DNA of 58,269 nucleotides, taken from a virus. Lineage: Duplodnaviria > Caudoviricetes. The number at the start of each line of letters is the position of its first letter. Position 1 is the first letter of the stretch. Shown here piece after piece: positions 1 through 58,269 of the stretch. A model generated the notes under the pieces. The model did not search any database and was not told the origin of the DNA. It saw only the letters and a program-made list of their open reading frames with translations. A program made the translations under genes and the position numbers. The stretch lies in the IMG/VR virus record IMGVR_UViG_3300017728_000008, positions 1 through 58,269 of that record; one strand, given 5' to 3'.

Positions 1-350
1 ATAAAACAATACCTATCATATCCTTCCCATTTATTTTTTTTCTTATATGCAAAAAATTGGTCCGGGTCTAAAAAAAACATATTGTCTTTAAAAAAGCTCT
101 TACCACTTTGTCTACGTCCTCTCATATCATTATAGAACTTAAATACATTGTGATGTACTAATAATATATCTCCTTTAGAGATAGGTCCTGAATAATTTAT
201 AGGGGTTTCTAAAACTTTAGCTTGTCTATTTGAAGCGGAAACTTCTTCTTCGGATGTATTAACTATTAAATCTATACCGCCTATCTTTTTAGTATTGTTA
301 TATCTTGAAAGATTTAATGGCTCTACAATGAATTGATAAAGTGATTTCAT
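1..350 (-). CDS. 5' part of a conserved phage protein, probably GroES-like fold (runs off the window start)
   Basis: Not in the ORF track. ATG at 350-348 overlaps the upstream stop (TAATG). Reads MKSLYQFIVEP...GDILLVHHNVF...YDRYCF and is open to position 1. Probable C-terminus at 58189-58269. Confidence 0.7.
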   Translation of the reverse strand, partial: MKSLYQFIVEPLNLSRYNNTKKIGGIDLIVNTSEEEVSASNRQAKVLETPINYSGPISKGDILLVHHNVFKFYNDMRGRRQSGKSFFKDNMFFLDPDQFFAYKKKNKWEGYDRYCF

Positions 351-577
351 TAAAAGTTTATATTAAATTCTACAGAAACAGGAATGGTTGAGGTAAACTC
401 TTTCCAACACACAACAAGACCCTCTTGGTCTTCTATCCATATTTTATATGAATCGCTTTCTTCGTAGTATTTAATAAGATGAATAGAGTAAGAACCATTA
501 AGAACGGATTGACCTACTATATAGTGCATGGCACCTGATTTATAATCAGGACCAATAGAAATTTTTCTTATGTCCAT
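350..577 (-). CDS. hypothetical phage protein
   Basis: 75-aa ORF with A-rich leader; coupled to the next gene by TAATG. Confidence 0.75.
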   Translation of the reverse strand: MDIRKISIGPDYKSGAMHYIVGQSVLNGSYSIHLIKYYEESDSYKIWIEDQEGLVVCWKEFTSTIPVSVEFNINF

Positions 578-595
578 TTAATTTTAAATTAAATT

Positions 596-2641
596 TTAAT
601 TCTGTAACCAAGAATCAGAGGTAGGGTCATAATATTCTCCTTCAGAATTTATGGCATATCCCCAACAGTAATAAGTTTCTCCCGGGTCTAATCCTGTTAA
701 TCCTAATTCTGTAATTGCTCCTACCGCAAATGGTGCGTTAGGAATTGCTATCTTTTCATTAGAAGGGTCGTTATATACATCTACTTTTCCATAATAGAAC
801 CCACACTCCGTAATAGTATTATTACCGTCACTCTGTGCAAAAAATCTTAATGTAACATCTCCCGCAACATTATTAGCTACACTAAAGGTGCTAAGTATTG
901 GTGTGGTATTAGCTAAAGTTCCTGCCTGAATAGTTTGTCCTACGTATTCTACCCCATCACTTGTAGTGTAAAAAGTTGCGTAATATAGTGAGTTCGGAGT
1001 GGAACCAACTGTCGCTGAAACATTCATGATTAATGTCCCTATAGGAGGGGTTGTGGTTACTTGTGTTTTTGTGTTGTTAAGGTAATTAGAGGATTGACCA
1101 TAATAAAAACCTGTTGCCCCCATAGTTCCTTCTCCTGAAGAATATATTTGACCTCTTAACCTTTGTTGTGTTTGCTCAACTTGGTCCGGTTCTAATGTCT
1201 TTAATGTAGGTGGAGATAATCTACAAATTTTTACTACTCCATTGGTATGATATAAACCTCCTGCAAGTACACCACCGCTAACAGCCGCAGCATCATCTAC
1301 AAAATTCATAGTCAATAATGGCGGAAGATAAAACTGTGCTCTCAGATTGCTTCCGATACCATTGTCTTCAGTAATCATAAAAGCATTGGTACGAGAATTT
1401 CCTACAATTTGCGTGGTTGCAATTGCTATTTTTACATCACCCCTGTTTACTCCTTTTTGAGGATATTCATTAGGTTCATTTCTATAACCAAAAGCCATAG
1501 ATTCGTTTTCACCTTCTAAATCTCCTCCAATCATAAATGAATTACGAACGCTGCCAAAATTAGTATCATCATCAACTCGCTTAGTTAGATTGTTTCCAAA
1601 ACCTAAACAATAATTATCTAAATCTAATTCAAGCATTTGGTTTCGTGAACCAATGCAATATGTACCTGCTGCTGATGAAGATGTTACTGTGCCTGACATT
1701 TCTTCAGACCGTATGATGTTTTGGTTTCCTAAAACAAAGGCTCCATCAAAATTCATTGTTCTTGTTACAAAAGGAACCTGAGTAACAGAAGATGAACCAA
1801 CACTATTACCTTCTCCAAATACAAAACCTTCATTTACATTCCCACCTACATAATTGCTTCTACCTCCTATAATTGAATATAGCGAATTAAGTAGTGTGGT
1901 ATTGTTTCTACCCATCATTAAGGTATGTTGAGTGTCTATGAAGCCATATCCTGCGAAAGCACCTGTAGCTATTCCTGTTGAATTACCTGATGTAGAAATT
2001 ATGTTGTTTGTTGCACGTCCAAATCCATCACCTGCTCCAATTCTAAATGTTTGGTTGTTGGTTGCTCCAATTGTAAAAATATTACTTTCAAGGTTTCCAC
2101 GGTCAACAGGAGTTCCATTAAATCCTCCTATGGTTTCCAACACATCGCTAAGAGCGGTTTCGTTCTCATCTATAATATATATGTTTCCCTTGGAAATCGT
2201 ATCATATTTAATACTAACACCTTCAATGTCTCCGTTCCCTGCTGCCCAAGTTGGAGCGGGGGTTCCACCATCTGCAATAAGTTTTGCATCTATAGTTGGT
2301 GACGAATCAAATAACGATGTGCCTTTAACTTGTAAAGCATTAATTACATTATTAGGGTCACTATAACCAATTTCTATAGGTTCACTCGAGACTAAGGTTA
2401 AAGGAGTAAGTCCCGGAACAATTTCCATTGCCGTATCCACAAAAGAACTGCCGTTCCAATAAGGAACAAACCCATTTGTCATTTGTGCTCCCGGTGAAGG
2501 GAATATAGGTGCGGGGACTAAATCAATAATATCACCTAATGTATAATTCTTTGTTATGTTAGAATCGTTTACGTCAGTCCCAATAACTTTATCTGCTAAA
2601 GTTGGAGTTGCGTCTATTGCATAGGTGGATATTTTTGCCAT
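596..2641 (-). CDS. tail fibre / receptor-binding protein
   Basis: MAKISTY...DKVIGTD anchor-like N-terminus; central G-x-x-N beta-roll-like repeats; two C-terminal GFYYG fibronectin-III-like modules. Confidence 0.7.
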   Translation of the reverse strand: MAKISTYAIDATPTLADKVIGTDVNDSNITKNYTLGDIIDLVPAPIFPSPGAQMTNGFVPYWNGSSFVDTAMEIVPGLTPLTLVSSEPIEIGYSDPNNVINALQVKGTSLFDSSPTIDAKLIADGGTPAPTWAAGNGDIEGVSIKYDTISKGNIYIIDENETALSDVLETIGGFNGTPVDRGNLESNIFTIGATNNQTFRIGAGDGFGRATNNIISTSGNSTGIATGAFAGYGFIDTQHTLMMGRNNTTLLNSLYSIIGGRSNYVGGNVNEGFVFGEGNSVGSSSVTQVPFVTRTMNFDGAFVLGNQNIIRSEEMSGTVTSSSAAGTYCIGSRNQMLELDLDNYCLGFGNNLTKRVDDDTNFGSVRNSFMIGGDLEGENESMAFGYRNEPNEYPQKGVNRGDVKIAIATTQIVGNSRTNAFMITEDNGIGSNLRAQFYLPPLLTMNFVDDAAAVSGGVLAGGLYHTNGVVKICRLSPPTLKTLEPDQVEQTQQRLRGQIYSSGEGTMGATGFYYGQSSNYLNNTKTQVTTTPPIGTLIMNVSATVGSTPNSLYYATFYTTSDGVEYVGQTIQAGTLANTTPILSTFSVANNVAGDVTLRFFAQSDGNNTITECGFYYGKVDVYNDPSNEKIAIPNAPFAVGAITELGLTGLDPGETYYCWGYAINSEGEYYDPTSDSWLQN

Positions 2642-2642
2642 T

Positions 2643-2876
2643 TTATTTCTTTTTTACTTCTCCTGTTTTAAGATTAATGACAGAATCTTTGCCATACTTC
2701 TCTATCAAGGAGGATTCCATTTGTGCGAACTGTTGGTGAAGCGAACTTACTTGACCAAACAAATCGAGTTTTTTTACTTCCATTTCGCCTAAAGCGAATT
2801 TTAATTTATTAATAGAATCAGAAAGTTTTTGTAATGTTTCTAATTCTTTTTCTTCAAGTGTTGCATTTTCTGCCAT
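2643..2876 (-). CDS. small coiled-coil protein (possible fibre chaperone)
   Basis: Heptad pattern ending KYGKDSVINLKTGE; directly upstream of the fibre gene. Confidence 0.55.
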   Translation of the reverse strand: MAENATLEEKELETLQKLSDSINKLKFALGEMEVKKLDLFGQVSSLHQQFAQMESSLIEKYGKDSVINLKTGEVKKK

Positions 2877-2896
2877 TATATTATATTTAATTTATA

Positions 2897-2904
2897 CAAA
2901 GATA
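2897..2904 (-). promoter_or_regulatory. Bacteroidota -7 promoter box (TATCTTTG)
   Basis: Matches TAnnTTTG, about 20 bp upstream of ATG 2876. Confidence 0.6.
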
Positions 2905-3306
2905 CTATTTTTTATTTTTAATTTTTTCCCAAGACCTTCCTCCAAAATAAGAAGCAATAACGGTTGCAAGAATTAACTGCAAAAGCGATATCCATTCTTC
3001 TTTAACTTCAAAATTAATTGACCCTGCTTCTATAAAAATCAAAAGCATTGTACAAACAATTAAAAAGATAAGTACCATGGGTCTTACGTTCTTCGAAAGC
3101 CAAGAATCTGAAGACATATCTTCCCTCCACCTTTCAGTAACATTTTTTTGCATATCAGCCTCAGCTTTTATAAAAGTTTCTGTTAACTCTTTTTCAAATC
3201 GAGCACGTTCTTCTTTGCTAAAAGTGTGAGTAGCTACTATATTGCTAATTTTTTCGGCTATTCCTCCACCTATCTTTCCAAATATTTTATTTAGTATTTC
3301 TTTCAT
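2905..3306 (-). CDS. holin-like membrane protein (GTA 3TM-holin-like)
   Basis: RWREDMSSDSWLSKNVRP motif, two hydrophobic helices, YFGGRSWEK; next to the endolysin. Confidence 0.7.
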   Translation of the reverse strand: MKEILNKIFGKIGGGIAEKISNIVATHTFSKEERARFEKELTETFIKAEADMQKNVTERWREDMSSDSWLSKNVRPMVLIFLIVCTMLLIFIEAGSINFEVKEEWISLLQLILATVIASYFGGRSWEKIKNKK

Positions 3307-3731
3307 AATGTAGAAAATTCACGTTGAACATCAAAACTTGGACAGGCTTTAGAAGAAAATTCATTATGTCCGTGTATTGTAGCTTTAGGAAATATTTTTT
3401 TAAGCAACCTAAGAAGTTCTAACATAGTTGCAATTTGAGCAGCAGTTCTTGTGTCTTTAGGAACCCATTCGCCTCGTTTGTTCTTTTCTTTTTCCACCCC
3501 TCCAATATAACAAATTCCTATAGAAGATTTATTCATACCCTTTACGTGAGCACCAACCTTGTCTATCATTCTGCCAAGTTCAATTTTGCCATTTATTAAA
3601 ATTACAAAATGATATCCTATACCTGCCCATCCTCTTGCTTTGTGCCAACGGTCAATTACCTTGGCATTAACAGAGTTATCTCCTTCACGAGTTGCTGAAC
3701 AATGTAATATAATTTTATCTATATCTCTCAT
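3303..3731 (-). CDS. endolysin, T7-lysozyme-type N-acetylmuramoyl-L-alanine amidase
   Basis: IILHCSAT, IGYHFVI, GAHVKG, SIGICYIGG, GHNEF...KACPSF motifs. Confidence 0.92.
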   Translation of the reverse strand: MRDIDKIILHCSATREGDNSVNAKVIDRWHKARGWAGIGYHFVILINGKIELGRMIDKVGAHVKGMNKSSIGICYIGGVEKEKNKRGEWVPKDTRTAAQIATMLELLRLLKKIFPKATIHGHNEFSSKACPSFDVQREFSTL

Positions 3732-3853
3732 CTCCCCTGACCCCGATATTTTGATTTGTAACCGCTTTGACCTTTACTTGCGTTTTTAGAATGTACTCCG
3801 GGTCGTTTTTTTTTATGCTGAAAAGTATAATTGGCAAGAATAATTTTAGCCAC
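3728..3853 (-). CDS. tiny basic protein (41 aa, GTG start)
   Basis: Translated by hand: MAKIILANYTFQHKKKRPGVHSKNASKGQSGYKSKYRGQGR; start and stop overlap both neighbours. Confidence 0.6.
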   Translation of the reverse strand: MAKIILANYTFQHKKKRPGVHSKNASKGQSGYKSKYRGQGR

Positions 3854-4011
3854 TATTCTTTATTTTTCTTGTAGTTGTCGTAAATTTTTTGCACCGTATA
3901 TATAAGCGTTGCAATTAATAATAATATTTTCAATGCCATTTCTATTTGGGAGAATGAAATTGCGAGAACGCTTGAGTTAATACCGTATATTTTTATATCT
4001 TCGAAGGACAT
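3853..4011 (-). CDS. small membrane protein (holin/antiholin-like, 52 aa)
   Basis: Translated by hand: MSFEDIKIYG...MALKILLLIATLIYTVQKIYDNYKKNKE; one TM helix and basic tail, in the lysis cluster. Confidence 0.55.
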   Translation of the reverse strand: MSFEDIKIYGINSSVLAISFSQIEMALKILLLIATLIYTVQKIYDNYKKNKE

Positions 4012-4080
4012 TCTATGGTTTCGTAAATTACTTCTATTTCATTAATATCTAATGTAGTATCTAAAGTCCAATATTCCATA

Positions 4081-4551
4081 TTACCAAAGAGCTACTATGT
4101 TTGTCGCAGTTGTTGTCGCAGTATCTAAAACCTTAGACACCATTATTGGAAGAACTGTTCCCGCTTGAACACCTGTCATAACTACCGCATCTCCTCCTGC
4201 AGTAATTATATCTAAATCTCCTGTTCCACCTACATATAATACAGGACCTATGTTTGGTTGAATGTTATAAACAATAAAGTCATCACCTATTACAAAGAAA
4301 ATATTATCATCTACGAATAATTTGTCATCTTCTATTCCAATAACATTCGCAACTTTATTTGTAGTGGTGTTGTATGCTACTGCTCCTGCAGTTACTTTAC
4401 CTAAAAATGTAGTTCCTGTGGGTGCAAGTAATACAGAAGCACCAATTGCTGCGGTTGTTCCACTTGCTACTTCACCTCCCGGCATGGGAATTACGCTATC
4501 ACTTGGGATAACCGTAATTGCTCTTAACTGTTGTAACTTTTGATATGCCAT
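4081..4551 (-). CDS. virion structural protein (head spike-base/decoration-like) with an inserted beta domain
   Basis: AITVIPSD...LYVGGTGDL...GTVLPIMVSKV...TTATNIVALW pattern typical of small capsid-decorating proteins. Confidence 0.55.
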   Translation of the reverse strand: MAYQKLQQLRAITVIPSDSVIPMPGGEVASGTTAAIGASVLLAPTGTTFLGKVTAGAVAYNTTTNKVANVIGIEDDKLFVDDNIFFVIGDDFIVYNIQPNIGPVLYVGGTGDLDIITAGGDAVVMTGVQAGTVLPIMVSKVLDTATTTATNIVALW

Positions 4552-4557
4552 AACTTT

Positions 4558-4722
4558 TTATCTGTAGGGTATAATTCTATTTAAAGTATCTTGTCTTTTT
4601 CCGCACCCACAATCTTTTCCTACTTTTTTTGAGACCGTGTCTACTACAGACTTGATTCCTGTTATTCTTGTAACCTTAGCAACTGTATCGCCAAAGCCTC
4701 GTGATTTTTGATTTAACTTCAT
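4558..4722 (-). CDS. small basic protein with CGC motif (54 aa)
   Basis: Translated by hand: MKLNQKSRGFGDTVAKVT...KDCGCGKRQDTLNRIIPYR. Confidence 0.65.
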   Translation of the reverse strand: MKLNQKSRGFGDTVAKVTRITGIKSVVDTVSKKVGKDCGCGKRQDTLNRIIPYR

Positions 4723-4859
4723 TACTTACACATACATTCCGCAACCGGACATTCTTTCACATTTATTATAAGTTTAGATATAATCCAATTCCATTTACAA
4801 CATAGTTTGCACCACATGTTTTGAATCCATAATCCTAATTTCACCAATGCTTTACCCAT
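4722..4859 (-). CDS. small Cys/Trp-rich protein (45 aa)
   Basis: Translated by hand: MGKALVKLGLWIQNMWCKLCCKWNW...ECPVAECMCK; TAATG coupling. Confidence 0.55.
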   Translation of the reverse strand: MGKALVKLGLWIQNMWCKLCCKWNWIISKLIINVKECPVAECMCK

Positions 4860-4860
4860 A

Positions 4861-5070
4861 CTACTTCTTGATAAGTGAACCTAAATGACTATGTACGCTT
4901 TTCGGATAATGCTTATCCTCTTTCATTGAATGATTGCCACTATATGCGTGACCTGTCATTGCCTTAGCCATACCTTTAGATTCATCTCTACGAGATTTCA
5001 TTGATTGAGTTTTCTTTCCGTTCTTTGAACCTAAAGACTCATCTAATCTACTATTGTAACCTTGTCCCAT
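4861..5070 (-). CDS. small basic protein
   Basis: 69-aa ORF, QGYNSRLDESLG; tightly packed. Confidence 0.65.
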   Translation of the reverse strand: MGQGYNSRLDESLGSKNGKKTQSMKSRRDESKGMAKAMTGHAYSGNHSMKEDKHYPKSVHSHLGSLIKK

Positions 5071-5079
5071 AATTTTAAT

Positions 5080-5268
5080 TTATTTGCTGCAGCCAAAGTT
5101 TTTAGCAAAATTTGCTTGTTTGACTATAGCGGGTTTATACTTCTTTGTATTCTTCATTACTGCACTTGCTGCAGCACATACCGTTTTACCCGGCATATTT
5201 TTTTTTGCCCACGCAGTAAACTTACCTTGATTGGACTTTTTAATTTCTATGTCTTGTTTTTTTGCCAT
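5080..5268 (-). CDS. small basic protein
   Basis: 62 aa, NQGKFTAWAK...KQANFAKN; promoter box upstream. Confidence 0.7.
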   Translation of the reverse strand: MAKKQDIEIKKSNQGKFTAWAKKNMPGKTVCAAASAVMKNTKKYKPAIVKQANFAKNFGCSK

Positions 5269-5283
5269 AACAAATTATTTATA

Positions 5284-5291
5284 CAAAGATA
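5284..5291 (-). promoter_or_regulatory. Bacteroidota -7 promoter box (TATCTTTG)
   Basis: TAnnTTTG in the intergenic gap. Confidence 0.55.
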
Positions 5292-5305
5292 CTAATAATT
5301 TTGAA

Positions 5306-5596
5306 TTAATATTTTCCCTGTTTGCTTTTGGGACTTGACTTGGTTGAGCCACCTTTTCCTGCCCACAAATTCTTACATGCCCAATACCTTGCGGTTAATT
5401 TTGATTTGGCAGTATTACATTTGTGACGAGCCTTAAAACTTTTTCTTGCTGCGGCTGAATAGTTGTGTCCGTAACCTTTAGCTCCAAAATGAATTAGCTT
5501 TTCTTTTCCTCCTTCACAGGCTTTGACCATTTTCTTTTTCCCTGCTCTGTCACTTCGCATAACGACATTACATTTCATTTTAGATTTATCTGCCAT
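5306..5596 (-). CDS. small basic phage protein
   Basis: IHFGAKGY...ARKSFKARHKC...ARYWA motif set seen in small phage proteins. Confidence 0.7.
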   Translation of the reverse strand: MADKSKMKCNVVMRSDRAGKKKMVKACEGGKEKLIHFGAKGYGHNYSAAARKSFKARHKCNTAKSKLTARYWACKNLWAGKGGSTKSSPKSKQGKY

Positions 5597-5703
5597 TACT
5601 TCTTCTATTTAAACTATTCATTAATGCAATTAATTCCTCATAAGTATCGACCCAATCGTTAGGGGTTCTGTTACGGTTGTATTGTGTTACATACCATTCG
5701 TCA

Positions 5704-5943
5704 CTATGCGTTTCTAACTCTTCCGGCATTGGTATTACTTACAAATTGTTTAGTGCGTCCATATTTTTTTTTCTTTTTAGCAGTAGCCGCCCTTTCACTT
5801 TTTGTCATTGAATTAGCTTTTGCTAAAGGCAAACATCTGTCAGGGTTTTTTTTATTCTTACTTGTACCACAAGCACCAAGAATAGAACCATCGGTTCCTA
5901 TACGCACCCATTTTTGGTCTCGCCATTTTTTAAGCTCACCCAT
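5704..5943 (-). CDS. small basic phage protein
   Basis: LKKWRDQKWV...CG...RCLP. Confidence 0.7.
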   Translation of the reverse strand: MGELKKWRDQKWVRIGTDGSILGACGTSKNKKNPDRCLPLAKANSMTKSERAATAKKKKKYGRTKQFVSNTNAGRVRNA

Positions 5944-6104
5944 TAGTAACCTCCTTCGGTCATTTTCTTGTTTGGATTGTTCTTCATAGAACCGCCCATA
6001 GTTTTTGCGAATGTGTGTGCCTGAGCCTTACCCATTGCATTGTATGGGAAAGTTTTTTTCATTTTCTTACCTGTATCAGGACAACTATAACTTACTGTTG
6101 GCAT
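5943..6104 (-). CDS. small basic protein (53 aa)
   Basis: Translated by hand: MPTVSYSCPDTGKKMKKTFPYNAMGKAQA...; TAATG coupling. Confidence 0.6.
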   Translation of the reverse strand: MPTVSYSCPDTGKKMKKTFPYNAMGKAQAHTFAKTMGGSMKNNPNKKMTEGGY

Positions 6105-6119
6105 AATTTAATTTTTTTA

Positions 6120-6326
6120 TTATTGTCTTTTTTCGAACGTAACTTTAACTTTTGTAATTTTATCTTTAACTTTCTTTGCTGCATCCTTAATTTTTTTCTT
6201 ACCGATATTTAATAATCTATTATTACGGTCATTACGACATTTTCTTAAAGCAACTAATTCTTCTGAGTTGTAGTCTTTAACTTTTTTGTCACCACCTATT
6301 TGTGTTTTACAATTTTTTTTTGACAT
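6120..6326 (-). CDS. small Lys-rich protein
   Basis: 68-aa ORF in a packed cluster. Confidence 0.55.
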   Translation of the reverse strand: MSKKNCKTQIGGDKKVKDYNSEELVALRKCRNDRNNRLLNIGKKKIKDAAKKVKDKITKVKVTFEKRQ

Positions 6327-6329
6327 AAC

Positions 6330-6446
6330 TTATTTCTTTTTCTTCATTGATTTTAACATCTTATCAATTTTTGCAGCTTGACCTTTATGCATAGCTGATG
6401 CTTTTCTAAGTTCTGCAGCTATCGCTTTTAATTTTTTTGCATCCAT
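6330..6446 (-). CDS. tiny basic protein (38 aa)
   Basis: Translated by hand: MDAKKLKAIAAELRKASAMHKGQAAKIDKMLKSMKKKK. Confidence 0.6.
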   Translation of the reverse strand: MDAKKLKAIAAELRKASAMHKGQAAKIDKMLKSMKKKK

Positions 6447-6480
6447 AATTATTTCTTTTTCTTTTTACTGCCCTTGTTTT

Positions 6481-6693
6481 CTACATTTGAGTTTCACCTG
6501 TAGAAGAACTGCCTGTATACAATCCGTCTTTTATTCCGATAGTTGGTATATCTGTATTACGTTTGCTTCTTTGTTTTGGCAAAATATATCTTTTATATTC
6601 GTCACTTCTTTTGTCTAATTTCTTTTTTGTTCCGTCAGCAGTTGTAACAACAACATAACCTTTTCCGTTTCTGTCTTTGCCAAGTTTACTCAT
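6481..6693 (-). CDS. small basic protein (start revised to MSKLGKD)
   Basis: ATG at 6693 follows the stop of 6695-6856. Confidence 0.55.
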   Translation of the reverse strand: MSKLGKDRNGKGYVVVTTADGTKKKLDKRSDEYKRYILPKQRSKRNTDIPTIGIKDGLYTGSSSTGETQM

Positions 6694-6694
6694 A

Positions 6695-6856
6695 CTATTT
6701 CTTTTTACTACTTTTAGCGTAATTAGGGTCTTTACAATATTTACTCGCAGCCATATTTGCATATGCTGATGGGTATCTATCAAAGGTTCTCTTTGCCCAC
6801 GCAATACCTGCGGGACATATCTTATTACCTTTTTTCTTTGCTCGACCCTTTGCCAT
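6695..6856 (-). CDS. small basic protein (53 aa)
   Basis: Translated by hand: MAKGRAKKKGNKICPAGIAWAKRTFDRYPSAYANMAASKYCKDPNYAKSSKKK. Confidence 0.7.
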   Translation of the reverse strand: MAKGRAKKKGNKICPAGIAWAKRTFDRYPSAYANMAASKYCKDPNYAKSSKKK

Positions 6857-6861
6857 TTATA

Positions 6862-7176
6862 TTACGGTGTGTCTTTTATAACCTGAGTTATAACGATATC
6901 TCCGTATTCAACAAATTGAGGTTGTTTAATGTTTCCTTGTTTCCATAGATACTCAGAAAGTATATCTACCAATTTAGAACCGTCACCTGCTTTATTTGTT
7001 TGAAATGTTACAAACTCTCCGGATGCTTCGCCATTATTAAAATGCACAGTCATGTTTTTGTTGTTAGCACTACCTGTACCAACTCCACCTTCGTGGACCA
7101 AAGTAATAAGGTCTGCGTTCATTGTTACTACAGGAACTGAATTTGCTGAAGTAAGAATTGTAAAAAATTTTGCCAT
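6862..7176 (-). CDS. hypothetical, possibly structural
   Basis: 104 aa, beta-rich; first gene after promoter box 7209-7216. Confidence 0.65.
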   Translation of the reverse strand: MAKFFTILTSANSVPVVTMNADLITLVHEGGVGTGSANNKNMTVHFNNGEASGEFVTFQTNKAGDGSKLVDILSEYLWKQGNIKQPQFVEYGDIVITQVIKDTP

Positions 7177-7198
7177 TATTTATTTTTTTATAAATTAT

Positions 7199-7216
7199 TA
7201 TATTTGTACAAAGTTA
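7199..7216. promoter_or_regulatory. overlapping oppositely oriented -7 boxes: TATATTTG (+, 7199-7206) and TAACTTTG (-, 7209-7216)
   Basis: Sequence TATATTTGTACAAAGTTA between divergent genes. Confidence 0.55.
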
Positions 7217-7237
7217 CTAAATTTAATTTACTATATT

Positions 7238-7672
7238 TTGAAAGCAGACTTCCTAAAATATTGGAGAGTAATCCGCCAATATGTAAAAGTAAAATACGGC
7301 ATAACTCAGTCCGAACTTGATGTACTACTTTTTTTAAATTCAGAAAGTTATTTCTCTAAAGATAAGTTTGAAGAGTTCGACCGAATATTGTCTTGGGACG
7401 AGAATAGGTTTGATAAATTATTAAGAGATGGTTGGGTTGAGGTGTTTAGAAAAAGAAAGGGAAAAACAAAAGGACTTTATAATTTGTCGTATAAATCTAA
7501 AAGATTAATCACATCGGTATACAAAAAATTAAATGGCGAAGAGATGCCTACGTCTCCTTCGCAAAATCCTATGTTCTTAAGAAATGTATCTTACACTGAC
7601 CGCAGATATAGAGAAGCTATAAAAAATATGAATGCATTTATTCGACAACAACGACATCACGCTCCTGAATAA
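7238..7672 (+). CDS. winged-helix (MarR-like) DNA-binding protein; TTG start inferred
   Basis: GITQSELDVLLFL...KLLRDGWVEVF...LYNLSYKSKRL pattern; the ORF-track start 7052 lies antisense to another gene. Confidence 0.6.
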   Translation: MKADFLKYWRVIRQYVKVKYGITQSELDVLLFLNSESYFSKDKFEEFDRILSWDENRFDKLLRDGWVEVFRKRKGKTKGLYNLSYKSKRLITSVYKKLNGEEMPTSPSQNPMFLRNVSYTDRRYREAIKNMNAFIRQQRHHAPE

Positions 7673-7895
7673 TAGTAACCGTTTCGTTATTTATAATTAG
7701 TGAATAAGAATTACGAGTGTCATAATAAATTGAATCGTCTTTCTTTAAATGACAAACATCTGTTCCCGGTAGAATAATTTTACCCTTTTGATATCTAAAA
7801 GATTGAGCGTCTGAATTTGAAAGTAATATTCCGCTTTCAGTAGTAATCTGTTCTTCTATCTTTTGTATAATAATATTCTTACCTATTGCTTTCAT
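7638..7895 (-). CDS. groES: co-chaperonin GroES
   Basis: MKAIGKNIII...TTESGILL (mobile loop)...GKIILPG...IIQERDVVVV. Confidence 0.85.
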   Translation of the reverse strand: MKAIGKNIIIQKIEEQITTESGILLSNSDAQSFRYQKGKIILPGTDVCHLKKDDSIYYDTRNSYSLIINNETVTIIQERDVVVVE

Positions 7896-8010
7896 AAGTA
7901 TCTTTTACTTTGGTTACTAAAAATCCTCTTTTAGTTAGGAATTTAATATACTTATCTTCTTTAGCTTTGTCTACTCTAAATGCTTCAAAAATTTGATTAT
8001 GTATTACCAT
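7879..8010 (-). CDS. tiny hypothetical protein (43 aa)
   Basis: Translated by hand: MVIHNQIFEAFRVDKAKEDKYIKFLTKRGFLVTK... Confidence 0.45.
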   Translation of the reverse strand: MVIHNQIFEAFRVDKAKEDKYIKFLTKRGFLVTKVKDTYESNR

Positions 8011-8016
8011 TATAGT

Positions 8017-8139
8017 TTATTTTTCGTTAGTTTTATTTTTTTCGATTTTGGTTTTTTTTAATTCACCGCTAATCTCATCTTCTTTAAAAATTTTTTTTAA
8101 ATGCTTTTTCATTCCGGGTGTGTATTCTCTACTTCTCAT
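8017..8139 (-). CDS. tiny hypothetical protein (40 aa)
   Basis: ATGA overlap with the groEL stop; MRSREYTPGMKKHLKKIF... Confidence 0.35.
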   Translation of the reverse strand: MRSREYTPGMKKHLKKIFKEDEISGELKKTKIEKNKTNEK

Positions 8140-9749
8140 TTGTTAGAGGTTTCATAACTACGTGCCATTGTCACGATAGCATTAGTTGATAGTATCGTTA
8201 CGGCAACTGAAACTGCATTTTGCAGAGCCTGTCTTGTTACTTTAACAGGGTCTATAACTCCAAGAGTCATTAAGTATCCGTATTTTTCTTTCTTAACATC
8301 ATAACCGTAATTGTTTCCTTTAACATCATGGTATATAGATTTAAAATCTAAACCTGCGTTATCTAAGATTTGAATTAACGGAGCTGACAAAGATTCAGCT
8401 AAAATTGCTAAAGCAATTTTTTTTGATAAATTTTCTTCTTTATTATATCTAATAGCACAAGATTTGCTATGATTAAATAGTGTTAATCCACCACCGGGCA
8501 ATATACCTTCTTCAAGAGCGGAGCGAACGGCACACACCGCATCATCCACTCTGTCATATAATTCTTTTTGTTCAAGGTCAGTATTCCCTCCTACATATAC
8601 CACTCCAATACCTCCTGTTAAAGAAGCAATTCTTTTGTTAAGAAATTCTTTATCATCTTTTCTTTTAGCTTCTTCAAGTGCTTCTTGTAGTTGGGTTATT
8701 CTATCAACAACCTCTTGGTTAGATTCCTTGTCGTCTTTAACGATGACAGTTGAGTCACGTCCAACTATCACCTTGGAACAATGACCCAAGTCGTTGAACT
8801 TAATCAAACTCAAATCATCGCCTGTCTTTTCGCTAAAATATGTAGCACCTACACTTATTGCAATATCCTGCATAAGCTCGTGTTGCCTGTATCCAAAATC
8901 CGGAGGAACTATGTTACAAATTTTTAATCCATTCTTTACTACGTTTGCAGCTAAGGTGTTTATTACATTGGTAGAGCACGGAGCAATAATTAAAAGTTTC
9001 TTACCCTCTTGTATGATTGGTTTTAATATATTTTCAATTTGAAGTATGTTATTAATCTCTCCATCACATACCAAAACGTAAGTGTCTTCAAGGACACATT
9101 CATCTCTTTTTTGGTCGTTTATAAACAAGCCTGAAGAATATCCTCTTTTTATTTTAATACCTTTTGTTGTTTCGTAATAGGTAGCGGAGGTTTTACTATT
9201 TTCAACAGTAACTACACCATCCTTGCCTACACTCTCATATACATCTGCAATAATGTCCCCAATAGTTTTATCATTGTTGGCTGAGATGACTGCAACATCA
9301 CGCAATCTTTTAGCGTCTAATTTTTTTCCTTTTACTTTTAAATCTTTTGATATCAATTTCGTTATGTCCACTAAATGCCTGAGCACTTCGGTTCTATTAA
9401 CTTTGTCGGTTATTAATTCGGTACCTGCATTAACTAAAGCCTCAGCAAGTACAATAGCCGTGGTAGTCCCATCTCCTGCTGAAGATGCGGTTCTGTCGGC
9501 TGCCTCTTTCATCATTCTAACCGCAAGGTTTTCTACCGGGTCTAATAATGAAATTGATTTCGCTACAGTCACACCATCCTTAGTTACCGTAATTCCATGT
9601 AAGTGTTCGGGTGATTCTATTAACACAGTATTACCTCGTGGTCCAAGTGTGGACTTTACTGCGTTTGCTATTTGTTTTATTCCTTGAATTAATTTGTTTC
9701 TTCCCTCATCGGAGAAATGAAGTTCTTTTGGATTGAATCCTTGTTGCAT
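8136..9749 (-). CDS. groEL: chaperonin GroEL
   Basis: AVKSTLGPRG, VTKDGVTVAK, AGDGTTTA, RVDDAVCA, EEGILPGGG, GVIDPVKVTR; no C-terminal GGM tail. Confidence 0.97.
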   Translation of the reverse strand: MQQGFNPKELHFSDEGRNKLIQGIKQIANAVKSTLGPRGNTVLIESPEHLHGITVTKDGVTVAKSISLLDPVENLAVRMMKEAADRTASSAGDGTTTAIVLAEALVNAGTELITDKVNRTEVLRHLVDITKLISKDLKVKGKKLDAKRLRDVAVISANNDKTIGDIIADVYESVGKDGVVTVENSKTSATYYETTKGIKIKRGYSSGLFINDQKRDECVLEDTYVLVCDGEINNILQIENILKPIIQEGKKLLIIAPCSTNVINTLAANVVKNGLKICNIVPPDFGYRQHELMQDIAISVGATYFSEKTGDDLSLIKFNDLGHCSKVIVGRDSTVIVKDDKESNQEVVDRITQLQEALEEAKRKDDKEFLNKRIASLTGGIGVVYVGGNTDLEQKELYDRVDDAVCAVRSALEEGILPGGGLTLFNHSKSCAIRYNKEENLSKKIALAILAESLSAPLIQILDNAGLDFKSIYHDVKGNNYGYDVKKEKYGYLMTLGVIDPVKVTRQALQNAVSVAVTILSTNAIVTMARSYETSNK

Positions 9750-9773
9750 TTTGAATTGAATTTAATTGTTATG

Positions 9774-9781
9774 CAAAGGTA
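9774..9781 (-). promoter_or_regulatory. Bacteroidota -7 promoter box (TACCTTTG) for groEL
   Basis: TAnnTTTG about 25 bp upstream of the ATG. Confidence 0.6.
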
Positions 9782-9799
9782 ACAAAATAAATTTAAAAC

Positions 9800-9980
9800 A
9801 AATGCTCTGTTTTTGTGCTCCTATACTACTACTACCTTTTTATGGTGAAATATATTTTTCTTAATACGAGGCTTTAAACTAAGCATTTTAAGCATTTTAT
9901 AATTAGTTAGTTGATAATCAATAAGTTATAAAAAAAAAGTAAGCATAAAGTTAACATTAACTAAGCATTAACTAAACACT
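9800..9980. repeat. AT-rich non-coding module with TAAGCAT/TAACAT repeats and TGATAATCAA (origin-like)
   Basis: Several TAAGCAT copies; AATCAATAAGTTA fits the IHF-type consensus WATCAAnnnnTTR; resembles 19610-19775. Confidence 0.4.
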
Positions 9981-9986
9981 ATCCAT

Positions 9987-10014
9987 AAAAAAAGAGGACT
10001 TATTGTCCCCTTTT
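9987..10014 (-). terminator. intrinsic terminator
   Basis: AAAAGGGGAC-AATAA-GTCCTCTTTTTTT on the - strand, downstream of 10064-10264. Confidence 0.65.
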
Positions 10015-10063
10015 CCCAATCAAACATCAAAATCTATAGCTTACGACACCTATAGTTTTTTAA

Positions 10064-10264
10064 TTATCTTTTAAATAAATCAATATTAGCCTTAGCTAAT
10101 TCATTTCCTTCTGCTATCATTTGTACTTTATCATACCTCTTGATGGCATTCTTCATTTTAATCAGCTTAGTAATTCCCATTTCAGGTGGAGGAGCGTCAT
10201 TGATTAAACGACCGTCCTTTACGTTGTATCCCTGCATAGAGGGTGGTATTTTCATTCCGTGCAT
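10064..10264 (-). CDS. hypothetical protein
   Basis: 66 aa; promoter box at 10280-10287 and terminator downstream. Confidence 0.65.
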   Translation of the reverse strand: MHGMKIPPSMQGYNVKDGRLINDAPPPEMGITKLIKMKNAIKRYDKVQMIAEGNELAKANIDLFKR

Positions 10265-10317
10265 AACTAATTGTTTTTACAAAGATAAGAAATTTTTATT
10301 AGATATCTGTAGTCATC

Positions 10318-10545
10318 GGGTCCCCCCCCGCCCTACGTGCACGACCCCGCTACCGGAACCGATTTTTTTTGTTGACCGGGGGTTGTGTTTTTCCTGCTGA
10401 GGTTCTGATTTTTTTGACTTTTTTTCTGTACCCTGTTACCCTCCTGTACCGCTCCGCATCCGCTCCGCTACCTGTATTCGTTTGACGTTACCGGTACCCC
10501 TGTTGACCCCTGTCCCCCTGTGTACCTTCCCCTGTTCCACAGGTA
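10318..10545. repeat. GC/pyrimidine-rich non-coding tract with about 7 CCTGT repeats (putative genome terminus/packaging region)
   Basis: Poly-C and poly-T runs; CCTGT near 10432, 10443, 10471, 10499, 10509, 10517, 10531; CCGCTCCGC twice; sits at the divergence of the two arms. Confidence 0.5.
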
Positions 10546-10561
10546 AAGACAAAAGAGAGAA

Positions 10562-10577
10562 GTGTCTTCAAAGACAC
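10562..10577. repeat. 16-bp palindrome GTGTCTTCAAAGACAC, copy 1
   Basis: Exact match; intergenic. Confidence 0.95.
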
Positions 10578-10704
10578 CAAGAGAGTTCTCTTAACGTCCG
10601 GTCGATGAAAATTAAAGCATAATAAAACACAGGGAAAACACAAGAGTTAAACCATTGAACAAGAAAGAAAACAAACTAAAACGAAACAAAATGAAAAAAA
10701 ATAG

Positions 10705-10734
10705 TTGAAAATCAAATATGTTTTACTATATTTG
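10705..10734 (+). promoter_or_regulatory. early promoter (TTG ... TATATTTG)
   Basis: Bacteroidota -33/-7 arrangement upstream of the first early gene. Confidence 0.6.
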
Positions 10735-10784
10735 AACCATTGATGGACAAGAGATGTACATCAGTTAACTTAAATTACATAAAA

Positions 10785-11420
10785 ATGAGAAATTTAATGC
10801 AAATCGAGGAAGACTTTTTAGCTTCCTCATCAGTAAGAACCGACATCAATTTTGGTTCAATTTTTAACTTACAATCATCAGTTGAGACTGCTAAGAAGTC
10901 AAAATTTGAGAATAGCTTGAAGTTATCGAAGTTGGTGGTTGCTTCTTGTGAGTGGTTCAAAAAACCGGAAACAAAAACTTTACTTGAAGACGAAGGTATC
11001 GAATGGACGAACCAAGAAGTATTTTTTAACAGGGTATTTGGATGGCAAAAATCATTTGGTCACAAGATGTTGAAAGCCGGAAAACTTGAGCCGTCAATCA
11101 TTACGAAGTTCAAGAGAGAGTGTACGAGAGCAGAGAACAACGGAGAAGATACGAACCGAAGTATCCAACAATTATTGAAATTCGCTAAACAAGAGGAAAG
11201 CGGAAACGAAGAAGCATCAGTTTCAACAGAGAAAACATTTGTTACGTTCTCAGTTGCTAAGGATGGTTTGAATGGGGACACCGGTTTCTCGATGAGATTA
11301 ACCGAGAGCGGTATCAAAATTAGTGGAGAGTTAGAAAGCGAAATCGTCAACAACAAAATACAGAGTTTATTTGCTGAGATGAAAGTAATGATAGAGAGAA
11401 TTAATCAAGAAAACCAATAA
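10785..11420 (+). CDS. first early gene; hypothetical, possible HTH-like DNA-binding segment
   Basis: Start revised to MRNLMQ after an A-rich leader; FFNRVFGWQKSFGHKMLKAG helix pair. Confidence 0.65.
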   Translation: MRNLMQIEEDFLASSSVRTDINFGSIFNLQSSVETAKKSKFENSLKLSKLVVASCEWFKKPETKTLLEDEGIEWTNQEVFFNRVFGWQKSFGHKMLKAGKLEPSIITKFKRECTRAENNGEDTNRSIQQLLKFAKQEESGNEEASVSTEKTFVTFSVAKDGLNGDTGFSMRLTESGIKISGELESEIVNNKIQSLFAEMKVMIERINQENQ

Positions 11421-11424
11421 CAAC

Positions 11425-11440
11425 GTGTCTTCGAAGACAC
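11425..11440. repeat. 16-bp palindrome, copy 2 (perfect, GTGTCTTCGAAGACAC)
   Basis: Between stop 11420 and ATG 11455. Confidence 0.95.
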
Positions 11441-11454
11441 CTAAAACAAAAAAA

Positions 11455-12459
11455 ATGAGAGATTTATCAAACAACGGAGTTCAGTTCACAACCTTAAACG
11501 ACACCACAAGACGTGGTCAAGTGAGCGGTTATCATTCTAAACCGGACCCAATTTTCAGAACCAAAGCAACCGCTCAAGACGTTAGCGGTTTAAAATCAGT
11601 TGACCGCAAGAACATTAGTTTTGATGGCACAGAGTACGAGAGCAATTTCAGAATTGGTTTCGAAGTAGAGAAAGCACGTCTTCACAGAGGAGCAGTTGAG
11701 GAGTATCCATTATTTTGTGGGTTCGAAACAGATTCTTCTTGTGGTTATGAAGCGGTTACTCACGTTTTACCTTTGGTAGCGAAGTCAATGTGGAGAACGA
11801 AAGTTTTCAACATGTTTCACCAAGCTAAGAAGATAATTGATGACGAGTACTCACCATCAGATGCTTCTTGTGGTGGTCATATGACTATCTCTGCTGAGGG
11901 TATGACCGGAGCTGAGTTGATGAGTAGAATTAGAAAATTCACACCAATCATCTTATCTATATTTCGTAAGAGGTTAACCAACAGATATTGCAATGGCAAT
12001 CCGCAGTTGTTACCAATGGGAGAGGGAGTTATGTCTTCCGGTTCATCGAAGTATGTTGTCTGTAAAGATACCGGTTTCGGTGTCGAGTTCAGAATACCAT
12101 CGAGAATTACATCTGTTAAACAGATGATAAGACGTTACGAGTTAATGTACATCTTGATGGACTTTGCAGTAAACCAACCGGATGCAACAACGAGAAAGTT
12201 TTACAATGCAGTTAAACCAATCCTGTTGAGTATGTACGAGAAAGACGAAGTGAAAGTTGAAAAGCTAATCACGTTAGCAAGAGATTTCGAGAAGTTCGTC
12301 AAGACCGGTAAAGTTGACCATACTACTGCCGGATGGCTCGAGGGGTGGTGGTCAAGTAGAAACTACTCTTTAGGTAAGTACAGAAATTACTACAAGAGAA
12401 ATTTCAGACCGGATAGCGATGTTGTGCTACAATGGAGAGGTTCAAATCGAATGTTCTAA
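11455..12459 (+). CDS. putative amidoligase (COOH-NH2 ligase type 2)
   Basis: IGFEVEK, ETDSSCG-YEAVT, SCGGHMTIS, KY, GVEFRIP motifs; start revised to MRDLSN. Confidence 0.75.
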   Translation: MRDLSNNGVQFTTLNDTTRRGQVSGYHSKPDPIFRTKATAQDVSGLKSVDRKNISFDGTEYESNFRIGFEVEKARLHRGAVEEYPLFCGFETDSSCGYEAVTHVLPLVAKSMWRTKVFNMFHQAKKIIDDEYSPSDASCGGHMTISAEGMTGAELMSRIRKFTPIILSIFRKRLTNRYCNGNPQLLPMGEGVMSSGSSKYVVCKDTGFGVEFRIPSRITSVKQMIRRYELMYILMDFAVNQPDATTRKFYNAVKPILLSMYEKDEVKVEKLITLARDFEKFVKTGKVDHTTAGWLEGWWSSRNYSLGKYRNYYKRNFRPDSDVVLQWRGSNRMF

Positions 12460-12466
12460 TCCACAT

Positions 12467-12494
12467 AGGGTGGTGTCTTCAAAGACACCATCCT
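12467..12494 (+). other. conserved hairpin AGGGTGGTGTCTT-CA-AAGACACCATCCT (contains palindrome copy 3, 12473-12488)
   Basis: 13-bp stem with one G-U pair, 7 nt after the amidoligase stop; identical to 14748-14775. Confidence 0.9.
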
Positions 12495-12544
12495 CTGTCG
12501 AGAGATGAGTGTCTCTCCTGATGAGTCCAAAAGGACGAAACAGA
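12494..12544 (+). ncRNA. type III hammerhead ribozyme HH1; cleavage predicted after GUC (C12499)
   Basis: Stem III UCUGU/ACAGA; stem I GAGAGA-UGAGUG-UCUCUC; core CUGAUGA 12518-12524; stem II GUCC-AAAA-GGAC; GAAA 12537-12540. Fully canonical core. Confidence 0.95.
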
Positions 12545-12564
12545 AACCTTTAAATAAAAATAAA

Positions 12565-12873
12565 ATGAGAAATTTAATTTTAAACAACACAGACATCAAA
12601 GAATACTTTGCTAACAATAGCTTTGATGAGATGCTCGTAACAACAGACTTAAAAGCATTTAACAATTTAGAAAACCACGATGACTTAGATTGGGAAGAAG
12701 TAGTTGAGTTTGGTGTGAAGAAAGTTGTAACGACTCCTTTTGCACACGAATATTCAACAATAGACTACGACAAAATTACTGCAGTATGCATTCGTTTCGA
12801 CAATGGTGTACACGATGACACAGAGATAGTAATAAATCACAACACAGAAGTTGGACCATTTAATAAAAACTAA
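12565..12873 (+). CDS. hypothetical early protein (start revised to MRNLIL)
   Basis: A-rich leader before ATG 12565; the ORF-track start 12505 lies inside the ribozyme. Confidence 0.7.
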   Translation: MRNLILNNTDIKEYFANNSFDEMLVTTDLKAFNNLENHDDLDWEEVVEFGVKKVVTTPFAHEYSTIDYDKITAVCIRFDNGVHDDTEIVINHNTEVGPFNKN

Positions 12874-12877
12874 AACT

Positions 12878-13042
12878 ATGAAAACACCAAAACTTACATT
12901 AGAAAACTTAAACAAGTACGAAGTTCGTTCACTTGTTTATGCTCTCACGAAAGTTGCTAAAGAAACGACCGATGAGTTAACGAGAGACAATGCTTTAAAT
13001 TTATTAACCAAAATACAAAACGTAAAAAGATATGAAAACTAA
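12878..13042 (+). CDS. hypothetical early protein (start revised to MKTPKL)
   Basis: ATG 4 nt after the upstream stop. Confidence 0.6.
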   Translation: MKTPKLTLENLNKYEVRSLVYALTKVAKETTDELTRDNALNLLTKIQNVKRYEN

Positions 13043-13229
13043 AGTAGAATATTTTATCAGTATGAAAAGTTGCTACGGCAATTACACAAGATTCAAAAAG
13101 GAGTTCAATGACGAACGTCACTTTGAAAATTGGTACGACTTTATGTCCAACAAGGGACATAAGATAATCGGAGTAGAAAAAATCAAATCAAACTTAGACA
13201 GGGTAAAAGATAAATTTGGTTATGTCTAA
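13032..13229 (+). CDS. hypothetical early protein
   Basis: 65-aa ORF, packed. Confidence 0.65.
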   Translation: MKTKVEYFISMKSCYGNYTRFKKEFNDERHFENWYDFMSNKGHKIIGVEKIKSNLDRVKDKFGYV

Positions 13230-13246
13230 ATTTTGTCTTACCTTTG
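13215..13246 (+). promoter_or_regulatory. early promoter TTTG-N20-TACCTTTG
   Basis: Full Bacteroidota -33/-7 consensus. Confidence 0.7.
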
Positions 13247-13289
13247 TTTAAATCAATTATTATTTTAACTTAATTATAAAACTATTATT

Positions 13290-13505
13290 ATGAAACTTTC
13301 AAACATTATTCAAAACACAATCCTTTCAATCGTAACATTATTTGTAATCGCATCAAGCGTAAGACTGCTAATTCATATCGCAGTAACTGAGCAATTTGGT
13401 TTGCCTCAGTTCCTCGCATTCGGATTAGTATTCGGCTTCATCGGTTTCTTATACTCTCTTATCATTGGAATCGTAGTGAACGAGTGGAAGTCATCAATGG
13501 CTTAG
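13290..13505 (+). CDS. small two-TM membrane protein
   Basis: Two hydrophobic helices in 71 aa. Confidence 0.7.
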   Translation: MKLSNIIQNTILSIVTLFVIASSVRLLIHIAVTEQFGLPQFLAFGLVFGFIGFLYSLIIGIVVNEWKSSMA

Positions 13506-13514
13506 ACTCTACTA

Positions 13515-13539
13515 AGGGTGGTGTATCTCACACCATCCT
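13515..13539 (+). other. hairpin AGGGTGGTGT-ATCTC-ACACCATCCT (variant cassette hairpin without the palindrome tip)
   Basis: Same 10-bp basal stem as the hairpins at 12467 and 14748. Confidence 0.85.
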
Positions 13540-13587
13540 CGTATCGAGATGTGTATCTCGACTGATGATACCAAAAGGTTGAAACGG
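13539..13587 (+). ncRNA. type III hammerhead ribozyme HH2; cleavage predicted after GUA (A13543)
   Basis: Stem III UCGU/ACGG; stem I UCGAGAU-GUGU-AUCUCGA; CUGAUGA 13562-13568; stem II (U)ACC-AAAA-GGU(U); GAAA 13581-13584. Confidence 0.87.
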
Positions 13588-13599
13588 AAACAGAGTTCG

Positions 13600-13615
13600 G
13601 TGTCTTCAAAGACAC
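13600..13615. repeat. 16-bp palindrome, copy 4 (extended CGG...CCG)
   Basis: Between HH2 and ATG 13635. Confidence 0.95.
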
Positions 13616-13634
13616 CGCTCACAATTCAAACATT

Positions 13635-14741
13635 ATGTGTATAATTATTATCAAACAAAAAGGCAAAGATGTGCCAAGAGAAGTTCTCAAAACATCTTCC
13701 AAAATCAATCCTCACGGATTAGGTATTGTATGGCTCGACACGTTCGAGGTTACATATCACAAGTCAAAAGAGTTCGGTGTGTTGGATAACGACAGACCCT
13801 ACATCGCTCACTTTAGGTATGCTACAATAGGTAAAGTTTGCAAGGCAAACACACACCCATTTGTATGTGGCAGAAATACAGACGAGTTACTAATGATGAA
13901 CGGAACGATTAAAGGTTATGGTAGTCCAACAATGACAGACACCGAAGACCTTGCAATCAAGTTGGGTTCAACACCAAGGCATGGTTGGAAACAATCGCTA
14001 TCTAAATTCGATGCAAGGTTTGTTTCAATCAACAAAAGAACACGTTCGTTTCAAATCTACAACAAGAACCTGTTCACTATTCGGGATGGAGTTTGGTACT
14101 CCAAGAACAATGTACTGCAAGACAATCTTATGGCGGTCTATGGTACATTAAGAAAAGGCGGTAGCAATTACTATCGGCATCTAAAAAACGAAAAGCATTT
14201 AGGCACCGGAAAGACCACAGATAAATACCCTATGGTTTCTAATGGTATACCTTACTTGCTTGAGAAAAGAGGCGAAGGAGACAATGTGGTGGTTGATGTT
14301 TTTAAAGTCAGCGATATGGCGATGAATAAAATAGATATTCTTGAGGGACATCCGGAGTGGTACCGCAGAAAGAAAGTTGACATAAGTTTAAAAGGAAAAG
14401 TATACCCCTGTTGGATATACTTTAACGAGGGTGCAGAGACAATGTGGAACAAACAGAACCACATAGCAGACTACCAAGCGATACGAACGATTAGTTCGTT
14501 TGGCATAAAACGAACGTATGATACGTTTGAAGACCTTGAGACCACGTGGATTGATGATGTACCTACGTGTACTCAATTAGAGTTTGCAGACTTAGAGGTA
14601 GAGGAGTTCAATAAAGAGAACGAGTCCCCGGTCTGTATAGATTGTTGTCACGACTTAGAGTACGATGGTTTTTCTCATTACCATTGTAATGGTTGTGATG
14701 GTTGGTTCTCCTATAACGAAGTGATGCACTTTCAAGGATAG
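13635..14741 (+). CDS. class II glutamine amidotransferase fused to a gamma-glutamylcyclotransferase-like domain and a C-terminal Zn ribbon
   Basis: N-terminal Met-Cys, NPHGLG, AHFRYAT, NTHPF, MNG; then AVYGTLRKG...IDILEG...YRR; CIDC...CNGC. Confidence 0.85.
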   Translation: MCIIIIKQKGKDVPREVLKTSSKINPHGLGIVWLDTFEVTYHKSKEFGVLDNDRPYIAHFRYATIGKVCKANTHPFVCGRNTDELLMMNGTIKGYGSPTMTDTEDLAIKLGSTPRHGWKQSLSKFDARFVSINKRTRSFQIYNKNLFTIRDGVWYSKNNVLQDNLMAVYGTLRKGGSNYYRHLKNEKHLGTGKTTDKYPMVSNGIPYLLEKRGEGDNVVVDVFKVSDMAMNKIDILEGHPEWYRRKKVDISLKGKVYPCWIYFNEGAETMWNKQNHIADYQAIRTISSFGIKRTYDTFEDLETTWIDDVPTCTQLEFADLEVEEFNKENESPVCIDCCHDLEYDGFSHYHCNGCDGWFSYNEVMHFQG

Positions 14742-14747
14742 CCACAA

Positions 14748-14775
14748 AGGGTGGTGTCTTCAAAGACACCATCCT
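14748..14775 (+). other. conserved hairpin (contains palindrome copy 5, 14754-14769)
   Basis: Identical to 12467-12494; 6 nt after stop 14741. Confidence 0.9.
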
Positions 14776-14825
14776 CTGTTCACGGATGTGTGTCCGTGCT
14801 GATGAAGTCAAAAGACAGAAACAGG
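14775..14825 (+). ncRNA. type III hammerhead ribozyme HH3; cleavage predicted after GUU (U14780)
   Basis: Stem III UCUGU/ACAGG; stem I CACGGA-UGUGUG-UCCGUG; CUGAUGA 14799-14805; stem II (A)GUC-AAAA-GAC(A); GAAA 14818-14821. Confidence 0.88.
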
Positions 14826-14847
14826 AACTTAAATTAAAATTAAAATT

Positions 14848-15051
14848 ATGAAAGCAAATGAATTATTAAAATTTTTAAAAAGTGTAGAACAACAAGTACA
14901 AGGTTACGGAAAAACCTTAGAAGACGTTGAAGTAAATTTCAGAAGAACAGATGACTCTGACATTGAACCAACCGACTCTGTAGGTGTAGACTTATTTGAT
15001 GCAGAGTCAAATAAAATTGTAGAAAGTATAGTATTAATGGGTAAATATTAA
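14848..15051 (+). CDS. hypothetical early protein
   Basis: 67 aa, A-rich leader. Confidence 0.7.
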   Translation: MKANELLKFLKSVEQQVQGYGKTLEDVEVNFRRTDDSDIEPTDSVGVDLFDAESNKIVESIVLMGKY

Positions 15052-15070
15052 ATCAATAAAAATTAAAATT

Positions 15071-15382
15071 ATGAAAATAAAAATTCAACAAAGAAGTATC
15101 TACCACAAATTTGCTGAGGTAGAAATATATGTAGACCCTGTCGCATATGAACATTGGAAACTTGACAATGGTAAGTACGCAAGTCTTCAAGAATTTCTCA
15201 ATGAGAACGAAGACTTATATGTAGATAAGATAGACGAGGCAATGGACAAAACAACATACGAGTTTGGCTTTGGTACAGACTCAGATGCTAATTCACATTA
15301 CAATTCTTCTATGAACGAACCTGAATCAGAATCTGAATGGAGATACGAATGTGACGAATTAAAAACCGGAGGGCATTTATAA
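15071..15382 (+). CDS. hypothetical acidic early protein
   Basis: 103 aa, A-rich leader. Confidence 0.7.
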   Translation: MKIKIQQRSIYHKFAEVEIYVDPVAYEHWKLDNGKYASLQEFLNENEDLYVDKIDEAMDKTTYEFGFGTDSDANSHYNSSMNEPESESEWRYECDELKTGGHL

Positions 15383-15383
15383 T

Positions 15384-15734
15384 ATGGAAACAAAAGTAAT
15401 AGTAACAGACGACAAATTTATTTGGTTGGACATTACTGATGTATTGTCAGTCCACCAAAAAAGAGAATCAAAAGAATCGGTATACTCCTCTTGGATGACG
15501 CACACTCTGTATGTTCTGTATGACGATGGAACCGAAGAGACAATAGAAAGTGTAGACGAAATAGATGAAGCCATTAACCTAAAGCTAAGAGTAGCAATCG
15601 AAGTTGGATACCTACCGAAGTACAACGGAACAAGCAAAGGTGTCTTCAAAGACACTTGGTTTCATAAGGCAGACAAAATTCTAAAGAACGGATATTGGTA
15701 TGCAAAGATAAACGATATAAAGTTTGGGAATTAA
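15384..15734 (+). CDS. hypothetical early protein (contains palindrome copy 6, 15640-15655)
   Basis: 116 aa; the palindrome is read as GVFKDT. Confidence 0.7.
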   Translation: METKVIVTDDKFIWLDITDVLSVHQKRESKESVYSSWMTHTLYVLYDDGTEETIESVDEIDEAINLKLRVAIEVGYLPKYNGTSKGVFKDTWFHKADKILKNGYWYAKINDIKFGN

Positions 15735-15754
15735 ATCTGAATGTACTATATTTG
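15723..15754 (+). promoter_or_regulatory. promoter TTTG-N20-TATATTTG
   Basis: Full Bacteroidota -33/-7 consensus. Confidence 0.7.
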
Positions 15755-15790
15755 TACAAGCAATGAACACTAATAATTAAATTTAATCTT

Positions 15791-15988
15791 ATGAAAAATC
15801 AATTCAACGAAATCTTACCTGCACAAAACGTGCAGGTTTCCACAGGCGAAACTCCCCGCATAGTTGCGTGGTGTGTTGAGGTTAAGTGGGACGACAATTC
15901 AACAGAGAAGTTAGCGGACGTGCCTACTTATGTAAGTAGAAACATAGACGCATGGCTTGATGAGGTTGAGGAATCTAACAAAGAATAG
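15791..15988 (+). CDS. hypothetical protein
   Basis: 65 aa downstream of the promoter. Confidence 0.65.
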   Translation: MKNQFNEILPAQNVQVSTGETPRIVAWCVEVKWDDNSTEKLADVPTYVSRNIDAWLDEVEESNKE

Positions 15989-15990
15989 TT

Positions 15991-16245
15991 ATGGCAACAC
16001 TAATCAAAGCAAGTGGTCAACACGTTGGCGACTTTAAATCTGAAACCTTAGAGCAAATGCAACAGGCAGTAGGAGGATACATTGAACCGGTCTACACAAA
16101 CAACAAGGTAGTTATAGTAGACGAACAAGGTTTGTTAAAAAATTTACCTTTAAACATTGAGGTCTCTGCAATGGTAGGGAAGATGATAGTAGGAGATGCT
16201 ATTGTCTTTACCCCAAAAGAATGGAGAGACCGCAACAAAATTTAA
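15991..16245 (+). CDS. DUF3846-like protein
   Basis: LEQMQQAVGGYIEPV...IVDEQGLLKNLPLN...IVGDAIV. Confidence 0.75.
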   Translation: MATLIKASGQHVGDFKSETLEQMQQAVGGYIEPVYTNNKVVIVDEQGLLKNLPLNIEVSAMVGKMIVGDAIVFTPKEWRDRNKI

Positions 16246-16249
16246 TCTT

Positions 16250-16618
16250 ATGAAATCAATATATTTAAAAGAGGCATCAGCCGAAAAACTCAGACCAACA
16301 CACGAAAAAGGATACATCCAAAGGATGCAAAATCTTGCGGAGAAAGACGAACCTTTTACACTTGCAGTTTTCCAAAACACCGGACGAATTATGACCCGTT
16401 TTGATTATGAGAAAGACCAAGGAAATTTTTGTGGTCACGAACTACAAGAAGACACCAAGTCAATTATTCTTTACATCAATTGCACAATCATAGAGTGTAA
16501 CTTTGATGGGATATGGACTCTACAATTAGGTAGTGATTTATTTTCAAGTGCAGACGTAGTTGCTATGGAAATAAAATTACACAAGTGGTTGTCTAAAGAA
16601 TTAAAAGTACAGAACTAA
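16250..16618 (+). CDS. hypothetical protein (start revised to MKSIYL)
   Basis: ATG 4 nt after the upstream stop. Confidence 0.6.
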   Translation: MKSIYLKEASAEKLRPTHEKGYIQRMQNLAEKDEPFTLAVFQNTGRIMTRFDYEKDQGNFCGHELQEDTKSIILYINCTIIECNFDGIWTLQLGSDLFSSADVVAMEIKLHKWLSKELKVQN

Positions 16619-16935
16619 TGGAAACATCTGAACTTATAACAGATGAGGCAAGAAAAATAGTATTGCTTCTTCTTGAAAAAAACAAATCTTATGGAGACAC
16701 CGCAAACAATCCACCTAAAATATTTAGTAAGTTAGATGCGGTCGAGGGGTTGTGTGCAAGAATAGACGACAAACTTTCTCGTATACAGAACAAAGGAATA
16801 ACCGATTTAACTGAGGATACGATATCTGATTTAATTGGATATCTAATTCTTCTTAAAGTACAGAAGCGTAAGCAAGACGACTTAATAAGAGACAAACTTA
16901 TTGCCAAGAAAAACGCAGTAAAATTTGGACAATAA
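16618..16935 (+). CDS. DUF1599 / nucleotide-modification-associated domain 1 (MazG-like all-alpha)
   Basis: LLEKNKSYGD...ARIDDKLSRI...EDTISDLIGYLIL. Confidence 0.75.
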   Translation: METSELITDEARKIVLLLLEKNKSYGDTANNPPKIFSKLDAVEGLCARIDDKLSRIQNKGITDLTEDTISDLIGYLILLKVQKRKQDDLIRDKLIAKKNAVKFGQ

Positions 16936-16974
16936 ATAAACATTGATTATATTTACTCATCAAAATCTAATAAA

Positions 16975-17145
16975 ATGAATTACGAAAACGACAGGTCTAA
17001 TGACCATATTGACGATGAATACAGATACGAAAGTTGGATGCGTCAATTAAACAAGAAAAGCAAAAACACAAAATCAAACTCAGCCAAAAAGGAACTCGAT
17101 GATTTATTTGAAACTTTCGGGAGAATCTTTGGCAACTTAAATTAA
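16975..17145 (+). CDS. hypothetical protein (56 aa)
   Basis: Translated by hand: MNYENDRSNDHIDDEYRYESWMRQL...FGRIFGNLN; fills the gap. Confidence 0.55.
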   Translation: MNYENDRSNDHIDDEYRYESWMRQLNKKSKNTKSNSAKKELDDLFETFGRIFGNLN

Positions 17146-17150
17146 AACAA

Positions 17151-17438
17151 ATGAAAAACTTAGCATTCGATGGGTACGTCAGTAAGGTTTGTGACGTATT
17201 CGATATAACTAAAAAAGAATTATTTACCAAATCAAAACGAAGAGACATTGTAGACGCAAGGCATCTATTATATTTTTTATGTTTTAAAAGACCAATGCAA
17301 ATTCGATACATCCAAGAATATATGGGTAACAAAGGATATAAGGTTGGGCATTCTTCAATCATTCACGGAATCGAACAAGTGGAAGGCAAGATAACAACAG
17401 ACAATGACTATGAACGTGTATTTCAACAACTTGCATAA
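17151..17438 (+). CDS. DnaA C-terminal (domain IV) HTH-like protein
   Basis: VCDVFDITKKELFTKSKRRDIVDARHLLYFLC...HSSIIHG. Confidence 0.8.
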   Translation: MKNLAFDGYVSKVCDVFDITKKELFTKSKRRDIVDARHLLYFLCFKRPMQIRYIQEYMGNKGYKVGHSSIIHGIEQVEGKITTDNDYERVFQQLA

Positions 17439-17877
17439 TTATTATTGTCATCAGGACGTTATGGAACAAGCTATGGCAGATGAATATGCAGTAGACATTG
17501 GAGGTAACGGATATCAGGCAAGAATATTATATGGGTGCAAGATATCAATGGATGATGAAACGCAAGAAGTTACAATACAAAATACATCAAGAGGAGGAGA
17601 GTGGTACAAGCCGGTCTCTTATGAGGAGGAGGAAGTTTTTTTAAATAAAGGTTGGAGAATTGGAGTATATGAATTATCTTTGTCTAACTATCGTATAAAA
17701 CTTGATAGGATAGAGCAGAGCATAAAGAGTGAAGTTAACGGCAGAAAAAACCCGAAACAAATTCAGTCTTTAAAAAATTCAAGAGAAAACATCTTGAATC
17801 GTTATAGTAAAATTAAATCTAAATTAAATCAAATATCAAATTATGACAAAGTTAAAAACCGTAAACATCAAAGGTAA
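17404..17877 (+). CDS. hypothetical protein (start uncertain)
   Basis: 157-aa ORF with coiled-coil C-terminus. Confidence 0.6.
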   Translation: MTMNVYFNNLHNYYCHQDVMEQAMADEYAVDIGGNGYQARILYGCKISMDDETQEVTIQNTSRGGEWYKPVSYEEEEVFLNKGWRIGVYELSLSNYRIKLDRIEQSIKSEVNGRKNPKQIQSLKNSRENILNRYSKIKSKLNQISNYDKVKNRKHQR

Positions 17878-18385
17878 AGAGTATGTTGAAGTAAATGAGA
17901 GACTTATTTATTTCAGAAAAAACTTTCCAAACTATTCACTAACATCAGAGGTGTTAGAGAAGACAGACAAATCAATACTAATCCTTGCTACTATTTCAAA
18001 CGATGAAGGTAAAGTAATCGCAACAGGAATGGCAGAAGAAGTTAAAGGTAGCACGTTTATCAATAAGACATCTTATGTAGAGAACTGCGAGACATCTGCG
18101 TGGGGTAGAGCATTGGCTAATTTCGGTATTGGTCTTGACACGTCAGTTGCCTCAGCAGATGAAGTCAAAAACGCAGTAGCTAATCAAAGCAATGCAGGTC
18201 AGACAGAAAAACCTGCTAAAGTTTTATTAGAGTTAGGCACTACTAATTGGGTAAAGGCTAAGAAATGGATAGAAGCCAACAAAAATAAAGGCGAAGCATC
18301 TATATTGAAAACTTTAAAGATTAGGTACCAAGTGGATGACACAATAGTTAAAGAGGTCTCAGTCATTTGTAAAAAAAAGAAATAA
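17843..18385 (+). CDS. putative single-strand annealing protein (Rad52/Sak-like)
   Basis: IKGKEYVEVNERL...ATGMAEE...VENCETSAWGRALANFGIG; next to the exonuclease and SSB. Confidence 0.65.
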   Translation: MTKLKTVNIKGKEYVEVNERLIYFRKNFPNYSLTSEVLEKTDKSILILATISNDEGKVIATGMAEEVKGSTFINKTSYVENCETSAWGRALANFGIGLDTSVASADEVKNAVANQSNAGQTEKPAKVLLELGTTNWVKAKKWIEANKNKGEASILKTLKIRYQVDDTIVKEVSVICKKKK

Positions 18386-18386
18386 G

Positions 18387-19139
18387 ATGACAAACGAGAT
18401 ACTTGAAAAACTAAAAGACGACAACGAATATTATAATGGTGTCGGACGAAAGTACCTATCGAACTCAGACATAGGTAGCTTATTAAAAAACCCAAAAGAA
18501 TTTGGTGTAAAGAGAGACGACACTCCTGTATTTGCTATGGGAAGATACTTTCATCAATTGTTTCTTGAACCGGACAAAGCAAAGGAATGGGACTTTGTAG
18601 ATGTTTCTTCCCGCAACACCAAGAAATATAAAGAATATGTTGCAGAGTTACAGGCAGATAGTAAAAGACCAAGAGACTTTGCTTTATTGCTAAAAGAAAA
18701 ACGCAATGTAGAATATTGGGTGGAAGCAATGAAAACTAACATAGACTTTTTTGACCGAATATATGCAGACACAAATAGATTTGAAGTTCCGGAAGTAATG
18801 GAACTTGAAGGCGAAATGTGGAAAGGTAAAGCTGATATAGTTGGAGAAGATTATGTATATGATTTAAAAACGACAGGAAACATTAACGACTTTCGTTGGA
18901 ACTTTCGTAAGTATAATTACGATAGTCAAGCATATATATATTCACAATTATTCAGCCGACCTATGATGTTTCTTGTTATAGATAAGACAAGTTATATGAT
19001 GGGTGCCTATACTGTATCTCCTGAATCATTAGAACGAGGCAGACAAAAGGTAGAAAAAGCAGTTGAAGTGTACCGAACATTCTTCGGAGACAATCCGCAA
19101 GAGGATATTAATCAATATTATTTCAATGAAGAGATTTAA
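18387..19139 (+). CDS. RecE/exonuclease VIII-like PD-(D/E)xK nuclease
   Basis: LSNSDI, GRYFH, KGKADIV, VYDLKTT, YDSQAYIY. Confidence 0.85.
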   Translation: MTNEILEKLKDDNEYYNGVGRKYLSNSDIGSLLKNPKEFGVKRDDTPVFAMGRYFHQLFLEPDKAKEWDFVDVSSRNTKKYKEYVAELQADSKRPRDFALLLKEKRNVEYWVEAMKTNIDFFDRIYADTNRFEVPEVMELEGEMWKGKADIVGEDYVYDLKTTGNINDFRWNFRKYNYDSQAYIYSQLFSRPMMFLVIDKTSYMMGAYTVSPESLERGRQKVEKAVEVYRTFFGDNPQEDINQYYFNEEI

Positions 19140-19290
19140 AAAATGGATAGTGTCTTTGAAGACACGTATATTTAACCCTAAACGTATTCACATAGTTGAA
19201 GTTCCAATGGCTTGTGAATCTCGTGCAGAAAAAAGAGTAATCATTTCTGCGACCAAAAAAATATTGGAGCAAATAATAATAATAAATTAA
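19126..19290 (+). CDS. small hypothetical protein (contains palindrome copy 7, 19150-19165)
   Basis: Start revised to MKRFKKW; the palindrome is read as VSLKT. Confidence 0.5.
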   Translation: MKRFKKWIVSLKTRIFNPKRIHIVEVPMACESRAEKRVIISATKKILEQIIIIN

Positions 19291-19292
19291 TT

Positions 19293-19562
19293 ATGGCAGA
19301 TAATAATGCACAAACAGACAAAATCTTTGCAGACGGCTTTTCATTTAAAAAGCAAGAAAACTCTCCCGACTTTGTAGTTGGTAGAGTATCAGTAAAGTGT
19401 GATGAAGCAGTTTCATTTATGAAAACGCATCAGAAGAATGGTTGGATAAACCTAAACATCAAATACGCTAAGAGCGGTAATCCTTACATGGAACTTGATA
19501 CATGGGAGCCTCCCAAAAAACAAGAGGCAGTAGCAGAAGAAGGAGACGGACTACCCTTTTAA
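19293..19562 (+). CDS. putative single-stranded DNA-binding protein
   Basis: Small beta-rich protein with acidic tail ending DGLPF. Confidence 0.65.
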   Translation: MADNNAQTDKIFADGFSFKKQENSPDFVVGRVSVKCDEAVSFMKTHQKNGWINLNIKYAKSGNPYMELDTWEPPKKQEAVAEEGDGLPF

Positions 19563-19580
19563 TTTGTTGTACGAAATTAT

Positions 19581-19609
19581 AGGGGGGACTATAATCCTCC
19601 CTTTTTTTT
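19581..19609 (+). terminator. intrinsic terminator
   Basis: AGGGGGGA-CTATAA-TCCTCCCT followed by a T run. Confidence 0.8.
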
Positions 19610-19775
19610 GTGCCATAGAATGCTGAGTTATTTTCCTTATATATATTATTATTGTTTTATTTTATTTTATTATTTTTTTTAATACAAGAGTAAAAAGTTA
19701 ACATAGTAAGCAACAGGCTGATAATCAACAAGAAAGAAAGCACAAACCAAGCACAATACAAACACAAACATTAGA
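19610..19775. other. AT-rich origin-like region upstream of the primase-helicase
   Basis: Long A/T tract, AAAGTTAACAT, TGATAATCAA, AAGCA/AAGCAC repeats. Confidence 0.45.
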
Positions 19776-19778
19776 ATT

Positions 19779-22193
19779 ATGACATCGACAATAACAATTT
19801 TTAGAAACATAAAAGAGACTGATACTCCTTTTCACAGAGGGGTGGAGCATATTATAGAAAGAATAAAGAATGGAGCAAGTAAAGAGTTAGTTAAAAGAAT
19901 AAGATTAGAGCAGAAGAAGGCAGAGAGAAATGAGTTAAAGAAAAAACTTCCCGCTATATGTTTTTCAGGAAAGTTTATAAAAAGAAACGACTCTTCAATT
20001 CAGGAACATTCGGGGTTAATATGTTTAGACTTTGATGGTTACGAAAAGAACAAGGAACTATTACAAGACAAAGAAAACATTACCAAGTCTCCATATACTT
20101 ATTCTGTATTTATCTCACCAAGCGGGAAAGGATTAAAAGTTTTAGTTAAGATACCACAGGACATAGACAATCACGTAAATTATTTTAATAGTTTACAGAA
20201 TCATTTTAATAACGATAAGTTTGATGTGACTTGTAAAAACCTTTCACGTGTATGCTACGAAAGTTATGACCCACTAATTTACCACAACGAAAACTCATCA
20301 GTATGGGATAAAATAGAGGAGAAAGAATACACAGAAAAACATCAATACAGAGACGCACACACTATACCAATCACAGATGAAAACAGAATTGTAGAAATAC
20401 TTTCAGTATGGTGGCAGAAAAAATACCCAATGAATGAAGGACAGAGAAATCACAACTGCTACGTTCTTGCATCTGCGTTCAATGATTTTGGAATAAATAA
20501 ATCTTTAGCAGGTTATATCTTGTCTAACTATCAAACATCTGATTTTAATGAGGCAGAGATTAACAGGACTATAAATAGTGCTTACTCAAACACTCAAAAC
20601 TTTGGGACTAAGTATTATGAAGATGAAGACCGACTGAACAATTTAAAAATAAAACTTAAAAGAGGCACATCAAAAAAAGAAATCCGCTCCCAATTAGCAG
20701 AGACAGATATGGAGAGCGAGGTAATAGATGCCGTTCTCACTCGTATAGATGAAGAAGCACAGGAGACTCAGTTTTGGACTAAGAATGAAAAGGGAACGAT
20801 TAAAATAATCCACGTTCTTTTTAAACAATTTTTAGAAGACAACGGCTTTTACAAATACTGCCCGGAAGGAGGAAAGAATTATGTCTTTGTAAAAGTAACT
20901 AACAACTTGATAGACCACACGGATGAGAAATCTATTAAAGATTTTATTTTAAATTATCTTCTTGAATTAGACGACTTAAGTATTTACAATTACTTTGCCG
21001 ACCAAACAAGATTTTTTAGAGAAGAATTTTTGACCCTATTATCTACCATCGACATATACTTTATTGAAGACAATAAAGACACATCTTACTTATACTTTAG
21101 AAACTGTGCAGTCAAGGTAACTAAAAAGGAAATAACAATAATAGACTACATTGATTTAGGTGGGTATGTGTGGAAAGACCACGTTATAAATAGAAATTTT
21201 ACCACTTGCAATGATGACACAGACTACAAAGTATTTATCTTTAACATATGTAAAGGCGAGGAAGACCGAAAACTTTCTATGGAAAGTACAATCGGTTTTA
21301 TGATGCATGGTCATAAAAATTTATCTTACTGCCCGGCAGTAATTTTAAATGATGAAGTTATATCCGACAATCCTGAAGGAGGTACAGGCAAGGGAATATT
21401 TATGAATGCATTGAGCCAAATGAAAAAAGTGGTCACCATTGATGGTAAGGCATTTGCTTTTGAAAGAAGTTTTGCTTATCAACTTGTTTCTGCCGACACG
21501 CAGATACTTGTATTTGATGATGTAAAAAAACATTTTGATTTTGAAAGACTATTTAGTGTTGTAACAGAAGGTATGACGCTCGAAAAGAAAAACAAAGATG
21601 CAATTAAAATACCCTTTAGCAAATCACCTAAGATAGCCATCACTACTAATTATGCAATAAAAGGAAGTGGTAATTCTTTTGCGAGGAGAAAATGGGAACT
21701 TGAACTACACCAACACTACAACAAAAACAATACACCTTTAGACGAGTTTAATAAATTATTCTTTGGAGATTGGAATGATGATGAGTGGTGTGCGTTTGAC
21801 AACTATATGATTAACTGCCTACAAGGATATCTCAACACAGGATTAGTACAAAGTAAATTTGTTAATCTTAAAAAGAGGCAACTATCTGCAGAAACTTGTC
21901 ACGACTTTATTGAATGGTGTGGTCTCTTAAATGGAAGTGAGGCTAACTTAAACCTTAGAGTAGATACTAAAATTAATCTACAATCTTGCTACATAGATTT
22001 CATAGAACATTATCCGGATTACGGACCGAAGGCTAAGTTAACTATAAGCAGAATAAGGTTTAACAAATGGATGGTAGCTTTTGCTATATTTAAAACAGGA
22101 GTATCACCCGAGCAGGGTAGAGACTCTGCGGGAAAATGGATGAGGATGTTAAGGAACGATGAGATTAACCCACAAGCAAGATTAAATGTCTGA
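19779..22193 (+). CDS. primase-helicase (BT4734/VirE-N prim-pol, PriCT, P-loop helicase)
   Basis: LKKKLPAICFSG, SGLICLDFD, FISPSGKGLKV, EGQRNH, Walker A GGTGKG, Walker B ILVFDD, ITTN. Confidence 0.85.
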   Translation: MTSTITIFRNIKETDTPFHRGVEHIIERIKNGASKELVKRIRLEQKKAERNELKKKLPAICFSGKFIKRNDSSIQEHSGLICLDFDGYEKNKELLQDKENITKSPYTYSVFISPSGKGLKVLVKIPQDIDNHVNYFNSLQNHFNNDKFDVTCKNLSRVCYESYDPLIYHNENSSVWDKIEEKEYTEKHQYRDAHTIPITDENRIVEILSVWWQKKYPMNEGQRNHNCYVLASAFNDFGINKSLAGYILSNYQTSDFNEAEINRTINSAYSNTQNFGTKYYEDEDRLNNLKIKLKRGTSKKEIRSQLAETDMESEVIDAVLTRIDEEAQETQFWTKNEKGTIKIIHVLFKQFLEDNGFYKYCPEGGKNYVFVKVTNNLIDHTDEKSIKDFILNYLLELDDLSIYNYFADQTRFFREEFLTLLSTIDIYFIEDNKDTSYLYFRNCAVKVTKKEITIIDYIDLGGYVWKDHVINRNFTTCNDDTDYKVFIFNICKGEEDRKLSMESTIGFMMHGHKNLSYCPAVILNDEVISDNPEGGTGKGIFMNALSQMKKVVTIDGKAFAFERSFAYQLVSADTQILVFDDVKKHFDFERLFSVVTEGMTLEKKNKDAIKIPFSKSPKIAITTNYAIKGSGNSFARRKWELELHQHYNKNNTPLDEFNKLFFGDWNDDEWCAFDNYMINCLQGYLNTGLVQSKFVNLKKRQLSAETCHDFIEWCGLLNGSEANLNLRVDTKINLQSCYIDFIEHYPDYGPKAKLTISRIRFNKWMVAFAIFKTGVSPEQGRDSAGKWMRMLRNDEINPQARLNV

Positions 22194-22428
22194 CTTAAAC
22201 CGAGCAATGATTAACACATTAAATGTCTTCAACGGTCATACGACTGTTGAGGCATTAATTATTGCAGAGGAAGGTTGGTTCGTTTATAATCCCGAAAAAA
22301 AAGTTACTTTAAAAACTCTTGAAAGTATGTTGCAATATTTTCAGGATGTTGAGGATTACAAAAGATGCGAACAAGTATTAAAACTTATACAAGATGGTAA
22401 AATTATTGGAAAAGACTTCAGGCTATAA
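22186..22428 (+). CDS. hypothetical protein
   Basis: 80 aa; YFQDVEDYKRC UVR-like tail. Confidence 0.6.
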   Translation: MSDLNRAMINTLNVFNGHTTVEALIIAEEGWFVYNPEKKVTLKTLESMLQYFQDVEDYKRCEQVLKLIQDGKIIGKDFRL

Positions 22429-22639
22429 TGATTGCGAGTATCTTAAACAACTTGACGTACTTAAAAATGTAATGTTCAGAACTCAATCTATTAAAACAGG
22501 CAGGGGGAAAAAAGCTAAGTACCACGAGGAATACATATATAATTCAGAAGGAGACAATGAAGTAAGAGAAACAATTTTAAATTCAATCAAACACTACAAA
22601 GAACAATGTTTAAATTCCGAGAATACCAAACAGATATAA
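22394..22639 (+). CDS. hypothetical protein
   Basis: 81-aa ORF in operon. Confidence 0.5.
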   Translation: MVKLLEKTSGYNDCEYLKQLDVLKNVMFRTQSIKTGRGKKAKYHEEYIYNSEGDNEVRETILNSIKHYKEQCLNSENTKQI

Positions 22640-23850
22640 TTGACCAAGCGACAAAAATTTGTAACACACACAGATTTGTTTACCTCACAATGGAGGTAAG
22701 AACAGGAAAGACCTTAACAAGTTTAGGCATAGCAGATAAACTAAAGTGTTCCAATGTTTTGTTTGTAACCAAAAAGAAAGCCATTAGTTCTATTGACTTT
22801 GATTATAAATTACTTAACCCCTCTTTTAAAATTACAATTATTAACTATGAATCTTTGCACAAGGTAGATAGCAAACCAAGTAATAGATTTGATTTTATTG
22901 TGGTTGATGAAGCACATTCTCTTGGTGCATTTCCCAAACCAAGCAAAAGAGCAAAAGATATTAAAACCTTTATTCAAAAAAATAACAATCCCTTTGTTTG
23001 TTTGATGTCGGGAACACCAACACCTGAAAGTTACAGTCAAATGTTTCATCAGGTGTATGGTATTCCTACTAACCCTTTTAAAAAATTTGTTAGCTTCTAT
23101 AAATTTGCACGTCAGTATGTTAATGTTACTCAACGTGTTATAAATTCAATGTACATCAACGACTACTCCAAAGGATTGATTTCTATTTTAGATGAAATGA
23201 AACCTTACACTATTAGCTTTACACAGAAAGAAGCGGGATTCATAAATACCATAGACGAAGAAATAATTATAGTAGAGATGAAGCCAACAACTTATAATGT
23301 TGCTAATAAACTTTCTAAAGACAAAGTAGTAGAAGGCGAGACGCATCTTGTTATGGCGGACACTCCTGCTAAGATGATGCAAAAGCTACACCAAATATAT
23401 TCAGGAACTATTATTTCCGAAAGCGGTACTGCTATTACAATAGATGATTCAAAAGCTACTTACATAAAACAAAAATTTAAAAACAAAAAGATAGCTATCT
23501 TTTATAAATTTAAACAAGAATATAAACTATTAAAAAGTGTCTTTGAAGACACCGTTTGTAACACCATCGAAGAGTTCAGTAACACAGACAAAAGTATTGC
23601 ATTACAAATTGTAAGCGGTCGGGAAGGAATAAGTTTAAAAGAAGCCGAGGCTATTGTTTATTTTAACATAGATTTTTCTGCCACTTCATATTGGCAAAGC
23701 CGTGATAGAATGACAACTAAAGACCGAAGGCATAGCAAGGTTTATTGGGTCTTTGCGAAGAAAGGTATCGAAAAAGAAATATATAAAACCGTCATTAGAA
23801 AAAAGGATTATACGGTAAGACACTTCAAAAGAGATTTATTAACTTTGTAA
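22606..23850 (+). CDS. superfamily 2 (SNF2-like) helicase (contains palindrome copy 8, 23537-23552)
   Basis: FREYQ, VRTGKT, VDEAH, MSGTP, GREGISL, QSRDR. Confidence 0.88.
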   Translation: MFKFREYQTDIIDQATKICNTHRFVYLTMEVRTGKTLTSLGIADKLKCSNVLFVTKKKAISSIDFDYKLLNPSFKITIINYESLHKVDSKPSNRFDFIVVDEAHSLGAFPKPSKRAKDIKTFIQKNNNPFVCLMSGTPTPESYSQMFHQVYGIPTNPFKKFVSFYKFARQYVNVTQRVINSMYINDYSKGLISILDEMKPYTISFTQKEAGFINTIDEEIIIVEMKPTTYNVANKLSKDKVVEGETHLVMADTPAKMMQKLHQIYSGTIISESGTAITIDDSKATYIKQKFKNKKIAIFYKFKQEYKLLKSVFEDTVCNTIEEFSNTDKSIALQIVSGREGISLKEAEAIVYFNIDFSATSYWQSRDRMTTKDRRHSKVYWVFAKKGIEKEIYKTVIRKKDYTVRHFKRDLLTL

Positions 23851-23851
23851 A

Positions 23852-24067
23852 ATGAGGTTTCTAAAGTTCTTGCTTGTTTGGATAAGTCAAAATTTAGCTA
23901 TACCTTTTTGGATTGTGGGACATATACATTTGTCTGTACATAGTTTTCACGACCTCTACGAGTTGCTCTGTTCTGTAGGAATGAATTTAATTGTAGCCGT
24001 AGGATTTATAATCGACTACAATAATGACGGAACAAGAGATACAAAAGAAAAGAATAATACAACTTGA
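23852..24067 (+). CDS. small membrane protein
   Basis: Two hydrophobic segments. Confidence 0.55.
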   Translation: MRFLKFLLVWISQNLAIPFWIVGHIHLSVHSFHDLYELLCSVGMNLIVAVGFIIDYNNDGTRDTKEKNNTT

Positions 24068-24263
24068 AAGTGAAGGTTATTATGTGATAAAACTCATCAA
24101 CACAAACAAGAATGGTATCCCTGATTTGATTGCGATACCTCCTAACTCTAATGTTTTGTTTAGTGAGATTAAAAAACCCAACGGAAAAGTTTCTAAGCTA
24201 CAAGAGTTTAGATTAAAAGAATTAAAAAACCATGGGTGTAAAACAGAGATTTTTAGAGGCTGA
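24024..24263 (+). CDS. VRR-NUC family nuclease
   Basis: EQEIQKK...GIPDLIA...FSEIKKPNGKVSKLQ. Confidence 0.85.
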   Translation: MTEQEIQKKRIIQLESEGYYVIKLINTNKNGIPDLIAIPPNSNVLFSEIKKPNGKVSKLQEFRLKELKNHGCKTEIFRG

Positions 24264-24600
24264 CCTTTACTATGAAGTAGATGATTTTTTTGTAAGTAAA
24301 CTAAAAGATTTTCCAAGAAACGTAGGAATAGATATAGCCTCACAGGTAAATGTGTCGTACGAAGACCTACCCACAAGGTCCGGATGGACCCAAACAATAG
24401 GTGGGGTGTGTAACGAAACAAACCCTGCTCTGTTTTTTGAAGTAGAGTATTTGAATCAAGACGAGGAGCCTCCTTTGTTCCTTGATGTAAACCCAATTGA
24501 CTCGGATGATTATCTTGATTACATCCTTGAAAAAAATATATTAAAATCAAAATCAAATGCAAAAAGCCAAACAACTACAAACAAAAGAAGTTTTAGCTAA
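24232..24600 (+). CDS. hypothetical acidic protein
   Basis: 122-aa ORF in operon. Confidence 0.55.
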   Translation: MGVKQRFLEADLYYEVDDFFVSKLKDFPRNVGIDIASQVNVSYEDLPTRSGWTQTIGGVCNETNPALFFEVEYLNQDEEPPLFLDVNPIDSDDYLDYILEKNILKSKSNAKSQTTTNKRSFS

Positions 24601-25078
24601 CATAATAAACCAAACCTTTGACATCAGCATTTCTTCACAATCAAGAAAAAGAGAGCATGTTCAAGGGAGAATGATATATTATAAAATACTTAGAGACTTG
24701 GGGTACGGACTATCATACATTGCAAAAAGCATTGATAAAAACCACGCAACTGTTATACACGGACTAAAACAATTTCAAGATTTATGGGAGGTGGAACCTG
24801 AAGTTAGGTTTGAATACAACTTAATTAGAGACTTGTTCTTTAACCTTGATGTACAGAACACAGAAGATGTATTAAAAAAATCTGCAATCTTTAAACACCT
24901 AAAGTCTTTGGAAAATCAAAATAAAAGTTTAACTTTGGAAGTACAAGCGTTGAAGAATAGTCTAAAAAAAGTACATAGATACAATGATTTAATAGACCTT
25001 CTAAACCAACGCACCTTAAGCAAAGAACAATTAGACAGGACAAGAATTAGATTAAATGCATTTTTAAATGGTCTATAA
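24557..25078 (+). CDS. second DnaA-domain-IV-like protein with a coiled coil
   Basis: SRKREHVQGRMIYYKILR...LSYIAKSIDKNHATVIHG. Confidence 0.75.
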   Translation: MQKAKQLQTKEVLANIINQTFDISISSQSRKREHVQGRMIYYKILRDLGYGLSYIAKSIDKNHATVIHGLKQFQDLWEVEPEVRFEYNLIRDLFFNLDVQNTEDVLKKSAIFKHLKSLENQNKSLTLEVQALKNSLKKVHRYNDLIDLLNQRTLSKEQLDRTRIRLNAFLNGL

Positions 25079-25096
25079 AAAACATATAATAAATTA

Positions 25097-25288
25097 ATGG
25101 TTGGTTTTTCATCCATAGACGCAGAGCGAATAAAGCACGTCAACTATCTAATGGATGGATTAAATAACCGACTCACAGAACTATATGAAGAACTTGCAGA
25201 TAGAGAGACAGACCAAGCAAAAAAAGTTGTAAAAATATTAATTGAGGAGCTGAAGACCCTTCACGATTCGATGGAGGATGCGCTCTAA
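25097..25288 (+). CDS. hypothetical helical protein
   Basis: 63 aa. Confidence 0.55.
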   Translation: MVGFSSIDAERIKHVNYLMDGLNNRLTELYEELADRETDQAKKVVKILIEELKTLHDSMEDAL

Positions 25289-25664
25289 GAAATGTAGTGT
25301 TTGCCAAACCATCTATCCTATAAGTGAATATTATTTCACCGGCAGATATACGAAAGCAGGTAAAAACATTCGAAGAGCTAAATGCAAAAAGTGTGTAAAG
25401 AAAGTAAAATCAGATAGACGTAACAACATACGAGCGTGGCTTAAACAATATAAAAGAAACGGATGTTGTGCGATATGTGGATACTCAAAAGAAACACATG
25501 CAAATTTTAAATATCAAGCATTAGAGTTTCATCATCCCCAAAACAATAAAGCCTTTGCCGTAGGAGAAGCGGCTTCAAGAGGAATGGCAATAGGAAAAAT
25601 TAAAAAAGAAATTGACAAATGTGTTATATTGTGCTCACGTTGTCACACCGAAATACATCATTAA
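25278..25664 (+). CDS. HNH endonuclease-like Zn-finger protein
   Basis: CSVC...CKKC; CAICG...LEFHH...EIDKCVILCSRCHTEIH. Confidence 0.8.
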   Translation: MRSKKCSVCQTIYPISEYYFTGRYTKAGKNIRRAKCKKCVKKVKSDRRNNIRAWLKQYKRNGCCAICGYSKETHANFKYQALEFHHPQNNKAFAVGEAASRGMAIGKIKKEIDKCVILCSRCHTEIHH

Positions 25665-26075
25665 ATGAGATTCGAATCTAATAAAGATTTAAAAAGAGAA
25701 AAGAAAGCAATAGAAAAGTTTGTAAGCAAGTTCAAAGGCACCTATAAGAAACTTGGAGAAAACGATGTGGACTACAGGGTCTTTGATGGAAATGGAAAAC
25801 TAATAGCTTACGTTGAGGTAAAGGGAAGATACCGTACAATTAATGATGCATACCCGCTGCCGGTGGCAGCAAGAAAAGTTGTAAAGCTCTGCGATAAAAG
25901 ACTGAACCCTGTAATGATTTGGGCATGTGAAGACGGCATCATATACGGACTTCCATCTGAAATTAAGGGTGAAGTACGATGGGGAGGCAGAAAGCCACGA
26001 GAGGGTGCTTATAATGACGAAGAGCTTATGATATACTATCCCAAACAAAAAGCATTCAGGTATTTTAAATATTAG
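25665..26075 (+). CDS. PD-(D/E)xK nuclease-like protein
   Basis: DVDY...AYVEVKGR. Confidence 0.6.
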   Translation: MRFESNKDLKREKKAIEKFVSKFKGTYKKLGENDVDYRVFDGNGKLIAYVEVKGRYRTINDAYPLPVAARKVVKLCDKRLNPVMIWACEDGIIYGLPSEIKGEVRWGGRKPREGAYNDEELMIYYPKQKAFRYFKY

Positions 26076-29000
26076 TCAATAGGGTATAGCTTACCACCGA
26101 TTTCTTTGTAACCCATATCTTTTAGCATTTGTTTACGCATCTCATTTCGTTCTTTTCTAAGCCTATCTCTTTCTCCATACTTTAGCTCATACATTTCAGG
26201 GTCATACCTTTTTAAATCCTGCTTAGTTCTAATACCACCTTGAGGAATTACACCCTCATATTCTCCTTTTTTCTGAGGACGATAAGACGGAGTAACACCT
26301 AAAAAGTCATATACATTATCGTAAAACTCTTCTTGATTTGTCCCTTCAAAGATTCCTGTTTTTAATGAATTATAAAAGCCTATGAATGGGTCTACCTGAG
26401 CACCTAAACCTAATTCTATGACAGGTACTATATTCTTCATAAACCAATTGTCAGGGTATTTTTTTGCGTTTCTATTCATTTTACTAATTGCAGAACGGAA
26501 AGGATTGGTTACGTCATCTACAGGTCTTCTTATTCCTCTTGACTTATTTATTAATCCCTCAACCTCTGAACCGATATAAGGAAGTTGATATAGTAAATTT
26601 AAACCTAACATTGCATCTTTTATCTTTCTATAAAAAGCATCTCTATCCTCATCATCTCCTCGTGTTAGTAGTGCAAGATTAGATACTCCTACAAACAATG
26701 CGTTGGCTACTGCAAAGTTTAAATAGAATCCTCTTATGTCTTCCTTGTTAGGCATTTTGCCTTCCTTAAATGAACGAGAAATGTTTGTAGCTTTTTGCAT
26801 TACTTTATTTATTTGTAAAAATAATGTACTGCCGAACATAGTAAAACCTCTTGACGCAAAATCACCTCTTAACTGCAAAGGTATTTTTTCAGTAGCTCTT
26901 CGTGTTTGCTGAGTAGAATTGTAATCATTAAATGCTTCCAATGCTGCAGCTTCGCTCATGCCGTTTGCAATATTACGTTTGTAATTAGCGTAATAACCCA
27001 TAACCCCCATTATATCTCCTATTATGGTTGGACGAGCAGACAGTCTTTTAAATTTATCAACAAACCTTTTAAATAATCCTGTTCCTTTTCCGGCTTGTTT
27101 AAATGTCTGTGAACCGGACTCAAGACCATACACATCACCTTCCAAACCTTCAATCATACGTTGGTCAAATTGTGCGGACATCTTTCTTGCCTTAGCTATT
27201 GCACCTTCTTTACCAATTAAATCCGGAGCCATTTCAAACAACACACCTACAGTATCTACTGCAAACATAGCCATATCAATAGCTGATTGGATAGGTCTTG
27301 GTAAATTAGAATTTTTAGTGTATTCATATTGTTCAAACGCATTAATAAAAGAAGTTGCTTGTTTAGGAATCTGTACTAATTTAAAAGATAAAGCAAACCC
27401 TGTAAATAATCTTTGTATTTTTTCTAAAAACCCTGCACCTATTCCATCTGATGCTGCAGCAGACTGAGGGGCAATACTTGCGTTCACTAAAGTTTTCATT
27501 AGTTTTTTTACACCCGCTACTTCTATTAAAGTATTTACTGCCGGGATATTAAAGAAGCTATTTAGTTGTTGTACCCCTACTGCCATGGCTTTATATTTTT
27601 CCATTGTCTCAATATGGTTTAACATTACCTCTGAAAATGCCCCCTCTTTAAGGTTTATATCACTTGTTTCATCTACTCTTTCTTTAAAAGCAGGTGCAGT
27701 CTCTGCAGAAAAAATACCATTAAAGTCTCCGTCTTCTAAAAGTTTAGCATCTACTTTTTGAGCTACGGTTTTAGTAGGGAAGTAGTTCTCTACAAAGCCT
27801 AAGTTGACCCCATTAACTTGTTTATACACTGCGTTGGTTTCATTGAAATACTCTGTGCTAAAATAATTAACTATCTTGTCTGCAAACTGAGTAAGCTGAG
27901 GACCTAACTCTGTCTCTATGTCTGCTAATACTTCTGAGGTTATTCCTTGTTTTTCAAGTTTAGCTCTCTGTATAGGATTCTTGCTTAAAGCATATAATCT
28001 TAATAGTTGGTTAGCACTAAATTTAGATTTATATTTTCTACCTGTTTTTGAAGTAATTAAATCTAATGTAATTGTATTCGGACTACCTAATTTATTTACT
28101 CCGAGAGCTCTGTTAATTGCAACCTCAACATCTTCAAATGATTCAAACCCAACTTCTCGTGCAAAGTCATCAATTTTATAACGCATCTTACGTTTGTTTT
28201 GTAAGACCACCTCTTCCATTCTATTTAGTTTTCGATAAACATTATCAGTAAATAAAGTTATTTTTTTTGCCTTATTATCTAAAAAGTTAGTTATGGTTCC
28301 TAAATGAGAAAGCATATTTTTAAAATTGGTTAACAAACCCGGACTCTTACCATCCTTTGTAGACCTGCCAAATATACTATTGACAACCGCATTGGTTATT
28401 TTTTTTCTTAAACCTCCAATAGAATTATCACCTTCTATTGCATCCCTGTCTTCATTAAGTTCGTTTTCATTTTTTAAAGAACCATCTTCATTGAATAATT
28501 CAGGATTAGTTTCCTTTATCTGCTCAGTAGCTTGTTGTCTTTTAGCTTCTGCATCAGCAGCTTTTTGCAATCTTCTATTATTAAATCTTAATATAGATTC
28601 TTTTTTCTGTTGTTTTACATCTTCAAGCAACGCTTGAGCTACCTCTAAAGAAGATTCTTGTAAATCTCCAAATTGGTCATAAGCTAACTGTAATTGTAAC
28701 AAACTTTCTTCCCTTAAAGTAAGTTCTTCATTATTTAAAACTTTTTGCGAAGACTCGTTAATTGTAACCCTGTTACTATCAAGTTTGTTCTGAATGTCTT
28801 TTAAGGCTTGTTGTCTTAGTTCCGGATTAGTAATAGAAACTGCATCTAATACTTCTTTGATATTAGCAAATGTAACTTGACCAATAGCATCAATACCTTT
28901 TGCTCTTGGCTTCCCTGATTGTTTTCTTGGACTTGCCTTAGCTTTAACTATTTTATAGATATCTTTAATTACATCTCTCTTTATTTTAGCACGTTGCTGC

Positions 29001-32000
29001 TCTACCACAGATAATATTTTTTCTTTTTGTGCTTGAAAATTATCTACAGTTGTTTTAGTAACTGCCGTCAAGAGCCTGTTAAGTTGAGCCTGAGTATACT
29101 TATCTGACTTAGGCAACATTGTTCTTATAAAGTTTTTTAATTGTAGTTGGACTTGTTTAATATTATCTCTTCCTACTTTTTTATCACTTAAAGATTGTCT
29201 TATGTTTGCCAACTCTTGAGATACATTTTTATTTCCTCTATATCCAAGGCTTCTGTCAAATCCAATTTGTAACTCTTGTTGTACTTGTTCCGGTTGAGCT
29301 TGAAAAATAGGATTAGCCTTTAATAGTTCTTGTGCTTTTTCACGAATCTCTGAGAAACTTTTTACTCTTTGCCCATCTTTTATTGAGAAGTCTTGAAGAG
29401 CTACGTTTATTTCATTAAATAATTGAGCAGCTTTTTGAACACCACCCTCAACTCTACTAAACTCTGTTGGCATGTTTTGTGCTCCATCAATTTGTACAGT
29501 CATAGCTTCTTTAATTTGAGAAACTAAATAACCTCTTCCTTTCAGAACTTCTTTTATTGATGCATCTGAAAACCCATTCTCTCTACCTACACGTACTATA
29601 TCTCCAATACTTTCGTCAGTTCTAAACATAGCGTTAGCTAAGTTGTCAGTTAGAGTTGTGAGTTGTTTGTCTGTCATTTTAACAGGAGCACCACCAAGTA
29701 TATCAGCTAATGCAGTTCCTAAGAACTCATCCATTGTTAGATTTTGAATTTCCTCTACAGTTAAATCTTTTGAAAGTTTAAATTTATTTTTGACATAAGA
29801 CCACACGGATGCTATCCAATCCTTTATTTTTTGTTTTAATCCTGCCTCTACTACAGACTCTCCTTTGTTTCCTATAAGCGTTGCCATTGTTTCATCAACT
29901 GCTTTAGTCACATCTCCATCAAACTTCTTTAAAAACTTCTTATACGTTTCTGTTTGTTTTACAAGAGCCTCACCTTTTGCATATATCTTTTTGCCCTGTG
30001 GTGTTAATTTTAAATTCTCAACCCATATGTGACCCATCTCGTGAATTGCAGTATTATACAATTCGCTCTCGGTATTATGAACTTCAGAATTAATAAATAT
30101 TTTTCCATCTTGTGTAAGACCATATACTACCTGCCCTTCTTTTAAGTAAGGTGTAACAAATGGACTTGATAAAACTCGGTCCATTGTTTGTTGGTCCGTT
30201 GATATGGTTACAAAAGGGAAACTACGATTTAAGAAATCCATAAATCTACCTGCGTTATCCATTCCCACTTTGCTTCCGGTAAACTCAAGATTACTTAATC
30301 CTGTTTGAACAGGAACCGTTTGTGACAATCTTTGTTTAGATGTACGCTTAGGTCTTGAACCTTCCAACTCTTGCTCTTGTCCTAATACAACATTATTCAT
30401 TGCACTTGGGAAAAGCTCCACAATTGATTGAGGCTGCTCTATAATACCCATTACTTTACCTCTCGGTCCAACAGGGTAATTAGGATGAGTAGTTTTTTCT
30501 AAACCGGGATTTAATACATCCACACCTACCACCATATAAGCAGACCTTTGTGGGGTATTGGCTAATTGAGGTTCAGTTAATATGTCAGTAATAGCTCCTT
30601 TATTTAGTTTACTTCTTTCCTCAATAGATGGATTATCACCTAATAAAAACTTAGCCACCATTGAGGTAGGTCCGGGTTTACCGGGCACCGGCTTCTTGGT
30701 TAATGTAGGACTATTGGTTTTCCCATAGGTTATGGCATCAACAATTTTGTTTACAGATGCAAGAGTTTTTAATTGGGACAATGCTTCGGGTCTTACAATA
30801 TCTGCTATAGTAGCTGCTTCAATATTGTCAACCATTGCTTGTATGTCAGATATTTCAGAAATGTCTTTATTATAATTTCTTATAGTCATCTTAGAAAGAG
30901 GCTTACCTGTTTTTTCGCTAACTCCTTTTTCAATCCTTGTTATTAAACTTTCTTTTTGTTTTGCAAGAGTTTGCATAAACAAATTTAAAGCCTCTCTTTT
31001 TACTTCAGCAGGAAAAGATTCAAGGTTATCTGCTAACACTCTAACAACTGCTTCATTACTTAATATGGATTTAGATTCCATTTTAGTTATAACCATAGGG
31101 ACAAGACCATTATATTCAGGATTCTTGCTCCACCATGTATCAAAAAACTGTTTGTTATTGTCATATACTCTATTGGCTCTTGCAATTTGTGACTTAACTG
31201 AACCTTCGTCTATACTTGCCCAAGCAATATTTTGATGACCTTCTACTCCGGGAAACCCGAGTCCTCCTTTTAAGTTGTCAATTACATTACCTGTACTTGG
31301 ATTTACTATGTCTCCTGTTCTAAGTTGGTCCGAGATATTAAATATCACCGGTACTCCATCAATCACTTTCCACTCAATAGTTGGGATAGGATTATCAGTA
31401 CGACTGTTTAGTTCTTCTACATCAATCTTCGGTGAATCAGGATTTGTTTCTTCTACTGCCTCTATATCCACAGTAATAGCTTCGTTCTGAGCATTCATTT
31501 CCGCTACAATATCCTCCACAACTCCTGCACCTTCGGTGCTTAAATCTTCTTTCAGTCTGAAGTTCACCTCACCTGACTCAATTTGAGTACGCTCTGCGTT
31601 TAGTTCTTGAATCAATGCAGCCTTGGTTGCTCTGTTTCTTTTAGAAGCTCTTATTTCTTTTATTTTAGCGTCTATCTCTGCTAATCTTTTTTTCTTCTTA
31701 GCAGGAGTCAACCCTTTTACTTTTGCTTTAGGTTTTGCTTTAGGTTTTGCTTTAGGTTTTGCTTTAGGTTTTGCTTTAACTTTAGGTGGAAGTTTTACTC
31801 CTGATTCTTGTAGTGTTGCTTCTAAGTCTGACACCTCAGCTTCATCAACCACTACTTCTTCAGTTGGTGTCTTCAAAGACACCTCATTAGTTTCTGTTAC
31901 AGTTTCTACAGACACCTCTTCTTTTACAGGTAATCCGGCAGCTTTACGTTGTCTGTTAGACATTTTGTTTTCCGTCTTAGGATTTCTTACAGTTGTAATG

Positions 32001-35000
32001 TCTACCTCTTCTGTGGTTTGTATATCTCCTGCGGCATTAGTTAAATATTCTTCATTAGACAAGGTATTGTCTTTAGATATTTTTTCAGTAGTGAAGGCGG
32101 TCCCCTCATTATCGGTAAGCCTCATTACTCTACTACCATCAAGATTTGTAGTCATAGTAGCATTAAAGGTTTCCCCGTTAGGGTCTGTATATGTAAACGC
32201 CTGTTGTTTGACAGGGATTCGACTATCGTTTAATGTTTCTACTTCATTCTCCTGAGTGGTCGTAGTCCCCCCGGCTTCTTCGTTGTTCCGTATCTCTGTG
32301 TCCACCGCTTGTATATTTCCGGTTTGTTTATTTTCAAATAATCCTCTTGTTTTTTGCTCTTGAATGGCATCTGTTCCAAATTTATCGTTAATAATTTTTG
32401 CTACATCTTGGTCGTTATCTACTTGTATCTTGGCTTTCTTAAAAGAACTTAGAGACATATCTCCAATTCTTTTTAAGAACTTAGATTTAGTTATACTCTT
32501 TCCGTCAATATTGTAAGAAGCCTTAACATCGCTTCGAATATCTGTTGAGGTGTTTTGTCTCCCTAATCCTGCAATTTGTAAAAATGTTTGTTTGTCGGTT
32601 GGTCTTACTTTTTTTGTTTCAGCTAACTCTGCTAACTCTGCTTTTACTTCAGAAATCTTAGAACTGAATACTGACTTTCTGTTTGCAGTAGATTCAAGTT
32701 CATTCTTAGCAGCCATCAATTCCATAGTTCTATTTAGAACTTCTTTATTGACACCGCCTTCAGTAGCATTTAAAACATTTAAAGCATCTTGTCTTAAGCC
32801 AAGATTTTTTTGAATACGTTGGTTTACATCTGTGCTTATCTGACCAAGACGCTCCATGTTGTTAGACCAATTAGAAACTTTCTCAGGAGTAACACTCATT
32901 TTAAATCCGAGCTCTTTATTTATTCCTTGTATAGTTGTTAGGTCATTTGCAATTGTGACATTGTTTTGACCTCTCATATCAAGAGCCATATTTAAAGCAG
33001 CAAATGGAGCGTTGTTTCCTAACCCTCCAATACCTTCAGCAAAAATTTCCTTCCAATCTATTTCATCTCCCGCATTTAATTGAGCCATTAATTCTCCTGT
33101 AGATTCAGCAAGAGGGTCAAACACAATACGCTCACCAACTCCTGTCAAAGCTCTTCTTCCTAAAGATGTGGTTTTTCCAACTTGAAACAATCTACCCGCA
33201 AGACCTGCGGATAGCATATCAACAATTGCAATAGGAATACCCCTTGCAGTTCCTCTTTTCCCGCCTTCAGACCACACGTTCTCATCCTGTAAAGCCATTT
33301 TCATTTCTTCAGGATTCATTATGTTATACCCATTATCTCTTGCGGCATCCATAATTGAGTTGGTATATTCTAATGCAAAGCCTGTTGCAGAAAACCCTGT
33401 TCTAAGACCCCAACTAAAACCGGTTAAGGCACCTCCCGCAGTTGTTACTACACCACCGGGTCCTGAAACAAAACCTGTCGCACCTATACCTGCTCCTATA
33501 CCTGTTCCTGTTGCTGCAGAACTACCAATAATCTTCCACCCATAAGGTAGCATTTGAGAGATACTATTACCTGCCATACTAACTGCAAGTTCTGCCGGAT
33601 TGTCTTTAAAGGCATTCCAAGACTCTCTAAAACCTTTTGCTTGGTGCCAACGTGCCATAGCTCGACTTGTCTTTCCGGTGTTTCCGGCTTCCATATAATC
33701 AACAATTGCTGAAGCAACATCTGATGTGTCTGAATCGCTATCAATATCTTTTAAACCAAGAGCTAATTTTAATATTTCATTTCCTGCCTTACCTCTATAC
33801 CATCCTTGCTCAATTTCATTAGACATTCCTGCCCAATTTTCTACTATCTCTCCACGCAGGTTTTCATCATACTTACTGTCTAAATAGGTTTGTGCTACCT
33901 CGTAAGTGTTGGCAGCTTGTTGAGCCAAATCTTTTGATGCTTTGTATGTTGTTAATATAGAGTCTTTCAGTTTTACTCCTTCTGCATCATCGGGAACATA
34001 ATCATTAAGCTCATCTAATGTTACACCAAACTCACTAAGCGATTTAGTTAATAATTCATTTTCTACATATTGCACAGAAGCATTTTGCATAACTGCTTCT
34101 TTGGTAATTTTCTGATATTTTTTATCTATGTATACATCATAATCTTCCCGAACTTCTTGCAAGTCATCGTCTTCATAAAAATCATATAGGTTATCTACTT
34201 TGTTTTGAGTTACCTCTAATATATCAGGTAAGTCGCCTCGAACAAATCCATCTTTACCGTAAAAATCTTTATATAATTCTTGCTCTTCAGAAGATAAGTC
34301 TTTAAACTCTCTTGGGTTATCTAACACATCCTCTATAAAAAGCACTTGGTCACGAGCAGTTTCATAGTCGTTAAAGTTTCGTGTCATTTCTAAGTAATCA
34401 TAACCACGTTCTGAGAAAAAAGCATCTCCTTCAACATCCGCATTTCTAACTTCCTTCCAACTTCCTTTTGCAAAATCATCCGCCTTTTTAGCATCTTCAA
34501 ACACAAACAACTCACCTCTTTTTACTGCTTCATTGTAAGCCTCCATGCCGGAAAGCTCCACCCAATAATCCGGATTGTTAGTTTGAATAGATGGGTTCTT
34601 AGGGAAAAGAGTAGGGTAAACCACATCTTTACCATCTATGTTTGCTGATTCAAATAATACAGTAGATTCAGTTCCGTCAGCATTTAATCTTGGAGTTTTT
34701 CTTAAATTTTTTGCACGAAGTGAAGATTGCATAAAATTGCTTTCCACTTCTTCCCTTCTTTCTTCAGGCTTACGTGCATACTTTGTAACAAAATCTTTGA
34801 CTTTTTGAGATTCCCCTACTGCTCCTTTATTAGTAAAGGTGTCAAGGTCTATAGTTTCTGATACTACTTCTCCATTAGGTAAAACAGTAGACATTTTCAT
34901 TGCATCACCGAGTCCTGTTTTTACAAAAGTAAATCCATATTTAGCATATAGATTATTAAAGTAAGCAACTCCTTCATCTTCCTCTAAACCAATCGCTTCT

Positions 35001-35635
35001 GCCGTGGTATAGTCTAATGCGTCTATAAATTCCTTAGAGTTTATAATGTCTTTTCTGTTTGCTTCTTCTAATGCAACTTGTTCTGCTGCTTTTTGTTTTT
35101 CTTGTGATTGTGAAAATTTAAGATTTTCTAATTCTTTATCCGCATTTTTTCCGGTAATACTAATATCCGCAAACCTTTGTGACTGTGCTCGGTCTACACG
35201 GTCTTGGTCGGGATACATACCGAGTTGAGACATAGGGTCTCGATATCCTGTAGTTCTCGTATCTTGTCCTGTAACATTAGATGGTGAAAAATCAAATTTT
35301 AGTTTTCCATTTTCATCAACTTGAATTTCAGAAATATCTCCTTGTAAATCTTGTTTAGGTTTTTGAGAGTCCAAAGAACCATCCCCCGATGGAGAATCCA
35401 AACTTGGTTGAGCCTTGTCTTTTTTTTTTACCGTACCTATGGAATCTAAAAAATCTATAACTGATACATCTGTTTTGTATGATGGGTCTAATTCTCCCAT
35501 ATAGCCATAAATTTGAGACGCATATTGTTGGCTACCCATTTCAGTAATAAAATCTTCAAATACCACGTCTTGCTCAAACCCGGCATCATTTGATACTATG
35601 TAGTCATATACTTGTCTTAAATATTCCTCATTCAT
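26072..35635 (-). CDS. giant (3187 aa) internal virion / DNA-ejection protein with a HExxH metallopeptidase-like motif
   Basis: Last gene of the structural arm; HEMGH at 30029-30043; Gly-rich hydrophobic segment; palindrome copy 9 at 31867-31882. Confidence 0.7.
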   Translation of the reverse strand: MNEEYLRQVYDYIVSNDAGFEQDVVFEDFITEMGSQQYASQIYGYMGELDPSYKTDVSVIDFLDSIGTVKKKDKAQPSLDSPSGDGSLDSQKPKQDLQGDISEIQVDENGKLKFDFSPSNVTGQDTRTTGYRDPMSQLGMYPDQDRVDRAQSQRFADISITGKNADKELENLKFSQSQEKQKAAEQVALEEANRKDIINSKEFIDALDYTTAEAIGLEEDEGVAYFNNLYAKYGFTFVKTGLGDAMKMSTVLPNGEVVSETIDLDTFTNKGAVGESQKVKDFVTKYARKPEERREEVESNFMQSSLRAKNLRKTPRLNADGTESTVLFESANIDGKDVVYPTLFPKNPSIQTNNPDYWVELSGMEAYNEAVKRGELFVFEDAKKADDFAKGSWKEVRNADVEGDAFFSERGYDYLEMTRNFNDYETARDQVLFIEDVLDNPREFKDLSSEEQELYKDFYGKDGFVRGDLPDILEVTQNKVDNLYDFYEDDDLQEVREDYDVYIDKKYQKITKEAVMQNASVQYVENELLTKSLSEFGVTLDELNDYVPDDAEGVKLKDSILTTYKASKDLAQQAANTYEVAQTYLDSKYDENLRGEIVENWAGMSNEIEQGWYRGKAGNEILKLALGLKDIDSDSDTSDVASAIVDYMEAGNTGKTSRAMARWHQAKGFRESWNAFKDNPAELAVSMAGNSISQMLPYGWKIIGSSAATGTGIGAGIGATGFVSGPGGVVTTAGGALTGFSWGLRTGFSATGFALEYTNSIMDAARDNGYNIMNPEEMKMALQDENVWSEGGKRGTARGIPIAIVDMLSAGLAGRLFQVGKTTSLGRRALTGVGERIVFDPLAESTGELMAQLNAGDEIDWKEIFAEGIGGLGNNAPFAALNMALDMRGQNNVTIANDLTTIQGINKELGFKMSVTPEKVSNWSNNMERLGQISTDVNQRIQKNLGLRQDALNVLNATEGGVNKEVLNRTMELMAAKNELESTANRKSVFSSKISEVKAELAELAETKKVRPTDKQTFLQIAGLGRQNTSTDIRSDVKASYNIDGKSITKSKFLKRIGDMSLSSFKKAKIQVDNDQDVAKIINDKFGTDAIQEQKTRGLFENKQTGNIQAVDTEIRNNEEAGGTTTTQENEVETLNDSRIPVKQQAFTYTDPNGETFNATMTTNLDGSRVMRLTDNEGTAFTTEKISKDNTLSNEEYLTNAAGDIQTTEEVDITTVRNPKTENKMSNRQRKAAGLPVKEEVSVETVTETNEVSLKTPTEEVVVDEAEVSDLEATLQESGVKLPPKVKAKPKAKPKAKPKAKPKAKVKGLTPAKKKKRLAEIDAKIKEIRASKRNRATKAALIQELNAERTQIESGEVNFRLKEDLSTEGAGVVEDIVAEMNAQNEAITVDIEAVEETNPDSPKIDVEELNSRTDNPIPTIEWKVIDGVPVIFNISDQLRTGDIVNPSTGNVIDNLKGGLGFPGVEGHQNIAWASIDEGSVKSQIARANRVYDNNKQFFDTWWSKNPEYNGLVPMVITKMESKSILSNEAVVRVLADNLESFPAEVKREALNLFMQTLAKQKESLITRIEKGVSEKTGKPLSKMTIRNYNKDISEISDIQAMVDNIEAATIADIVRPEALSQLKTLASVNKIVDAITYGKTNSPTLTKKPVPGKPGPTSMVAKFLLGDNPSIEERSKLNKGAITDILTEPQLANTPQRSAYMVVGVDVLNPGLEKTTHPNYPVGPRGKVMGIIEQPQSIVELFPSAMNNVVLGQEQELEGSRPKRTSKQRLSQTVPVQTGLSNLEFTGSKVGMDNAGRFMDFLNRSFPFVTISTDQQTMDRVLSSPFVTPYLKEGQVVYGLTQDGKIFINSEVHNTESELYNTAIHEMGHIWVENLKLTPQGKKIYAKGEALVKQTETYKKFLKKFDGDVTKAVDETMATLIGNKGESVVEAGLKQKIKDWIASVWSYVKNKFKLSKDLTVEEIQNLTMDEFLGTALADILGGAPVKMTDKQLTTLTDNLANAMFRTDESIGDIVRVGRENGFSDASIKEVLKGRGYLVSQIKEAMTVQIDGAQNMPTEFSRVEGGVQKAAQLFNEINVALQDFSIKDGQRVKSFSEIREKAQELLKANPIFQAQPEQVQQELQIGFDRSLGYRGNKNVSQELANIRQSLSDKKVGRDNIKQVQLQLKNFIRTMLPKSDKYTQAQLNRLLTAVTKTTVDNFQAQKEKILSVVEQQRAKIKRDVIKDIYKIVKAKASPRKQSGKPRAKGIDAIGQVTFANIKEVLDAVSITNPELRQQALKDIQNKLDSNRVTINESSQKVLNNEELTLREESLLQLQLAYDQFGDLQESSLEVAQALLEDVKQQKKESILRFNNRRLQKAADAEAKRQQATEQIKETNPELFNEDGSLKNENELNEDRDAIEGDNSIGGLRKKITNAVVNSIFGRSTKDGKSPGLLTNFKNMLSHLGTITNFLDNKAKKITLFTDNVYRKLNRMEEVVLQNKRKMRYKIDDFAREVGFESFEDVEVAINRALGVNKLGSPNTITLDLITSKTGRKYKSKFSANQLLRLYALSKNPIQRAKLEKQGITSEVLADIETELGPQLTQFADKIVNYFSTEYFNETNAVYKQVNGVNLGFVENYFPTKTVAQKVDAKLLEDGDFNGIFSAETAPAFKERVDETSDINLKEGAFSEVMLNHIETMEKYKAMAVGVQQLNSFFNIPAVNTLIEVAGVKKLMKTLVNASIAPQSAAASDGIGAGFLEKIQRLFTGFALSFKLVQIPKQATSFINAFEQYEYTKNSNLPRPIQSAIDMAMFAVDTVGVLFEMAPDLIGKEGAIAKARKMSAQFDQRMIEGLEGDVYGLESGSQTFKQAGKGTGLFKRFVDKFKRLSARPTIIGDIMGVMGYYANYKRNIANGMSEAAALEAFNDYNSTQQTRRATEKIPLQLRGDFASRGFTMFGSTLFLQINKVMQKATNISRSFKEGKMPNKEDIRGFYLNFAVANALFVGVSNLALLTRGDDEDRDAFYRKIKDAMLGLNLLYQLPYIGSEVEGLINKSRGIRRPVDDVTNPFRSAISKMNRNAKKYPDNWFMKNIVPVIELGLGAQVDPFIGFYNSLKTGIFEGTNQEEFYDNVYDFLGVTPSYRPQKKGEYEGVIPQGGIRTKQDLKRYDPEMYELKYGERDRLRKERNEMRKQMLKDMGYKEIGGKLYPID
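31721..31778. repeat. 12-bp tandem repeat (TTTTGCTTTAGG, about 4.8 copies) encoding (KAKP)n
   Basis: Direct reading; in-frame. Confidence 0.95.
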
Positions 35636-35654
35636 AATCGAGTCTTATTAATAA

Positions 35655-37541
35655 TTAACCCCCGGGTCTTGGAGCACCACCGCCTCCTGCAACTGTTTTC
35701 TTTGTTTTCTGTTCCTTACGCTTACCATAATCATCAGAATATTTTTTCTTTCCGTCTTCATCTAAAAGCATTTTTTGTTGTTCTAAAGACTTGTTAAGTA
35801 TTTGTTGATATATAGCTTCTAATTCAGTTTGAGCCGTATTCCCATTCTTCAAATTAACTTCACCAATTTTCTTACCGTTCTTATCTTGAATATAAATTCC
35901 TCTACCCGCATTAAATGTTCTAACTTTTATATCAGACATTCCCGGTAAAGAAGATAACTGTGCTTTTACGGTGGCAACCGCAGCTTTTTCTTGGTCTTTA
36001 GTAATTGCAGGTCCTGCATCTACGAGTGCGTCAGCAGGTTTTAATTTAGCACCTTCGTTTTCTTTGTATGCTTCATCAAATGGTAATGTAACTGTTTTTT
36101 GTCCACGTGAACTAAAGTCATATTCAGTACCCGACAACACAGGCTTGGTAAGGTCTAATTTACCTCTTGTAATCACTTGATTAATGTCAGCAATTTTGTT
36201 TTTGTCAGGCAAGACAAAGTTCATACCCGCTTCAACAAAGTCGGTTTGATTATCACCAAACGTAATTGTTTCACTTGCTCTTCCATCATTAAATGATATT
36301 GAAACACCTAAGCCGTCTTCAGTTAAATTTATTTCTTCTACGTTAGGATTGAATGCTCGTAATGAATCTGCCGCTTTTTGTTTCTGCTCTTTAGTACCAT
36401 AGTATAATTGAGAGAAATTACTAACAACACTTACTTGTTGGTCTTCAGCATTTCCTTGGTCAACTTTTGCAGGTGGTTCATATGGTGTAGTACCTGCAGA
36501 TTTGGTTTTTTCAGTTTCATCTATTCGTGCACGTATTGCAGTTCTCATTCTTTCTTTCACAACTTCTTCTTGGTCACCTGCAAACTGAACTTTACCCGCA
36601 GCATTCTCACTACGGTCAATGTACATTAAATTTCCGTCTTTTCCTTGTTTGTCAAATTCATCCTTGTCGTAGGTAAAAGTATATTTTTTACCATTAGGTG
36701 CATTTAACACACGGTCGGTAAGTACAGAAGATATATTGTTTGGGTTCTTCATCATTGCTCCAACTTGGTCGTCTTCCCATGCCCTATAGTTAGAAACAAA
36801 ATCCTCATCTTCTTGAGAATAATCCCCTGTTTTAGCGTCTACTTTTTGAACAATTGTATTTAGGTTACCCTCCGATGCATATTTAACTACAGAAGTTTCA
36901 ATAGCACCTAAGCTACCGGCTGCATTTATTGCTGCGGCATCAAGGTCAAACCTATCGTATTGAGACTTGAGTCTCCCTCTTAATTCAGGAACTGTAGCAA
37001 AATCACTTGGGTTGCTTGAAATTTGACCGTTAACTCTTTTGCCTACACTTATAACTCCATTAGTAGGGTTTATATATCCACCCACATTACGAAGGTTTCC
37101 AAGACCTTCTGACTGCTCCATTTCCCATACCTCTCTGAATGATGATTCGTCTCCTTCCCATCGTGACATTTTGGTCTTATATTCTTCTTGATATTCTTTT
37201 GCAAGGTCAAACATTTGAGATGTTCCTGACATTCCGTTTTGTCTATTTCTTGTGTAATCTCTAAGAGAAAGTTCTCCGGACTGTAGCAAACGGTCTTGCA
37301 TTAATCTGTATTCTTGCATTCCATTAGAAAAATCTGCAATAAAAGTGTTACCTTGGTCGTAGTCACCGGTGGGAGCATTAGAAAGTTCTTCCCCAAATTT
37401 TCGAGAGGCATCTTTTATCTCTTCTTTCTTTTTAAACCTTGCTGCAGTTTCAGCCTTAAGCATGTCTGTAACACCCTTGCCAACTTCTGCCCAATTTATT
37501 TGGTCCTCTACTTCACGCTTTACATATTTATAATAAGTCAT
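35655..37541 (-). CDS. putative internal virion protein
   Basis: 628 aa between the tail genes and the giant protein. Confidence 0.55.
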   Translation of the reverse strand: MTYYKYVKREVEDQINWAEVGKGVTDMLKAETAARFKKKEEIKDASRKFGEELSNAPTGDYDQGNTFIADFSNGMQEYRLMQDRLLQSGELSLRDYTRNRQNGMSGTSQMFDLAKEYQEEYKTKMSRWEGDESSFREVWEMEQSEGLGNLRNVGGYINPTNGVISVGKRVNGQISSNPSDFATVPELRGRLKSQYDRFDLDAAAINAAGSLGAIETSVVKYASEGNLNTIVQKVDAKTGDYSQEDEDFVSNYRAWEDDQVGAMMKNPNNISSVLTDRVLNAPNGKKYTFTYDKDEFDKQGKDGNLMYIDRSENAAGKVQFAGDQEEVVKERMRTAIRARIDETEKTKSAGTTPYEPPAKVDQGNAEDQQVSVVSNFSQLYYGTKEQKQKAADSLRAFNPNVEEINLTEDGLGVSISFNDGRASETITFGDNQTDFVEAGMNFVLPDKNKIADINQVITRGKLDLTKPVLSGTEYDFSSRGQKTVTLPFDEAYKENEGAKLKPADALVDAGPAITKDQEKAAVATVKAQLSSLPGMSDIKVRTFNAGRGIYIQDKNGKKIGEVNLKNGNTAQTELEAIYQQILNKSLEQQKMLLDEDGKKKYSDDYGKRKEQKTKKTVAGGGGAPRPGG

Positions 37542-37544
37542 ACT

Positions 37545-38411
37545 CTAATTTCCTTGAGATTTTTTCCAATCTAAAAACTGTTGATACTCAGAGTTCATCG
37601 ACCCGGCTCCATATTCCATACCAAAAGCATTGTTAAATTGTTTAGGTGCATATGATGCATAAGCAGTTTCATAAGCATCACTTCCAAAAATCTGCCCTTT
37701 TTCTGCACCTGATAATCCCGATTTAAACCTTCTGAAATCTCTATTTTTATAATTTGAAAAATCTATATTTTTTAACTGTGTGTCTCCTACTTTTATATTG
37801 TCAAATGATTTATCAGAAAAGTCCATGTCAGCTACTGCTTTTCTTTGACCTCCTATGTTTTGACTAAATAACGGAACCATTGACAACCCTTGTTGTAATG
37901 CGGCACCTGCCGATTGAATACCTTGCATCTTAGCAGCCTCGGCTCGTCTACCTGCGTCTGCCGCAGCCATTTGAGCACCTTCGACTTCTTGTAAATCTAA
38001 TTTGACGTTCATATCTCTTAAACGAGAATCTTCATCTGCTTGTAATTTTTCGAGTTTATTGACTTCCTGTTCTTGTGCGGCACGAATTTTACCTTGACCT
38101 TCTTGTGTGGCTAATTGAACTCTTCCTACTCCGGCTGCAGCTCCTCGCTCATCACCTTCCACTACTGCTTGAGTTGCACCTGCCGCTTGTTCTAATATTT
38201 TTTCTCTTTCAATATTATATACTTCTTTGTTGACACTTAATTCATCAAAAACATTGACTTCAAGTTTCTTTCTTGCTTCTGCCATCATTTTTTCCGCCCT
38301 AAGTTGAGCTGCCTCTCGTTCTCTTCTTGCGGCTCCGGCTTGTCCAAACGACATCGCAGATGAACCAATGGATACTGCTAAACCACCAATACCTAAAAAT
38401 AATCCTGACAT
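37545..38411 (-). CDS. putative internal virion / ejection protein
   Basis: Gly/Ala-rich hydrophobic N-terminus followed by an Ala/Gln coiled coil. Confidence 0.6.
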   Translation of the reverse strand: MSGLFLGIGGLAVSIGSSAMSFGQAGAARREREAAQLRAEKMMAEARKKLEVNVFDELSVNKEVYNIEREKILEQAAGATQAVVEGDERGAAAGVGRVQLATQEGQGKIRAAQEQEVNKLEKLQADEDSRLRDMNVKLDLQEVEGAQMAAADAGRRAEAAKMQGIQSAGAALQQGLSMVPLFSQNIGGQRKAVADMDFSDKSFDNIKVGDTQLKNIDFSNYKNRDFRRFKSGLSGAEKGQIFGSDAYETAYASYAPKQFNNAFGMEYGAGSMNSEYQQFLDWKKSQGN

Positions 38412-38932
38412 AATAACTTTTCTTTTTTAATTACACTTATGGGTAAAGTTTTATAATCTTCCGTGTATACATCTGCTTCTGCATCTTCAAAGGTTTTAGC
38501 CTCGGTTTTATACACACAACACCACTTAGTATCTTCATGCATATACAATACTCTTTGAGTTCCTATCTGAGTAAAAATAATGTGAGGTGCTTTTATTGTT
38601 ACAAGTTCCCCACTATCAGTCAAATATGACACTTTACCTTCAAGCAAAAAAGATGGGTGTTGTTGTTTGTGAATCATAGATATTATAAAATGTCCCTTTG
38701 GAATAAACATCTGTCTTGTATACAAACCACCCTCTAAAGTTTGTTTAATTGGGTATACTTGTTTACAAATTTCACTTTGTTCTTCACCACACTTATGCGT
38801 AATTGCTTGGTCAAACTTACTCAAATCCTCTCTAAAGGTTTCTATTCTTTCCCAAAGCATTCCCCTGTTTTGATTTACATAATTTAATATGCTTTCAGGT
38901 TTATACTCCTGAACCTCTACAGAATCTTGCAT
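38393..38932 (-). CDS. cupin-like phage protein
   Basis: GGLYTRQMFIPKG...IHKQQH...GTQRVLYMHEDT. Confidence 0.65.
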   Translation of the reverse strand: MQDSVEVQEYKPESILNYVNQNRGMLWERIETFREDLSKFDQAITHKCGEEQSEICKQVYPIKQTLEGGLYTRQMFIPKGHFIISMIHKQQHPSFLLEGKVSYLTDSGELVTIKAPHIIFTQIGTQRVLYMHEDTKWCCVYKTEAKTFEDAEADVYTEDYKTLPISVIKKEKLLCQDYF

Positions 38933-38950
38933 ATAATTAAATTTTATTTA

Positions 38951-38958
38951 CAAAGATA
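38951..38958 (-). promoter_or_regulatory. Bacteroidota -7 promoter box (TATCTTTG)
   Basis: In a 33-bp intergenic gap. Confidence 0.6.
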
Positions 38959-38965
38959 GTAAAAT

Positions 38966-39796
38966 TTAAGGGAAAGATTTCATCACTTCAGATTCAACCG
39001 CAAACAGTTCTGAAGGATTAATGGCAATAGTTTTGTCTAAAGTAAGAGTAAACTCACAGTAATGCCCCAAAATACCATGTGATTCTGCTATAGGATTCTT
39101 AATATAAAGAAAATAAGCATCATTTATAGGGACAGGATAAGTAGTACCCGCCACCGTAGTAGTGTCAATTACTAATTGATTTATGCCATTTACTTTATCT
39201 ACTTGGATATCAGTAATTACACCCGCAAATTGAGGGGTGTCGTAGGGAGGTACTGAAAAATAAAGATAATCTCCAACACTAACGATACTTCCAATATTAA
39301 CATTCAAATTAAAAAGTATTTCATATGCTGCAGCAGGACCGTTTTCGGACACACTTCTGCCTATTCCATTTAAAGAACGTAATTCAAAAGCACCTTGCGT
39401 TACACCTGCACCTGTATTGTTATTGGTTCTTATAAAAGCAAACCAATCTCCCTCTTTTCGCTCATACCAATTTTCTGTTGGACCTGCGGTAATATATCCA
39501 TTGTTTTGAATGTCAGTATTACCATTAAAACTCCAAGCATCATCACTTTCTAAATTAATAGTTTTAAATATTTTATTTTGTAAAGGTTGCTCATTAAATA
39601 CTGTAGAGATAGTAGAGTCGTAAGTGGTTCCATAAAAAGTATTATAGTTACTATTGACATTGTGTCTAAACAAATTACCACCTTTAAAGGTGTAAAAGTA
39701 TTGATTCATTCCTATCATATAATCAGGAAAGTAAGAGTAAAAAGATGGAAATCCTTTTGAACCTTCGCTATATGTTAATGTATAATTTTCGGGCAT
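38966..39796 (-). CDS. tail protein, probably the C-terminal part of the tail stabilisation/nozzle protein
   Basis: YTLTYSE...PSFYSY...NKIFKTINLES...RKEGDWFA...ELFAVESE. Confidence 0.6.
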   Translation of the reverse strand: MPENYTLTYSEGSKGFPSFYSYFPDYMIGMNQYFYTFKGGNLFRHNVNSNYNTFYGTTYDSTISTVFNEQPLQNKIFKTINLESDDAWSFNGNTDIQNNGYITAGPTENWYERKEGDWFAFIRTNNNTGAGVTQGAFELRSLNGIGRSVSENGPAAAYEILFNLNVNIGSIVSVGDYLYFSVPPYDTPQFAGVITDIQVDKVNGINQLVIDTTTVAGTTYPVPINDAYFLYIKNPIAESHGILGHYCEFTLTLDKTIAINPSELFAVESEVMKSFP

Positions 39797-39798
39797 AA

Positions 39799-40728
39799 TT
39801 AACAGTTTGTTAGTGAGTTTATAATACCATCTCCATCGACAACCATTGTCTTTCTAATTACACCTACCTGTATATAGTAAGTTCCTTGAGATGCTTTTAC
39901 AGAGCCGTTAGGGTCTACAACGCAAAATTCATTTACTGCAGGGTCCCCTGCAAGTCCTCCTGAATTTGGAACATTAAAATAAGTATTAGGCAAGTTAGCG
40001 GTTAAGCAATCCGTTCCTCCGGTAACAAGGTTGGATGTTGAAAACCCTGTCAATTGAACCGGACAGTTAATACCAAGAGTCCACCCTGTGTTAGCACAAG
40101 GACCAAATATCTCAACACTTACAACTTCCGGAGTTTGAAGTGGTTTAGGTATATACAAAGTGACCGGACCCGGAGACGGAATAGTTAATCGAACATCACC
40201 GCCATTACCGGTAACTACACCATTTGACCCTGTTGGGTCAAAATTTGCACCGTTAAAGTTAAAAGTATTTTCTCCTGAATATCCTCCACCATTTAAAGTT
40301 TGTGCAATATTACAATCGCTATTTATATTTCCAACAAAAGTATAATGTCCATTGGTGTTTGAGGATAAATATCCTTGAGTTGCACTTGTTGTCTCGTTAT
40401 AGAACTGATTATTGTATTGTACCCTTATACCATCGGGTATTGCAGATACATTAAAATATAAAATAATAGCACCTACTGAACTTCCTGTCCCAAAATTCAC
40501 GGTATAAATTCCACCACCACCACCGGCATTAATAGAAGTATTACAGGGTAAAACACATGAAGGACAAATAACAACTGCTAACAACACTCCACCTACTTGT
40601 TCTCTTGAAATGACAGAGTTTGAATAAAATCCATCAGGTGCAGGTGTAGTTAGGGTGGCATCTGTAAATACTGCAGTAGCAGTCTCTAAAGTTGAACCGT
40701 CTATAAAATAATTTCCAAAAACTCCCAT
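39799..40728 (-). CDS. beta-rich, Cys-containing virion accessory protein
   Basis: ATAVFTDATLTTPAPDGFYSN; CPSC; Gly/Thr/Asn-rich. Confidence 0.55.
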   Translation of the reverse strand: MGVFGNYFIDGSTLETATAVFTDATLTTPAPDGFYSNSVISREQVGGVLLAVVICPSCVLPCNTSINAGGGGGIYTVNFGTGSSVGAIILYFNVSAIPDGIRVQYNNQFYNETTSATQGYLSSNTNGHYTFVGNINSDCNIAQTLNGGGYSGENTFNFNGANFDPTGSNGVVTGNGGDVRLTIPSPGPVTLYIPKPLQTPEVVSVEIFGPCANTGWTLGINCPVQLTGFSTSNLVTGGTDCLTANLPNTYFNVPNSGGLAGDPAVNEFCVVDPNGSVKASQGTYYIQVGVIRKTMVVDGDGIINSLTNC

Positions 40729-40740
40729 ATCTAAATTTTA

Positions 40741-43700
40741 TTAAGGTATTTGATTTGAACACTCACAATCAACCAATTCCACATCAATGTTAGGGTCTGC
40801 AAAAACCTCGGTTGCACATATTGCAACTGACCCAAATCCGGGTACATCAATTTGAGAAGGTTTTATGCAATCCACATAAAAGAATGTTATTGTGTTTTGC
40901 GTATTGTTTATCAAATTATATTCTTGACAAACTTGTATACAATTAGACACCAATGATATTCCTGTTATAGTATCTTGTGCCACTCCGCTCCCTGATGTGT
41001 TTACTACTTCGTAAATACACCCGTCTTGCAAAGTTACAAAACTCCCAACAAATACCGTAAAGCCTCCGTCATTTACCGGGAATGATGGTTGAACATCACC
41101 TCCACAGTTTTGAACTGTAACTAATTGAGGTGAAGGAGTTAGGTTGCAATCACAATCTCCAACTTCAGTAATTATTAATGCAGGGTCATATGGTTGTATG
41201 TCTTTTGCACAAGTAGGGAAAACAACTATATCTTGTGGACCAACTGTAAGCGTGTTGGTACTGCCATCACATTGGACATACGTTATTGTTTCTGAAACAT
41301 TTGTCGGATTTTCTATTCTATATTCTTGACATACCTCATTACAATCAGTAATAGTAAGTATGTTAGTAATAACTTCCCCTGTTCCTGTTAGTGGGTCACT
41401 TGTTGTATTCATTACTTCAAACACACAATTATCTTCACTCCAAGATACAAAATCGCCTACCTGAGCATTTTGCCCGAAAGGAACTATATGAGTCTCATCA
41501 ACAGTTTGTAATGAACATTTTTTAATTAATAAATTGCTTGGTTGACAACTTACTAAAACTTTGGATACGCCGGTAGCAGAAGTTAAATCTGTAGCAGCTA
41601 TGGTAACTGTTGCTCCATTAGCAATTGGAATAAAAGAAGCTACACCTGAACAATCTGTGTATTGATATAATATAGGTGAGCCTGAAGCATTAGTTATTTC
41701 ATACTCTTGACACACATCTAAACAAGACGATTCGCTTTCTACTTGATTTATTGTTTGAGTTGGTGTTAAACTTGTTAAAGCTAACACTTCCCATCTACAA
41801 TCTGTATTTGACAATATACTTACAATGTCGCCTACTTTAGCACTTGTAGACCCTTGAGATATTGTTTCCAAAGGAACAATTGCTCCGTCAGCTCTACATT
41901 GTTGAATGCGGAAGTTAAGCGGAGTGTTACACTCGCATCCACTATATTGAAGCGTTAAGTCCGCATCTAATGAAACCTGCCCCCCTGTTAAACATATAAT
42001 ATTAGAAGAAGCCGGTGGGATAGTTTGGCTTTGTTGTTGGAATAAGCAATCAAAATAAATTATAGTTCTGAAAAGAGTAGAGCTTGTATTAGTAACGATG
42101 TATTCACTACACTTAGAACTACAATTAAAGTTTGAAGAGAAACTATCTATAGTTGTCCCGCTCCCTGTTGCTGAAACAACAGATGTTATTTCGTAAGCAC
42201 ATCCATTAACAAAAACAAAGAATCCAATACTTAGATTTCCTGCTGAATCCAATACCGTAATTGTTTCAGGTATTGAAGCAGGGGTAGTAGTGACCGCAGA
42301 GTTTTGGCATAATTCTGCCTCATAGTAAATTTGATTACAAACACAGTCTATTAGCGTAACATTAAAATTACCGAGACTACCGGTCCAATTTGTAATTTCT
42401 CGAGCACATAATTCTATAGTAGTTTCGTCATTAATAAATAATGTCTGAACAATACCATCGCAGTCCGTATACGTTAGGTCACCCCCACCTTCTTTTTCTG
42501 CACTATTTTCTATTTCATATCGTTGACAGACCTCAGAACAATCAGTAAATGAAGAAGCACCTAACATATTAAAGGTTGCTACTTGAGAAACATCAACTTG
42601 TAATACTTCCCAAACACATTGTTGATTGCTACCGTCAGTTATTGTTATTAAATCACCAACTGTTACATTAAATCCTGTAGTATCCGCATATCCTATTTGT
42701 GGGTAAGTTAAACTTTCATAAGAACTTTCACATCTTCTTACTTCCGACACAATTGTCGGAGGTAAAACAGTACAATCACAATCAATTAAAGTAAGCGTTA
42801 CATCACCTACCAATGTAGAAATAGTTTTAGCACAAATGGTTTCGGTATTTCCAATACCAAGACTTATTGTTATACTATCATCGTCACAATCAACATATGT
42901 GACATCGTAAGCGGTATCAGGACTTGTATTTGTAACTTCATATGTTTGACAAACATCTGAGCAGTCTGTAATATCAGTTCTAATTGTTGTTACTACTGCG
43001 TTAAGAGGGTCTTGTGTTTGTTGTACTACTTGATAAACACAATCATCATCACCTACACTAAGCTCTACAAAGTCCCCTATTATTAAACCACCTGCTTCAG
43101 TTATTATATATTCTACTACAGGGTCTGTGGTGCTTAAGTTACATTTCTGAACTCTTAAGTTATCTCCTGTTTCACAATCACAACACACATCAAATGGGTC
43201 AATATTGCCATAACATAATTCCACTTCTGTTGGTCTTCTATAATCGTATATTAAATACAAATATTCTTCGTTTGTATTTGGCATAGGAAACTCTACTTGA
43301 TAAGTGTTTGGACCACCTGTTATAGGAGTTCCATTAACTGAGGCTGCCATTAAAGCTGCCATATCATTTGGAGTGTTTGCATAAAAAGTATTACTTCTTA
43401 AGTATCTCAACTCATCTAAAGATGGGTCAAACACATAGTCATCAATAGGTAAGATTCTATTAGAAATTATTCTAACAGAAGCCGTATTAGCCGGTATAAA
43501 GCCTCCACCTTGAGGACCGCTTAATTGAGTATACTGAGATATTAAAGGATTTTGTGTTCCCGCAACGAGCTCTACTTGTTCGCTATGTAAAGGAGAAATA
43601 AAAGCTCCATCAGTCCATCGGTATTCATTGTGAATAAACTTGTCCGCATCGGCACTAAGAGAATAACAAACTTGAATTATAGTTATTTCCGTGACCGCAG

Positions 43701-46700
43701 GGCAATTAACAGTTACTTCTAAGGTGGTGGTACCTGAACTTTGAATAGACACTTCTACGGTATCCTCTGCTACAGAGTTTTTATCAACTATTAAAGTACC
43801 TGAAACAGTTGTATTACCTGTACTCACAGTTGTATTGTCGTATTCTGCATCAATGTTAAATGATGGAGTAACTCCAATTACATTGTAATCTATACTTACA
43901 TCACCTACTAAATTTCCTACGTCAACGCAGAAATTTGAAGATGAGTTAGATGTAATAATTATTGTTCGAGTTATACCACAATCAATACAAACAGGTGTTG
44001 TAGGTAGTAATTCAGAAGTAGCACTTAATACGTATTCATTCATGTAAGGGTCATATCCGCCAAGTTTCTGAGTTCCAAAAGAACCTAAGAATAAGTCTCT
44101 AAACCAAGACCTCATTCCTGCTTCTGATATTACAGTTAACCTTTCGCTTTGACCTGATGTCCCTGTTAATTGAATTACCGCTCCTCTTTTTGCGTCAGTA
44201 AAAAATTTATTAGGTCCCCATTTTGCATAACTTTCCGGGTTAAAGCTAATACCATATTCTTCAATCCGAGAAATTTGCGTACCCAAAACTTCAGGGATAG
44301 AAGCGATAGAGCCTCCGCCTGTTGAGTCAGATAAAAGGTTTTTACCTTGAAGCACATAAGAAATTTTATCCTCTTGTAATGTGAGTATGTCTGTTTCTCT
44401 TCCGTCTATTTTAAATATAGGTCCAAAGTTTTCTTCAATAGGTTTAAAGTTTAGTAATCCAAGATTAAATTCATTTAGCTTATTAACATTAGATTCATCA
44501 TTAAACACACCACTATAAGTTAAGTCAGCAAACCTTCTTACTTGCTGATAGTCTTGAGCTGATGTCGTAAATATTCTGTTTCCTAATTCAAGAGTTTTCC
44601 CTTTTATAGAGTCACGTGCTTGATAGCTTTCAACTCCATTACCAAAAGAATAACAATTAAAAAATTCTGTAGAAATAATTGCAGGAATACTTCCGGTTTG
44701 GTTTTGAATGTTTCCTGTATGCGTCCCCTCAGTTAAAGGTGAGCTATTAATCGTAACGTCTGCAGGAAACTGCGGAGGTGTTGAAGGGTTTATTGTAACT
44801 GAATTACAAACTCCAATTACATCTACTATGTTATTGTCATTTTGTACAATAATAGAAGATGATTGATTATTTATATCTAAATAGTCAAACTGAATAGGTG
44901 CATTATTTGTGTCTACCTGTAATTTAAAAAGACATTTGTTGTTTCCCTGAATAATTGGGTAAGAGACAGAACTCTCAAACCATACATCAGGTAAAGCATC
45001 TTGAGTTGGGGTTTCAAATGCAATGAAAGATGTGCTTCTAATAACCTCAATAGTCACTTGAAGTGTTGTCTTTTTTCTACTATTTCCACTATATCCTTTT
45101 GAGCTCTTCCAACTAAAAAACGTACGTCCATTACTTGTTGTAAATTGACAAGAGATTTGTCCTGCACTACATCCTTGAAGAAAACCTCCATTAAGAATTG
45201 GATTGTAATTTATAGCACCTACACCTGACCCTTCATCTGAACCTTGAGCCTCTAATATACCTGCAATGTTACTATTATCAAACCATTCTTTGAAATTATC
45301 ATACTCTTGGTCAACAGTAAAAGTTTGGTTTACTGACCATTTTTTAAAAGGCACTCGTCTAATTCCTCTACGTTGATTTAATATTTCAATTCTTACTCTA
45401 CTACCTGCCGGAAGAGAGTAATCTACATAGGTCCCCGGGTTAGCACTATCTTCAATATCTACAGGATAGCTTACAACTCTACAACCTGAACCATTACTAC
45501 TAATTAAACCGTAATTTACGACAGGATTATCTCCTACATCTGTATTAAATTCATTTGCTCTTATTTTCATATAAGTTCCTGTAGGTACAGGAATTTCTGC
45601 TCCGTTTAAATCGAGAGGAGCAGGATTAAGAAAATCCCTTGGTTGAGATTTTTTTTCTAATACTGTAGCAAATGCACATCTATTTACCGGTCCTGTTGCA
45701 TCACTCTTAACTTTAAGAATATCTCCTTCTTCAACCTTCGTAGAGTTCTCACCGTCAAGTAAAAAATAATCAGCTCCCGTAGAAGGGTCTGTAAAAAAGA
45801 ATGTAGTAAAAACATTAAAACCTCCCTCTTGGTCTTGTTTAATACAAAACTTATATCGTGTTGCAAAAGCAGGTGCAATTTGTTCAGGTGGTATTGTTAT
45901 TTGTATTTTGTTTTGTAATTCACTATTGGCACACGGAACAGATATTGTGTTGTTTGGACTTACAAGAGCAGTTGTTGCACGATTAAAATCATCCATATAA
46001 ATAATACCAACTTCGTATGTTCTATCACTATGTAAACTTGTTGGGTTACCTATTTCTAAAAAAGTAAAATCTGCACCTGTAATTTCATAGTATTCGTAAA
46101 CACTAACTGTAATAGCCGCTCCTGTAGGGTCGTCAACAAATCGCATAGCGGGTAATACAAAACCAATATTGTTAGAACCGGGAGAAGCCTCTATCCTAAT
46201 CGGTTGTCCTGCCGTTGATATACCACTTTCAAGTTTAGTTAAGTTGCCTAAATTATTATTTATAATACAATTAAATTCATCGGTAAAAGTGGTTCCATCA
46301 CACGCATCAACTACAGGTTCTATGTTTGTTATACTACCAACTGCATCTATAAAAGAAACACTTGTAGCGAGTTCGTATACACTATTGTAATCTTGCGGTA
46401 ATATAAAACCAAATGATATTTCAGCACTTTGCGTGGTTACATTAGGGAAGTCCGCAGGATTACCTGAAAACTGACTGTGTGTAAAAAATATTTGAATAGA
46501 GATAGAAGCTCCTGCTTTAAGCTCTAAATCCCCAACGTCTATAAAAGCAACTTGAGATTGATTAACTGCTACCACCCCATCTATGGTATAAACTGTAGCA
46601 AATAGTTCTTCTTCAATATCTTTTAATCCAATTATATTAGCTTCTAAATCTGCCGTATATTCTAATTGCGTAGGAAATCCACCTGCAGTTACAATATCTC

Positions 46701-47757
46701 TTTGTTCTAAATAATTTGCATAAATTAATCTATTACCCATTATAGTTTGAGCAGTAGATAATAAAGGTACGTTGTCGTATAATCTTAAAATTTCACTTGA
46801 TGGTAGTATTGTAAATATTTTTTGGTCACTAAATGTGTAAGTATATTCTGTGTTATTAAAAAGTCCTAAGTCTTCTTTGTTTAGTTTTTCAATAACTTTA
46901 ATAGTACCGGAGTTCATGTCTTTGAATAGCAAATCAACACCCACTACTAATTCACTTCCGGAGTTGTATGTTATTTCAGCTTGATTCCCAAGGTTTAACA
47001 TTCCATCATTTAAGCCTTTTGCAAAACTAAATTGAAAAGGACTTGGTATAAAAGCAGGTGCAGAAAATTGTGAGGTTGCGGAGTATTCACTATCAGCGTA
47101 TTTATACCTGTATGCAAAACTTATAAACTTATCTTCTAAAAAATTATTTTGCCCTGAAGTTGGTAAAGTTTTAACAAGCGGAGAATTTAATGGTGGCTTC
47201 TTAATTACAAGAATAGATTCAGCAGTAAAAGCATCAATTGCTGCTTGAGGATTAGGATAGTCTCTTTCTGTGTTTATAAATCTTGGAGGATTATAATTAT
47301 CAGTAAAAAACAATAACTTTGAATCTACTAAGTTTACACCGTTAATTAAGTAATCTTCGTTAAAATTTAAAGTAGTATTTATATTACCACCATCATTAAC
47401 ACTAATAACGTGGTATGTTAAGATGTTTGTTAAAACATTAAGAGAAACAATAAGGTCTAATTTGTTTGTAACTTGAGAAGTAAAACCGGGGTCCGTAACA
47501 AACCAATATATAGTTTCATTCGCACCATCCTCAAATGCACCTATACATTTTGCTTGACCCGACAAAGGTATACCTTCGTATTCAAGACTTGTTAAAGCAA
47601 CATTCCCTTTTGCATTTTCTACAGAGCCAATTTCTGTTTCTTCTGTAGAACCTAACCTTACGTTTAAGGCATCAGTATATTGCCCATTAGGAATAAGTCT
47701 CTCATCGAGACCTTTGTTCATAATACCCGCAATAAAATTTCTCTGTGTATTCGCCAT
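40741..47757 (-). CDS. tail stabilisation/nozzle protein with a long Cys-rich repeat extension
   Basis: GIMNKGLDERLIPNGQYTDALNVR N-terminus; FSYRY-like motif; FFTDAKRGAV; GMRSWFRD; LGGYDPY; six ~130-aa repeats at the C-terminus. Confidence 0.7.
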   Translation of the reverse strand: MANTQRNFIAGIMNKGLDERLIPNGQYTDALNVRLGSTEETEIGSVENAKGNVALTSLEYEGIPLSGQAKCIGAFEDGANETIYWFVTDPGFTSQVTNKLDLIVSLNVLTNILTYHVISVNDGGNINTTLNFNEDYLINGVNLVDSKLLFFTDNYNPPRFINTERDYPNPQAAIDAFTAESILVIKKPPLNSPLVKTLPTSGQNNFLEDKFISFAYRYKYADSEYSATSQFSAPAFIPSPFQFSFAKGLNDGMLNLGNQAEITYNSGSELVVGVDLLFKDMNSGTIKVIEKLNKEDLGLFNNTEYTYTFSDQKIFTILPSSEILRLYDNVPLLSTAQTIMGNRLIYANYLEQRDIVTAGGFPTQLEYTADLEANIIGLKDIEEELFATVYTIDGVVAVNQSQVAFIDVGDLELKAGASISIQIFFTHSQFSGNPADFPNVTTQSAEISFGFILPQDYNSVYELATSVSFIDAVGSITNIEPVVDACDGTTFTDEFNCIINNNLGNLTKLESGISTAGQPIRIEASPGSNNIGFVLPAMRFVDDPTGAAITVSVYEYYEITGADFTFLEIGNPTSLHSDRTYEVGIIYMDDFNRATTALVSPNNTISVPCANSELQNKIQITIPPEQIAPAFATRYKFCIKQDQEGGFNVFTTFFFTDPSTGADYFLLDGENSTKVEEGDILKVKSDATGPVNRCAFATVLEKKSQPRDFLNPAPLDLNGAEIPVPTGTYMKIRANEFNTDVGDNPVVNYGLISSNGSGCRVVSYPVDIEDSANPGTYVDYSLPAGSRVRIEILNQRRGIRRVPFKKWSVNQTFTVDQEYDNFKEWFDNSNIAGILEAQGSDEGSGVGAINYNPILNGGFLQGCSAGQISCQFTTSNGRTFFSWKSSKGYSGNSRKKTTLQVTIEVIRSTSFIAFETPTQDALPDVWFESSVSYPIIQGNNKCLFKLQVDTNNAPIQFDYLDINNQSSSIIVQNDNNIVDVIGVCNSVTINPSTPPQFPADVTINSSPLTEGTHTGNIQNQTGSIPAIISTEFFNCYSFGNGVESYQARDSIKGKTLELGNRIFTTSAQDYQQVRRFADLTYSGVFNDESNVNKLNEFNLGLLNFKPIEENFGPIFKIDGRETDILTLQEDKISYVLQGKNLLSDSTGGGSIASIPEVLGTQISRIEEYGISFNPESYAKWGPNKFFTDAKRGAVIQLTGTSGQSERLTVISEAGMRSWFRDLFLGSFGTQKLGGYDPYMNEYVLSATSELLPTTPVCIDCGITRTIIITSNSSSNFCVDVGNLVGDVSIDYNVIGVTPSFNIDAEYDNTTVSTGNTTVSGTLIVDKNSVAEDTVEVSIQSSGTTTLEVTVNCPAVTEITIIQVCYSLSADADKFIHNEYRWTDGAFISPLHSEQVELVAGTQNPLISQYTQLSGPQGGGFIPANTASVRIISNRILPIDDYVFDPSLDELRYLRSNTFYANTPNDMAALMAASVNGTPITGGPNTYQVEFPMPNTNEEYLYLIYDYRRPTEVELCYGNIDPFDVCCDCETGDNLRVQKCNLSTTDPVVEYIITEAGGLIIGDFVELSVGDDDCVYQVVQQTQDPLNAVVTTIRTDITDCSDVCQTYEVTNTSPDTAYDVTYVDCDDDSITISLGIGNTETICAKTISTLVGDVTLTLIDCDCTVLPPTIVSEVRRCESSYESLTYPQIGYADTTGFNVTVGDLITITDGSNQQCVWEVLQVDVSQVATFNMLGASSFTDCSEVCQRYEIENSAEKEGGGDLTYTDCDGIVQTLFINDETTIELCAREITNWTGSLGNFNVTLIDCVCNQIYYEAELCQNSAVTTTPASIPETITVLDSAGNLSIGFFVFVNGCAYEITSVVSATGSGTTIDSFSSNFNCSSKCSEYIVTNTSSTLFRTIIYFDCLFQQQSQTIPPASSNIICLTGGQVSLDADLTLQYSGCECNTPLNFRIQQCRADGAIVPLETISQGSTSAKVGDIVSILSNTDCRWEVLALTSLTPTQTINQVESESSCLDVCQEYEITNASGSPILYQYTDCSGVASFIPIANGATVTIAATDLTSATGVSKVLVSCQPSNLLIKKCSLQTVDETHIVPFGQNAQVGDFVSWSEDNCVFEVMNTTSDPLTGTGEVITNILTITDCNEVCQEYRIENPTNVSETITYVQCDGSTNTLTVGPQDIVVFPTCAKDIQPYDPALIITEVGDCDCNLTPSPQLVTVQNCGGDVQPSFPVNDGGFTVFVGSFVTLQDGCIYEVVNTSGSGVAQDTITGISLVSNCIQVCQEYNLINNTQNTITFFYVDCIKPSQIDVPGFGSVAICATEVFADPNIDVELVDCECSNQIP

Positions 47758-47759
47758 TT

Positions 47760-48683
47760 TTATTTAAGCCATTTATCCTTGCCTCTTAAATTCATAAGTA
47801 AACGACCCGGATGTATATTACTTATTCTAATTTTTGCATTACGCAATAAAGCACTTTTTCTTTTACGAGCTCGTGCGATAATATATTCTTGAGTCATTGC
47901 TTTAGAGTTAAGTATTGCATACTCGATATAAGCATAAATATAATCTTCAAATAATTTATTAACACTAATTTCTGTATTGTCTCCACCCTCCATTCCATCT
48001 GAAACATACTCAAGAACTATGCTTTGATTTGCTAAATCAGAACTAAAGTTTATTACTCCTCCTTTTTTGTTTATACTAAAAGTAGGATTAGAGTTGGCGG
48101 TTTCTGTATTTAAACCATACCGAGCTCCTATTGAATAATCAAAATACCACAAACCATCACAACAATACCCCTCCAATCCATTAAAAGGACTATTAGAGTT
48201 TAAATAAATCGACCTTGTACTTCCTTTAATTCTATCTATATCTAACTCTGAGAATTGAGGACTTAACGCATTTCCTTCATGGTCAAATAATATCCTACAA
48301 TTATTGTCTTGCAAATATGCATCAGACCAATTTGTTTGAATGTTTTCAGTTAAAGGGTAAAGCATTCCATTTTTATAAATAGAAATACGGACCCAATTTA
48401 CATAATCAGATGGTAAAACAAATCTCAATGAATTACAAATAGTTAATTGTAAAATTTTTATTTCTTTAAATGCATCGTAATTTAATTCCTGTATACCTCG
48501 TTTAGCGTGAAACAAAACTTTATATCTTTCCTCGTTGTTTATCAAGTTATGATTACCTGCATACATTAACATAAAATTGTTTACGATATCATACAATGAC
48601 ACGTATTGGTAAGAACCCCAATTAGCATCTTCGGGTTGGTTCCCATTGTTTTCATAATATTCGTATTGTGATATATATGGCAT
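47760..48683 (-). CDS. tail tubular/ring (adaptor) protein
   Basis: LPSDYVNWVRIS, IVLEYVSDG; position after the capsid genes. Confidence 0.6.
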   Translation of the reverse strand: MPYISQYEYYENNGNQPEDANWGSYQYVSLYDIVNNFMLMYAGNHNLINNEERYKVLFHAKRGIQELNYDAFKEIKILQLTICNSLRFVLPSDYVNWVRISIYKNGMLYPLTENIQTNWSDAYLQDNNCRILFDHEGNALSPQFSELDIDRIKGSTRSIYLNSNSPFNGLEGYCCDGLWYFDYSIGARYGLNTETANSNPTFSINKKGGVINFSSDLANQSIVLEYVSDGMEGGDNTEISVNKLFEDYIYAYIEYAILNSKAMTQEYIIARARKRKSALLRNAKIRISNIHPGRLLMNLRGKDKWLK

Positions 48684-48689
48684 AATCTA

Positions 48690-49634
48690 TTATTTTTCGT
48701 CTGTGTCTTCTTTTGTTTCTAAGCCTTGTGCAAACTGTACGGCTCCTACTTCTCTAATTGACATACCTGCATATTGTAAAATTTTTAAAACTAAAGTTGG
48801 CTCATCAGAAATTGATAATTCAAAATCTTGAAAGTCAGATTGAGTTTGGTCAAACGAAGGTTCGCCTCCTAACAAGGTAACATATGTCCATTTAGGGTCA
48901 TTAGGATATCTTATGTATTGACATTCTACGGCACCGATAGTGTTTATACTTGCAGGAAACAAACTTAAATTAGGTTCCTGTTGAGTATATGCCGGAAACA
49001 TAGTTGAGGGTGCAGTAAGCAAAGAATTATTAAGCATAGTAATTTTGCTTTGTGTAACTTTTTCTGCTTCATTTACAACACCATCGTCATAAATAACATA
49101 GTTTTGTGGAAACACCGTAAATATATCTGCATTAAGTTGAAGCGTGGTAGGGTTTACTACACTTACAACTTTAGCAACTTGTTGTGTTGTAACATTTCCA
49201 ACAATATCTCCAACACCAACACCGGCTGCAATAAAGTCTGAAGAGTTATCTTCAAGACCATTTACCACCGCATTCGTGTTTACACCTGAAGCCAATAAAC
49301 GAGTGTAAGCTAATACTTTATTTAACAAGTAATAATTATCGTTTGTTGTACTTGGACTTGGGGTAAAAAACTCATTATTAACATTATGTAATAAAAAGTT
49401 AGTTTTGGAAAATATATTTATTACTTCCTCGTATCCTTTTTTGATATCGGCATATCCTGTCCCTGATGCTCTTGCATTTTCTTTATTTATTTGATAGTTG
49501 TACTGATAAAAATAATCTTCAAAAATATCTAACTGTGCCTGTTTAGCAAATAAATTAAAGTCAGAGGGTGAGATGTACCCATAATTATTTTTATTTAGTA
49601 CAGACAATACCGTATTTCTTACCGAATTAATCAT
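48690..49634 (-). CDS. head-tail adaptor/ring protein (start revised to MINSVR)
   Basis: NKNNYGYISPSDFNLFAKQAQ, YIRYP-PKW, DFEL; promoter and terminator lie upstream of 49634. Confidence 0.6.
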   Translation of the reverse strand: MINSVRNTVLSVLNKNNYGYISPSDFNLFAKQAQLDIFEDYFYQYNYQINKENARASGTGYADIKKGYEEVINIFSKTNFLLHNVNNEFFTPSPSTTNDNYYLLNKVLAYTRLLASGVNTNAVVNGLEDNSSDFIAAGVGVGDIVGNVTTQQVAKVVSVVNPTTLQLNADIFTVFPQNYVIYDDGVVNEAEKVTQSKITMLNNSLLTAPSTMFPAYTQQEPNLSLFPASINTIGAVECQYIRYPNDPKWTYVTLLGGEPSFDQTQSDFQDFELSISDEPTLVLKILQYAGMSIREVGAVQFAQGLETKEDTDEK

Positions 49635-49651
49635 TCCTAAAATGTTTAATA

Positions 49652-49659
49652 CAAAGATA
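49652..49659 (-). promoter_or_regulatory. Bacteroidota -7 promoter box (TATCTTTG)
   Basis: Just downstream of the terminator and upstream of ATG 49634. Confidence 0.6.
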
Positions 49660-49662
49660 CAC

Positions 49663-49690
49663 AAAAAAAAAGAGGGTAGTTAAACCCTCT
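49663..49690 (-). terminator. intrinsic terminator
   Basis: AGAGGGT-TTAACT-ACCCTCT followed by a T run on the - strand. Confidence 0.8.
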
Positions 49691-49754
49691 CTTCCTATTA
49701 TTATGATTAAAAACCAACACACCTTTCACACGTGTTGAGCCTACAATATACAAA

Positions 49755-50495
49755 TTACATTTGACTTTCCAAATATTTTAATTGGTCTATTCCATCTTCA
49801 CTCTTAAACCAATCTGCTAAAAATTCTTGTGGGTCAACCCCAAATGGAATTGAAGTCATTCTTTTTTTATTTCCCTCCATATTAAAATAAACATCTTTTC
49901 TTTTATTTCTATAACTCAATAATTTATTGTCAAAAAATAATTGAACTTGAGATTGCAATTTAACATTAGGGTCATTTATAAGGTTTAAAAAACCTTGTGG
50001 ATTTCTCTTTGCAAATATTAATATATCTCTTTTTAATTCAGAGCTACTCAATTTACTGACATCCGTATTAAAAACCACTCGAGCAATATTTTCCATCTGC
50101 TCTATGGATAAAGATTTAGCCTCTACTAATGCATCAACCTCTGCAGTTAACACCTCTACTTCAGCAGCAGCATCTTTTTTGTGGTCCACTTCAACAAACT
50201 TTTTTCCATTTAAAGGGTGATAGTGTAAAAACTCCTGTAGTATAGGATTCTTTTTAGACACCCTAAGCATTCCATCTTCAAAAATTACAGGAGTAACAAC
50301 TACGTTACCATCTTGTTCATCTACAAATGGACTTCTTTGGTTTATTGAAAATCTTAATTCTCTATTAATCCCTTTATCTTCGTCAAAGTATAACAAAGCT
50401 GCATTACGGGAACTTCTTGAAGGAATGATGCACGACAATGGTGCTCTATCTCTTGTGAGTTTATAAACTCTATCTTTTAATTCTGCTTTTTTCAT
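49755..50495 (-). CDS. conserved phage protein downstream of the capsid gene
   Basis: 246 aa; RELR...SPFVDEQ...IFEDG...LQEFL..HP. Confidence 0.65.
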   Translation of the reverse strand: MKKAELKDRVYKLTRDRAPLSCIIPSRSSRNAALLYFDEDKGINRELRFSINQRSPFVDEQDGNVVVTPVIFEDGMLRVSKKNPILQEFLHYHPLNGKKFVEVDHKKDAAAEVEVLTAEVDALVEAKSLSIEQMENIARVVFNTDVSKLSSSELKRDILIFAKRNPQGFLNLINDPNVKLQSQVQLFFDNKLLSYRNKRKDVYFNMEGNKKRMTSIPFGVDPQEFLADWFKSEDGIDQLKYLESQM

Positions 50496-50529
50496 TTTTA
50501 AATAATTTAATTTTAATTCAATTTATAAT

Positions 50530-50564
50530 AAAAGGAGAGGTGTCTTTGAAGACACCTCCCTTTT
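50530..50564 (-). terminator. terminator-like hairpin after the capsid gene, built around palindrome copy 10 (50540-50555)
   Basis: AAAAGGGAGGTGTCTTCAAAGACACCTCTCCTTTT on the - strand. Confidence 0.75.
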
Positions 50565-50574
50565 AAATTCAATA

Positions 50575-52065
50575 TTAGTCTTCGAAAAGGACGAAGTTGT
50601 TCGCACCCATTGTACAAACACATCTTTCTGATAAGAAGTGTACCTCCATAGCATCTAAGCTACTTGTAGCTGCACCACCTGCAGAACCTGTAATCCAAGT
50701 CTTATATCTTCGGTCTTCAGTTTCTGAAGCTCTATATCTTACGTGTAGATAAGGTCTCTTAGCATTTTTGCCAAGAACTTGGTCGTACACAGATGTAGAA
50801 CCTGCAGGAACAAGAAGTCCATTGATTGAACCGGAACCACCGACACCGGCTGCTCCTACTGCTAAACCACCTCTCATTGTAGGGTCGTTTAAGTATTTCC
50901 AATCAGTTTTATAGAAATCATATCCTCTACGGAATCCTGAGAATCCTAAGTTAAGAGCCATTTCCTCATCGTTGTCAAATAGTCCGTAAGACGTACCACC
51001 TCCACCGTAAGAGTTCTGTGCTGCTAACATATCATCAATAGCGAATCCGAAATCTCTATCTAAGAAGATAACATTTTCTTCAATTGCACCTTGAGCATCA
51101 AGTCTTCCGATGATTGCATCGAAATCTCCTAAAGCGTCAGGTACACCACCTGTCCATAGGTTACCTCTGTTTTGAACAGTATAGAATATACCTTCAGAAC
51201 CTTTGTTACCATAGTCAGGGTTGTCAGCCGGAGTAGCCGCACCTGAACCTGCTTCTGCAGGAACCGCTTCTACCATAGCCGTTTCAAGATAGTCATCAAA
51301 TCTTAAACGAGTTTCGTGTTCAGATTTCATGTACCATAAATAACCACTTGCTCCATTTTCAGTAGTAACTTCTACCCATCCAATTTGAGCCATATCAGAA
51401 CCTGATACTGCGTACTTATCTTTGATAATGATTGGCGAATTTTCAAAGATGAAGTCATCAGATTCTAAAGAACCATTCATACCTACTGTACCTTTTTTAA
51501 ATTCTGAACCATAAATAAAGATTGTCACATCTGCATTACCTGCACCTGTTCCTGCCGTTACAAGACCACCTGCTTCATAGAAAGCGACTGTAGCTTGTAT
51601 TGGAGAAACGGTTAAGTCAACCGCAGTTACGATACCTTTATTTTCACCTGAACCATCATTTTGGTGAACCACAACAGTTTGCCCTTCTCTTAAAGCTATA
51701 CCGCCTTGAGCTGAAAAAGGATTCTGTCCTGTGATTACTTGACCTGCAGGACCTGCAGGGTCATTGATTTGAAATGTTGCAACGTCAGCACCTTGTGCTG
51801 CAGCCGTGCCTACTTGAGTATACTTCACGTGAAGTCTACCTTGTTCTGCCCATTTCACTAAATCTGAGTTAGAAGGAAGCTCTGCTCCAACTAATCTTAA
51901 GAACGAACCAATCGTTCTGTTTCCATATCTCTCAAATTCCTTTTCATAAGTATCGGGTAGATACTGATTTAAGAAATCAAAGTTTTGGATGTAGTTTGTT
52001 GCCAACGGCACTTGTTGTGCGGACGGCTGAAGGTCAAAACCGGGACCTGTAAAATTTCCTGCCAT
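50575..52065 (-). CDS. major capsid protein
   Basis: 496 aa after the scaffold and followed by a hairpin terminator; KWAEQGRLH, GYLWY, VHFLSERC; biased codon use. Confidence 0.8.
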   Translation of the reverse strand: MAGNFTGPGFDLQPSAQQVPLATNYIQNFDFLNQYLPDTYEKEFERYGNRTIGSFLRLVGAELPSNSDLVKWAEQGRLHVKYTQVGTAAAQGADVATFQINDPAGPAGQVITGQNPFSAQGGIALREGQTVVVHQNDGSGENKGIVTAVDLTVSPIQATVAFYEAGGLVTAGTGAGNADVTIFIYGSEFKKGTVGMNGSLESDDFIFENSPIIIKDKYAVSGSDMAQIGWVEVTTENGASGYLWYMKSEHETRLRFDDYLETAMVEAVPAEAGSGAATPADNPDYGNKGSEGIFYTVQNRGNLWTGGVPDALGDFDAIIGRLDAQGAIEENVIFLDRDFGFAIDDMLAAQNSYGGGGTSYGLFDNDEEMALNLGFSGFRRGYDFYKTDWKYLNDPTMRGGLAVGAAGVGGSGSINGLLVPAGSTSVYDQVLGKNAKRPYLHVRYRASETEDRRYKTWITGSAGGAATSSLDAMEVHFLSERCVCTMGANNFVLFED

Positions 52066-52091
52066 TACTTTTAATTTTTAAAATTGTTAAA

Positions 52092-53228
52092 TTACTTTTT
52101 ATTACTTTTTATTTTTAAGCCTCTTCCACTCGAAGTAGATAAAGACCTAATTTGCAATCCATCCTTCCTGCTCCCTACTTGAGGTGACTTACGCTCTGTC
52201 ATATCGACATTTTTCATTTTGCGTGTCACATCTTCAGTTGCATCAGACTTGCCTTGTTCATAAAAGAACTGAGCAAATTTTTCCGGATTCATTGCTACGG
52301 CTAATGCTCTGTGGTATCCTTCAGCATTATTAAGTAATCCTGTATCTTGGTCTATATACTTTTTTACAAAAGTAGAAGAATCAAGTTGAGATTCTCTAAT
52401 TCTACTGCTATCACCGGGATTATAATTTAAAGTAGTATCTCCAATCTTGAAATCAAAACCTTTGAAATCTTGAAACACTTCATTGGTTTTATCAACAAAC
52501 CAATTTCTTTTTCTTTTTAATTCCTCGTCACTATTTTTAGCCTCTGCTAAATATTGCTTAAAATCATTAAGTTCTTTTTGTTGCTCTTCAGAAACTCCAA
52601 CCGTACTTGACTCAAGGGGTTGTTTGTACATTTCTTTTTGCTCCTTTAAGAACTTTTTGGCTTTCGCAATAGTTTTCTTTTTTGCCAACTTTTTTTTCTT
52701 TACATCTCTTTCCTCGTCAAGCTCTTCATCGTAAGTATAGTCATCCATAAGGACATCTATATCTTCTTCATCGGTAGCCTCTCCTGAAGAAAGAAAATAC
52801 TCAGATAATAATTGGTCTTCAGACAGAGTAGAAAAATCTCGGTTTAGTTTAACATAATCCTCAATGGTTCTACCTGTTTTCTTTTTATACTCAAAATAAC
52901 CTTTTACGTCTTCAGGCAATTCTTCGTTGTCCTTTTGTTGGTCGAAGATTTGGTCTACAGACGTAAACTCTTTTTCATATCTATTCTTAATAAATGAAAG
53001 AACGTCATCCTCTTTTAACTCAGAGGTTTGAGTTGTTTCTTTTGGTGTATCAGTATTTTCTTCTACACTTTCTTGCTTTTTTGTTTCCTGTTGTGCTTCA
53101 ACAGTTGTAGTTTCTGCTTCCACATTAGTATTAGAGTTTTTAGCCTCTGCTACCTTTAATAGTTTTTCCTCTATTTCTGCTTGGGATTTTTGTTCAGCTC
53201 CCTCTACTGCTCTTACTTTTAATTCCAT
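52092..53228 (-). CDS. capsid scaffolding protein
   Basis: Acidic coiled coil between portal and MCP; FAQFFYEQGKSDA. Confidence 0.7.
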   Translation of the reverse strand: MELKVRAVEGAEQKSQAEIEEKLLKVAEAKNSNTNVEAETTTVEAQQETKKQESVEENTDTPKETTQTSELKEDDVLSFIKNRYEKEFTSVDQIFDQQKDNEELPEDVKGYFEYKKKTGRTIEDYVKLNRDFSTLSEDQLLSEYFLSSGEATDEEDIDVLMDDYTYDEELDEERDVKKKKLAKKKTIAKAKKFLKEQKEMYKQPLESSTVGVSEEQQKELNDFKQYLAEAKNSDEELKRKRNWFVDKTNEVFQDFKGFDFKIGDTTLNYNPGDSSRIRESQLDSSTFVKKYIDQDTGLLNNAEGYHRALAVAMNPEKFAQFFYEQGKSDATEDVTRKMKNVDMTERKSPQVGSRKDGLQIRSLSTSSGRGLKIKSNKK

Positions 53229-53243
53229 TTGATTTAATTTTTA

Positions 53244-53251
53244 CAAAGTTA
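53244..53251 (-). promoter_or_regulatory. Bacteroidota -7 promoter box (TAACTTTG)
   Basis: Intergenic, upstream of the scaffold gene. Confidence 0.6.
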
Positions 53252-53279
53252 ATAAATAAATTCCGTTCAAATTATTCAC

Positions 53280-55715
53280 TTATTTAGGTGAAAATTCTGC
53301 TAAGTCAAACCCGTCTAAACTATCCTCGTTGGATTCAAATCTTTGAGGAGGTAAGTTGTTTTTACGTTGGTTTATAAGTTTAGATTGTTGGGTATTCTGT
53401 TGGTCTATGCGTGAAGACTTTGCGTCTTCTCTTTGTGACTCTCTTGATTTTAAAGCCTCTTCAGAAATATTTCTTAATTGCTGATTATAATTAAATTCTT
53501 CAGCCATTAATTGTGATTTCAATTGTGCTTCATTATTCATTTTTTCAATCTCAAAAGCTATCTCTGCTTGTTTAAGTTGCATCTTGCCTTGCATTTCTTG
53601 TTGTTGTTTTTGCATAGCAACTTGTGCAGCCATTTGTTGAGACTTCATATTTTGTTGAGCGACCATTGCTTGTTTTTGCATTTCCAATTGGTCTTCTCTT
53701 TCTTGCTTTTGTTTACGTTTAAGTTTCAATAACTGATTAGCAAGTTTAATATTTTTAAGTTCTCTAATATATATAGCATCTTCTAAGTTTATATCTTGTT
53801 TAGAAAGAGCCATTTGAATGTTTTGCTCAAGTTTTGCTTTTGCTTCTTCATCCGGTGAGACTTCAATAAATATTCCAAAATCATATATATATAAATCTTT
53901 TATTTGGTCAAGAATAGATACATTATATTTTCCTATTTTGTTTGCAAAATCATCTGCAAAATCAGCGTACTCTAAAATGTCTGCCACCCTATAAGTTAAT
54001 GCTTCTCCTAAAGAGCGATATATATAAAGACTTCCGTCAAGAATATGACGTGTAGCTACATTAGAGTTTAATGCTGCAAGTTTTTGTAAACCGACCAACG
54101 AATTAGGGTCAGGTATACTTGCGTCTCTTGCTTCATTTAAACCTGTAACAGTTCTAATCATATTCAAATAATGATTATAATTAGTAAGAAGCATTTGAGT
54201 TTTACTTGCACCTGAACTTGATTGTAGTTCTTTAATAGGAACTTTACCTTGATTATATTCTCCGTCTTGCGTATAGCTTCTACCTATAACACTACCTGTT
54301 TGGAAATACAACCTAAGAGCATCTTCCGGATTATAAGCATTACCTGTGCCAAGGTCAACTTCGTTTAAGCCGTCAGCATCTATATATACTCCATCAGGAA
54401 CTACTCTTGATATTACTTGTTGTAGTTTTAAATGAGTCATTTGAATTAAATCCGCAAAAGGTATCATTCTGCGAACCAACGATTCTAATACACCTTTATA
54501 CATACGAGGTGCAACCGCTATATAATTTGGTAAAGCATGTTGAGAAGCCGATTTAGGTCTAACCATATTATGAGCTAATTCCCATTTTAATAGAATATTA
54601 GTACCCATTACCATTACACCATCGTACCAAACATCAATAGTTTTTTCAAACTTTTCAAAGTTACCCTCTTCCATAACTTCAGTTGGAGGATTAAATTGGT
54701 CATCTTTTTCTATTACCTTATTGCCTCCTGTTGCCATAATTTTTTTCTTATAAACCATCTTCTGAGTGGTCTTATAATTAAAATACATTAAGGTCACAGT
54801 ATCTCTATAAAAAACATCGTTCTCATAAAATTGTGCAACATTATAGTAGTCATACCAAGACTGACTGTATTTTGAAATTTCTTCTAAGTCTGACGTAGTA
54901 AGTGTGGGGTCGATTTTTATAAGCTCTGTAATCGGTAGGGTTTTCACTTCTCCCCAATAAAAGCAATCTTTAAAGTGTGGGTCTTCCGTATAGCTATAAA
55001 CTATATTTGCAGGGTCCACATATGAAATTTTTACACCTGAACCTTTTAAAAACTCGTGTTTAGCAACACCTATTCCTAAAACAGTTAAATCGTAATCAAA
55101 TCTTTTTCGTAAATCAACATAATGGTTTTCATCAAAAATAGTATTGATAGCTTCTTCTTCTGCTATCTCAATAGATGGTTTGTAATTTAATTGCATATAC
55201 AAAGAAAGCTCTTCGTCTGACTCAGGTAGTTCACCTTTATCTACAACAAAAGGGTCATAGTTGCCCTTTTTTTCTATAATTTCTAATACCGGTTTTGCAG
55301 CCATTTGCCCTTCTATCATATCTTGATATTTAGAACGCTTGGCTTGAGACATAGCATCCTGTGCATATGCCTTAACTCTAAAAAGTCTATCTGACATACC
55401 GTTTACTACAATATCTACAAACTTAGGAATAATAGGAACCGGAGTCCAATCTAAATTAAGATAAGATAAATCTCCATCAATGGCTAATTCATTCTTGTAT
55501 TTTTTAATTGATTGTTCTCCCCTTGCATATAATTTCAACCTATGGAACTCTCTCCATTGGTCATAAAATCTGCATCCGTTTCCATCTTTACGGAACCACT
55601 CATATTGAATAGCCTGTCCAATCATCAATCCATACTCATCAGTTGCTTTTTCTGCATCTGAAACAAATTGACTTGGAAACCCCGCAGATGAAATATTTAT
55701 TTTTACGTCTTTCAT
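53280..55715 (-). CDS. portal protein
   Basis: 811 aa directly after the terminase; PVPIIPKFVDIVVNG; Gln-rich coiled-coil C-terminal barrel. Confidence 0.85.
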   Translation of the reverse strand: MKDVKINISSAGFPSQFVSDAEKATDEYGLMIGQAIQYEWFRKDGNGCRFYDQWREFHRLKLYARGEQSIKKYKNELAIDGDLSYLNLDWTPVPIIPKFVDIVVNGMSDRLFRVKAYAQDAMSQAKRSKYQDMIEGQMAAKPVLEIIEKKGNYDPFVVDKGELPESDEELSLYMQLNYKPSIEIAEEEAINTIFDENHYVDLRKRFDYDLTVLGIGVAKHEFLKGSGVKISYVDPANIVYSYTEDPHFKDCFYWGEVKTLPITELIKIDPTLTTSDLEEISKYSQSWYDYYNVAQFYENDVFYRDTVTLMYFNYKTTQKMVYKKKIMATGGNKVIEKDDQFNPPTEVMEEGNFEKFEKTIDVWYDGVMVMGTNILLKWELAHNMVRPKSASQHALPNYIAVAPRMYKGVLESLVRRMIPFADLIQMTHLKLQQVISRVVPDGVYIDADGLNEVDLGTGNAYNPEDALRLYFQTGSVIGRSYTQDGEYNQGKVPIKELQSSSGASKTQMLLTNYNHYLNMIRTVTGLNEARDASIPDPNSLVGLQKLAALNSNVATRHILDGSLYIYRSLGEALTYRVADILEYADFADDFANKIGKYNVSILDQIKDLYIYDFGIFIEVSPDEEAKAKLEQNIQMALSKQDINLEDAIYIRELKNIKLANQLLKLKRKQKQEREDQLEMQKQAMVAQQNMKSQQMAAQVAMQKQQQEMQGKMQLKQAEIAFEIEKMNNEAQLKSQLMAEEFNYNQQLRNISEEALKSRESQREDAKSSRIDQQNTQQSKLINQRKNNLPPQRFESNEDSLDGFDLAEFSPK

Positions 55716-57139
55716 CTAATTATTTGACTTATATTGCCGGTATTAGTATACCTTGCAAAGTTAATCTTTATTTTTGACTCTTTTTGTTCAGGTTGATATA
55801 GATGTTTTTGACAAGCCATTGCTGCTAATCCGGAACTAATTGATGCATCATACTTAGTTCTATTACTTATATCAAATCTCGCCCAATCTTCTAAGGTACG
55901 ATTAAAGCTAATATTCCCCATATCTCCATTTTCTTGTAGTCCCACATATTTTTCAATATAAGACTCAATAGCGGCAGCGTGTGCTTGTTTAACATCTTCG
56001 CTTGAGTTTGGTATCCCTCCTAATTCTTTTTCTGTCTTAGATAGTTTTATAAATTTTTTATCAGGACGATTCATACATAAACCTCTATATCCTCTATTTT
56101 TAAAATGATATAATAATCTTGGTTTGTTATTTTCAATTAATATTGGCATACCATAAAACACACATGCCATTAAAACATCTTCAAAAAATATTTCAGCAGT
56201 TTGAGGTCTTGCAATATATTCTAAGAAAAATTCATTACTTGGTGCTTCCTCCATACTAAACTTAGTAAGACCGTGTAAAGAACCGTTTGAACCTACTCCT
56301 CCAACAGTTCCGCTTATGTCATAAGAGTCACAACCGAATGCACCAATATGTTCGTTTCCGGGATATTTAATTCCATTTTTACTTAAAATGTTATTTTGCA
56401 AATTTTTATTTGGAACCCAAGTTATAAAAAACCTACCTCTATTGTCAGGTGAGAATATTACTTTACCATCTTTAATTCCATCCACCCAAGAAAATGTACC
56501 TCTACTTACGTGGTGGTCGGTTATCATTGCATCATTGTAATCTATTTGTTGATAGATTTTAGTTAAATTAAATAAAGACTGTTTACTCTCATCTCTAAAT
56601 GCATGAGATTCAGTTCTTGGAAATTGTCTGTAATATTCGTTCAATGCATCAGGGTCTTTTTTTAAAGAATCTACTTCATTCTCCCAATAATTAATCGCAC
56701 CTACTTTGATTAATTCATTATCTATTCCTAATACAGGTTTTTTTGTTTCAAAAACCGGATATCCATAGCGGTCAATAAATCCTTCCATATTCCATTCCAT
56801 TGGGATGAAAAGTGAATACATACCACTTTTAGTTTGACCATTAGCGTTTCTTGTTCTTACATCTGAATCATAGAATAATTGTTTAAAATTATTACCACCT
56901 TTATTTAAAGCATTAGAAGTAGAACCCATCATACACTTTCCAATTATCTTACTACCTAATCTTAAACACGTTTTAGTAACTCTCCAATTATTTAAAATAT
57001 TATTAGGCTTTAACCACTTGCCACTTTCATCGTGCACTAACAATAAAAGTTTTTCCCCATCATAAGAGTTGTCATCAGTATTTTTCCAATCTATAGTTGT
57101 GTCCAACCCTTCTATTTCATCGTCATCAAGATTGTACAT
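55712..57139 (-). CDS. terL: terminase large subunit, C-terminal part (Walker B and nuclease)
   Basis: LLVHDESGKW, MGSTSN, FGCDSYD, ILIENNK, KYDASISSG. Confidence 0.85.
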   Translation of the reverse strand: MYNLDDDEIEGLDTTIDWKNTDDNSYDGEKLLLLVHDESGKWLKPNNILNNWRVTKTCLRLGSKIIGKCMMGSTSNALNKGGNNFKQLFYDSDVRTRNANGQTKSGMYSLFIPMEWNMEGFIDRYGYPVFETKKPVLGIDNELIKVGAINYWENEVDSLKKDPDALNEYYRQFPRTESHAFRDESKQSLFNLTKIYQQIDYNDAMITDHHVSRGTFSWVDGIKDGKVIFSPDNRGRFFITWVPNKNLQNNILSKNGIKYPGNEHIGAFGCDSYDISGTVGGVGSNGSLHGLTKFSMEEAPSNEFFLEYIARPQTAEIFFEDVLMACVFYGMPILIENNKPRLLYHFKNRGYRGLCMNRPDKKFIKLSKTEKELGGIPNSSEDVKQAHAAAIESYIEKYVGLQENGDMGNISFNRTLEDWARFDISNRTKYDASISSGLAAMACQKHLYQPEQKESKIKINFARYTNTGNISQIIR

Positions 57140-57939
57140 ATTTTTTTTGTAATCTTAGACGCAGGAACTCTGTATGCTAATTCAGTTTTAGGCTTATCCA
57201 TTCCATCCATAATAGGTCTAAAGAAAAATGGCAACCTACTATTTATAGGGACAACTTTGTCGGTAAACATTTTTTTAGCATCAGACCCTGTTTTAGACAA
57301 TATACCCACACGTGAATCTTTGACAAGAGTAGCAGTATTAACACACTCAGAAGAAGACATAAAAGAAAAACCTGAACGTCTTATTTTTAAATATATCATT
57401 CCAAAACTTCGATAGTCTGCTTTACAAGCCTCCCAAAAAAGATATAGTATTCTATTAGCTTCTCTATAGTCCGGATATCCTACGTCAATTTGTGTCCATT
57501 GCAAATACATATAGTGAGCACCTGTAATGTATGTGGGTTTTCCATTATTTTTAAACCAATATCCATACTCTCTATAATCAAATTCTTTTTCAATGTAATC
57601 TACCCATGAGTTTTTAAAAGCCTTGGGCATTTCATTCCATTGAAATATAGAGTTTATTTTAGACAAACTTTTAGGTATTGATTTTCTTTCCCAATATTGT
57701 TTGTCTTTATTGTCGTGTCTTTGAAGACACGTGTTTGGGGGTTTGGGTAAAGCTATGATTAATCCATTTATAGAGATGATATCTTGAATCTGACCTGATT
57801 TTGAAATGACTATAACATCATATTTTTCGTTATAACCATATAACCAAGATTTATTTCTGTTTTTAGTTGAAATAACATTCTTAGGTATATAATCTTTAAG
57901 TGATTTATACAATTCGTTATTTAGAGTTTCTTTCTGCAA
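57112..57939 (-). CDS. terL: terminase large subunit, N-terminal part (Walker A); frame break at the A8 run 57141-57148; contains palindrome copy 11 (57715-57730)
   Basis: YITGAHYMYLQW, LKIRRSGFS; one extra A would join both ORFs as KITKKNMYN. Confidence 0.8.
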   Translation of the reverse strand: MQKETLNNELYKSLKDYIPKNVISTKNRNKSWLYGYNEKYDVIVISKSGQIQDIISINGLIIALPKPPNTCLQRHDNKDKQYWERKSIPKSLSKINSIFQWNEMPKAFKNSWVDYIEKEFDYREYGYWFKNNGKPTYITGAHYMYLQWTQIDVGYPDYREANRILYLFWEACKADYRSFGMIYLKIRRSGFSFMSSSECVNTATLVKDSRVGILSKTGSDAKKMFTDKVVPINSRLPFFFRPIMDGMDKPKTELAYRVPASKITKKICTILMTMK

Positions 57940-58192
57940 AGCCTTGTTTTGTATCTGTATTTGAACTTCCTAATGCTTCTAAATTTTCTTTTTCTTCTTC
58001 AATTTTTTTTATTATTTCAAACGCATCAAATATGCATAATTTCTTAGAAGCAGCAGCGTTTTTTAATCTGTCTGCCGCAAGGTCGTCCTCAGGGTCAGGT
58101 TTAATTATTTTTTCTTTAGCAACCTTAATCAGTTGCTCGACCGCTTGATAACCTGCTTCTATTATTTTTGTTTTTAACTCATTTGATTTCAT
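57917..58192 (-). CDS. putative terminase small subunit (start revised to MKSNEL)
   Basis: Small helical protein immediately upstream of terL; ATGA overlap with the upstream stop. Confidence 0.5.
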   Translation of the reverse strand: MKSNELKTKIIEAGYQAVEQLIKVAKEKIIKPDPEDDLAADRLKNAAASKKLCIFDAFEIIKKIEEEKENLEALGSSNTDTKQGFAERNSK

Positions 58193-58269
58193 AAAACTAA
58201 AGTTATACAATGGTCATACATTCTCCAAAGTTTTTCTCCATCAACTTCAAATTCATATTCTTGATTAGG
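58189..58269 (-). CDS. 3' end of a gene (PNQEYEFEVDGEKLWRMYDHCITLVL*), probably the gene starting at 350
   Basis: GroES-like C-terminal pattern (E.EVDGEK...M...I); stop overlaps the next ATG. Confidence 0.6.
   Translation of the reverse strand, partial: PNQEYEFEVDGEKLWRMYDHCITLVL

Follow-up and report, generated by a model that had tools for sequence, protein, structure and literature searches.

A hairpin-forming 16-bp palindrome dispersed over an uncultured phage genome and coupled to type III hammerhead folds between genes

Between the early genes of phage T7, longer and irregular hairpins are cut by host RNase III, which leaves hairpin 3' ends. The 3' stem-loop of histone mRNAs has a 6-bp stem and a 4-nt loop whose sequence is fixed for SLBP, and it is cleaved by a eukaryotic protein-snRNP machinery. 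REP/BIME elements of enterobacteria are short conserved palindromes transcribed at cistron 3' ends, which stabilise the upstream mRNA and are bound by protein as DNA; REPs are strictly extragenic, chromosomal and multi-copy, and are spread by RAYT transposases. Stoperators, found in the temperate cluster A mycobacteriophages, are asymmetric 13-14-bp sites for the immunity repressor, and phage N4 has hairpin promoters that are used by its virion RNA polymerase. To our knowledge, little has been established about what hammerhead ribozymes do for the phages that carry them. Clustered type III hammerheads flanking phage and prophage genes have been described as processing long transcripts to gene-length mRNAs (Perreault et al. 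2011, PMC3088659), and theta (HDV-like) ribozymes beside phage tRNAs as trimming neighbouring RNAs (PMC10879173).

We analysed a complete 58-kb phage genome record (IMGVR_UViG_3300017728_000008, 58,269 nucleotides, hereafter the window), in which a 16-mer palindrome occurs in 11 copies with perfect arms, defined as GTGTCTT..AAGACAC, and in one copy with a single mismatch. It is like REP/BIME in being a short sequence-conserved palindrome at cistron 3' ends. It does not qualify as a REP element, being phage-borne, with six of 12 copies in ORFs, only single matches in bacteria and no transposase among the proteins scanned. As at the T7 RNase III sites, an early operon has repeated hairpins between its first genes, but with shorter stems and with a ribozyme as the predicted cutter. 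The hammerhead clusters (PMC3088659) likewise place several type III hammerheads between genes of one operon, but here a constant upstream hairpin of invariant sequence accompanies them and also occurs ribozyme-free and in genes, and the part of that paper on which we draw mentions no such partner. Theta ribozymes, in the corresponding part of their description (PMC10879173), are also small self-cleaving ribozymes placed in phage genomes to trim neighbouring RNA; they differ in ribozyme class, in having a tRNA as partner and in the lack of an invariant hairpin.

A rescan of the window returned all 12 positions given in a preliminary description, with 9082 as the one-mismatch copy (Table 1). 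That description had estimated far below one chance copy per genome, in agreement with shuffled sequences, which expect 0.01-0.02 copies and of which none in 100 reached the observed count. Its CA/TG centre is confirmed for 10 of the 11 copies with perfect arms, 11425 having CG, and the early clustering it reported is also there, with six copies inside 10562-15655 (5.1 kb). Two features had gone unmentioned there: three hammerhead ribozymes adjoin copies, and six of the 12 copies are intergenic (10562, 11425, 12473, 13600, 14754 and 50540). Non-coding DNA makes up ~6% of the genome on a crude ORF map, and the intergenic excess is significant even if 10% is assumed (binomial P 5e-4). The other six copies lie in ORFs, as do about half of those in relatives.

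Table 1. Palindrome copies, associated RNA elements and candidate reader genes in the window.
Feature	Coordinates	Strand	Remarks
One-mismatch copy in chaperonin (Cpn60) gene 8136-9749	9082-9097	-	reads VLEDT
Copy in divergent control region	10497-10577 (copy 10562-10577)		directly after four CCCCTGT repeats (10497-10535); no flank pairing
Intergenic copy, CG centre	11425-11440	+	4 nt past stop of 10743-11420; 14 nt before ATG 11455
Extended hairpin AGGGUG-[copy 12473-12488]-CAUCCU	12467-12494	+	begins 8 nt after stop 12459
Hammerhead 1 (type III)	12492-12546	+	predicted cleavage after C12499; next ATG 12565
Variant hairpin 13516-13538, hammerhead 2 (~13538-13587) and copy 13600-13615	13516-13615	+	copy 19 nt before ATG 13635
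Extended hairpin 14748-14775 (copy 14754-14769) and hammerhead 3 (~14773-14825)	14748-14825	+	next ATG 14848
In-gene copy, VFKDT	15640-15655	+	79 nt before stop of 15384-15734; relatives of the ORF in 4 genomes
Copy in codons 9-13 (VSLKT) of small ORF 19126-19290	19150-19165	+	10 nt after stop of exonuclease gene 18387-19139
In-gene copy, VFEDT, SNF2-type helicase 22606-23850	23537-23552	+	a copy within this gene in 9 of 10 genomes
In-gene copy, VSLKT, acidic linker of 3187-aa virion protein 26072-35635	31867-31882	-	
Terminator-like hairpin, copy 50540-50555 as tip, then T-run	50530-50564	-	after 496-aa virion structural gene 50575-52065
Copy in variable linker, N-terminal part of large terminase (CLQRH)	57715-57730	-	in 10 of 10 genomes
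Candidate DNA reader, 95-aa stand-alone DnaA C-terminal HTH	17151-17438	+	PF08299, 38.2 bits (cut-off 31.5)
Candidate DNA reader, DnaA-domain-IV-like HTH then long helix (residues 102-150)	24557-25078	+	E 8e-7 to DnaA chains

Ten syntenic uncultured relatives carry 9-17 copies each, and a reversed-pattern control gave none. Across this family, invariant arms of 6 bp enclose 4 central bp that vary, which places the half-site centres 10 bp apart. At the U6-A11 pair, replacements by U.G and by C.A are about equally frequent and wobble is not preferred; in G007, by our own arithmetic, these transitions fit independent change. Orthologous copies are identical while adjacent synonymous sites are largely scrambled, which indicates purifying selection. 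The preliminary description had held that selection acts on the nucleic acid, not the protein, and had named beforehand the absence of conservation in relatives as part of what would refute it; the relatives keep both positions and synonymous sites, and the claim is supported.

On balance, we take the palindrome to act chiefly as a hairpin in the transcript (GUGUCU-N4-AGACAC), where it would punctuate polycistronic phage messages. Between genes, its flanks extend it to a 10-13-bp stem beginning a few bases past the upstream stop, and directly downstream stands an element that could make an RNA end: usually a type III hammerhead, in some relatives a tRNA-like minihelix, and a U-run where the gene is probably that of the capsid. 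A message from upstream would then end in a stable hairpin and a tail of only ~5 nt, which after cleavage would bear a 2',3'-cyclic phosphate, an end expected to resist 3' exonucleases.

Three hammerheads in the window adjoin copies: 12473 and 14754 each lie 11 nt upstream of the predicted cleavage site of a type III hammerhead, and another hammerhead stands directly before copy 13600. The module at 12467 is stable (MFE -38.7 kcal/mol, z -5.1), and hammerhead 1, with G-C at 10.1/11.1, scores 47.6 bits against RF00008 (E 2e-7), just under the gathering score of 48.5. Predicted cleavage is after A13543 in hammerhead 2 and after U14780 in hammerhead 3, which carry the non-standard pairs U.U and A.A at 10.1/11.1; Rfam reported only hammerhead 1 in the window and neither of these two. 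Candidates mispaired at 10.1/11.1 are described as rejected unless activity was measured in Perreault et al. (2011, PMC3088659). At 11425 the copy forms a plain 6-bp hairpin (-6.7 kcal/mol), while the same junction holds a hairpin and hammerhead in two relatives (G001 and G009) and a hairpin and tRNA-like minihelix in G002; the three kinds of module thus swap at a single junction. The distance of copies from the upstream stop has a median of 22.5 nt, and 37 of 64 copies lie within 30 nt. Within the window, only copy 50540 has the features of an intrinsic terminator, the other five intergenic copies having no T-run. Its hairpin has a z-score of -4.85, covarying flank pairs and the T-run recur in 8 genomes, and the gene before it is, judged by gene order, probably the major capsid gene.

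A descriptor found 24 hammerheads in 10 genomes, 22 of them preceded by the family hairpin and two by another hairpin, and the composite pattern of hairpin and hammerhead occurs in 71 IMG/VR stretches. RNAalifold recovers the hairpin together with three stems. Of the alignment cells 94.4% are paired, vs 76.7% after shuffling; pairing in stem I reaches 100%, with covariation at 6 of 6 pairs, and 3 of 4 pairs covary in stem II and 3 of 5 in stem III. The architecture is that of type III: of the three stems around the core, I and II end in loops and III is open. In all 24 aligned copies the core CTGA.GA and GAAA is invariant (C68, T69, G70, A71, G73, A74, G87, A88, A89 and A90) and the A15.1-U16.1 pair is present. 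Sequence statistics were drawn from 100 distinct hairpin-hammerhead modules from IMG/VR, which are related by descent, so that their counts are not independent events. Position H17 is C in 57, A in 37, U in 6 and G in none of them, with no filter applied by the descriptor on that base, and 10.1/11.1 is G-C in 70, U.U in 22, A.A in 7 and G.U in one. In one relative, RF00008 found all four hammerheads (E 4e-6 to 0.07); scores in relatives were 23.8-38.8 bits, and the loci of four relatives gave no gathering-level match. The hammerhead fold is real, and self-cleavage is predicted from its sequence. The pairing of hammerhead and hairpin is found throughout a clade of uncultured phages from the sea and from fresh water, in at least 60 IMG/VR contigs, and at individual junctions a tRNA-like element or a terminator takes the hammerhead's place. 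It offers a testable function for phage hammerheads, the making and capping of mRNA 3' ends, in a natural design comparable with the ribozyme-plus-hairpin insulators of synthetic biology.

The hairpin is also asymmetric between strands. Its loop in the 100 modules is UCAA in 70, UUAA in 21, UCGA in 5 and UUGA in one, and the closing flank pair (-1/+1) is G.U in 44 vs A.C in 4; both the excess of UCAA over UUGA and that of G.U over A.C indicate that the hairpin is selected in sense RNA. Watson-Crick flank pairs fill 188 of 390 cells (48%) around intergenic copies vs 68 of 252 (27%) around in-gene copies and 26% at random positions. For the intergenic copies, the RNA hairpin tag has the best support among the options listed in the preliminary description, through flank covariation, the G.U bias, loop orientation and the coupling to hammerheads and a terminator.

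The in-gene copies, which have no flank pairing and are of mixed orientation (TCAA 22, TTGA 16), speak against a hairpin, as does the 10562 class, whose stem is not extended. The 10562-class copy lies between predicted divergent promoters and may not be transcribed at all. The different reading frames described earlier inside genes are real (Table 1). The gene of the 3187-aa protein has one or two copies in each relative that holds it, always in the VSLKT frame and in either orientation, and the G009 ortholog of ORF 19126-19290 retains its copy with a TTAA centre. Helicase-gene copies occupy one of two places and arose by substitution, without an indel. Within the terminase copy, third-codon positions are invariant at 6 of 6 sites vs 3 of 58 in the adjoining sequence (Fisher P 1e-6).

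The 16-mer stem is invariant beside freely covarying hammerhead stems, so structure alone is insufficient to account for it; together with the in-gene copies frozen at synonymous sites, this implies a sequence-specific reader. Such a factor would be needed to account for the constant tip and for the persistence of bare copies in genes, and an invariant stem beside covarying ones, together with copies fixed at synonymous sites in five genes, is the signature of a candidate nucleic-acid reader. We tentatively suggest that the 16-mer could be the address of this reader and form, with interchangeable cutters (hammerhead, minihelix or U-run), a genome-wide code of message punctuation. The reader would bind the RNA tip, and possibly also the DNA palindrome; it would set message ends and lifetimes and mark long genes through the bare in-gene copies. 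If so, these phages would have their own version of the histone stem-loop and SLBP, with a ribozyme as cutter. The likeness includes the 6-bp stem and 4-nt loop, the fixed sequence and the end cut a few bases downstream; the differences are that here a ribozyme would cut in cis and that the reader, known for histones, is here a candidate only.

Two of the four proteins proposed earlier as candidates, 17151-17438 and 24557-25078, contain an HTH of the DnaA-domain-IV type. The first has relatives in 9 of 10 genomes, none being detected in G002; the predicted structure of the second (pLDDT 80) matches 3pvp (TM 0.85, rmsd 1.3 A), and no homologue was detected in G006. At least one such protein is found in every genome. 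Among the proteins scanned, none was recognised as binding RNA or as acting in RNA repair.

These HTH proteins would suit another reading, in which the palindrome works mainly as duplex DNA bound by a dimeric phage protein, whether as global operator, as roadblock or as origin-associated site, with its RNA features secondary and the transcribed palindrome built into terminators and ribozyme modules. We regard this as a live rival, though less likely than the hairpin. Invariant 6-bp arms around a variable 4-bp centre agree with it, as do 6/11 transitions found in either half and in-gene copies that lack flank pairing and yet are frozen at synonymous sites. The helicase-gene copy is shifted by ~10 codons between lineages, as if needed regionally and not at an exact spot, and the unpaired 10562-class copy abuts a C-rich repeat block in the control region (CCCCTGT in the window) in all ten genomes. 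However, a symmetric dimer would be blind to UCAA over UUGA (70:1) and G.U over A.C (44:4) in hammerhead-linked copies, would not predict covarying flank pairs, and would leave unexplained the near-obligate position before ribozymes and the U-run. Half-sites standing alone show no enrichment (in the window, 7 lie outside full sites, vs 10 in the reversed-sequence control), and neither HTH protein is detected in all genomes. Among specific DNA sites proposed earlier, stoperators are similar in being near-identical short sites (tens in their case) in short gaps and in genes, biased in their orientation to transcription. The analogy fails on its testable features: the site here is a palindrome with RNA-pairing flanks, and no repressor or integrase was found among the proteins scanned. 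A parS/matS-like organiser has little or no support; the 16-mer differs from the 16-bp parS consensus, and no ParB family was found among the same proteins.

It is quite improbable that the palindrome is a selfish or recombination element (REP, MITE or T4-type promoter-stem-loop cassettes), kept uniform by copying or gene conversion and marking places of cassette exchange. Many copies do adjoin variable early genes, the variant hairpin beside hammerhead 2 keeps the outer stem with a different tip, and after the ortholog of 19293 two relatives (G008 and G009) use the 16-mer as a terminator tip where the window has an unrelated terminator (19581-19602). Against this stand the purifying selection on orthologous copies, the origin of in-gene copies by substitution, the scattered single copies in bacterial genomes and the lack of a transposase or RAYT-type family among the proteins scanned (part of the ORFs). 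Still less credible is a role at the DNA level as a packaging (pac), replication-priming or origin signal: the copy that each of the 10 genomes has in the terminase gene's 5' part and the one adjoining iteron-like repeats would fit, but 9-17 identical dispersed sites per genome are ill-suited to a unique pac or origin, and strand asymmetry and ribozyme coupling would be unexplained, leaving the packaging signal proposed earlier with little or no support. Least probable of all is an N4-like role as hairpin promoter of a virion RNA polymerase. The stem-loop is of similar size and the phage has two giant virion proteins (3187 and 2338 aa), but neither of these matches a Pfam family, copies come after stop codons, one with a U-run, and some in late or structural genes, and host-type Bacteroidota -7 boxes precede early genes, a motif that is itself unspecific (99 matches vs 89 in the control).

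Returning to the transcribed hairpin, the 14754 locus holds a 112-nt repeat, D3, that is 75% identical to 12461-12572. At the one-mismatch copy, the chaperonin motif CV(F/L)EDT/V is kept as protein in all 10 genomes, and a near-palindrome (at most two mismatches) is present there in five.

The window is a complete virus record of 58,269 bp. A motif scan of it recovered the copies listed in the preliminary description, 11 with perfect GTGTCTT and AAGACAC arms and one with a single mismatch at 9082, and shuffled sequences gave 0.01-0.02 expected matches, confirming a chance expectation far below one. The CA/TG centre reported for ten of the 11 perfect-arm copies was also found (the exception, 11425, has CG), as were the early-arm cluster, with six copies within 10562-15655, and the three reading frames in which the palindrome is translated inside genes. 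According to our own ORF map, half of the copies are intergenic (6/12), a share far above the expectation from the approximately 6% of the window that is non-coding.

Megablast analysis against named phages gave zero matches. In comparisons of the terminase protein, Elemovirus of Flavobacterium was the closest named group (50% identity), and no comparable palindrome family was present in the 50 kb of the Elemovirus reference genome examined. An exact 18-mer scan of IMG/VR returned 19 stretches, and ten of these records were taken whole for comparison (G001 to G010). All ten were syntenic with the window, with protein identities of 30-90%, and carried 9-17 copies each (at most one mismatch), compared with none for a reversed-pattern control. 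G005 is a near-duplicate of G001 and was excluded from all subsequent counts. Many copy positions are shared between genomes (see the table). The automatic tally of 65/123 intergenic copies overstates the intergenic share, because the crude longest-ORF caller used for the gene maps of the relatives mislabelled 8/10 terminase copies as intergenic. Among the matches listed in bacterial contigs, copies were single and scattered, with multiple copies only on two phage-like MAG contigs, and an element of host chromosomes was therefore rejected. A 56-kb contig in a Cytophagales MAG bin (L066/L095, five copies) and a 32-kb contig in a Flavobacteriaceae MAG bin (L118, two copies) show contexts resembling the window phage; they are probably phage contigs misplaced in host bins, and these bins give a weak hint of a host in Bacteroidota. 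Four gut Bacteroidales contigs (L072, L102, L120 and L123) have one common conserved context around a single copy, which is there a chance part of an unrelated conserved element.

Directly 3' of copy 12473, Rfam reported a type III hammerhead ribozyme (47.6 bits against a gathering score of 48.5, E 2e-7), and a 112-nt repeat connects this module, i.e., hairpin plus downstream hammerhead, to 14742-14853. No hammerhead copy reached the Rfam gathering threshold: in the window, hammerheads 2 and 3 had no reported match, four hammerheads of G003 scored 23.8-38.8 bits, and scanning four loci at gathering level returned nothing. A simple hammerhead descriptor gave 35 matches across 11 genomes, of which 26 were retained, all with full stems and with 17-18 nt in stem-loop I, and nine with irregular stems within coding sequence were discarded. 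Removal of two G005 duplicates left 24 hammerheads, including three in the window. The family hairpin lies upstream of 22 of them (20 with at most one mismatch, two with two mismatches), and a different hairpin precedes the other two. In the aligned modules, both RNAalifold and pair counting returned the hairpin and the three hammerhead stems, with 94.4% of cells paired compared with 76.7% in shuffles. Stem I covaried at 6/6 pairs, and the hammerhead core and the A15.1-U16.1 pair were invariant. A combined pattern of hairpin and hammerhead core found 71 IMG/VR stretches, yielding 100 distinct modules. Clustered hammerheads flanking phage genes are known and have been interpreted as mRNA processing (PMC3088659).

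Positions of features in the window and its relatives
Feature	Position	Remark
Palindrome copies, intergenic	10562, 11425, 12473, 13600, 14754, 50540	window
Palindrome copies inside ORFs	9082, 15640, 19150, 23537, 31867, 57715	window
Hammerhead 1	12492-12546	predicted cleavage after 12499
Hammerhead 2		predicted cleavage after 13543
Hammerhead 3		predicted cleavage after 14780
Ordinary terminators	19581-19602, 49665-49696	window
CCCCTGT repeats (four)	10497-10535	window
Intergenic -7 box matches	2890-2930, 5277-5317, 7199-7242, 9781, 10727, 13239, 15747, 38958, 49659, 53251	window
tRNA-like minihelices (record coordinates)	G002 1642, 2049, 2972, 3913; G001 56306; G004 24895	loci L023, L022, L048
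Shared copy	terminase gene	10/10 genomes
Shared copy	3' of probable capsid gene	8 genomes
Shared copy	upstream of amidotransferase gene	shared between genomes
Shared copies	helicase gene; giant virion protein gene	shared between genomes

Several features point to selection on the intergenic copies as RNA hairpins. Watson-Crick pairing of the flanks was found in 188/390 cells at intergenic copies compared with 26% at random positions, and in 68/252 cells at in-gene copies, which is not above chance. In the 100 modules the RNA strand is known, because the linked ribozyme fixes it. Their loop is UCAA in 70, UUAA in 21, UCGA in five and UUGA in one, and their first flank pair is G.U in 44 versus A.C in four; since the modules are related by descent, these counts do not represent 100 independent events. 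Frequent symmetric loop intermediates indicate that the centre does mutate. In the aligned modules, five of the six stem pairs are constant except in two non-canonical hairpins, and the sixth shows transitions only. In a wobble test for the strand, the U.G and C.A variants of this pair (6/11) were about equally common, which gave no strand assignment. C6-G11 was found at eight sites, seven of them in G007, and compensatory change in the arms gave no support for coupling, the G007 counts fitting independent change of both halves. The distance from the 16-mer to the cleavage-site base H17 is 9-12 nt in 72/100 modules. As predicted from these sequences, ribozyme cleavage would leave a hairpin of 10-13 bp and about 5 nt of tail at the 3' end of the upstream RNA. 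Such an end would be expected to resist 3' exonucleases. Of a few short RNA-library contigs (runs X15, X16, X18 and X20), which carry no RNA-end or strand information, two span copies 11425 and 13600. A ribozyme switch, with the hairpin base trapping the 5' strand of stem III, was rejected, as 1.93 of 4 bases were paired in truncated transcripts compared with 1.89 with a shuffled upstream flank; forcing stem III to form had a median cost of 1.0 kcal/mol.

The same junctions also carry other elements. Where a copy follows the probable capsid gene, it forms the tip of an extended stem with a T-run behind it, and the flank pairs of this stem covary from genome to genome. The window phage also uses two ordinary terminators, and at the place of the first, G008 and G009 carry the 16-mer as a terminator tip. 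At the junction after the ortholog of gene 10743, the window carries the hairpin alone, G001 and G009 combine it with a hammerhead, and G002, where the descriptor found no hammerhead, has the hairpin plus a tRNA-like minihelix. Some relatives have such minihelices in the early arm, about 45 nt long with an acceptor-like stem, an AUGGU linker and a T-arm GGUUCGAnUCC; three lie within 40 nt of a palindrome, and ARAGORN did not call them as tRNAs. In G003, ARAGORN reported an unusual tRNA of 94 nt that lies two bases away from a copy. Mimicry of a tRNA T-arm by the 16-mer tip (UUCRAA) was considered and dropped: the loop lacks one base, its closing pair has the opposite orientation, and the variants found in G010 do not fit.

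Inside genes, the preliminary description had proposed selection on the nucleic acid rather than the protein, and the relatives bear this out for the terminase copy, where 6/6 third-codon positions agree across 10 genomes versus 3/58 in the flanks. This copy sits in a variable linker. Depending on the lineage, the helicase-gene copy occupies either of two sites separated by about 10 codons, and it was created by substitution without indel. The chaperonin-gene copy overlaps a protein motif that is conserved, and only about half of the genomes have it. Structure alone cannot explain a stem that stays constant beside freely changing hammerhead stems, nor the conservation inside genes, and both are therefore evidence for a reader, a hypothetical factor recognising the 16-mer sequence. 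Two other observations concern genes that contain copies. Within the 3187-aa gene, a tandem 12-nt repeat (CTTTAGGTTTTG-like, at least five units) at 31714-31797 lies some 70 nt away from copy 31867. In the window, the large terminase falls into two ORFs, 57939/57630-57112 and 57139-55712, which overlap at 57112-57139 (minus strand), where there are eight consecutive A. The eight relatives with the whole gene have one uninterrupted ORF of 606-708 aa; the split could be an assembly error at the homopolymer, a real frameshift or slippage.

The 16-mer could instead be primarily a duplex-DNA site, which we consider rather unlikely. The fixed arms with a variable central 4 bp fit such a site, as do the lack of stem extension at in-gene copies and at copy 10562, which abuts four CCCCTGT repeats between predicted divergent promoters, and the presence in every genome of at least one of two proteins that in the window have a DnaA-domain-IV helix-turn-helix (HTH). 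A symmetric duplex-DNA reader, however, is blind to loop orientation and cannot see the bias of G.U over A.C. A dual role of the 16-mer, in RNA and in DNA, is possible. Regarding candidate readers, the 17151-17438 product matched PF08299 above the Pfam cut-off (ORF 16997-17362 on the minus strand is an artefact opposite this real gene). The 24557-25078 product gave a profile match to DnaA chains (E 8e-7), and its predicted model, with a long helix after the HTH, superposes on the DnaA DNA-binding domain (TM 0.85). The model of the 7238-7672 product was of low confidence (pLDDT 68) with no fold match, an Atlas search with this product and that of 10785-11420 found no family, and a PDB profile search with 10743-11420 was empty.

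CCCCTGT occurs ten times on the plus strand of the window, and four of these repeats immediately precede copy 10562. Where the chaperonin gene and the rightward arm diverge, a block of short C-rich repeats is present in each of the ten genomes; the block is iteron-like, and the region may be an origin or control region. Intergenic matches to TAnnTTTG, which we take to be the Bacteroidota -7 promoter box, are often extended to TTTGTA, and three of them constitute a window repeat family (D7). Promoter calls rest on this motif, which alone is not specific (99 matches versus 89 in the control).

Relative to known phage hammerhead clusters, the invariant partner hairpin appears to be new. The same appears to hold for the role of the 16-mer hairpin as tip of a terminator, for the exchange of cutting modules at a single junction and for the in-gene copies, and the exact 16-mer was absent from the open-licence PMC and bioRxiv papers searched.

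Among neighbouring genes, 11455-12459 encodes a conserved protein of 334 aa that matched no family and in which the motifs SCGYE, CGGH and EFR are invariant. Two genes downstream, 13635-14741 encodes a class II glutamine amidotransferase fused to a gamma-glutamyl cyclotransferase-like domain, and the pair presumably resembles amidoligase-type peptide-modification systems. After the exonuclease VIII-like gene, 19293-19562 encodes a small acidic protein that every relative has in conserved form, and its terminal DGLPF presumably resembles the tails at the C terminus of single-strand DNA-binding proteins.

Follow-up and report, generated by a model that had tools for sequence, protein, structure and literature searches.

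Hammerhead ribozymes directly preceded by hairpins in a flavobacterial phage family: a candidate intercistronic self-processing signal

It has long been an open question what role self-cleaving ribozymes play in bacteria and phages, and the processing of long phage transcripts, although proposed before, has rarely been tied to a defined anatomy. In phage T7, RNase III sites are intercistronic hairpins where the polycistronic transcript is cut, and the 3' stem-loop stabilises the upstream message. Synthetic insulators of the RiboJ type put a hammerhead and a hairpin in front of a gene, self-cleavage stripping off the upstream RNA context. Cluster A mycobacteriophages harbor stoperators, short phage-specific motifs that recur about 10-30 times, for the most part in short intergenic gaps, and differ between lineages.

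Among natural ribozymes, hammerheads flanking prophage genes were described by Perreault et al. 2011, who proposed processing of long transcripts and found three tandem sets to cleave in vitro (PMC3088659). According to PMC13725137, hammerheads encoded in the DNA of bacteria and phages are usually of type I, whereas those of the phage family analyzed here are all of type III. Like the prophage and phage hammerheads described in PMC3088659, they are intergenic, and several of them bracket single genes or short gene blocks. However, the passages of that paper on these elements describe no abutting 5' hairpin, and its survey, as described there, rejected candidates mispaired at 10.1/11.1, a class to which 28 of the 72 distinct members belong here. 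A literature search found no paper on a hairpin abutting phage hammerheads, nor on hammerheads in flavobacterial phages.

The window, that is the whole 58,269-nucleotide stretch of DNA analyzed, encodes three type III hammerheads (HH1 to HH3), each with a hairpin directly adjoining its 5' side (0 nt spacer):

12468..12493, + strand: hairpin 1 (GGGTGGTGTCTTCAAAGACACCATCC), 26 nt; 11 pairs including one G.U, UCAA loop, palindrome core as the tip; found in the minimum-free-energy fold and the hairpin scan
12494..12544, + strand: HH1, type III, canonical core; RF00008 47.6 bits, E 2e-7; family model R1 75.3 bits; predicted cleavage after C12499
13516..13538, + strand: hairpin 2 (GGGTGGTGT-ATCTC-ACACCATCC), 23 nt; 9 pairs, AUCUC loop; found in the minimum-free-energy fold and the hairpin scan
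13539..13587, + strand: HH2, type III variant with U10.1.U11.1; motif scanner; R1 62.4 bits; predicted cleavage after A13543
14749..14774, + strand: hairpin 3, 26 nt, identical to hairpin 1; begins 7 nt past the stop codon and adjoins HH3 stem III; found in the minimum-free-energy fold and the hairpin scan
14775..14825, + strand: HH3, type III variant with A10.1.A11.1; motif scanner; R1 68.0 bits; predicted cleavage after U14780

All three cores contain CUGAUGA and GAAA, with cleavage sites GUC, GUA and GUU in HH1, HH2 and HH3, respectively, in agreement with the conserved core CUGANGA...GAAA and its U-H site. Stem I comprises 7 bp, stem II 3-4 bp and stem III 4-5 bp, stems I and II being closed by loops and stem III open, as type III is defined. 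The score of HH1 against Rfam RF00008 (Hammerhead_3) is below the curated gathering cut-off of 48.5 bits, nothing in the whole window reached the gathering score of any Rfam family, and HH2 and HH3 match no Rfam hammerhead family even at E up to 10. The family model R1, partly built from HH1-HH3 themselves, matches only these three in the window, the next-best score being 13.1 bits. At 10.1/11.1 a Watson-Crick G-C pair is found in HH1, and the U.U of HH2 and the A.A of HH3 are both non-Watson-Crick. These two were accepted as hammerheads because such variants recur in 28 of 72 distinct relatives, with the other three stem II pairs fully paired and covarying. A recurring mismatch beside an otherwise intact stem II argues for functional variants rather than decay, as far as sequence comparison can tell. 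The N7 of a purine at position 10.1 is usually assigned to metal binding, and U10.1 has no such N7. Both HH2 and HH3, being without the Watson-Crick pair, may be slow or conditional ribozymes. Nearest-neighbour folding of the window units did not recover stem III, as is usual for hammerheads. Also, the type of 10.1/11.1 mismatch tracks the base at the cleavage site.

Related sequences were compared as 75 distinct hammerheads (hairpin and geometry counts), 72 distinct hammerheads (covariation), 36 near-complete genomes and 55 loci. The family model gave 78 matches in the 55 loci, all on the gene strand, and hammerheads are present in 28 of the 36 genomes. Stems I-III covary strongly, both sides having changed in 327 cells, compared to 94 in shuffles; both-side changes occur at 14 of 18 pairs in the 72 distinct relatives, and 97.5% of their stem cells are paired, a figure that is partly by construction since the sequences were chosen for pairing. 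The ribozymes thus look to be under selection. Cultured relatives of the phage family infect Flavobacterium, Cellulophaga and Maribacter, and a nucleotide search of positions 11000-16000 against the phage collection gave one weak match only and no near-identical record.

Together these members form a large natural hammerhead family with a rigid and testable layout, in which the stop codon is followed after about 8 nt by the hairpin, with 0 nt in between by the hammerhead, and some 21 nt later by an ATG. Between stop codon and hairpin the median is 8 nt (73 of the 75 distinct hammerheads could be measured), and between hammerhead and the next ATG, counting ORFs of at least 40 aa, it is 21 nt (72 of 75 measured). 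Exactly at stem III is where the hairpin ends in 57 of 75 cases. Hairpins of at least 8 bp lie within 2 nt of stem III in 47 of 75 distinct hammerheads, as opposed to 201 of 5000 random positions (4%), and those of at least 6 bp in 63 of 75 as opposed to 833 of 5000. In the window, hairpin 1 begins 8 nt past the stop codon and runs up to the first base of HH1 stem III, and the ATG following HH3 is at 14848. Hairpins 1-3 have no T tail on the + strand, and none was reported by the terminator scan. Exceptions to the layout are a recurrent hammerhead class preceded by ...aaactgc, without a hairpin, and Flavobacterium phage elemoF (n = 1), whose single hammerhead (NC_055853.1, 17867-17919, minus strand) sits in an intergenic region between divergent genes, with neither a cistron upstream of it nor an abutting hairpin. 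It was the only hammerhead to turn up among four cultured or named relatives. A conformational switch, with the 3 nt located 5' of each hairpin pairing with the 5' strand of stem III as in the minimum-free-energy folds of the window, was considered and discarded: in 55 relatives with an abutting hairpin, pairing of at least 3 pairs is seen in 24 against 19.0 +/- 2.5, barely above permutation (13 of 500 as high), with no excess at 4 pairs or more.

The tips of hairpins 1 and 3 carry GTGTCTTCAAAGACAC, and the two hairpins have 26 of 26 nt in common, whereas the stems of HH1 and HH3 differ. Hairpin 2 has the same outer stem in a shortened form, without the palindrome tip. A preliminary description of the window had reported that hairpins 1 and 3 abut stem III with the palindrome as their tip, and that hairpin 2 lacks it while a copy lies at 13600-13615, 12 nt past HH2; both observations were confirmed. 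Its broader proposal, that the palindrome is coupled to every ribozyme, holds in part. The adjacency is real, beyond chance and conserved across the phage family, the palindrome core (up to 2 substitutions) being found beside 44 of 75 distinct hammerheads. However, the palindrome is not ribozyme-specific, given that in 13 related whole genomes 13 of 152 copies adjoin a hammerhead and 139 are hammerhead-free. Relatives with hammerheads lacking the motif had been named beforehand as one part of what would speak against coupling, and about 28 of the 75 do have hairpins of unrelated, GC-rich sequence, in the same place and with the same geometry. Co-occurrence across genomes, proposed as a further check, revealed no association: of 36 genomes, 21 contain both elements, 7 the hammerhead only, 6 the palindrome only and 2 neither. 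It seems that any stable hairpin serves beside the hammerhead, whose constant partner is apparently the hairpin rather than the palindrome sequence.

Palindromes that adjoin a hammerhead are distinguished by their stems, which gain a median of 6 additional pairs, compared to 1 in other intergenic copies and 0 in copies within coding sequence. For these hammerhead-adjoining palindromes the mean extension drops from 4.92 to 1.69 pairs on the opposite strand, and the arms of hammerhead-adjoining hairpins contain 56 G.T pairs against 16 A.C. Such sense-strand G.U pairing shows, on sequence grounds, that the copies beside ribozymes, at the least, work as RNA hairpins.

Throughout the window the 16-mer core, GTGTCTTNNAAGACAC, has 11 exact sites (reversed control, 0), and the 18-mer with up to 3 mismatches has 12 (0.00 expected from shuffles), in intercistronic, promoter-proximal, terminator-core and in-frame genic settings. 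Copies other than the hairpin tips are as follows (strand given where one applies):

9082..9097: near-copy (1 mismatch) within the chaperonin gene, encoding the conserved peptide CVLEDT
10562..10577: copy in a mostly non-coding region of about 1 kb between divergent gene blocks
11425..11440: copy between two cistrons, no hammerhead; 4 nt past a stop codon and 14 nt before the next ATG
13599..13616 (core 13600-13615), + strand: copy in the 5' UTR of the GATase-GGCT gene; core begins 12 nt past HH2; kept in relatives independently of hammerheads
15640..15655: copy in-frame inside an ORF, encoding GVFKDT
19150..19165: copy just past an exonuclease-like gene (18387-19139), centre in the opposite orientation
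23537..23552: copy in-frame inside the helicase gene, encoding SVFEDT
31867..31882: copy inside a 3187-aa ORF
50535..50560: bidirectional terminator-like hairpin around the palindrome; 11-pair stem, T-rich tail on both strands (terminator scan)
57715..57730: copy with the same spacing in several relatives, 186 nt past a stop and 84 nt before a start codon

The hairpin at 50535-50560, just downstream of a structural-protein gene (50575-52065; PHROG 'virion structural protein'), qualifies as an intrinsic terminator, and its stem and tails bear out the earlier view of the palindrome as the core of the capsid-gene terminator. A T-rich tail accompanies 16 of 70 other (non-hammerhead) intergenic copies. 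Most intergenic palindromes are 0-30 nt past a stop codon. As a possible DNA operator of a dimeric regulator, the motif is a conserved inverted repeat with one promoter-proximal copy, but several copies are only 14-20 nt before a start codon, leaving no room for a promoter. Within genes, the copies are not mobile insertions of 18 nt (6 codons), since alignments of orthologues show no gaps and the peptides that the motif encodes are conserved. In the helicase gene the motif is at different positions in different genomes, with residues fitting each genome's own palindrome (VFEDT vs LFEET). Hairpin promoters of the N4 type, for a giant virion RNA polymerase, were also considered and dropped: no RNA polymerase match was found among the scanned ORFs, a set from which the 3187-aa ORF was absent, and the match of a 2338-aa ORF is to a virion structural protein family. 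The paper texts searched did not contain the 16-mer in either orientation; supplementary files, such as the alignments of PMC3088659, could hold related sequences.

The genes around the three units help to place them:

11455..12459, + strand: 334-aa gene, the cistron upstream of HH1; ORF without Pfam or PHROG match
13215..13246, + strand: promoter-like block (TTTG, 20 nt, TAccTTTG) upstream of the GATase-GGCT gene; pattern match and conservation in an 11-sequence alignment
13290..13505, + strand: small ORF of 71 aa; 11-sequence alignment
13635..14741, + strand: GATase-GGCT gene, fused glutamine amidotransferase-like and gamma-glutamyl cyclotransferase-like, 368 aa; Pfam GGACT E 2e-20, GATase_6 and GATase_4 matches below cut-offs

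The block at 13215..13246 is called promoter-like by the Bacteroidota -33/-7 consensus; the pattern alone is weak, as it matches 8 times in the window against 4.08 expected. Relative to 10 aligned relatives, the window contains an insertion of about 330 nt before the GATase-GGCT palindrome, made up of the small ORF, hairpin 2 and HH2, and ending sharply at the HH2 3' end. In two relatives (L024 and L025) homologues of the 71-aa ORF occur elsewhere in the genome, again with a hairpin and a hammerhead behind them, the latter sharing the U.U in stem II. Given this different placement of ORF, hairpin and ribozyme, and the end of the insertion at the hammerhead 3' end, the hairpin-hammerhead unit presumably belongs to the upstream gene. 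Homologues of the 334-aa gene in relatives, too, are commonly trailed by a hammerhead, 23-128 nt past the end of the tblastn match. The preliminary description had counted the palindrome past HH2 as coupled to that ribozyme; instead it is a separate 5'-UTR element, at a conserved place between the promoter-like block and the start codon, kept in 10 aligned relatives where the hammerhead is absent from that position. The junction following the GATase-GGCT gene carries hairpin and hammerhead in 18 of 55 loci, the hairpin only in 24 and neither in 11, 2 being too short; the hairpin is apparently older or more widespread than the hammerhead.

On balance, each unit is probably an intercistronic self-processing signal on a polycistronic early transcript, in which the hairpin caps the upstream message. 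The hairpin would fold first and the hammerhead next, cutting 5-8 nt past the hairpin base. The upstream message would then end in a long stem-loop with a very short tail and a 2',3'-cyclic phosphate, and should resist 3' exonucleases, while the downstream message would begin with a 5'-OH and a folded ribozyme remnant, a constant stretch of about 66 nt before the AUG whatever lay upstream. With zero spacing, the hairpin could stack on the short, open stem III and keep upstream coding sequence from pairing with it. Usually the hairpin is a lengthened form of the phage's genome-wide 'house' palindrome, which marks many gene boundaries without a ribozyme, so the ribozyme would be an add-on to a pre-existing boundary hairpin, and the palindrome sequence as such is presumably not required for ribozyme function. 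Cleavage in vivo, protection of the end and stacking are what we infer from this anatomy; four RNA or possibly-RNA runs over 10500-16500 yielded nine short low-depth contig pieces, with no ends at predicted cleavage sites and no joints, too sparse to inform either way.

The proposed signal resembles the T7 sites in placing an intercistronic hairpin at a processing site and in leaving the upstream message with a 3' stem-loop. In T7, however, a host protein cuts inside the hairpin, whereas here a neighbouring ribozyme would cut, with 2',3'-cyclic phosphate and 5'-OH ends and presumably independently of host RNases. As with RiboJ, the downstream gene would always receive the same 5' leader; the RiboJ hairpin follows the ribozyme on its 3' side and acts for the ribosome site downstream, while the hairpin here is 5', would serve the upstream message, and is natural and conserved. 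If the proposal is true, these units are a natural counterpart of synthetic ribozyme insulators and offer phages a host-independent route to stable single-gene messages. The family provides internal controls, including the same junction with and without a ribozyme, hairpins with and without the palindrome, and canonical cores beside 10.1/11.1 variants.

Other readings account for part of these data. The hairpin could be a structural part of the ribozyme only, stacking coaxially on stem III and insulating it from upstream sequence with no protection of the upstream message; the strict zero spacing in 57 of 75 and a stem III of only 3-7 pairs speak for it. Stem III is also slightly longer without an abutting hairpin than with one (mean 5.67 vs 4.9), a marginal difference (p 0.045; sequences not independent, some cases misclassified) that makes the support for stacking weak. 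This reading is rather unlikely, as the hairpin stands without a ribozyme at the same junction in 24 of 55 loci, frequently enough to imply a function of its own, and the elemoF and ...aaactgc hammerheads manage without a hairpin. That the palindromes are general boundary, terminator or operator elements, and that hammerheads merely occupy the same short intergenic spaces, where elements are bound to be close, would fit the 139 hammerhead-free copies and the lack of genome-level association. It is very unlikely in view of the exact zero spacing, the lengthening of abutting copies on the sense strand only, and an invariable order of hairpin before ribozyme (of the 152 copies, only 1 is found less than about 40 nt past a hammerhead, and it is of separate origin). 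Hardly probable at all is that exchangeable gene cassettes have their 3' ends marked by the house palindrome, alone or together with a hammerhead, as a recombination site, a loose likeness to attC sites, the hairpin-forming ends of integron cassettes. The relocated small ORF, hairpin and HH2 with their sharp edge and the position of most intergenic palindromes shortly after stop codons suggest as much, but this is one relocation only, no recombinase is linked to the sites, and the in-gene copies encode conserved peptides and are not insertions.

A further reading is sequence-specific recognition. The preliminary description had envisaged a protein on the DNA palindrome pausing RNA polymerase while the ribozyme folds, which would not be possible at HH1 and HH3 since the palindrome is transcribed before them. 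Restricted to RNA, the idea becomes that a phage or host factor reads the house palindrome, as RNA hairpin or DNA, and modulates cleavage or product stability at hammerheads. The exact core at 11 window sites is kept even in relatives that share only about 50% identity in their GATase-GGCT proteins; where a lineage has another genome-wide palindrome, that one stands beside its hammerheads, whole genomes switching together; the motif is retained inside genes, the helicase residues following it; and one copy holds its place between promoter-like block and start codon. Hairpin identity within a genome and this concerted switch point to an additional sequence-specific constraint beyond a merely stable hairpin, one that the self-processing reading does not account for. 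Protein gating is nevertheless rather improbable: about 28 of 75 hammerheads have unrelated hairpins, the window's own HH2 hairpin lacks the core, only 13 of 152 palindromes adjoin a hammerhead, and in one relative (L072) the two hammerhead hairpins share an element but present it in opposite loop orientations. Moreover, protein searches of the window ORFs and comparison across genomes identified no palindrome-binding protein; a DnaA C-terminal-like helix-turn-helix protein (24557-25078), present in 12 of 12 compared genomes, was rejected as reader, its conserved helix showing no clear change that tracks palindrome type. A fuller version for marine flavobacterial podophages is distinctly unlikely, namely a two-part RNA punctuation in which a co-evolving factor reads a lineage-specific house palindrome, hammerheads dock with zero spacing on selected copies, and the factor switches or times cleavage, 10.1/11.1-mismatched members being conditional (factor- or ion-dependent).

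Compared to stoperators, which are asymmetric DNA sites with a known repressor, the repeated element here is a palindrome whose ribozyme-adjacent copies evidently act as RNA hairpins. That genome-wide palindromes change as a set between lineages is a separate puzzle. As punctuation, the house palindrome would mark gene boundaries, one promoter-proximal site and even in-gene positions.

The three type III hammerhead ribozymes of the window (HH1 to HH3) are located between early genes on the + strand, and each is directly preceded by a hairpin:

~10.7-26 kb, + strand, gene block with helicase, primase-like and exonuclease-like genes
12468-12493, + strand, hairpin 1, then HH1 (12494-12544)
13516-13538, + strand, hairpin 2, then HH2 (13539-13587)
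14749-14774, + strand, hairpin 3, then HH3 (14775-14825)
elsewhere, - strand, structural genes

Hairpins 1 and 3 share one 26-nt sequence with the repeated palindrome of this genome at its tip (GTGTCTTCAAAGACAC), while hairpin 2 retains the outer stem (GGGTGGTGT/ACACCATCC) with a different loop, and a full palindrome occurs 12 nt 3' of HH2. This arrangement, as proposed in a preliminary description, is borne out by the window sequence, and the palindrome-built, terminator-like hairpin reported behind a structural gene was confirmed at 50535-50560. Recurrence of the palindrome is not due to chance, with 12 sites for the 18-mer at up to 3 mismatches (0.00 expected) and 11 exact sites for its 16-mer core (none for the reversed control). 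HH1 scores 47.6 bits (E 2e-7) against the Rfam type III hammerhead, just under the threshold of 48.5, and HH2 and HH3 have no match in the Rfam search, because the stem II pair beside the core (10.1/11.1) is U.U or A.A. In a published hammerhead survey, candidates with mispairs of this type were discarded (PMC3088659).

Related loci were retrieved with the GATase-GGCT protein (13635-14741; a fused glutamine amidotransferase-like and gamma-glutamyl cyclotransferase-like protein) as query, yielding 55 loci from phage contigs, most of ~60 kb. A descriptor scan of these loci, which demanded the core and minimum lengths of 4 pairs for stem I and 3 pairs for stems II and III and ignored upstream sequence, recovered 83 hammerheads, 75 of them distinct, in addition to the window's own copies. 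The paired percentage in their alignment arises partly by construction, as pairing is required by the scan; stems I-III strongly covary, with 327 cells altered on both sides versus 94 ± 16 in shuffles. With filters off, a covariance model derived from this alignment returned exactly three matches in the window (next best, 13.1 bits). The model also had 78 matches among the 55 loci, every one of them on the gene strand, and 58 in 28 of 36 near-complete related genomes, one to five in each and confined to one region per genome. The cleavage-site base (position 17) and the 10.1/11.1 pair combine among the 75 as C17 with G-C (38), A17 with U.U (21), A17 with G-C (8), U17 with A.A (5), C17 with A.A (2) and U17 with U.U (1), C17 with U.U being absent; the sequences are related, and this link may reflect descent and not a structural rule. 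Two atypical cases occur behind the GATase-GGCT gene: in locus L038 (4146-4196) a hammerhead with CCGAUGA for CUGAUGA still scores 64.5 bits, and in L053 (~4066-4085) a remnant has no stem I but retains the core, stem II and GAAAC, and the palindrome of its own genome lies after it instead of before it.

The constant companion of the hammerheads is the hairpin, not the palindrome. In 57 of the 75 hammerheads the hairpin ends exactly where stem III begins, and hairpins of at least 8 pairs lie within 2 nt of 47 of them, versus 201 of 5000 random positions (at least 6 pairs, 63/75 versus 833/5000). Coupling of the palindrome to the ribozymes, as originally proposed, holds for the 44 of 75 hammerheads with the palindrome core (up to 2 substitutions) beside them, and not for about 28 that have other GC-rich hairpins at the same position. 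G.T pairs exceed A.C pairs in the hairpin arms (56 versus 16), which marks the hairpin as a structure formed by the sense-strand RNA. Among palindromes of 13 whole genomes, pairing continues beyond the motif for a median of 6 pairs in the 13 that abut a hammerhead, versus 1 in other intergenic copies and 0 in coding copies, and this extension is mostly lost on the opposite strand (mean 4.92 to 1.69 pairs). The layout is rigid: the hairpin starts a median of 8 nt after the stop codon, and a median of 21 nt separates the hammerhead from the next ATG. In L072 the two hammerhead hairpins (2317-2369 and 4124-4176) are the same element with opposite loop orientations (GTCTACAAAGAC versus GTCTTTGTAGAC). 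A recurrent class without abutting hairpin (L024 2147, L025 2024, L030 2002, L032/L033/L064 1702) has a conserved ...CTAAGCAAGATGTAAAACTGC-like sequence 5' of it instead.

Co-occurrence across relatives, the check that had been proposed, showed no association of palindrome and hammerhead at genome level. Of the 36 genomes, both elements occur in 21, hammerheads alone in 7, palindromes alone in 6 and neither in 2, or 16, 7, 5 and 2 once the six genomes picked via the palindrome itself are excluded. Moreover, of 152 palindrome copies counted across the 13 whole genomes, only 13 directly adjoin a hammerhead, and a single one, the window's 13600 copy, lies just downstream of one. As judged with a crude gene caller, which assigns 84-96% of each genome to coding sequence, 93 of the 152 are intergenic, and the asymmetric centre of intergenic copies is oriented with transcription in 50 cases versus 15 against. 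A T-rich tail follows 16 of 70 stand-alone intergenic copies. Insertion as the source of in-gene copies was rejected, since conserved peptides are encoded there. The helicase gene contains an in-frame palindrome (window 23537-23552; G020 ~16997; G013 ~54134) at sites ~10 codons apart between genomes, and the peptide fits each genome's own palindrome (LFEET in G013, which has a different motif, versus VFEDT in G020), which means that selection acts on the nucleotide sequence itself.

A repeat scan was performed on six genomes, namely five of the seven hammerhead-bearing genomes classed as palindrome-less (G012, G014, G022, G023, G030) and one with only three near-copies (G013). All six proved to have a repeated palindrome of their own (e.g. 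TCCGTTATAACGGA, GTGTACANNTGTACAC, GGGGGTTCAAACCCCC) in 5-11 copies per genome (loci L079-L096). Five of them use it in their hammerhead hairpins, as exact copies in G012, G014 and G030 and as near-copies in G023 and G013; the G022 hairpin is merely similar to its own motif. To this extent the coupling idea stands, in that coupling tracks whichever palindrome a given phage uses. Several palindrome types share the centre TTCAAA and differ in their arms (GTGTC, GGGGG, GTCTC).

The palindrome 12 nt after HH2, formerly counted as coupled to this ribozyme, belongs to the next gene, being kept in 10 relatives that have no hammerhead at this place. In these aligned relatives a block of TTTG, ~20 nt and TAnnTTTG, called promoter-like by the Bacteroidota -33/-7 consensus, is followed directly by a GAGTTC-palindrome-CTCACAAA block and the GATase-GGCT start codon. 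Both blocks are conserved, and none of the 10 has a hammerhead between the first block and the start codon. The window has the same blocks at 13215-13246 and ~13590-13634, separated by an insert of ~330 nt comprising a 71-aa ORF, hairpin 2 and HH2. In L024 and L025 a homologue of this ORF has a different location, immediately 3' of the hammerhead behind the 334-aa gene (11455-12459 in the window), and is itself followed by a hairpin with the full palindrome and a hammerhead that shares the unusual U.U in stem II, suggesting that gene, hairpin and hammerhead move as a single unit whose 3' edge is the hammerhead.

Hammerheads between phage genes are already known. The hairpin-hammerhead unit is best read as a self-processing boundary signal, with cleavage, end protection and stacking predicted from sequence. 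Cleavage 5-8 nt past the long hairpin would end the upstream message in a stem-loop cap with a 2',3'-cyclic phosphate and start the downstream message with a 5'-OH and a constant leader, and with zero spacing the hairpin could also stack on stem III, which is short and open. This reading fits the junction behind the GATase-GGCT gene, where 24 of the 55 loci have the hairpin alone, 18 hairpin and hammerhead, 11 neither, and 2 are too short; the ribozyme thus seems to have been added to a boundary hairpin that was already present. It also fits the cultured Flavobacterium phage elemoF, one case, whose single hammerhead, 15 nt 5' of the gene that opens a divergent block, has neither upstream cistron nor abutting hairpin. 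It agrees, too, with a study in which hammerheads flanking prophage genes were proposed to process transcripts and were found to cleave in vitro (PMC3088659).

Self-processing does not explain why hairpins are identical within one genome while the ribozyme stems differ, nor why, from one lineage to another, every palindrome copy in a genome changes in concert. Both features suggest a sequence-specific reader of the palindrome, protein or something else, and so leave a low probability to a restricted form of the earlier idea that a bound protein gates the ribozyme. Its DNA version, a roadblock pausing the polymerase while the ribozyme folds, does not fit: the palindromes of HH1 and HH3 are transcribed before the ribozyme, and a block at the copy after HH2 would presumably hold the polymerase with the 3' strand of stem III still inside it. 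In the literature searched, supplementary files aside, we found neither the fixed hairpin-ribozyme architecture, hammerhead hairpins using a lineage-specific genome-wide palindrome, a type III family this large in flavobacterial phages, nor recurrent 10.1/11.1 mismatch variants.

The virus record (58,269 bases, G+C 34.8%) is nearly complete (96%). The capsid-like structural protein shares 46% identity with its counterparts in Flavobacterium phages (genus Elemovirus), 51% with that of Maribacter phage Panino and 40% with that of Cellulophaga phage phi38:1, and 13 studies of seawater and marine viral metagenomes contain near-identical DNA. A marine member of Flavobacteriia is therefore the probable host. 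A G+C-rich, repeat-like stretch (10290-10560) with many CCCCTGT and CTGTACC-type words may represent an origin or a non-coding RNA; it lies in a ~1-kb mostly non-coding gap between the divergent gene blocks, shortly before the 10562 palindrome. A promoter-like sequence (TTG ... TAtaTTTG, 10706-10745) ends only ~8 nt before the ATG at 10743 and would give the + strand block a first message with almost no leader. A 3187-aa ORF (26072-35635) has acidic repeat-like segments (EVSVETVTETNEVSLKTPTEEVVVDEAEVSD), and part of this region is missing in the closest compared genome. A 173-aa protein (24557-25078), kept in 12 of 12 compared relatives, has a DnaA C-terminal-like helix-turn-helix that scores 29.6 bits, under the cut-off of 31.5. 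The phage also encodes a GroEL-like chaperonin (8136-9749; Cpn60_TCP1, E 2.5e-59) and a GroES-like co-chaperonin (7638-7895; Cpn10, E 1.3e-9).

Follow-up and report, generated by a model that had tools for sequence, protein, structure and literature searches.

From its sequence, the early region of this phage quite probably carries three functional type III hammerhead ribozymes, each of which forms a single module with a hairpin and punctuates the early transcripts; the hammerheads would thus probably cut the phage mRNA into pieces. The cassettes span 12467–12546, 13515–13590 and 14748–14827 of the window (the whole 58,269-nt stretch of DNA that was analysed), and all three lie on the sense strand in intergenic spaces between early genes. 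Their parts and surroundings are listed below, where RF00008 denotes the Rfam Hammerhead_3 model and R1 a clade-specific covariance model whose training set includes the three window copies.

10705–10734, plus strand: Bacteroidota-type promoter-like site, TTG-N-TAnnTTTG, from a regular-expression scan, just 5' of the first gene of the plus-strand block
11425–11440, plus strand: hairpin-only spacer, a 16-nt palindrome of the cassette-hairpin family, between the ORFs 10743–11420 and 11455–12459
11455–12459, plus strand: upstream cistron of cassette 1, 334 aa, with no Pfam or PHROG match
12467–12494, plus strand: hairpin 1, 12 bp with a 4-nt loop, abutting stem III
12494–12544, plus strand: hammerhead 1, type III, GUC, 10.1/11.1 pair G-C; RF00008 47.6 bits (E 9.9e-9), R1 78.6 bits
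12565–12873, plus strand: downstream cistron of cassette 1, its ATG 20 nt past the ribozyme 3' end
13216–13246, plus strand: promoter-like site from the same type of scan, 5' of the ORF 13290–13505 and between cassettes 1 and 2
13290–13505, plus strand: upstream cistron of cassette 2, 71 aa
13515–13539, plus strand: hairpin 2, 10 bp with a 5-nt loop
13540–13587, plus strand: hammerhead 2, type III, GUA, 10.1/11.1 U.U; RF00008 25.2 bits, R1 67.8 bits
13598–13617, plus strand: additional hairpin from the cassette-hairpin palindrome family, lying past hammerhead 2 and ahead of the following start codon
13635–14741, plus strand: sole gene between cassettes 2 and 3, with a GATase-like N-terminus and a gamma-glutamyl cyclotransferase-like (GGACT) domain
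14748–14775, plus strand: hairpin 3, 12 bp
14775–14825, plus strand: hammerhead 3, type III, GUU, 10.1/11.1 A.A followed by G-C; R1 71.7 bits
14848–15051, plus strand: downstream cistron of cassette 3, its ATG 22 nt past the ribozyme 3' end
19581–19602, plus strand: intrinsic-terminator-like site with a full T run, the only canonical one on this strand between 10 and 20 kb

Every cassette has the same order: hairpin, GUH triplet, stem I, CUGAUGA, stem II, GAAA and stem III, with cuts predicted after 12499 (GUC, copy 1), 13543 (GUA, copy 2) and 14780 (GUU, copy 3). Stem I consists of 7 bp closed by a 4-nt loop, stem II of four positions capped by AAAA, and stem III of 3–5 bp. All three copies contain the hammerhead core (C3 U4 G5 A6 N7 G8 A9, G12 A13 A14, the A15.1-U16.1 pair, and a residue other than G at H17), and both a pairing descriptor and the covariance model recover the topology in which stems I and II are loop-closed and stem III is open. 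The type III identity proposed in the initial annotation is thus borne out by core, topology and covariation (see below), its coordinates for the three elements proved correct to the base, and its observation that the stems diverge while pairing is kept holds for stem I, which differs in sequence among the copies with its pairing intact. The gap after the stop codon, given there as 6–9 nt, measures 7, 9 and 6 nt, the upstream ORFs ending at 12459, 13505 and 14741, respectively. In each copy, the hammerhead fold lies 0.9–2.0 kcal/mol above the minimum free energy of the whole cassette, and it is thus not the minimum free energy fold.

Chance does not account for these matches. The pattern CTGATGA-N8–30-GAAA occurs eight times where 1.08 would be expected, a count that none of 100 shuffles reached, and the hairpin arm, allowing at most one mismatch, 12 times against 1.9 expected. 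With filters off, R1 finds exactly the three cassettes in the whole window, the next match scoring 11.4 bits. The Rfam search that had been proposed as a check gave a divided result: RF00008, which has the core and three-stem topology in common with the window copies, aligns full-length to copies 1 and 2, but none of the copies reaches its gathering score of 48.5 bits, and a 76-nt search of copy 3 returns no RF00008 match at a threshold as loose as E ≤ 10. Accordingly, Rfam at the gathering score yields no matches in the window; nor does it report any hammerhead in 14 related loci, or call any of the 18 copies in five related loci. At E ≤ 0.5, the search of four loci lacking type III copies returned only a chance microRNA match, and the type I copies of one locus, L058, are absent from the Rfam matches. 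A large set of phage hammerheads therefore falls below the Rfam cut-offs and would be missed by routine annotation; this invisibility may itself be a new observation.

Comparison with relatives strengthens the case. A megablast search of 11000–16000 against GenBank phages gave no match, and the comparison was made with 55 related loci drawn from phage contigs of ∼60 kb. The search of related contigs suggested by the initial annotation was productive: R1 finds 88 copies in 46 of the 55 loci, every one of them on the sense strand. Among 47 whole records, 38 carry between one and four type III copies (76 in total, with 16 records having a single copy), and within each record the copies share one strand and span a few kilobases. 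A core-only pattern, which requires no pairing, gives 84 plus-strand and no minus-strand matches in 509 kb; the pairing descriptor also gives 84 matches, all with a 12-nt stem-loop II. Covariation was computed on 78 unique copies, in which the catalytic core columns are invariant, pairing is seen in 88.8% of cells (67.4% in shuffles) and the covariation score is 0.641, as against 0.225 in shuffles (0 of 500 reach the observed value) and 0.08–0.11 for slid partners. In stem I, pairing reaches 99.6%, and six of the seven pairs show double changes. G.U pairs are frequent, which fixes the strand as RNA, and compensatory stem change together with an invariant core indicates selection on the RNA fold; the cassettes are under selection. 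Across the clade, U-G/A-N-N-U-R is preserved in loop I and AAAA predominates in loop II, which hints at a possible tertiary contact between the two loops of the kind that supports activity at low Mg2+. Position is conserved too: the stop codon of the upstream ORF lies 21–66 nt before the predicted cut in 87 of 91 copies, and in 59 of the 91 type III copies, 18–31 nt separate the ribozyme GAAAC from the ATG that follows. The module is nonetheless dispensable, since ribozyme-free relatives exist: nine of the 47 records have no type III copy and, when type I is also counted, six of the 55 loci have no hammerhead at all.

With a threshold of −10 kcal/mol or better within 40 nt upstream, a stable hairpin precedes 69 of the 84 copies in the clade and 61 of the 87 found in other viral contigs, compared with 7% and 5% of control windows; its junction with stem III is gapless in 61 of the 69 and 51 of the 61, respectively. 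This near-obligatory abutting hairpin may be new. Type I hammerheads (22 copies in 15 loci, all sense strand) achieve a similar arrangement by permutation: the stable hairpin itself serves as stem III, in some copies (e.g. those of loci L011 and L015) as a member of the GTGTC...GACAC hairpin family, and the predicted cut falls 2 nt past it. In both topologies, therefore, the predicted cut lies 2–8 nt 3' of a stable hairpin, and an A-rich leader of ∼20–30 nt, measured from the cut (type I) or from the ribozyme 3' end (type III), runs up to the next start codon; for type I, the ATG lies 19–33 nt past the predicted cut in 17 of 22 copies, as counted by eye. Some relatives without ribozymes have spacers that consist of a hairpin alone, as in locus L031 and at seven sites in MW202828.1, whereas the spacers of others combine a hairpin with a tRNA-like minihelix. 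Many cassette hairpins occupy the same position with very different sequences.

The three copies lie within 2.4 kb of a plus-strand gene block, each between ORFs. The initial annotation placed them in a single early operon; the block does lie on the plus strand, but the host-type promoter-like site at 13216–13246 separates copies 1 and 2, and this is therefore perhaps not one operon. With a further promoter-like site at 15724, some genes may have their own transcripts, in which case the ribozyme may only trim read-through RNA. The gene between cassettes 2 and 3 matches PF06094 (2.2e-20) and phrog_2520; the ribozyme-flanked genes vary from genome to genome. Other roles for the hairpins were considered. 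Intrinsic (Rho-independent) terminators were rejected, as the plus-strand scan, which demanded at least five T among the eight bases past the stem, listed none of the three cassette hairpins. Also rejected were hairpin promoters of the N4 type, which serve a virion RNA polymerase: no family could be assigned to the 3187-aa ORF, and the cassette-hairpin sequences differ within one genome. A search for phage-encoded end-healing or end-sealing enzymes found none among the 31 window ORFs scanned against Pfam, many of which have no match.

An aspect overlooked by the initial annotation is that copies 2 and 3 are non-canonical at position 10.1/11.1: only copy 1 has a Watson–Crick pair (G-C), copy 2 having U.U and copy 3 A.A. 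Neither is peculiar to this phage. Pattern searches of viral contigs gave 71 type III folds among 84 U.U matches and 33 valid folds among 54 A.A matches, with the rest of stem II showing compensatory change in both variants, and in a scan unselected at 10.1/11.1, U.U accounts for 28 of 67 type III copies. A stem II beginning with U10.1-U11.1 is a natural hammerhead variant that cleaves better than any other mispair, according to the available part of PMC3088659. A literature search on G10.1/C11.1, and the part of PMC544870 available, yielded nothing about mismatches. The A10.1-A11.1 form of copy 3 is a putative ribozyme variant that may be new. So may be a link between the 10.1/11.1 pair and the cleavage-site base N17, where G-C appears to accompany C; U.U to accompany A and never C; and A.A to accompany U. 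Taken jointly, the two linked claims that the hairpin is an integral fourth helix and that the covariation of N17 with 10.1/11.1 reflects an unrecognized contact are a tentative and rather doubtful proposal. The former would make rapid, irreversible cleavage possible even with a minimal stem III, and would define a distinct 'hairpin-hammerhead' module giving host-independent punctuation of mRNA; the latter would place the contact beside the A9/G10.1 metal site of the hammerhead active centre.

How such a module might operate can be outlined as follows. The ribozymes would be transcribed within early mRNAs that span several genes and would fold during transcription, with the hairpin probably stacking on the 3–5 bp stem III and thereby aiding its formation. 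Given the intact core, the RNA should cut itself after GUH, and the weak stem III would let both products separate. The upstream mRNA would then end in the hairpin and a 4–6 nt tail bearing a 2',3'-cyclic phosphate, and should resist 3' exonucleases, whereas the downstream mRNA would carry a 5'-OH, with the folded body of the ribozyme at its start, followed by an A-rich leader of ∼20 nt and the start codon. By these steps, the phage would mark off its early transcripts without a host RNase, and the stability and translation of neighbouring cistrons would be uncoupled. The self-processing of mRNA put forward in the initial annotation is consistent with all the findings, and the hairpin-then-cut rule of both hammerhead types strengthens it; it sits less easily with the non-canonical 10.1/11.1 position of two of the three copies, with the failure of all three to reach the Rfam cut-off, and with a short stem III in a fold other than that of minimum free energy. 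Four runs over the region provide short, low-depth Logan contigs, too sparse to reveal RNA ends: none of those from RNA runs covers a cassette or terminates at a predicted cut, and a single contig, from a run of unknown type, crosses copy 2.

One alternative holds that the ribozyme acts as a leader insulator, freeing the leader of the next cistron from upstream structure and ribosomes, rather than acting on mRNA stability: in a host without strong Shine–Dalgarno pairing, ribosomes would load on a defined, unstructured 5' end, and the hairpin would only aid folding. RiboJ, a synthetic insulator comprising a hammerhead and an added hairpin, works in this way, giving the downstream gene a standard 5' end and leader; the tight start-codon spacing of both hammerhead types and the A-rich leaders, which have no obvious Shine–Dalgarno sequence, are as this idea would predict. 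It leaves unexplained why both topologies place the cut immediately 3' of a stable hairpin, and why relatives have hairpin-only spacers. In RiboJ, the hairpin comes after the ribozyme and remains with the downstream RNA, whereas each cassette hairpin in the window precedes its ribozyme and remains with the upstream RNA. Insulation is compatible with mRNA punctuation rather than exclusive of it; as the principal function, we consider it distinctly improbable. Another suggestion is that a host RtcB-type ligase closes 12500–13543 and 13544–14780 into exonuclease-proof circles. A 5'-OH and a 2',3'-cyclic phosphate are suitable chemistry for RtcB, and the gene at 13635–14741 is exactly flanked by two ribozymes; however, 16 of the 38 type III records have a single copy, no RNA ligase, RtcB or kinase family occurs in the 31 Pfam-scanned window ORFs, and the first fragment contains a promoter-like site. 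Perreault et al. themselves raised the possibility of circles and looked for such products, with none detected according to the text available (PMC3088659), and we regard circularization as very unlikely.

It is unlikely, though less so than either of these, that copy 1 alone is efficient, copies 2 and 3 being slow or conditional, either as regulated sites or as decaying relics. The Rfam scores do drop from copy 1 through copy 2 to no match for copy 3, and Perreault et al. (2011; PMC3088659, in the part available) excluded 10.1/11.1 mispairs from their screen and considered that slower phage variants are perhaps regulated; against this, the U.U and A.A folds are widespread with compensated stems II, U.U is frequent even in the unselected scan, and it is the mispair reported to cleave best. 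As improbable as RNA circles is the notion of a DNA-level element, in which the hairpin is a recombination boundary for shuffling gene cassettes or a DNA site for a phage protein, and RNA cleavage is incidental. The 16-nt hairpin palindrome is present at 12 places in the window (0.67 expected), some of them within ORFs on both strands, its core is common to phages whose GGACT proteins are only 42–68% identical, and the flanked genes vary, as noted above; but such an element would not account for compensatory stem change with G.U pairs around an invariant catalytic core, for cassette hairpins of quite different sequence at the same position, or for the sense-strand location of every copy. The palindromes inside ORFs and on both strands are, for their part, unexplained by a model based on mRNA ends.

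The preferred reading, in which self-cleavage beside a hairpin punctuates the early mRNAs, has a counterpart in the early mRNA of phage T7, where intercistronic cuts by RNase III leave a 3' stem-loop on each upstream message. There, a host protein cuts inside the double-stranded hairpin, whereas here the RNA would cut itself beside the hairpin and give 5'-OH and cyclic-phosphate ends. The processing of phage transcripts by hammerheads is ordinary in kind and was already published in 2011: Perreault et al. (PMC3088659; text available in part) described prophage genes flanked by clustered hammerheads that cleave in vitro and in vivo, and proposed that these process long phage transcripts into single-gene mRNAs. 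The window contains a cluster of this type, with at least two same-orientation, intergenic ribozymes in a phage gene block, and it resembles the prophage clusters in having several such hammerheads between genes of a phage transcription unit. A weak stem III, common in that set, and U10.1-U11.1, known from it, are also seen in the window copies. The present clade differs in comprising lytic-type marine phages of ∼60 kb, in the hairpin that abuts stem III (unmentioned in the main text of that study as far as available, although its supplements may hold related sequences), in the A.A variant, and in the interchangeability of types I and III behind the hairpin. Also comparable is HHphage, of haloviruses HF1 and HF2, where a polycistronic early transcript has a hammerhead only a few nucleotides ahead of the start codon of an early gene and a mapped 5' end is close to the cut (PMC3088659, available part). 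It differs from the window copies in its core insertions and high salt demand, and in being a single copy at the start of an operon with, in that text, no 5' hairpin described; the Flavobacterium phage elemoF copy is closer to it in placement than the window copies are. A literature search yielded nothing specific on a hairpin-hammerhead cassette or on these marine phages.

The role of the hundreds of phage and prophage hammerheads is still called undefined in the available part of a review (PMC6765202). Were the link between N17 and 10.1/11.1 structural, a further contact would become known in a ribozyme that ranks among the best studied. Cultured phages suited to testing exist in Cellulophaga phage phi18:3, which has a type I copy 5' of ardA, Flavobacterium phage elemoF, whose type III copy lies in a 5' leader, and Streptomyces phage Gibson, with four matches to the model. 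Overall, the placement of the predicted cut after a stable hairpin in two permuted topologies, together with the 20–30 nt leader and the hairpin-only and tRNA-like spacers of relatives, provides a comparative argument for one role.

The three hairpin–hammerhead cassettes proposed by the initial annotation are present in the window with exactly the anatomy described, and each hairpin starts within 6–9 nt of a stop codon, as had been claimed:

12467–12546, plus strand: cassette 1, hairpin 7 nt past the ORF end at 12459; GUC triplet, predicted cut after 12499
13515–13590, plus strand: cassette 2, hairpin 9 nt past the ORF end at 13505; GUA triplet, predicted cut after 13543
14748–14827, plus strand: cassette 3, hairpin 6 nt past the ORF end at 14741; GUU triplet, predicted cut after 14780

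The predicted cuts, derived from the sequence, agree with those annotated. In every copy the hairpin abuts the hammerhead, in which the triplet precedes a stem I of 7 bp, the core segments CUGAUGA and GAAA flank stem II (AAAA loop), and stem III has 3–5 bp. The hammerhead core pattern has eight matches in the window, against 1.08 expected, and the hairpin arm has 12, against 1.9 expected. For the full cassettes, the hammerhead fold lies 0.9–2.0 kcal/mol above the minimum free energy, a count that leaves out tertiary and stacking energy. The copies differ at 10.1/11.1, the first position of stem II: only copy 1 has G-C there, copy 2 having U.U and copy 3 A.A.

The Rfam hammerhead models, with which the initial annotation had proposed to check the cassettes, did not call any of the three in the window at gathering score: against RF00008 (Hammerhead_3), copy 1 came closest (47.6 bits; cut-off 48.5), copy 2 scored 25.2 bits and copy 3 gave no match at all (E ≤ 10). 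Similarly, none of 18 copies in five related loci was called at gathering score. Run without filters, a covariance model of the related phages (R1), built with the window's three copies included, recovered exactly these three in the window; the next match scored 11.4 bits.

The relatives were retrieved via the gene flanked by copies 2 and 3 (13635–14741, plus strand), which encodes a γ-glutamyl cyclotransferase-like (GGACT) protein, yielding 55 loci from viral contigs of ∼60 kb whose GGACT proteins are 42–68% identical to that of the window. A descriptor search found 84 type III hammerheads, including the window's three, all 84 being on the sense strand; a core-only pattern, in which pairing was not demanded, also gave 84 plus-strand and no minus-strand matches in 509 kb, and, therefore, the pairing is not imposed by the descriptor filter. 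In an alignment of 78 unique type III copies, 88.8% of paired cells were filled by pairs, compared with 67.4% in shuffles, and the covariation score was 0.641, compared with 0.225 in shuffles (0 of 500 reached 0.641) and ∼0.1 for slid partners; stem I was 99.6% paired, with double changes at six of its seven pairs. The annotation had also suggested seeking the cassette in related phage contigs: R1 recovered 88 copies, exclusively on the sense strand, spread over 46 of the 55 loci, and 76 copies in 38 of 47 whole records (one to four each), where the copies of any one record share a strand and fall inside a few kb. The type III assignment is, therefore, borne out by core and topology in all three copies and by covariation in related loci and, judged by sequence comparison, the hammerheads of the window are genuine and strongly selected.

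The non-canonical starts of stem II are not peculiar to the window. Across viral contigs, a U.U start recurs widely, with 71 of 84 pattern matches folding as type III and the others mostly resembling type I, and A.A gives 33 valid folds among 54 matches, with G-C next in all of them. In a scan unselected at this position, U.U occurs in 28 of 67 type III copies (among the matches listed, 80 of 119 stretches). A U.U start was reported by Perreault et al. (2011; PMC3088659), who note that it had been shown to support more cleavage than any other mispair; for A.A, nothing was found in the literature. The base at the cleavage site, N17, correlates with the class of the 10.1/11.1 position. Within the clade, G-C copies carry C (45) or A (7), U.U copies A (24) or U (1), and A.A copies U (5) or C (2); among the matches listed from the unselected scan, the corresponding counts are C 29, A 4 and U 2 for G-C, A 21, U 7 and C 0 for U.U, and U 4 for A.A. 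For 205 pooled unique copies, Fisher's exact test gives p = 2 × 10−30, although the copies are non-independent and the pool is variant-enriched; here U.U copies have A or U, with C in 1 of 87, most G-C copies have C, and A.A copies have U or C. The association also holds between copies with near-identical stem-loop I: of 83 such pairs of different class, 46 differ at both N17 and 10.1/11.1. The sole U.U copy of the clade with C17 (L023, 5144–5198) has a U4-to-C change in its catalytic core, and may be a decaying ribozyme.

The placement of the type III copies is regular. The predicted cut lies 21–66 nt after the upstream stop codon in 87 of 91 copies, and in 59 of 91 a distance of 18–31 nt separates the ribozyme GAAAC from the following ATG; the outliers in the latter mostly reflect a 35-aa ORF rule that missed a small gene or took in an ATG inside the ribozyme, as for the window's copy 1. 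The 40 nt upstream contain a strong hairpin (−10 kcal/mol or better) in 69 of 84 unique clade copies (control windows, 7%) and, for other viral contigs, in 61 of 87 (control windows, 5%), with zero gap to stem III in 61 of the 69 and 51 of the 61, respectively. The hairpin sequences are very diverse; nevertheless, a GTGTC...GACAC core is common, and its recurrence in hairpins across many related phages may point to a partner that recognises the sequence. As a 16-nt palindrome with 6 nt between the arms, it occurs 12 times in the window, against 0.67 expected (9082, 10562, 11425, 12473, 13600, 14754, 15640, 19150, 23537, 31867, 50540 and 57715): six or so are intergenic, including one just 3′ of the capsid-type gene, and the others fall within ORFs of either strand.

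The loci lacking type III copies prompted a type I descriptor, which found 22 hammerheads, all in sense orientation and distributed over 15 loci, with two each in L058, L059 and L060; at least one hammerhead of either type is present in 49 of the 55 loci. Stem III of the type I copies is itself a stable hairpin, and some of these hairpins, such as those of L011 and L015, belong to the GTGTC...GACAC family; in both permutations, therefore, the predicted cut lies close behind a stable hairpin, on its 3′ side. On type I cleavage, the entire ribozyme would stay with the upstream RNA, and the predicted downstream RNA starts 19–33 nt before an ATG in 17 of 22 copies (rows read by eye). An A-rich leader of ∼20–30 nt precedes the start codon, counted from the cut (type I) or the ribozyme 3′ end (type III). 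Other spacers hold a hairpin only, as in L031 and at 11425–11440 of the window. In the closest GenBank relative (MW202828.1, 44722–60850), R1 found no hammerhead; the same kind of hairpin stands at seven early intergenic sites, 2–3 nt past the stop codon, each followed by an A-rich leader of ∼17–40 nt. In three further loci, an intercistronic spacer that holds a hammerhead in other phages carries a hairpin and then an apparent acceptor-plus-T-arm minihelix (by eye; coordinates approximate), with the other tRNA arms absent and no ARAGORN call:

L058, 2183–2227: hairpin and tRNA-like minihelix
L060, 2275–2320: hairpin and tRNA-like minihelix
L045, 3200–3255: hairpin and tRNA-like minihelix

Directly 3′ of the GGACT gene of L048, in the place of window hammerhead 3, is an odd tRNA-like gene (1443–1525; Rfam tRNA, 46.4 bits; ARAGORN anticodon of two bases). 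The apparent interchange of hammerhead, hairpin-only and tRNA-like elements at such spacers fits a role in RNA processing. A related phage without a hammerhead has an intergenic Rfam DUF805b motif (L044, 2101–2135; 39 bits, gathering score 35.6).

The window, rated 96% complete as a whole IMG/VR record of 58,269 bases, encodes portal, capsid-type and other virion proteins, a GroEL-like chaperonin, primase and helicase, and at the protein level it is similar to phages of Flavobacterium, Cellulophaga, Polaribacter and Maribacter; MW202828.1 is from an uncultured podovirus (primase identity, 71%). There are two giant ORFs:

26072–35635 (−): 3187 aa, no match in Pfam or PHROG
40741–47757 (−): 2338 aa, matches phrog_14478, virion structural protein

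The chaperonin gene (8136–9749, minus strand; PF00118, 2.5 × 10−59; phrog_5725) has a promoter-like site at 9801, and the ORF at 38966–39796 contains a crAss muzzle-protein C-terminal domain. Between divergent gene blocks, an odd C-/G-rich stretch with short repeats (10300–10500; genome G+C, 35%) could be a genome end or origin. The plus-strand block at 10.7–26 kb runs from small genes to replication genes and, therefore, the label 'early region' is fair. Candidate promoters of the putative consensus TTG-N17–23-TAnnTTTG lie on the plus strand at 10705, 13216 and 15724, and a terminator-like site with a full T run is at 19581 on the same strand; none of the cassette hairpins was listed in that plus-strand scan. 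Copy 1 would thus belong to a candidate unit that starts at ∼10.7 kb, and the other two copies to a second candidate unit that starts at ∼13.2 kb.

Systems of this type were already described in 2011. Perreault et al. (2011; PMC3088659) describe prophage genes often flanked by multiple hammerheads and suggest that long phage transcripts may be processed to single-gene mRNAs; they report cleavage in vitro for three tandem arrangements and in vivo for one, and looked for circular or spliced products but saw none. A 2019 review (PMC6765202) regards the purpose of phage hammerheads as still undefined. We found neither the abutting hairpin nor this phage clade described in the literature, although published supplements may hold related sequences. 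Cultured phages carry related hammerheads: a type III copy (40.1 bits) is present in the 5′ leader of gp59 of Flavobacterium phage elemoF (NC_055853.1, 17865–17921), Cellulophaga phage phi18:3 has a type I copy in the gp050–gp049 interval that precedes ardA (NC_021794.1, about 21890–21960; L304, 1490–1560), and Streptomyces phage Gibson has four model matches on a single strand (MK305891.1, 53200–58594). The mechanism put forward in the initial annotation, self-cleavage of the early mRNA, is the best reading of the cassettes and a probable one, which the comparative evidence now supports.
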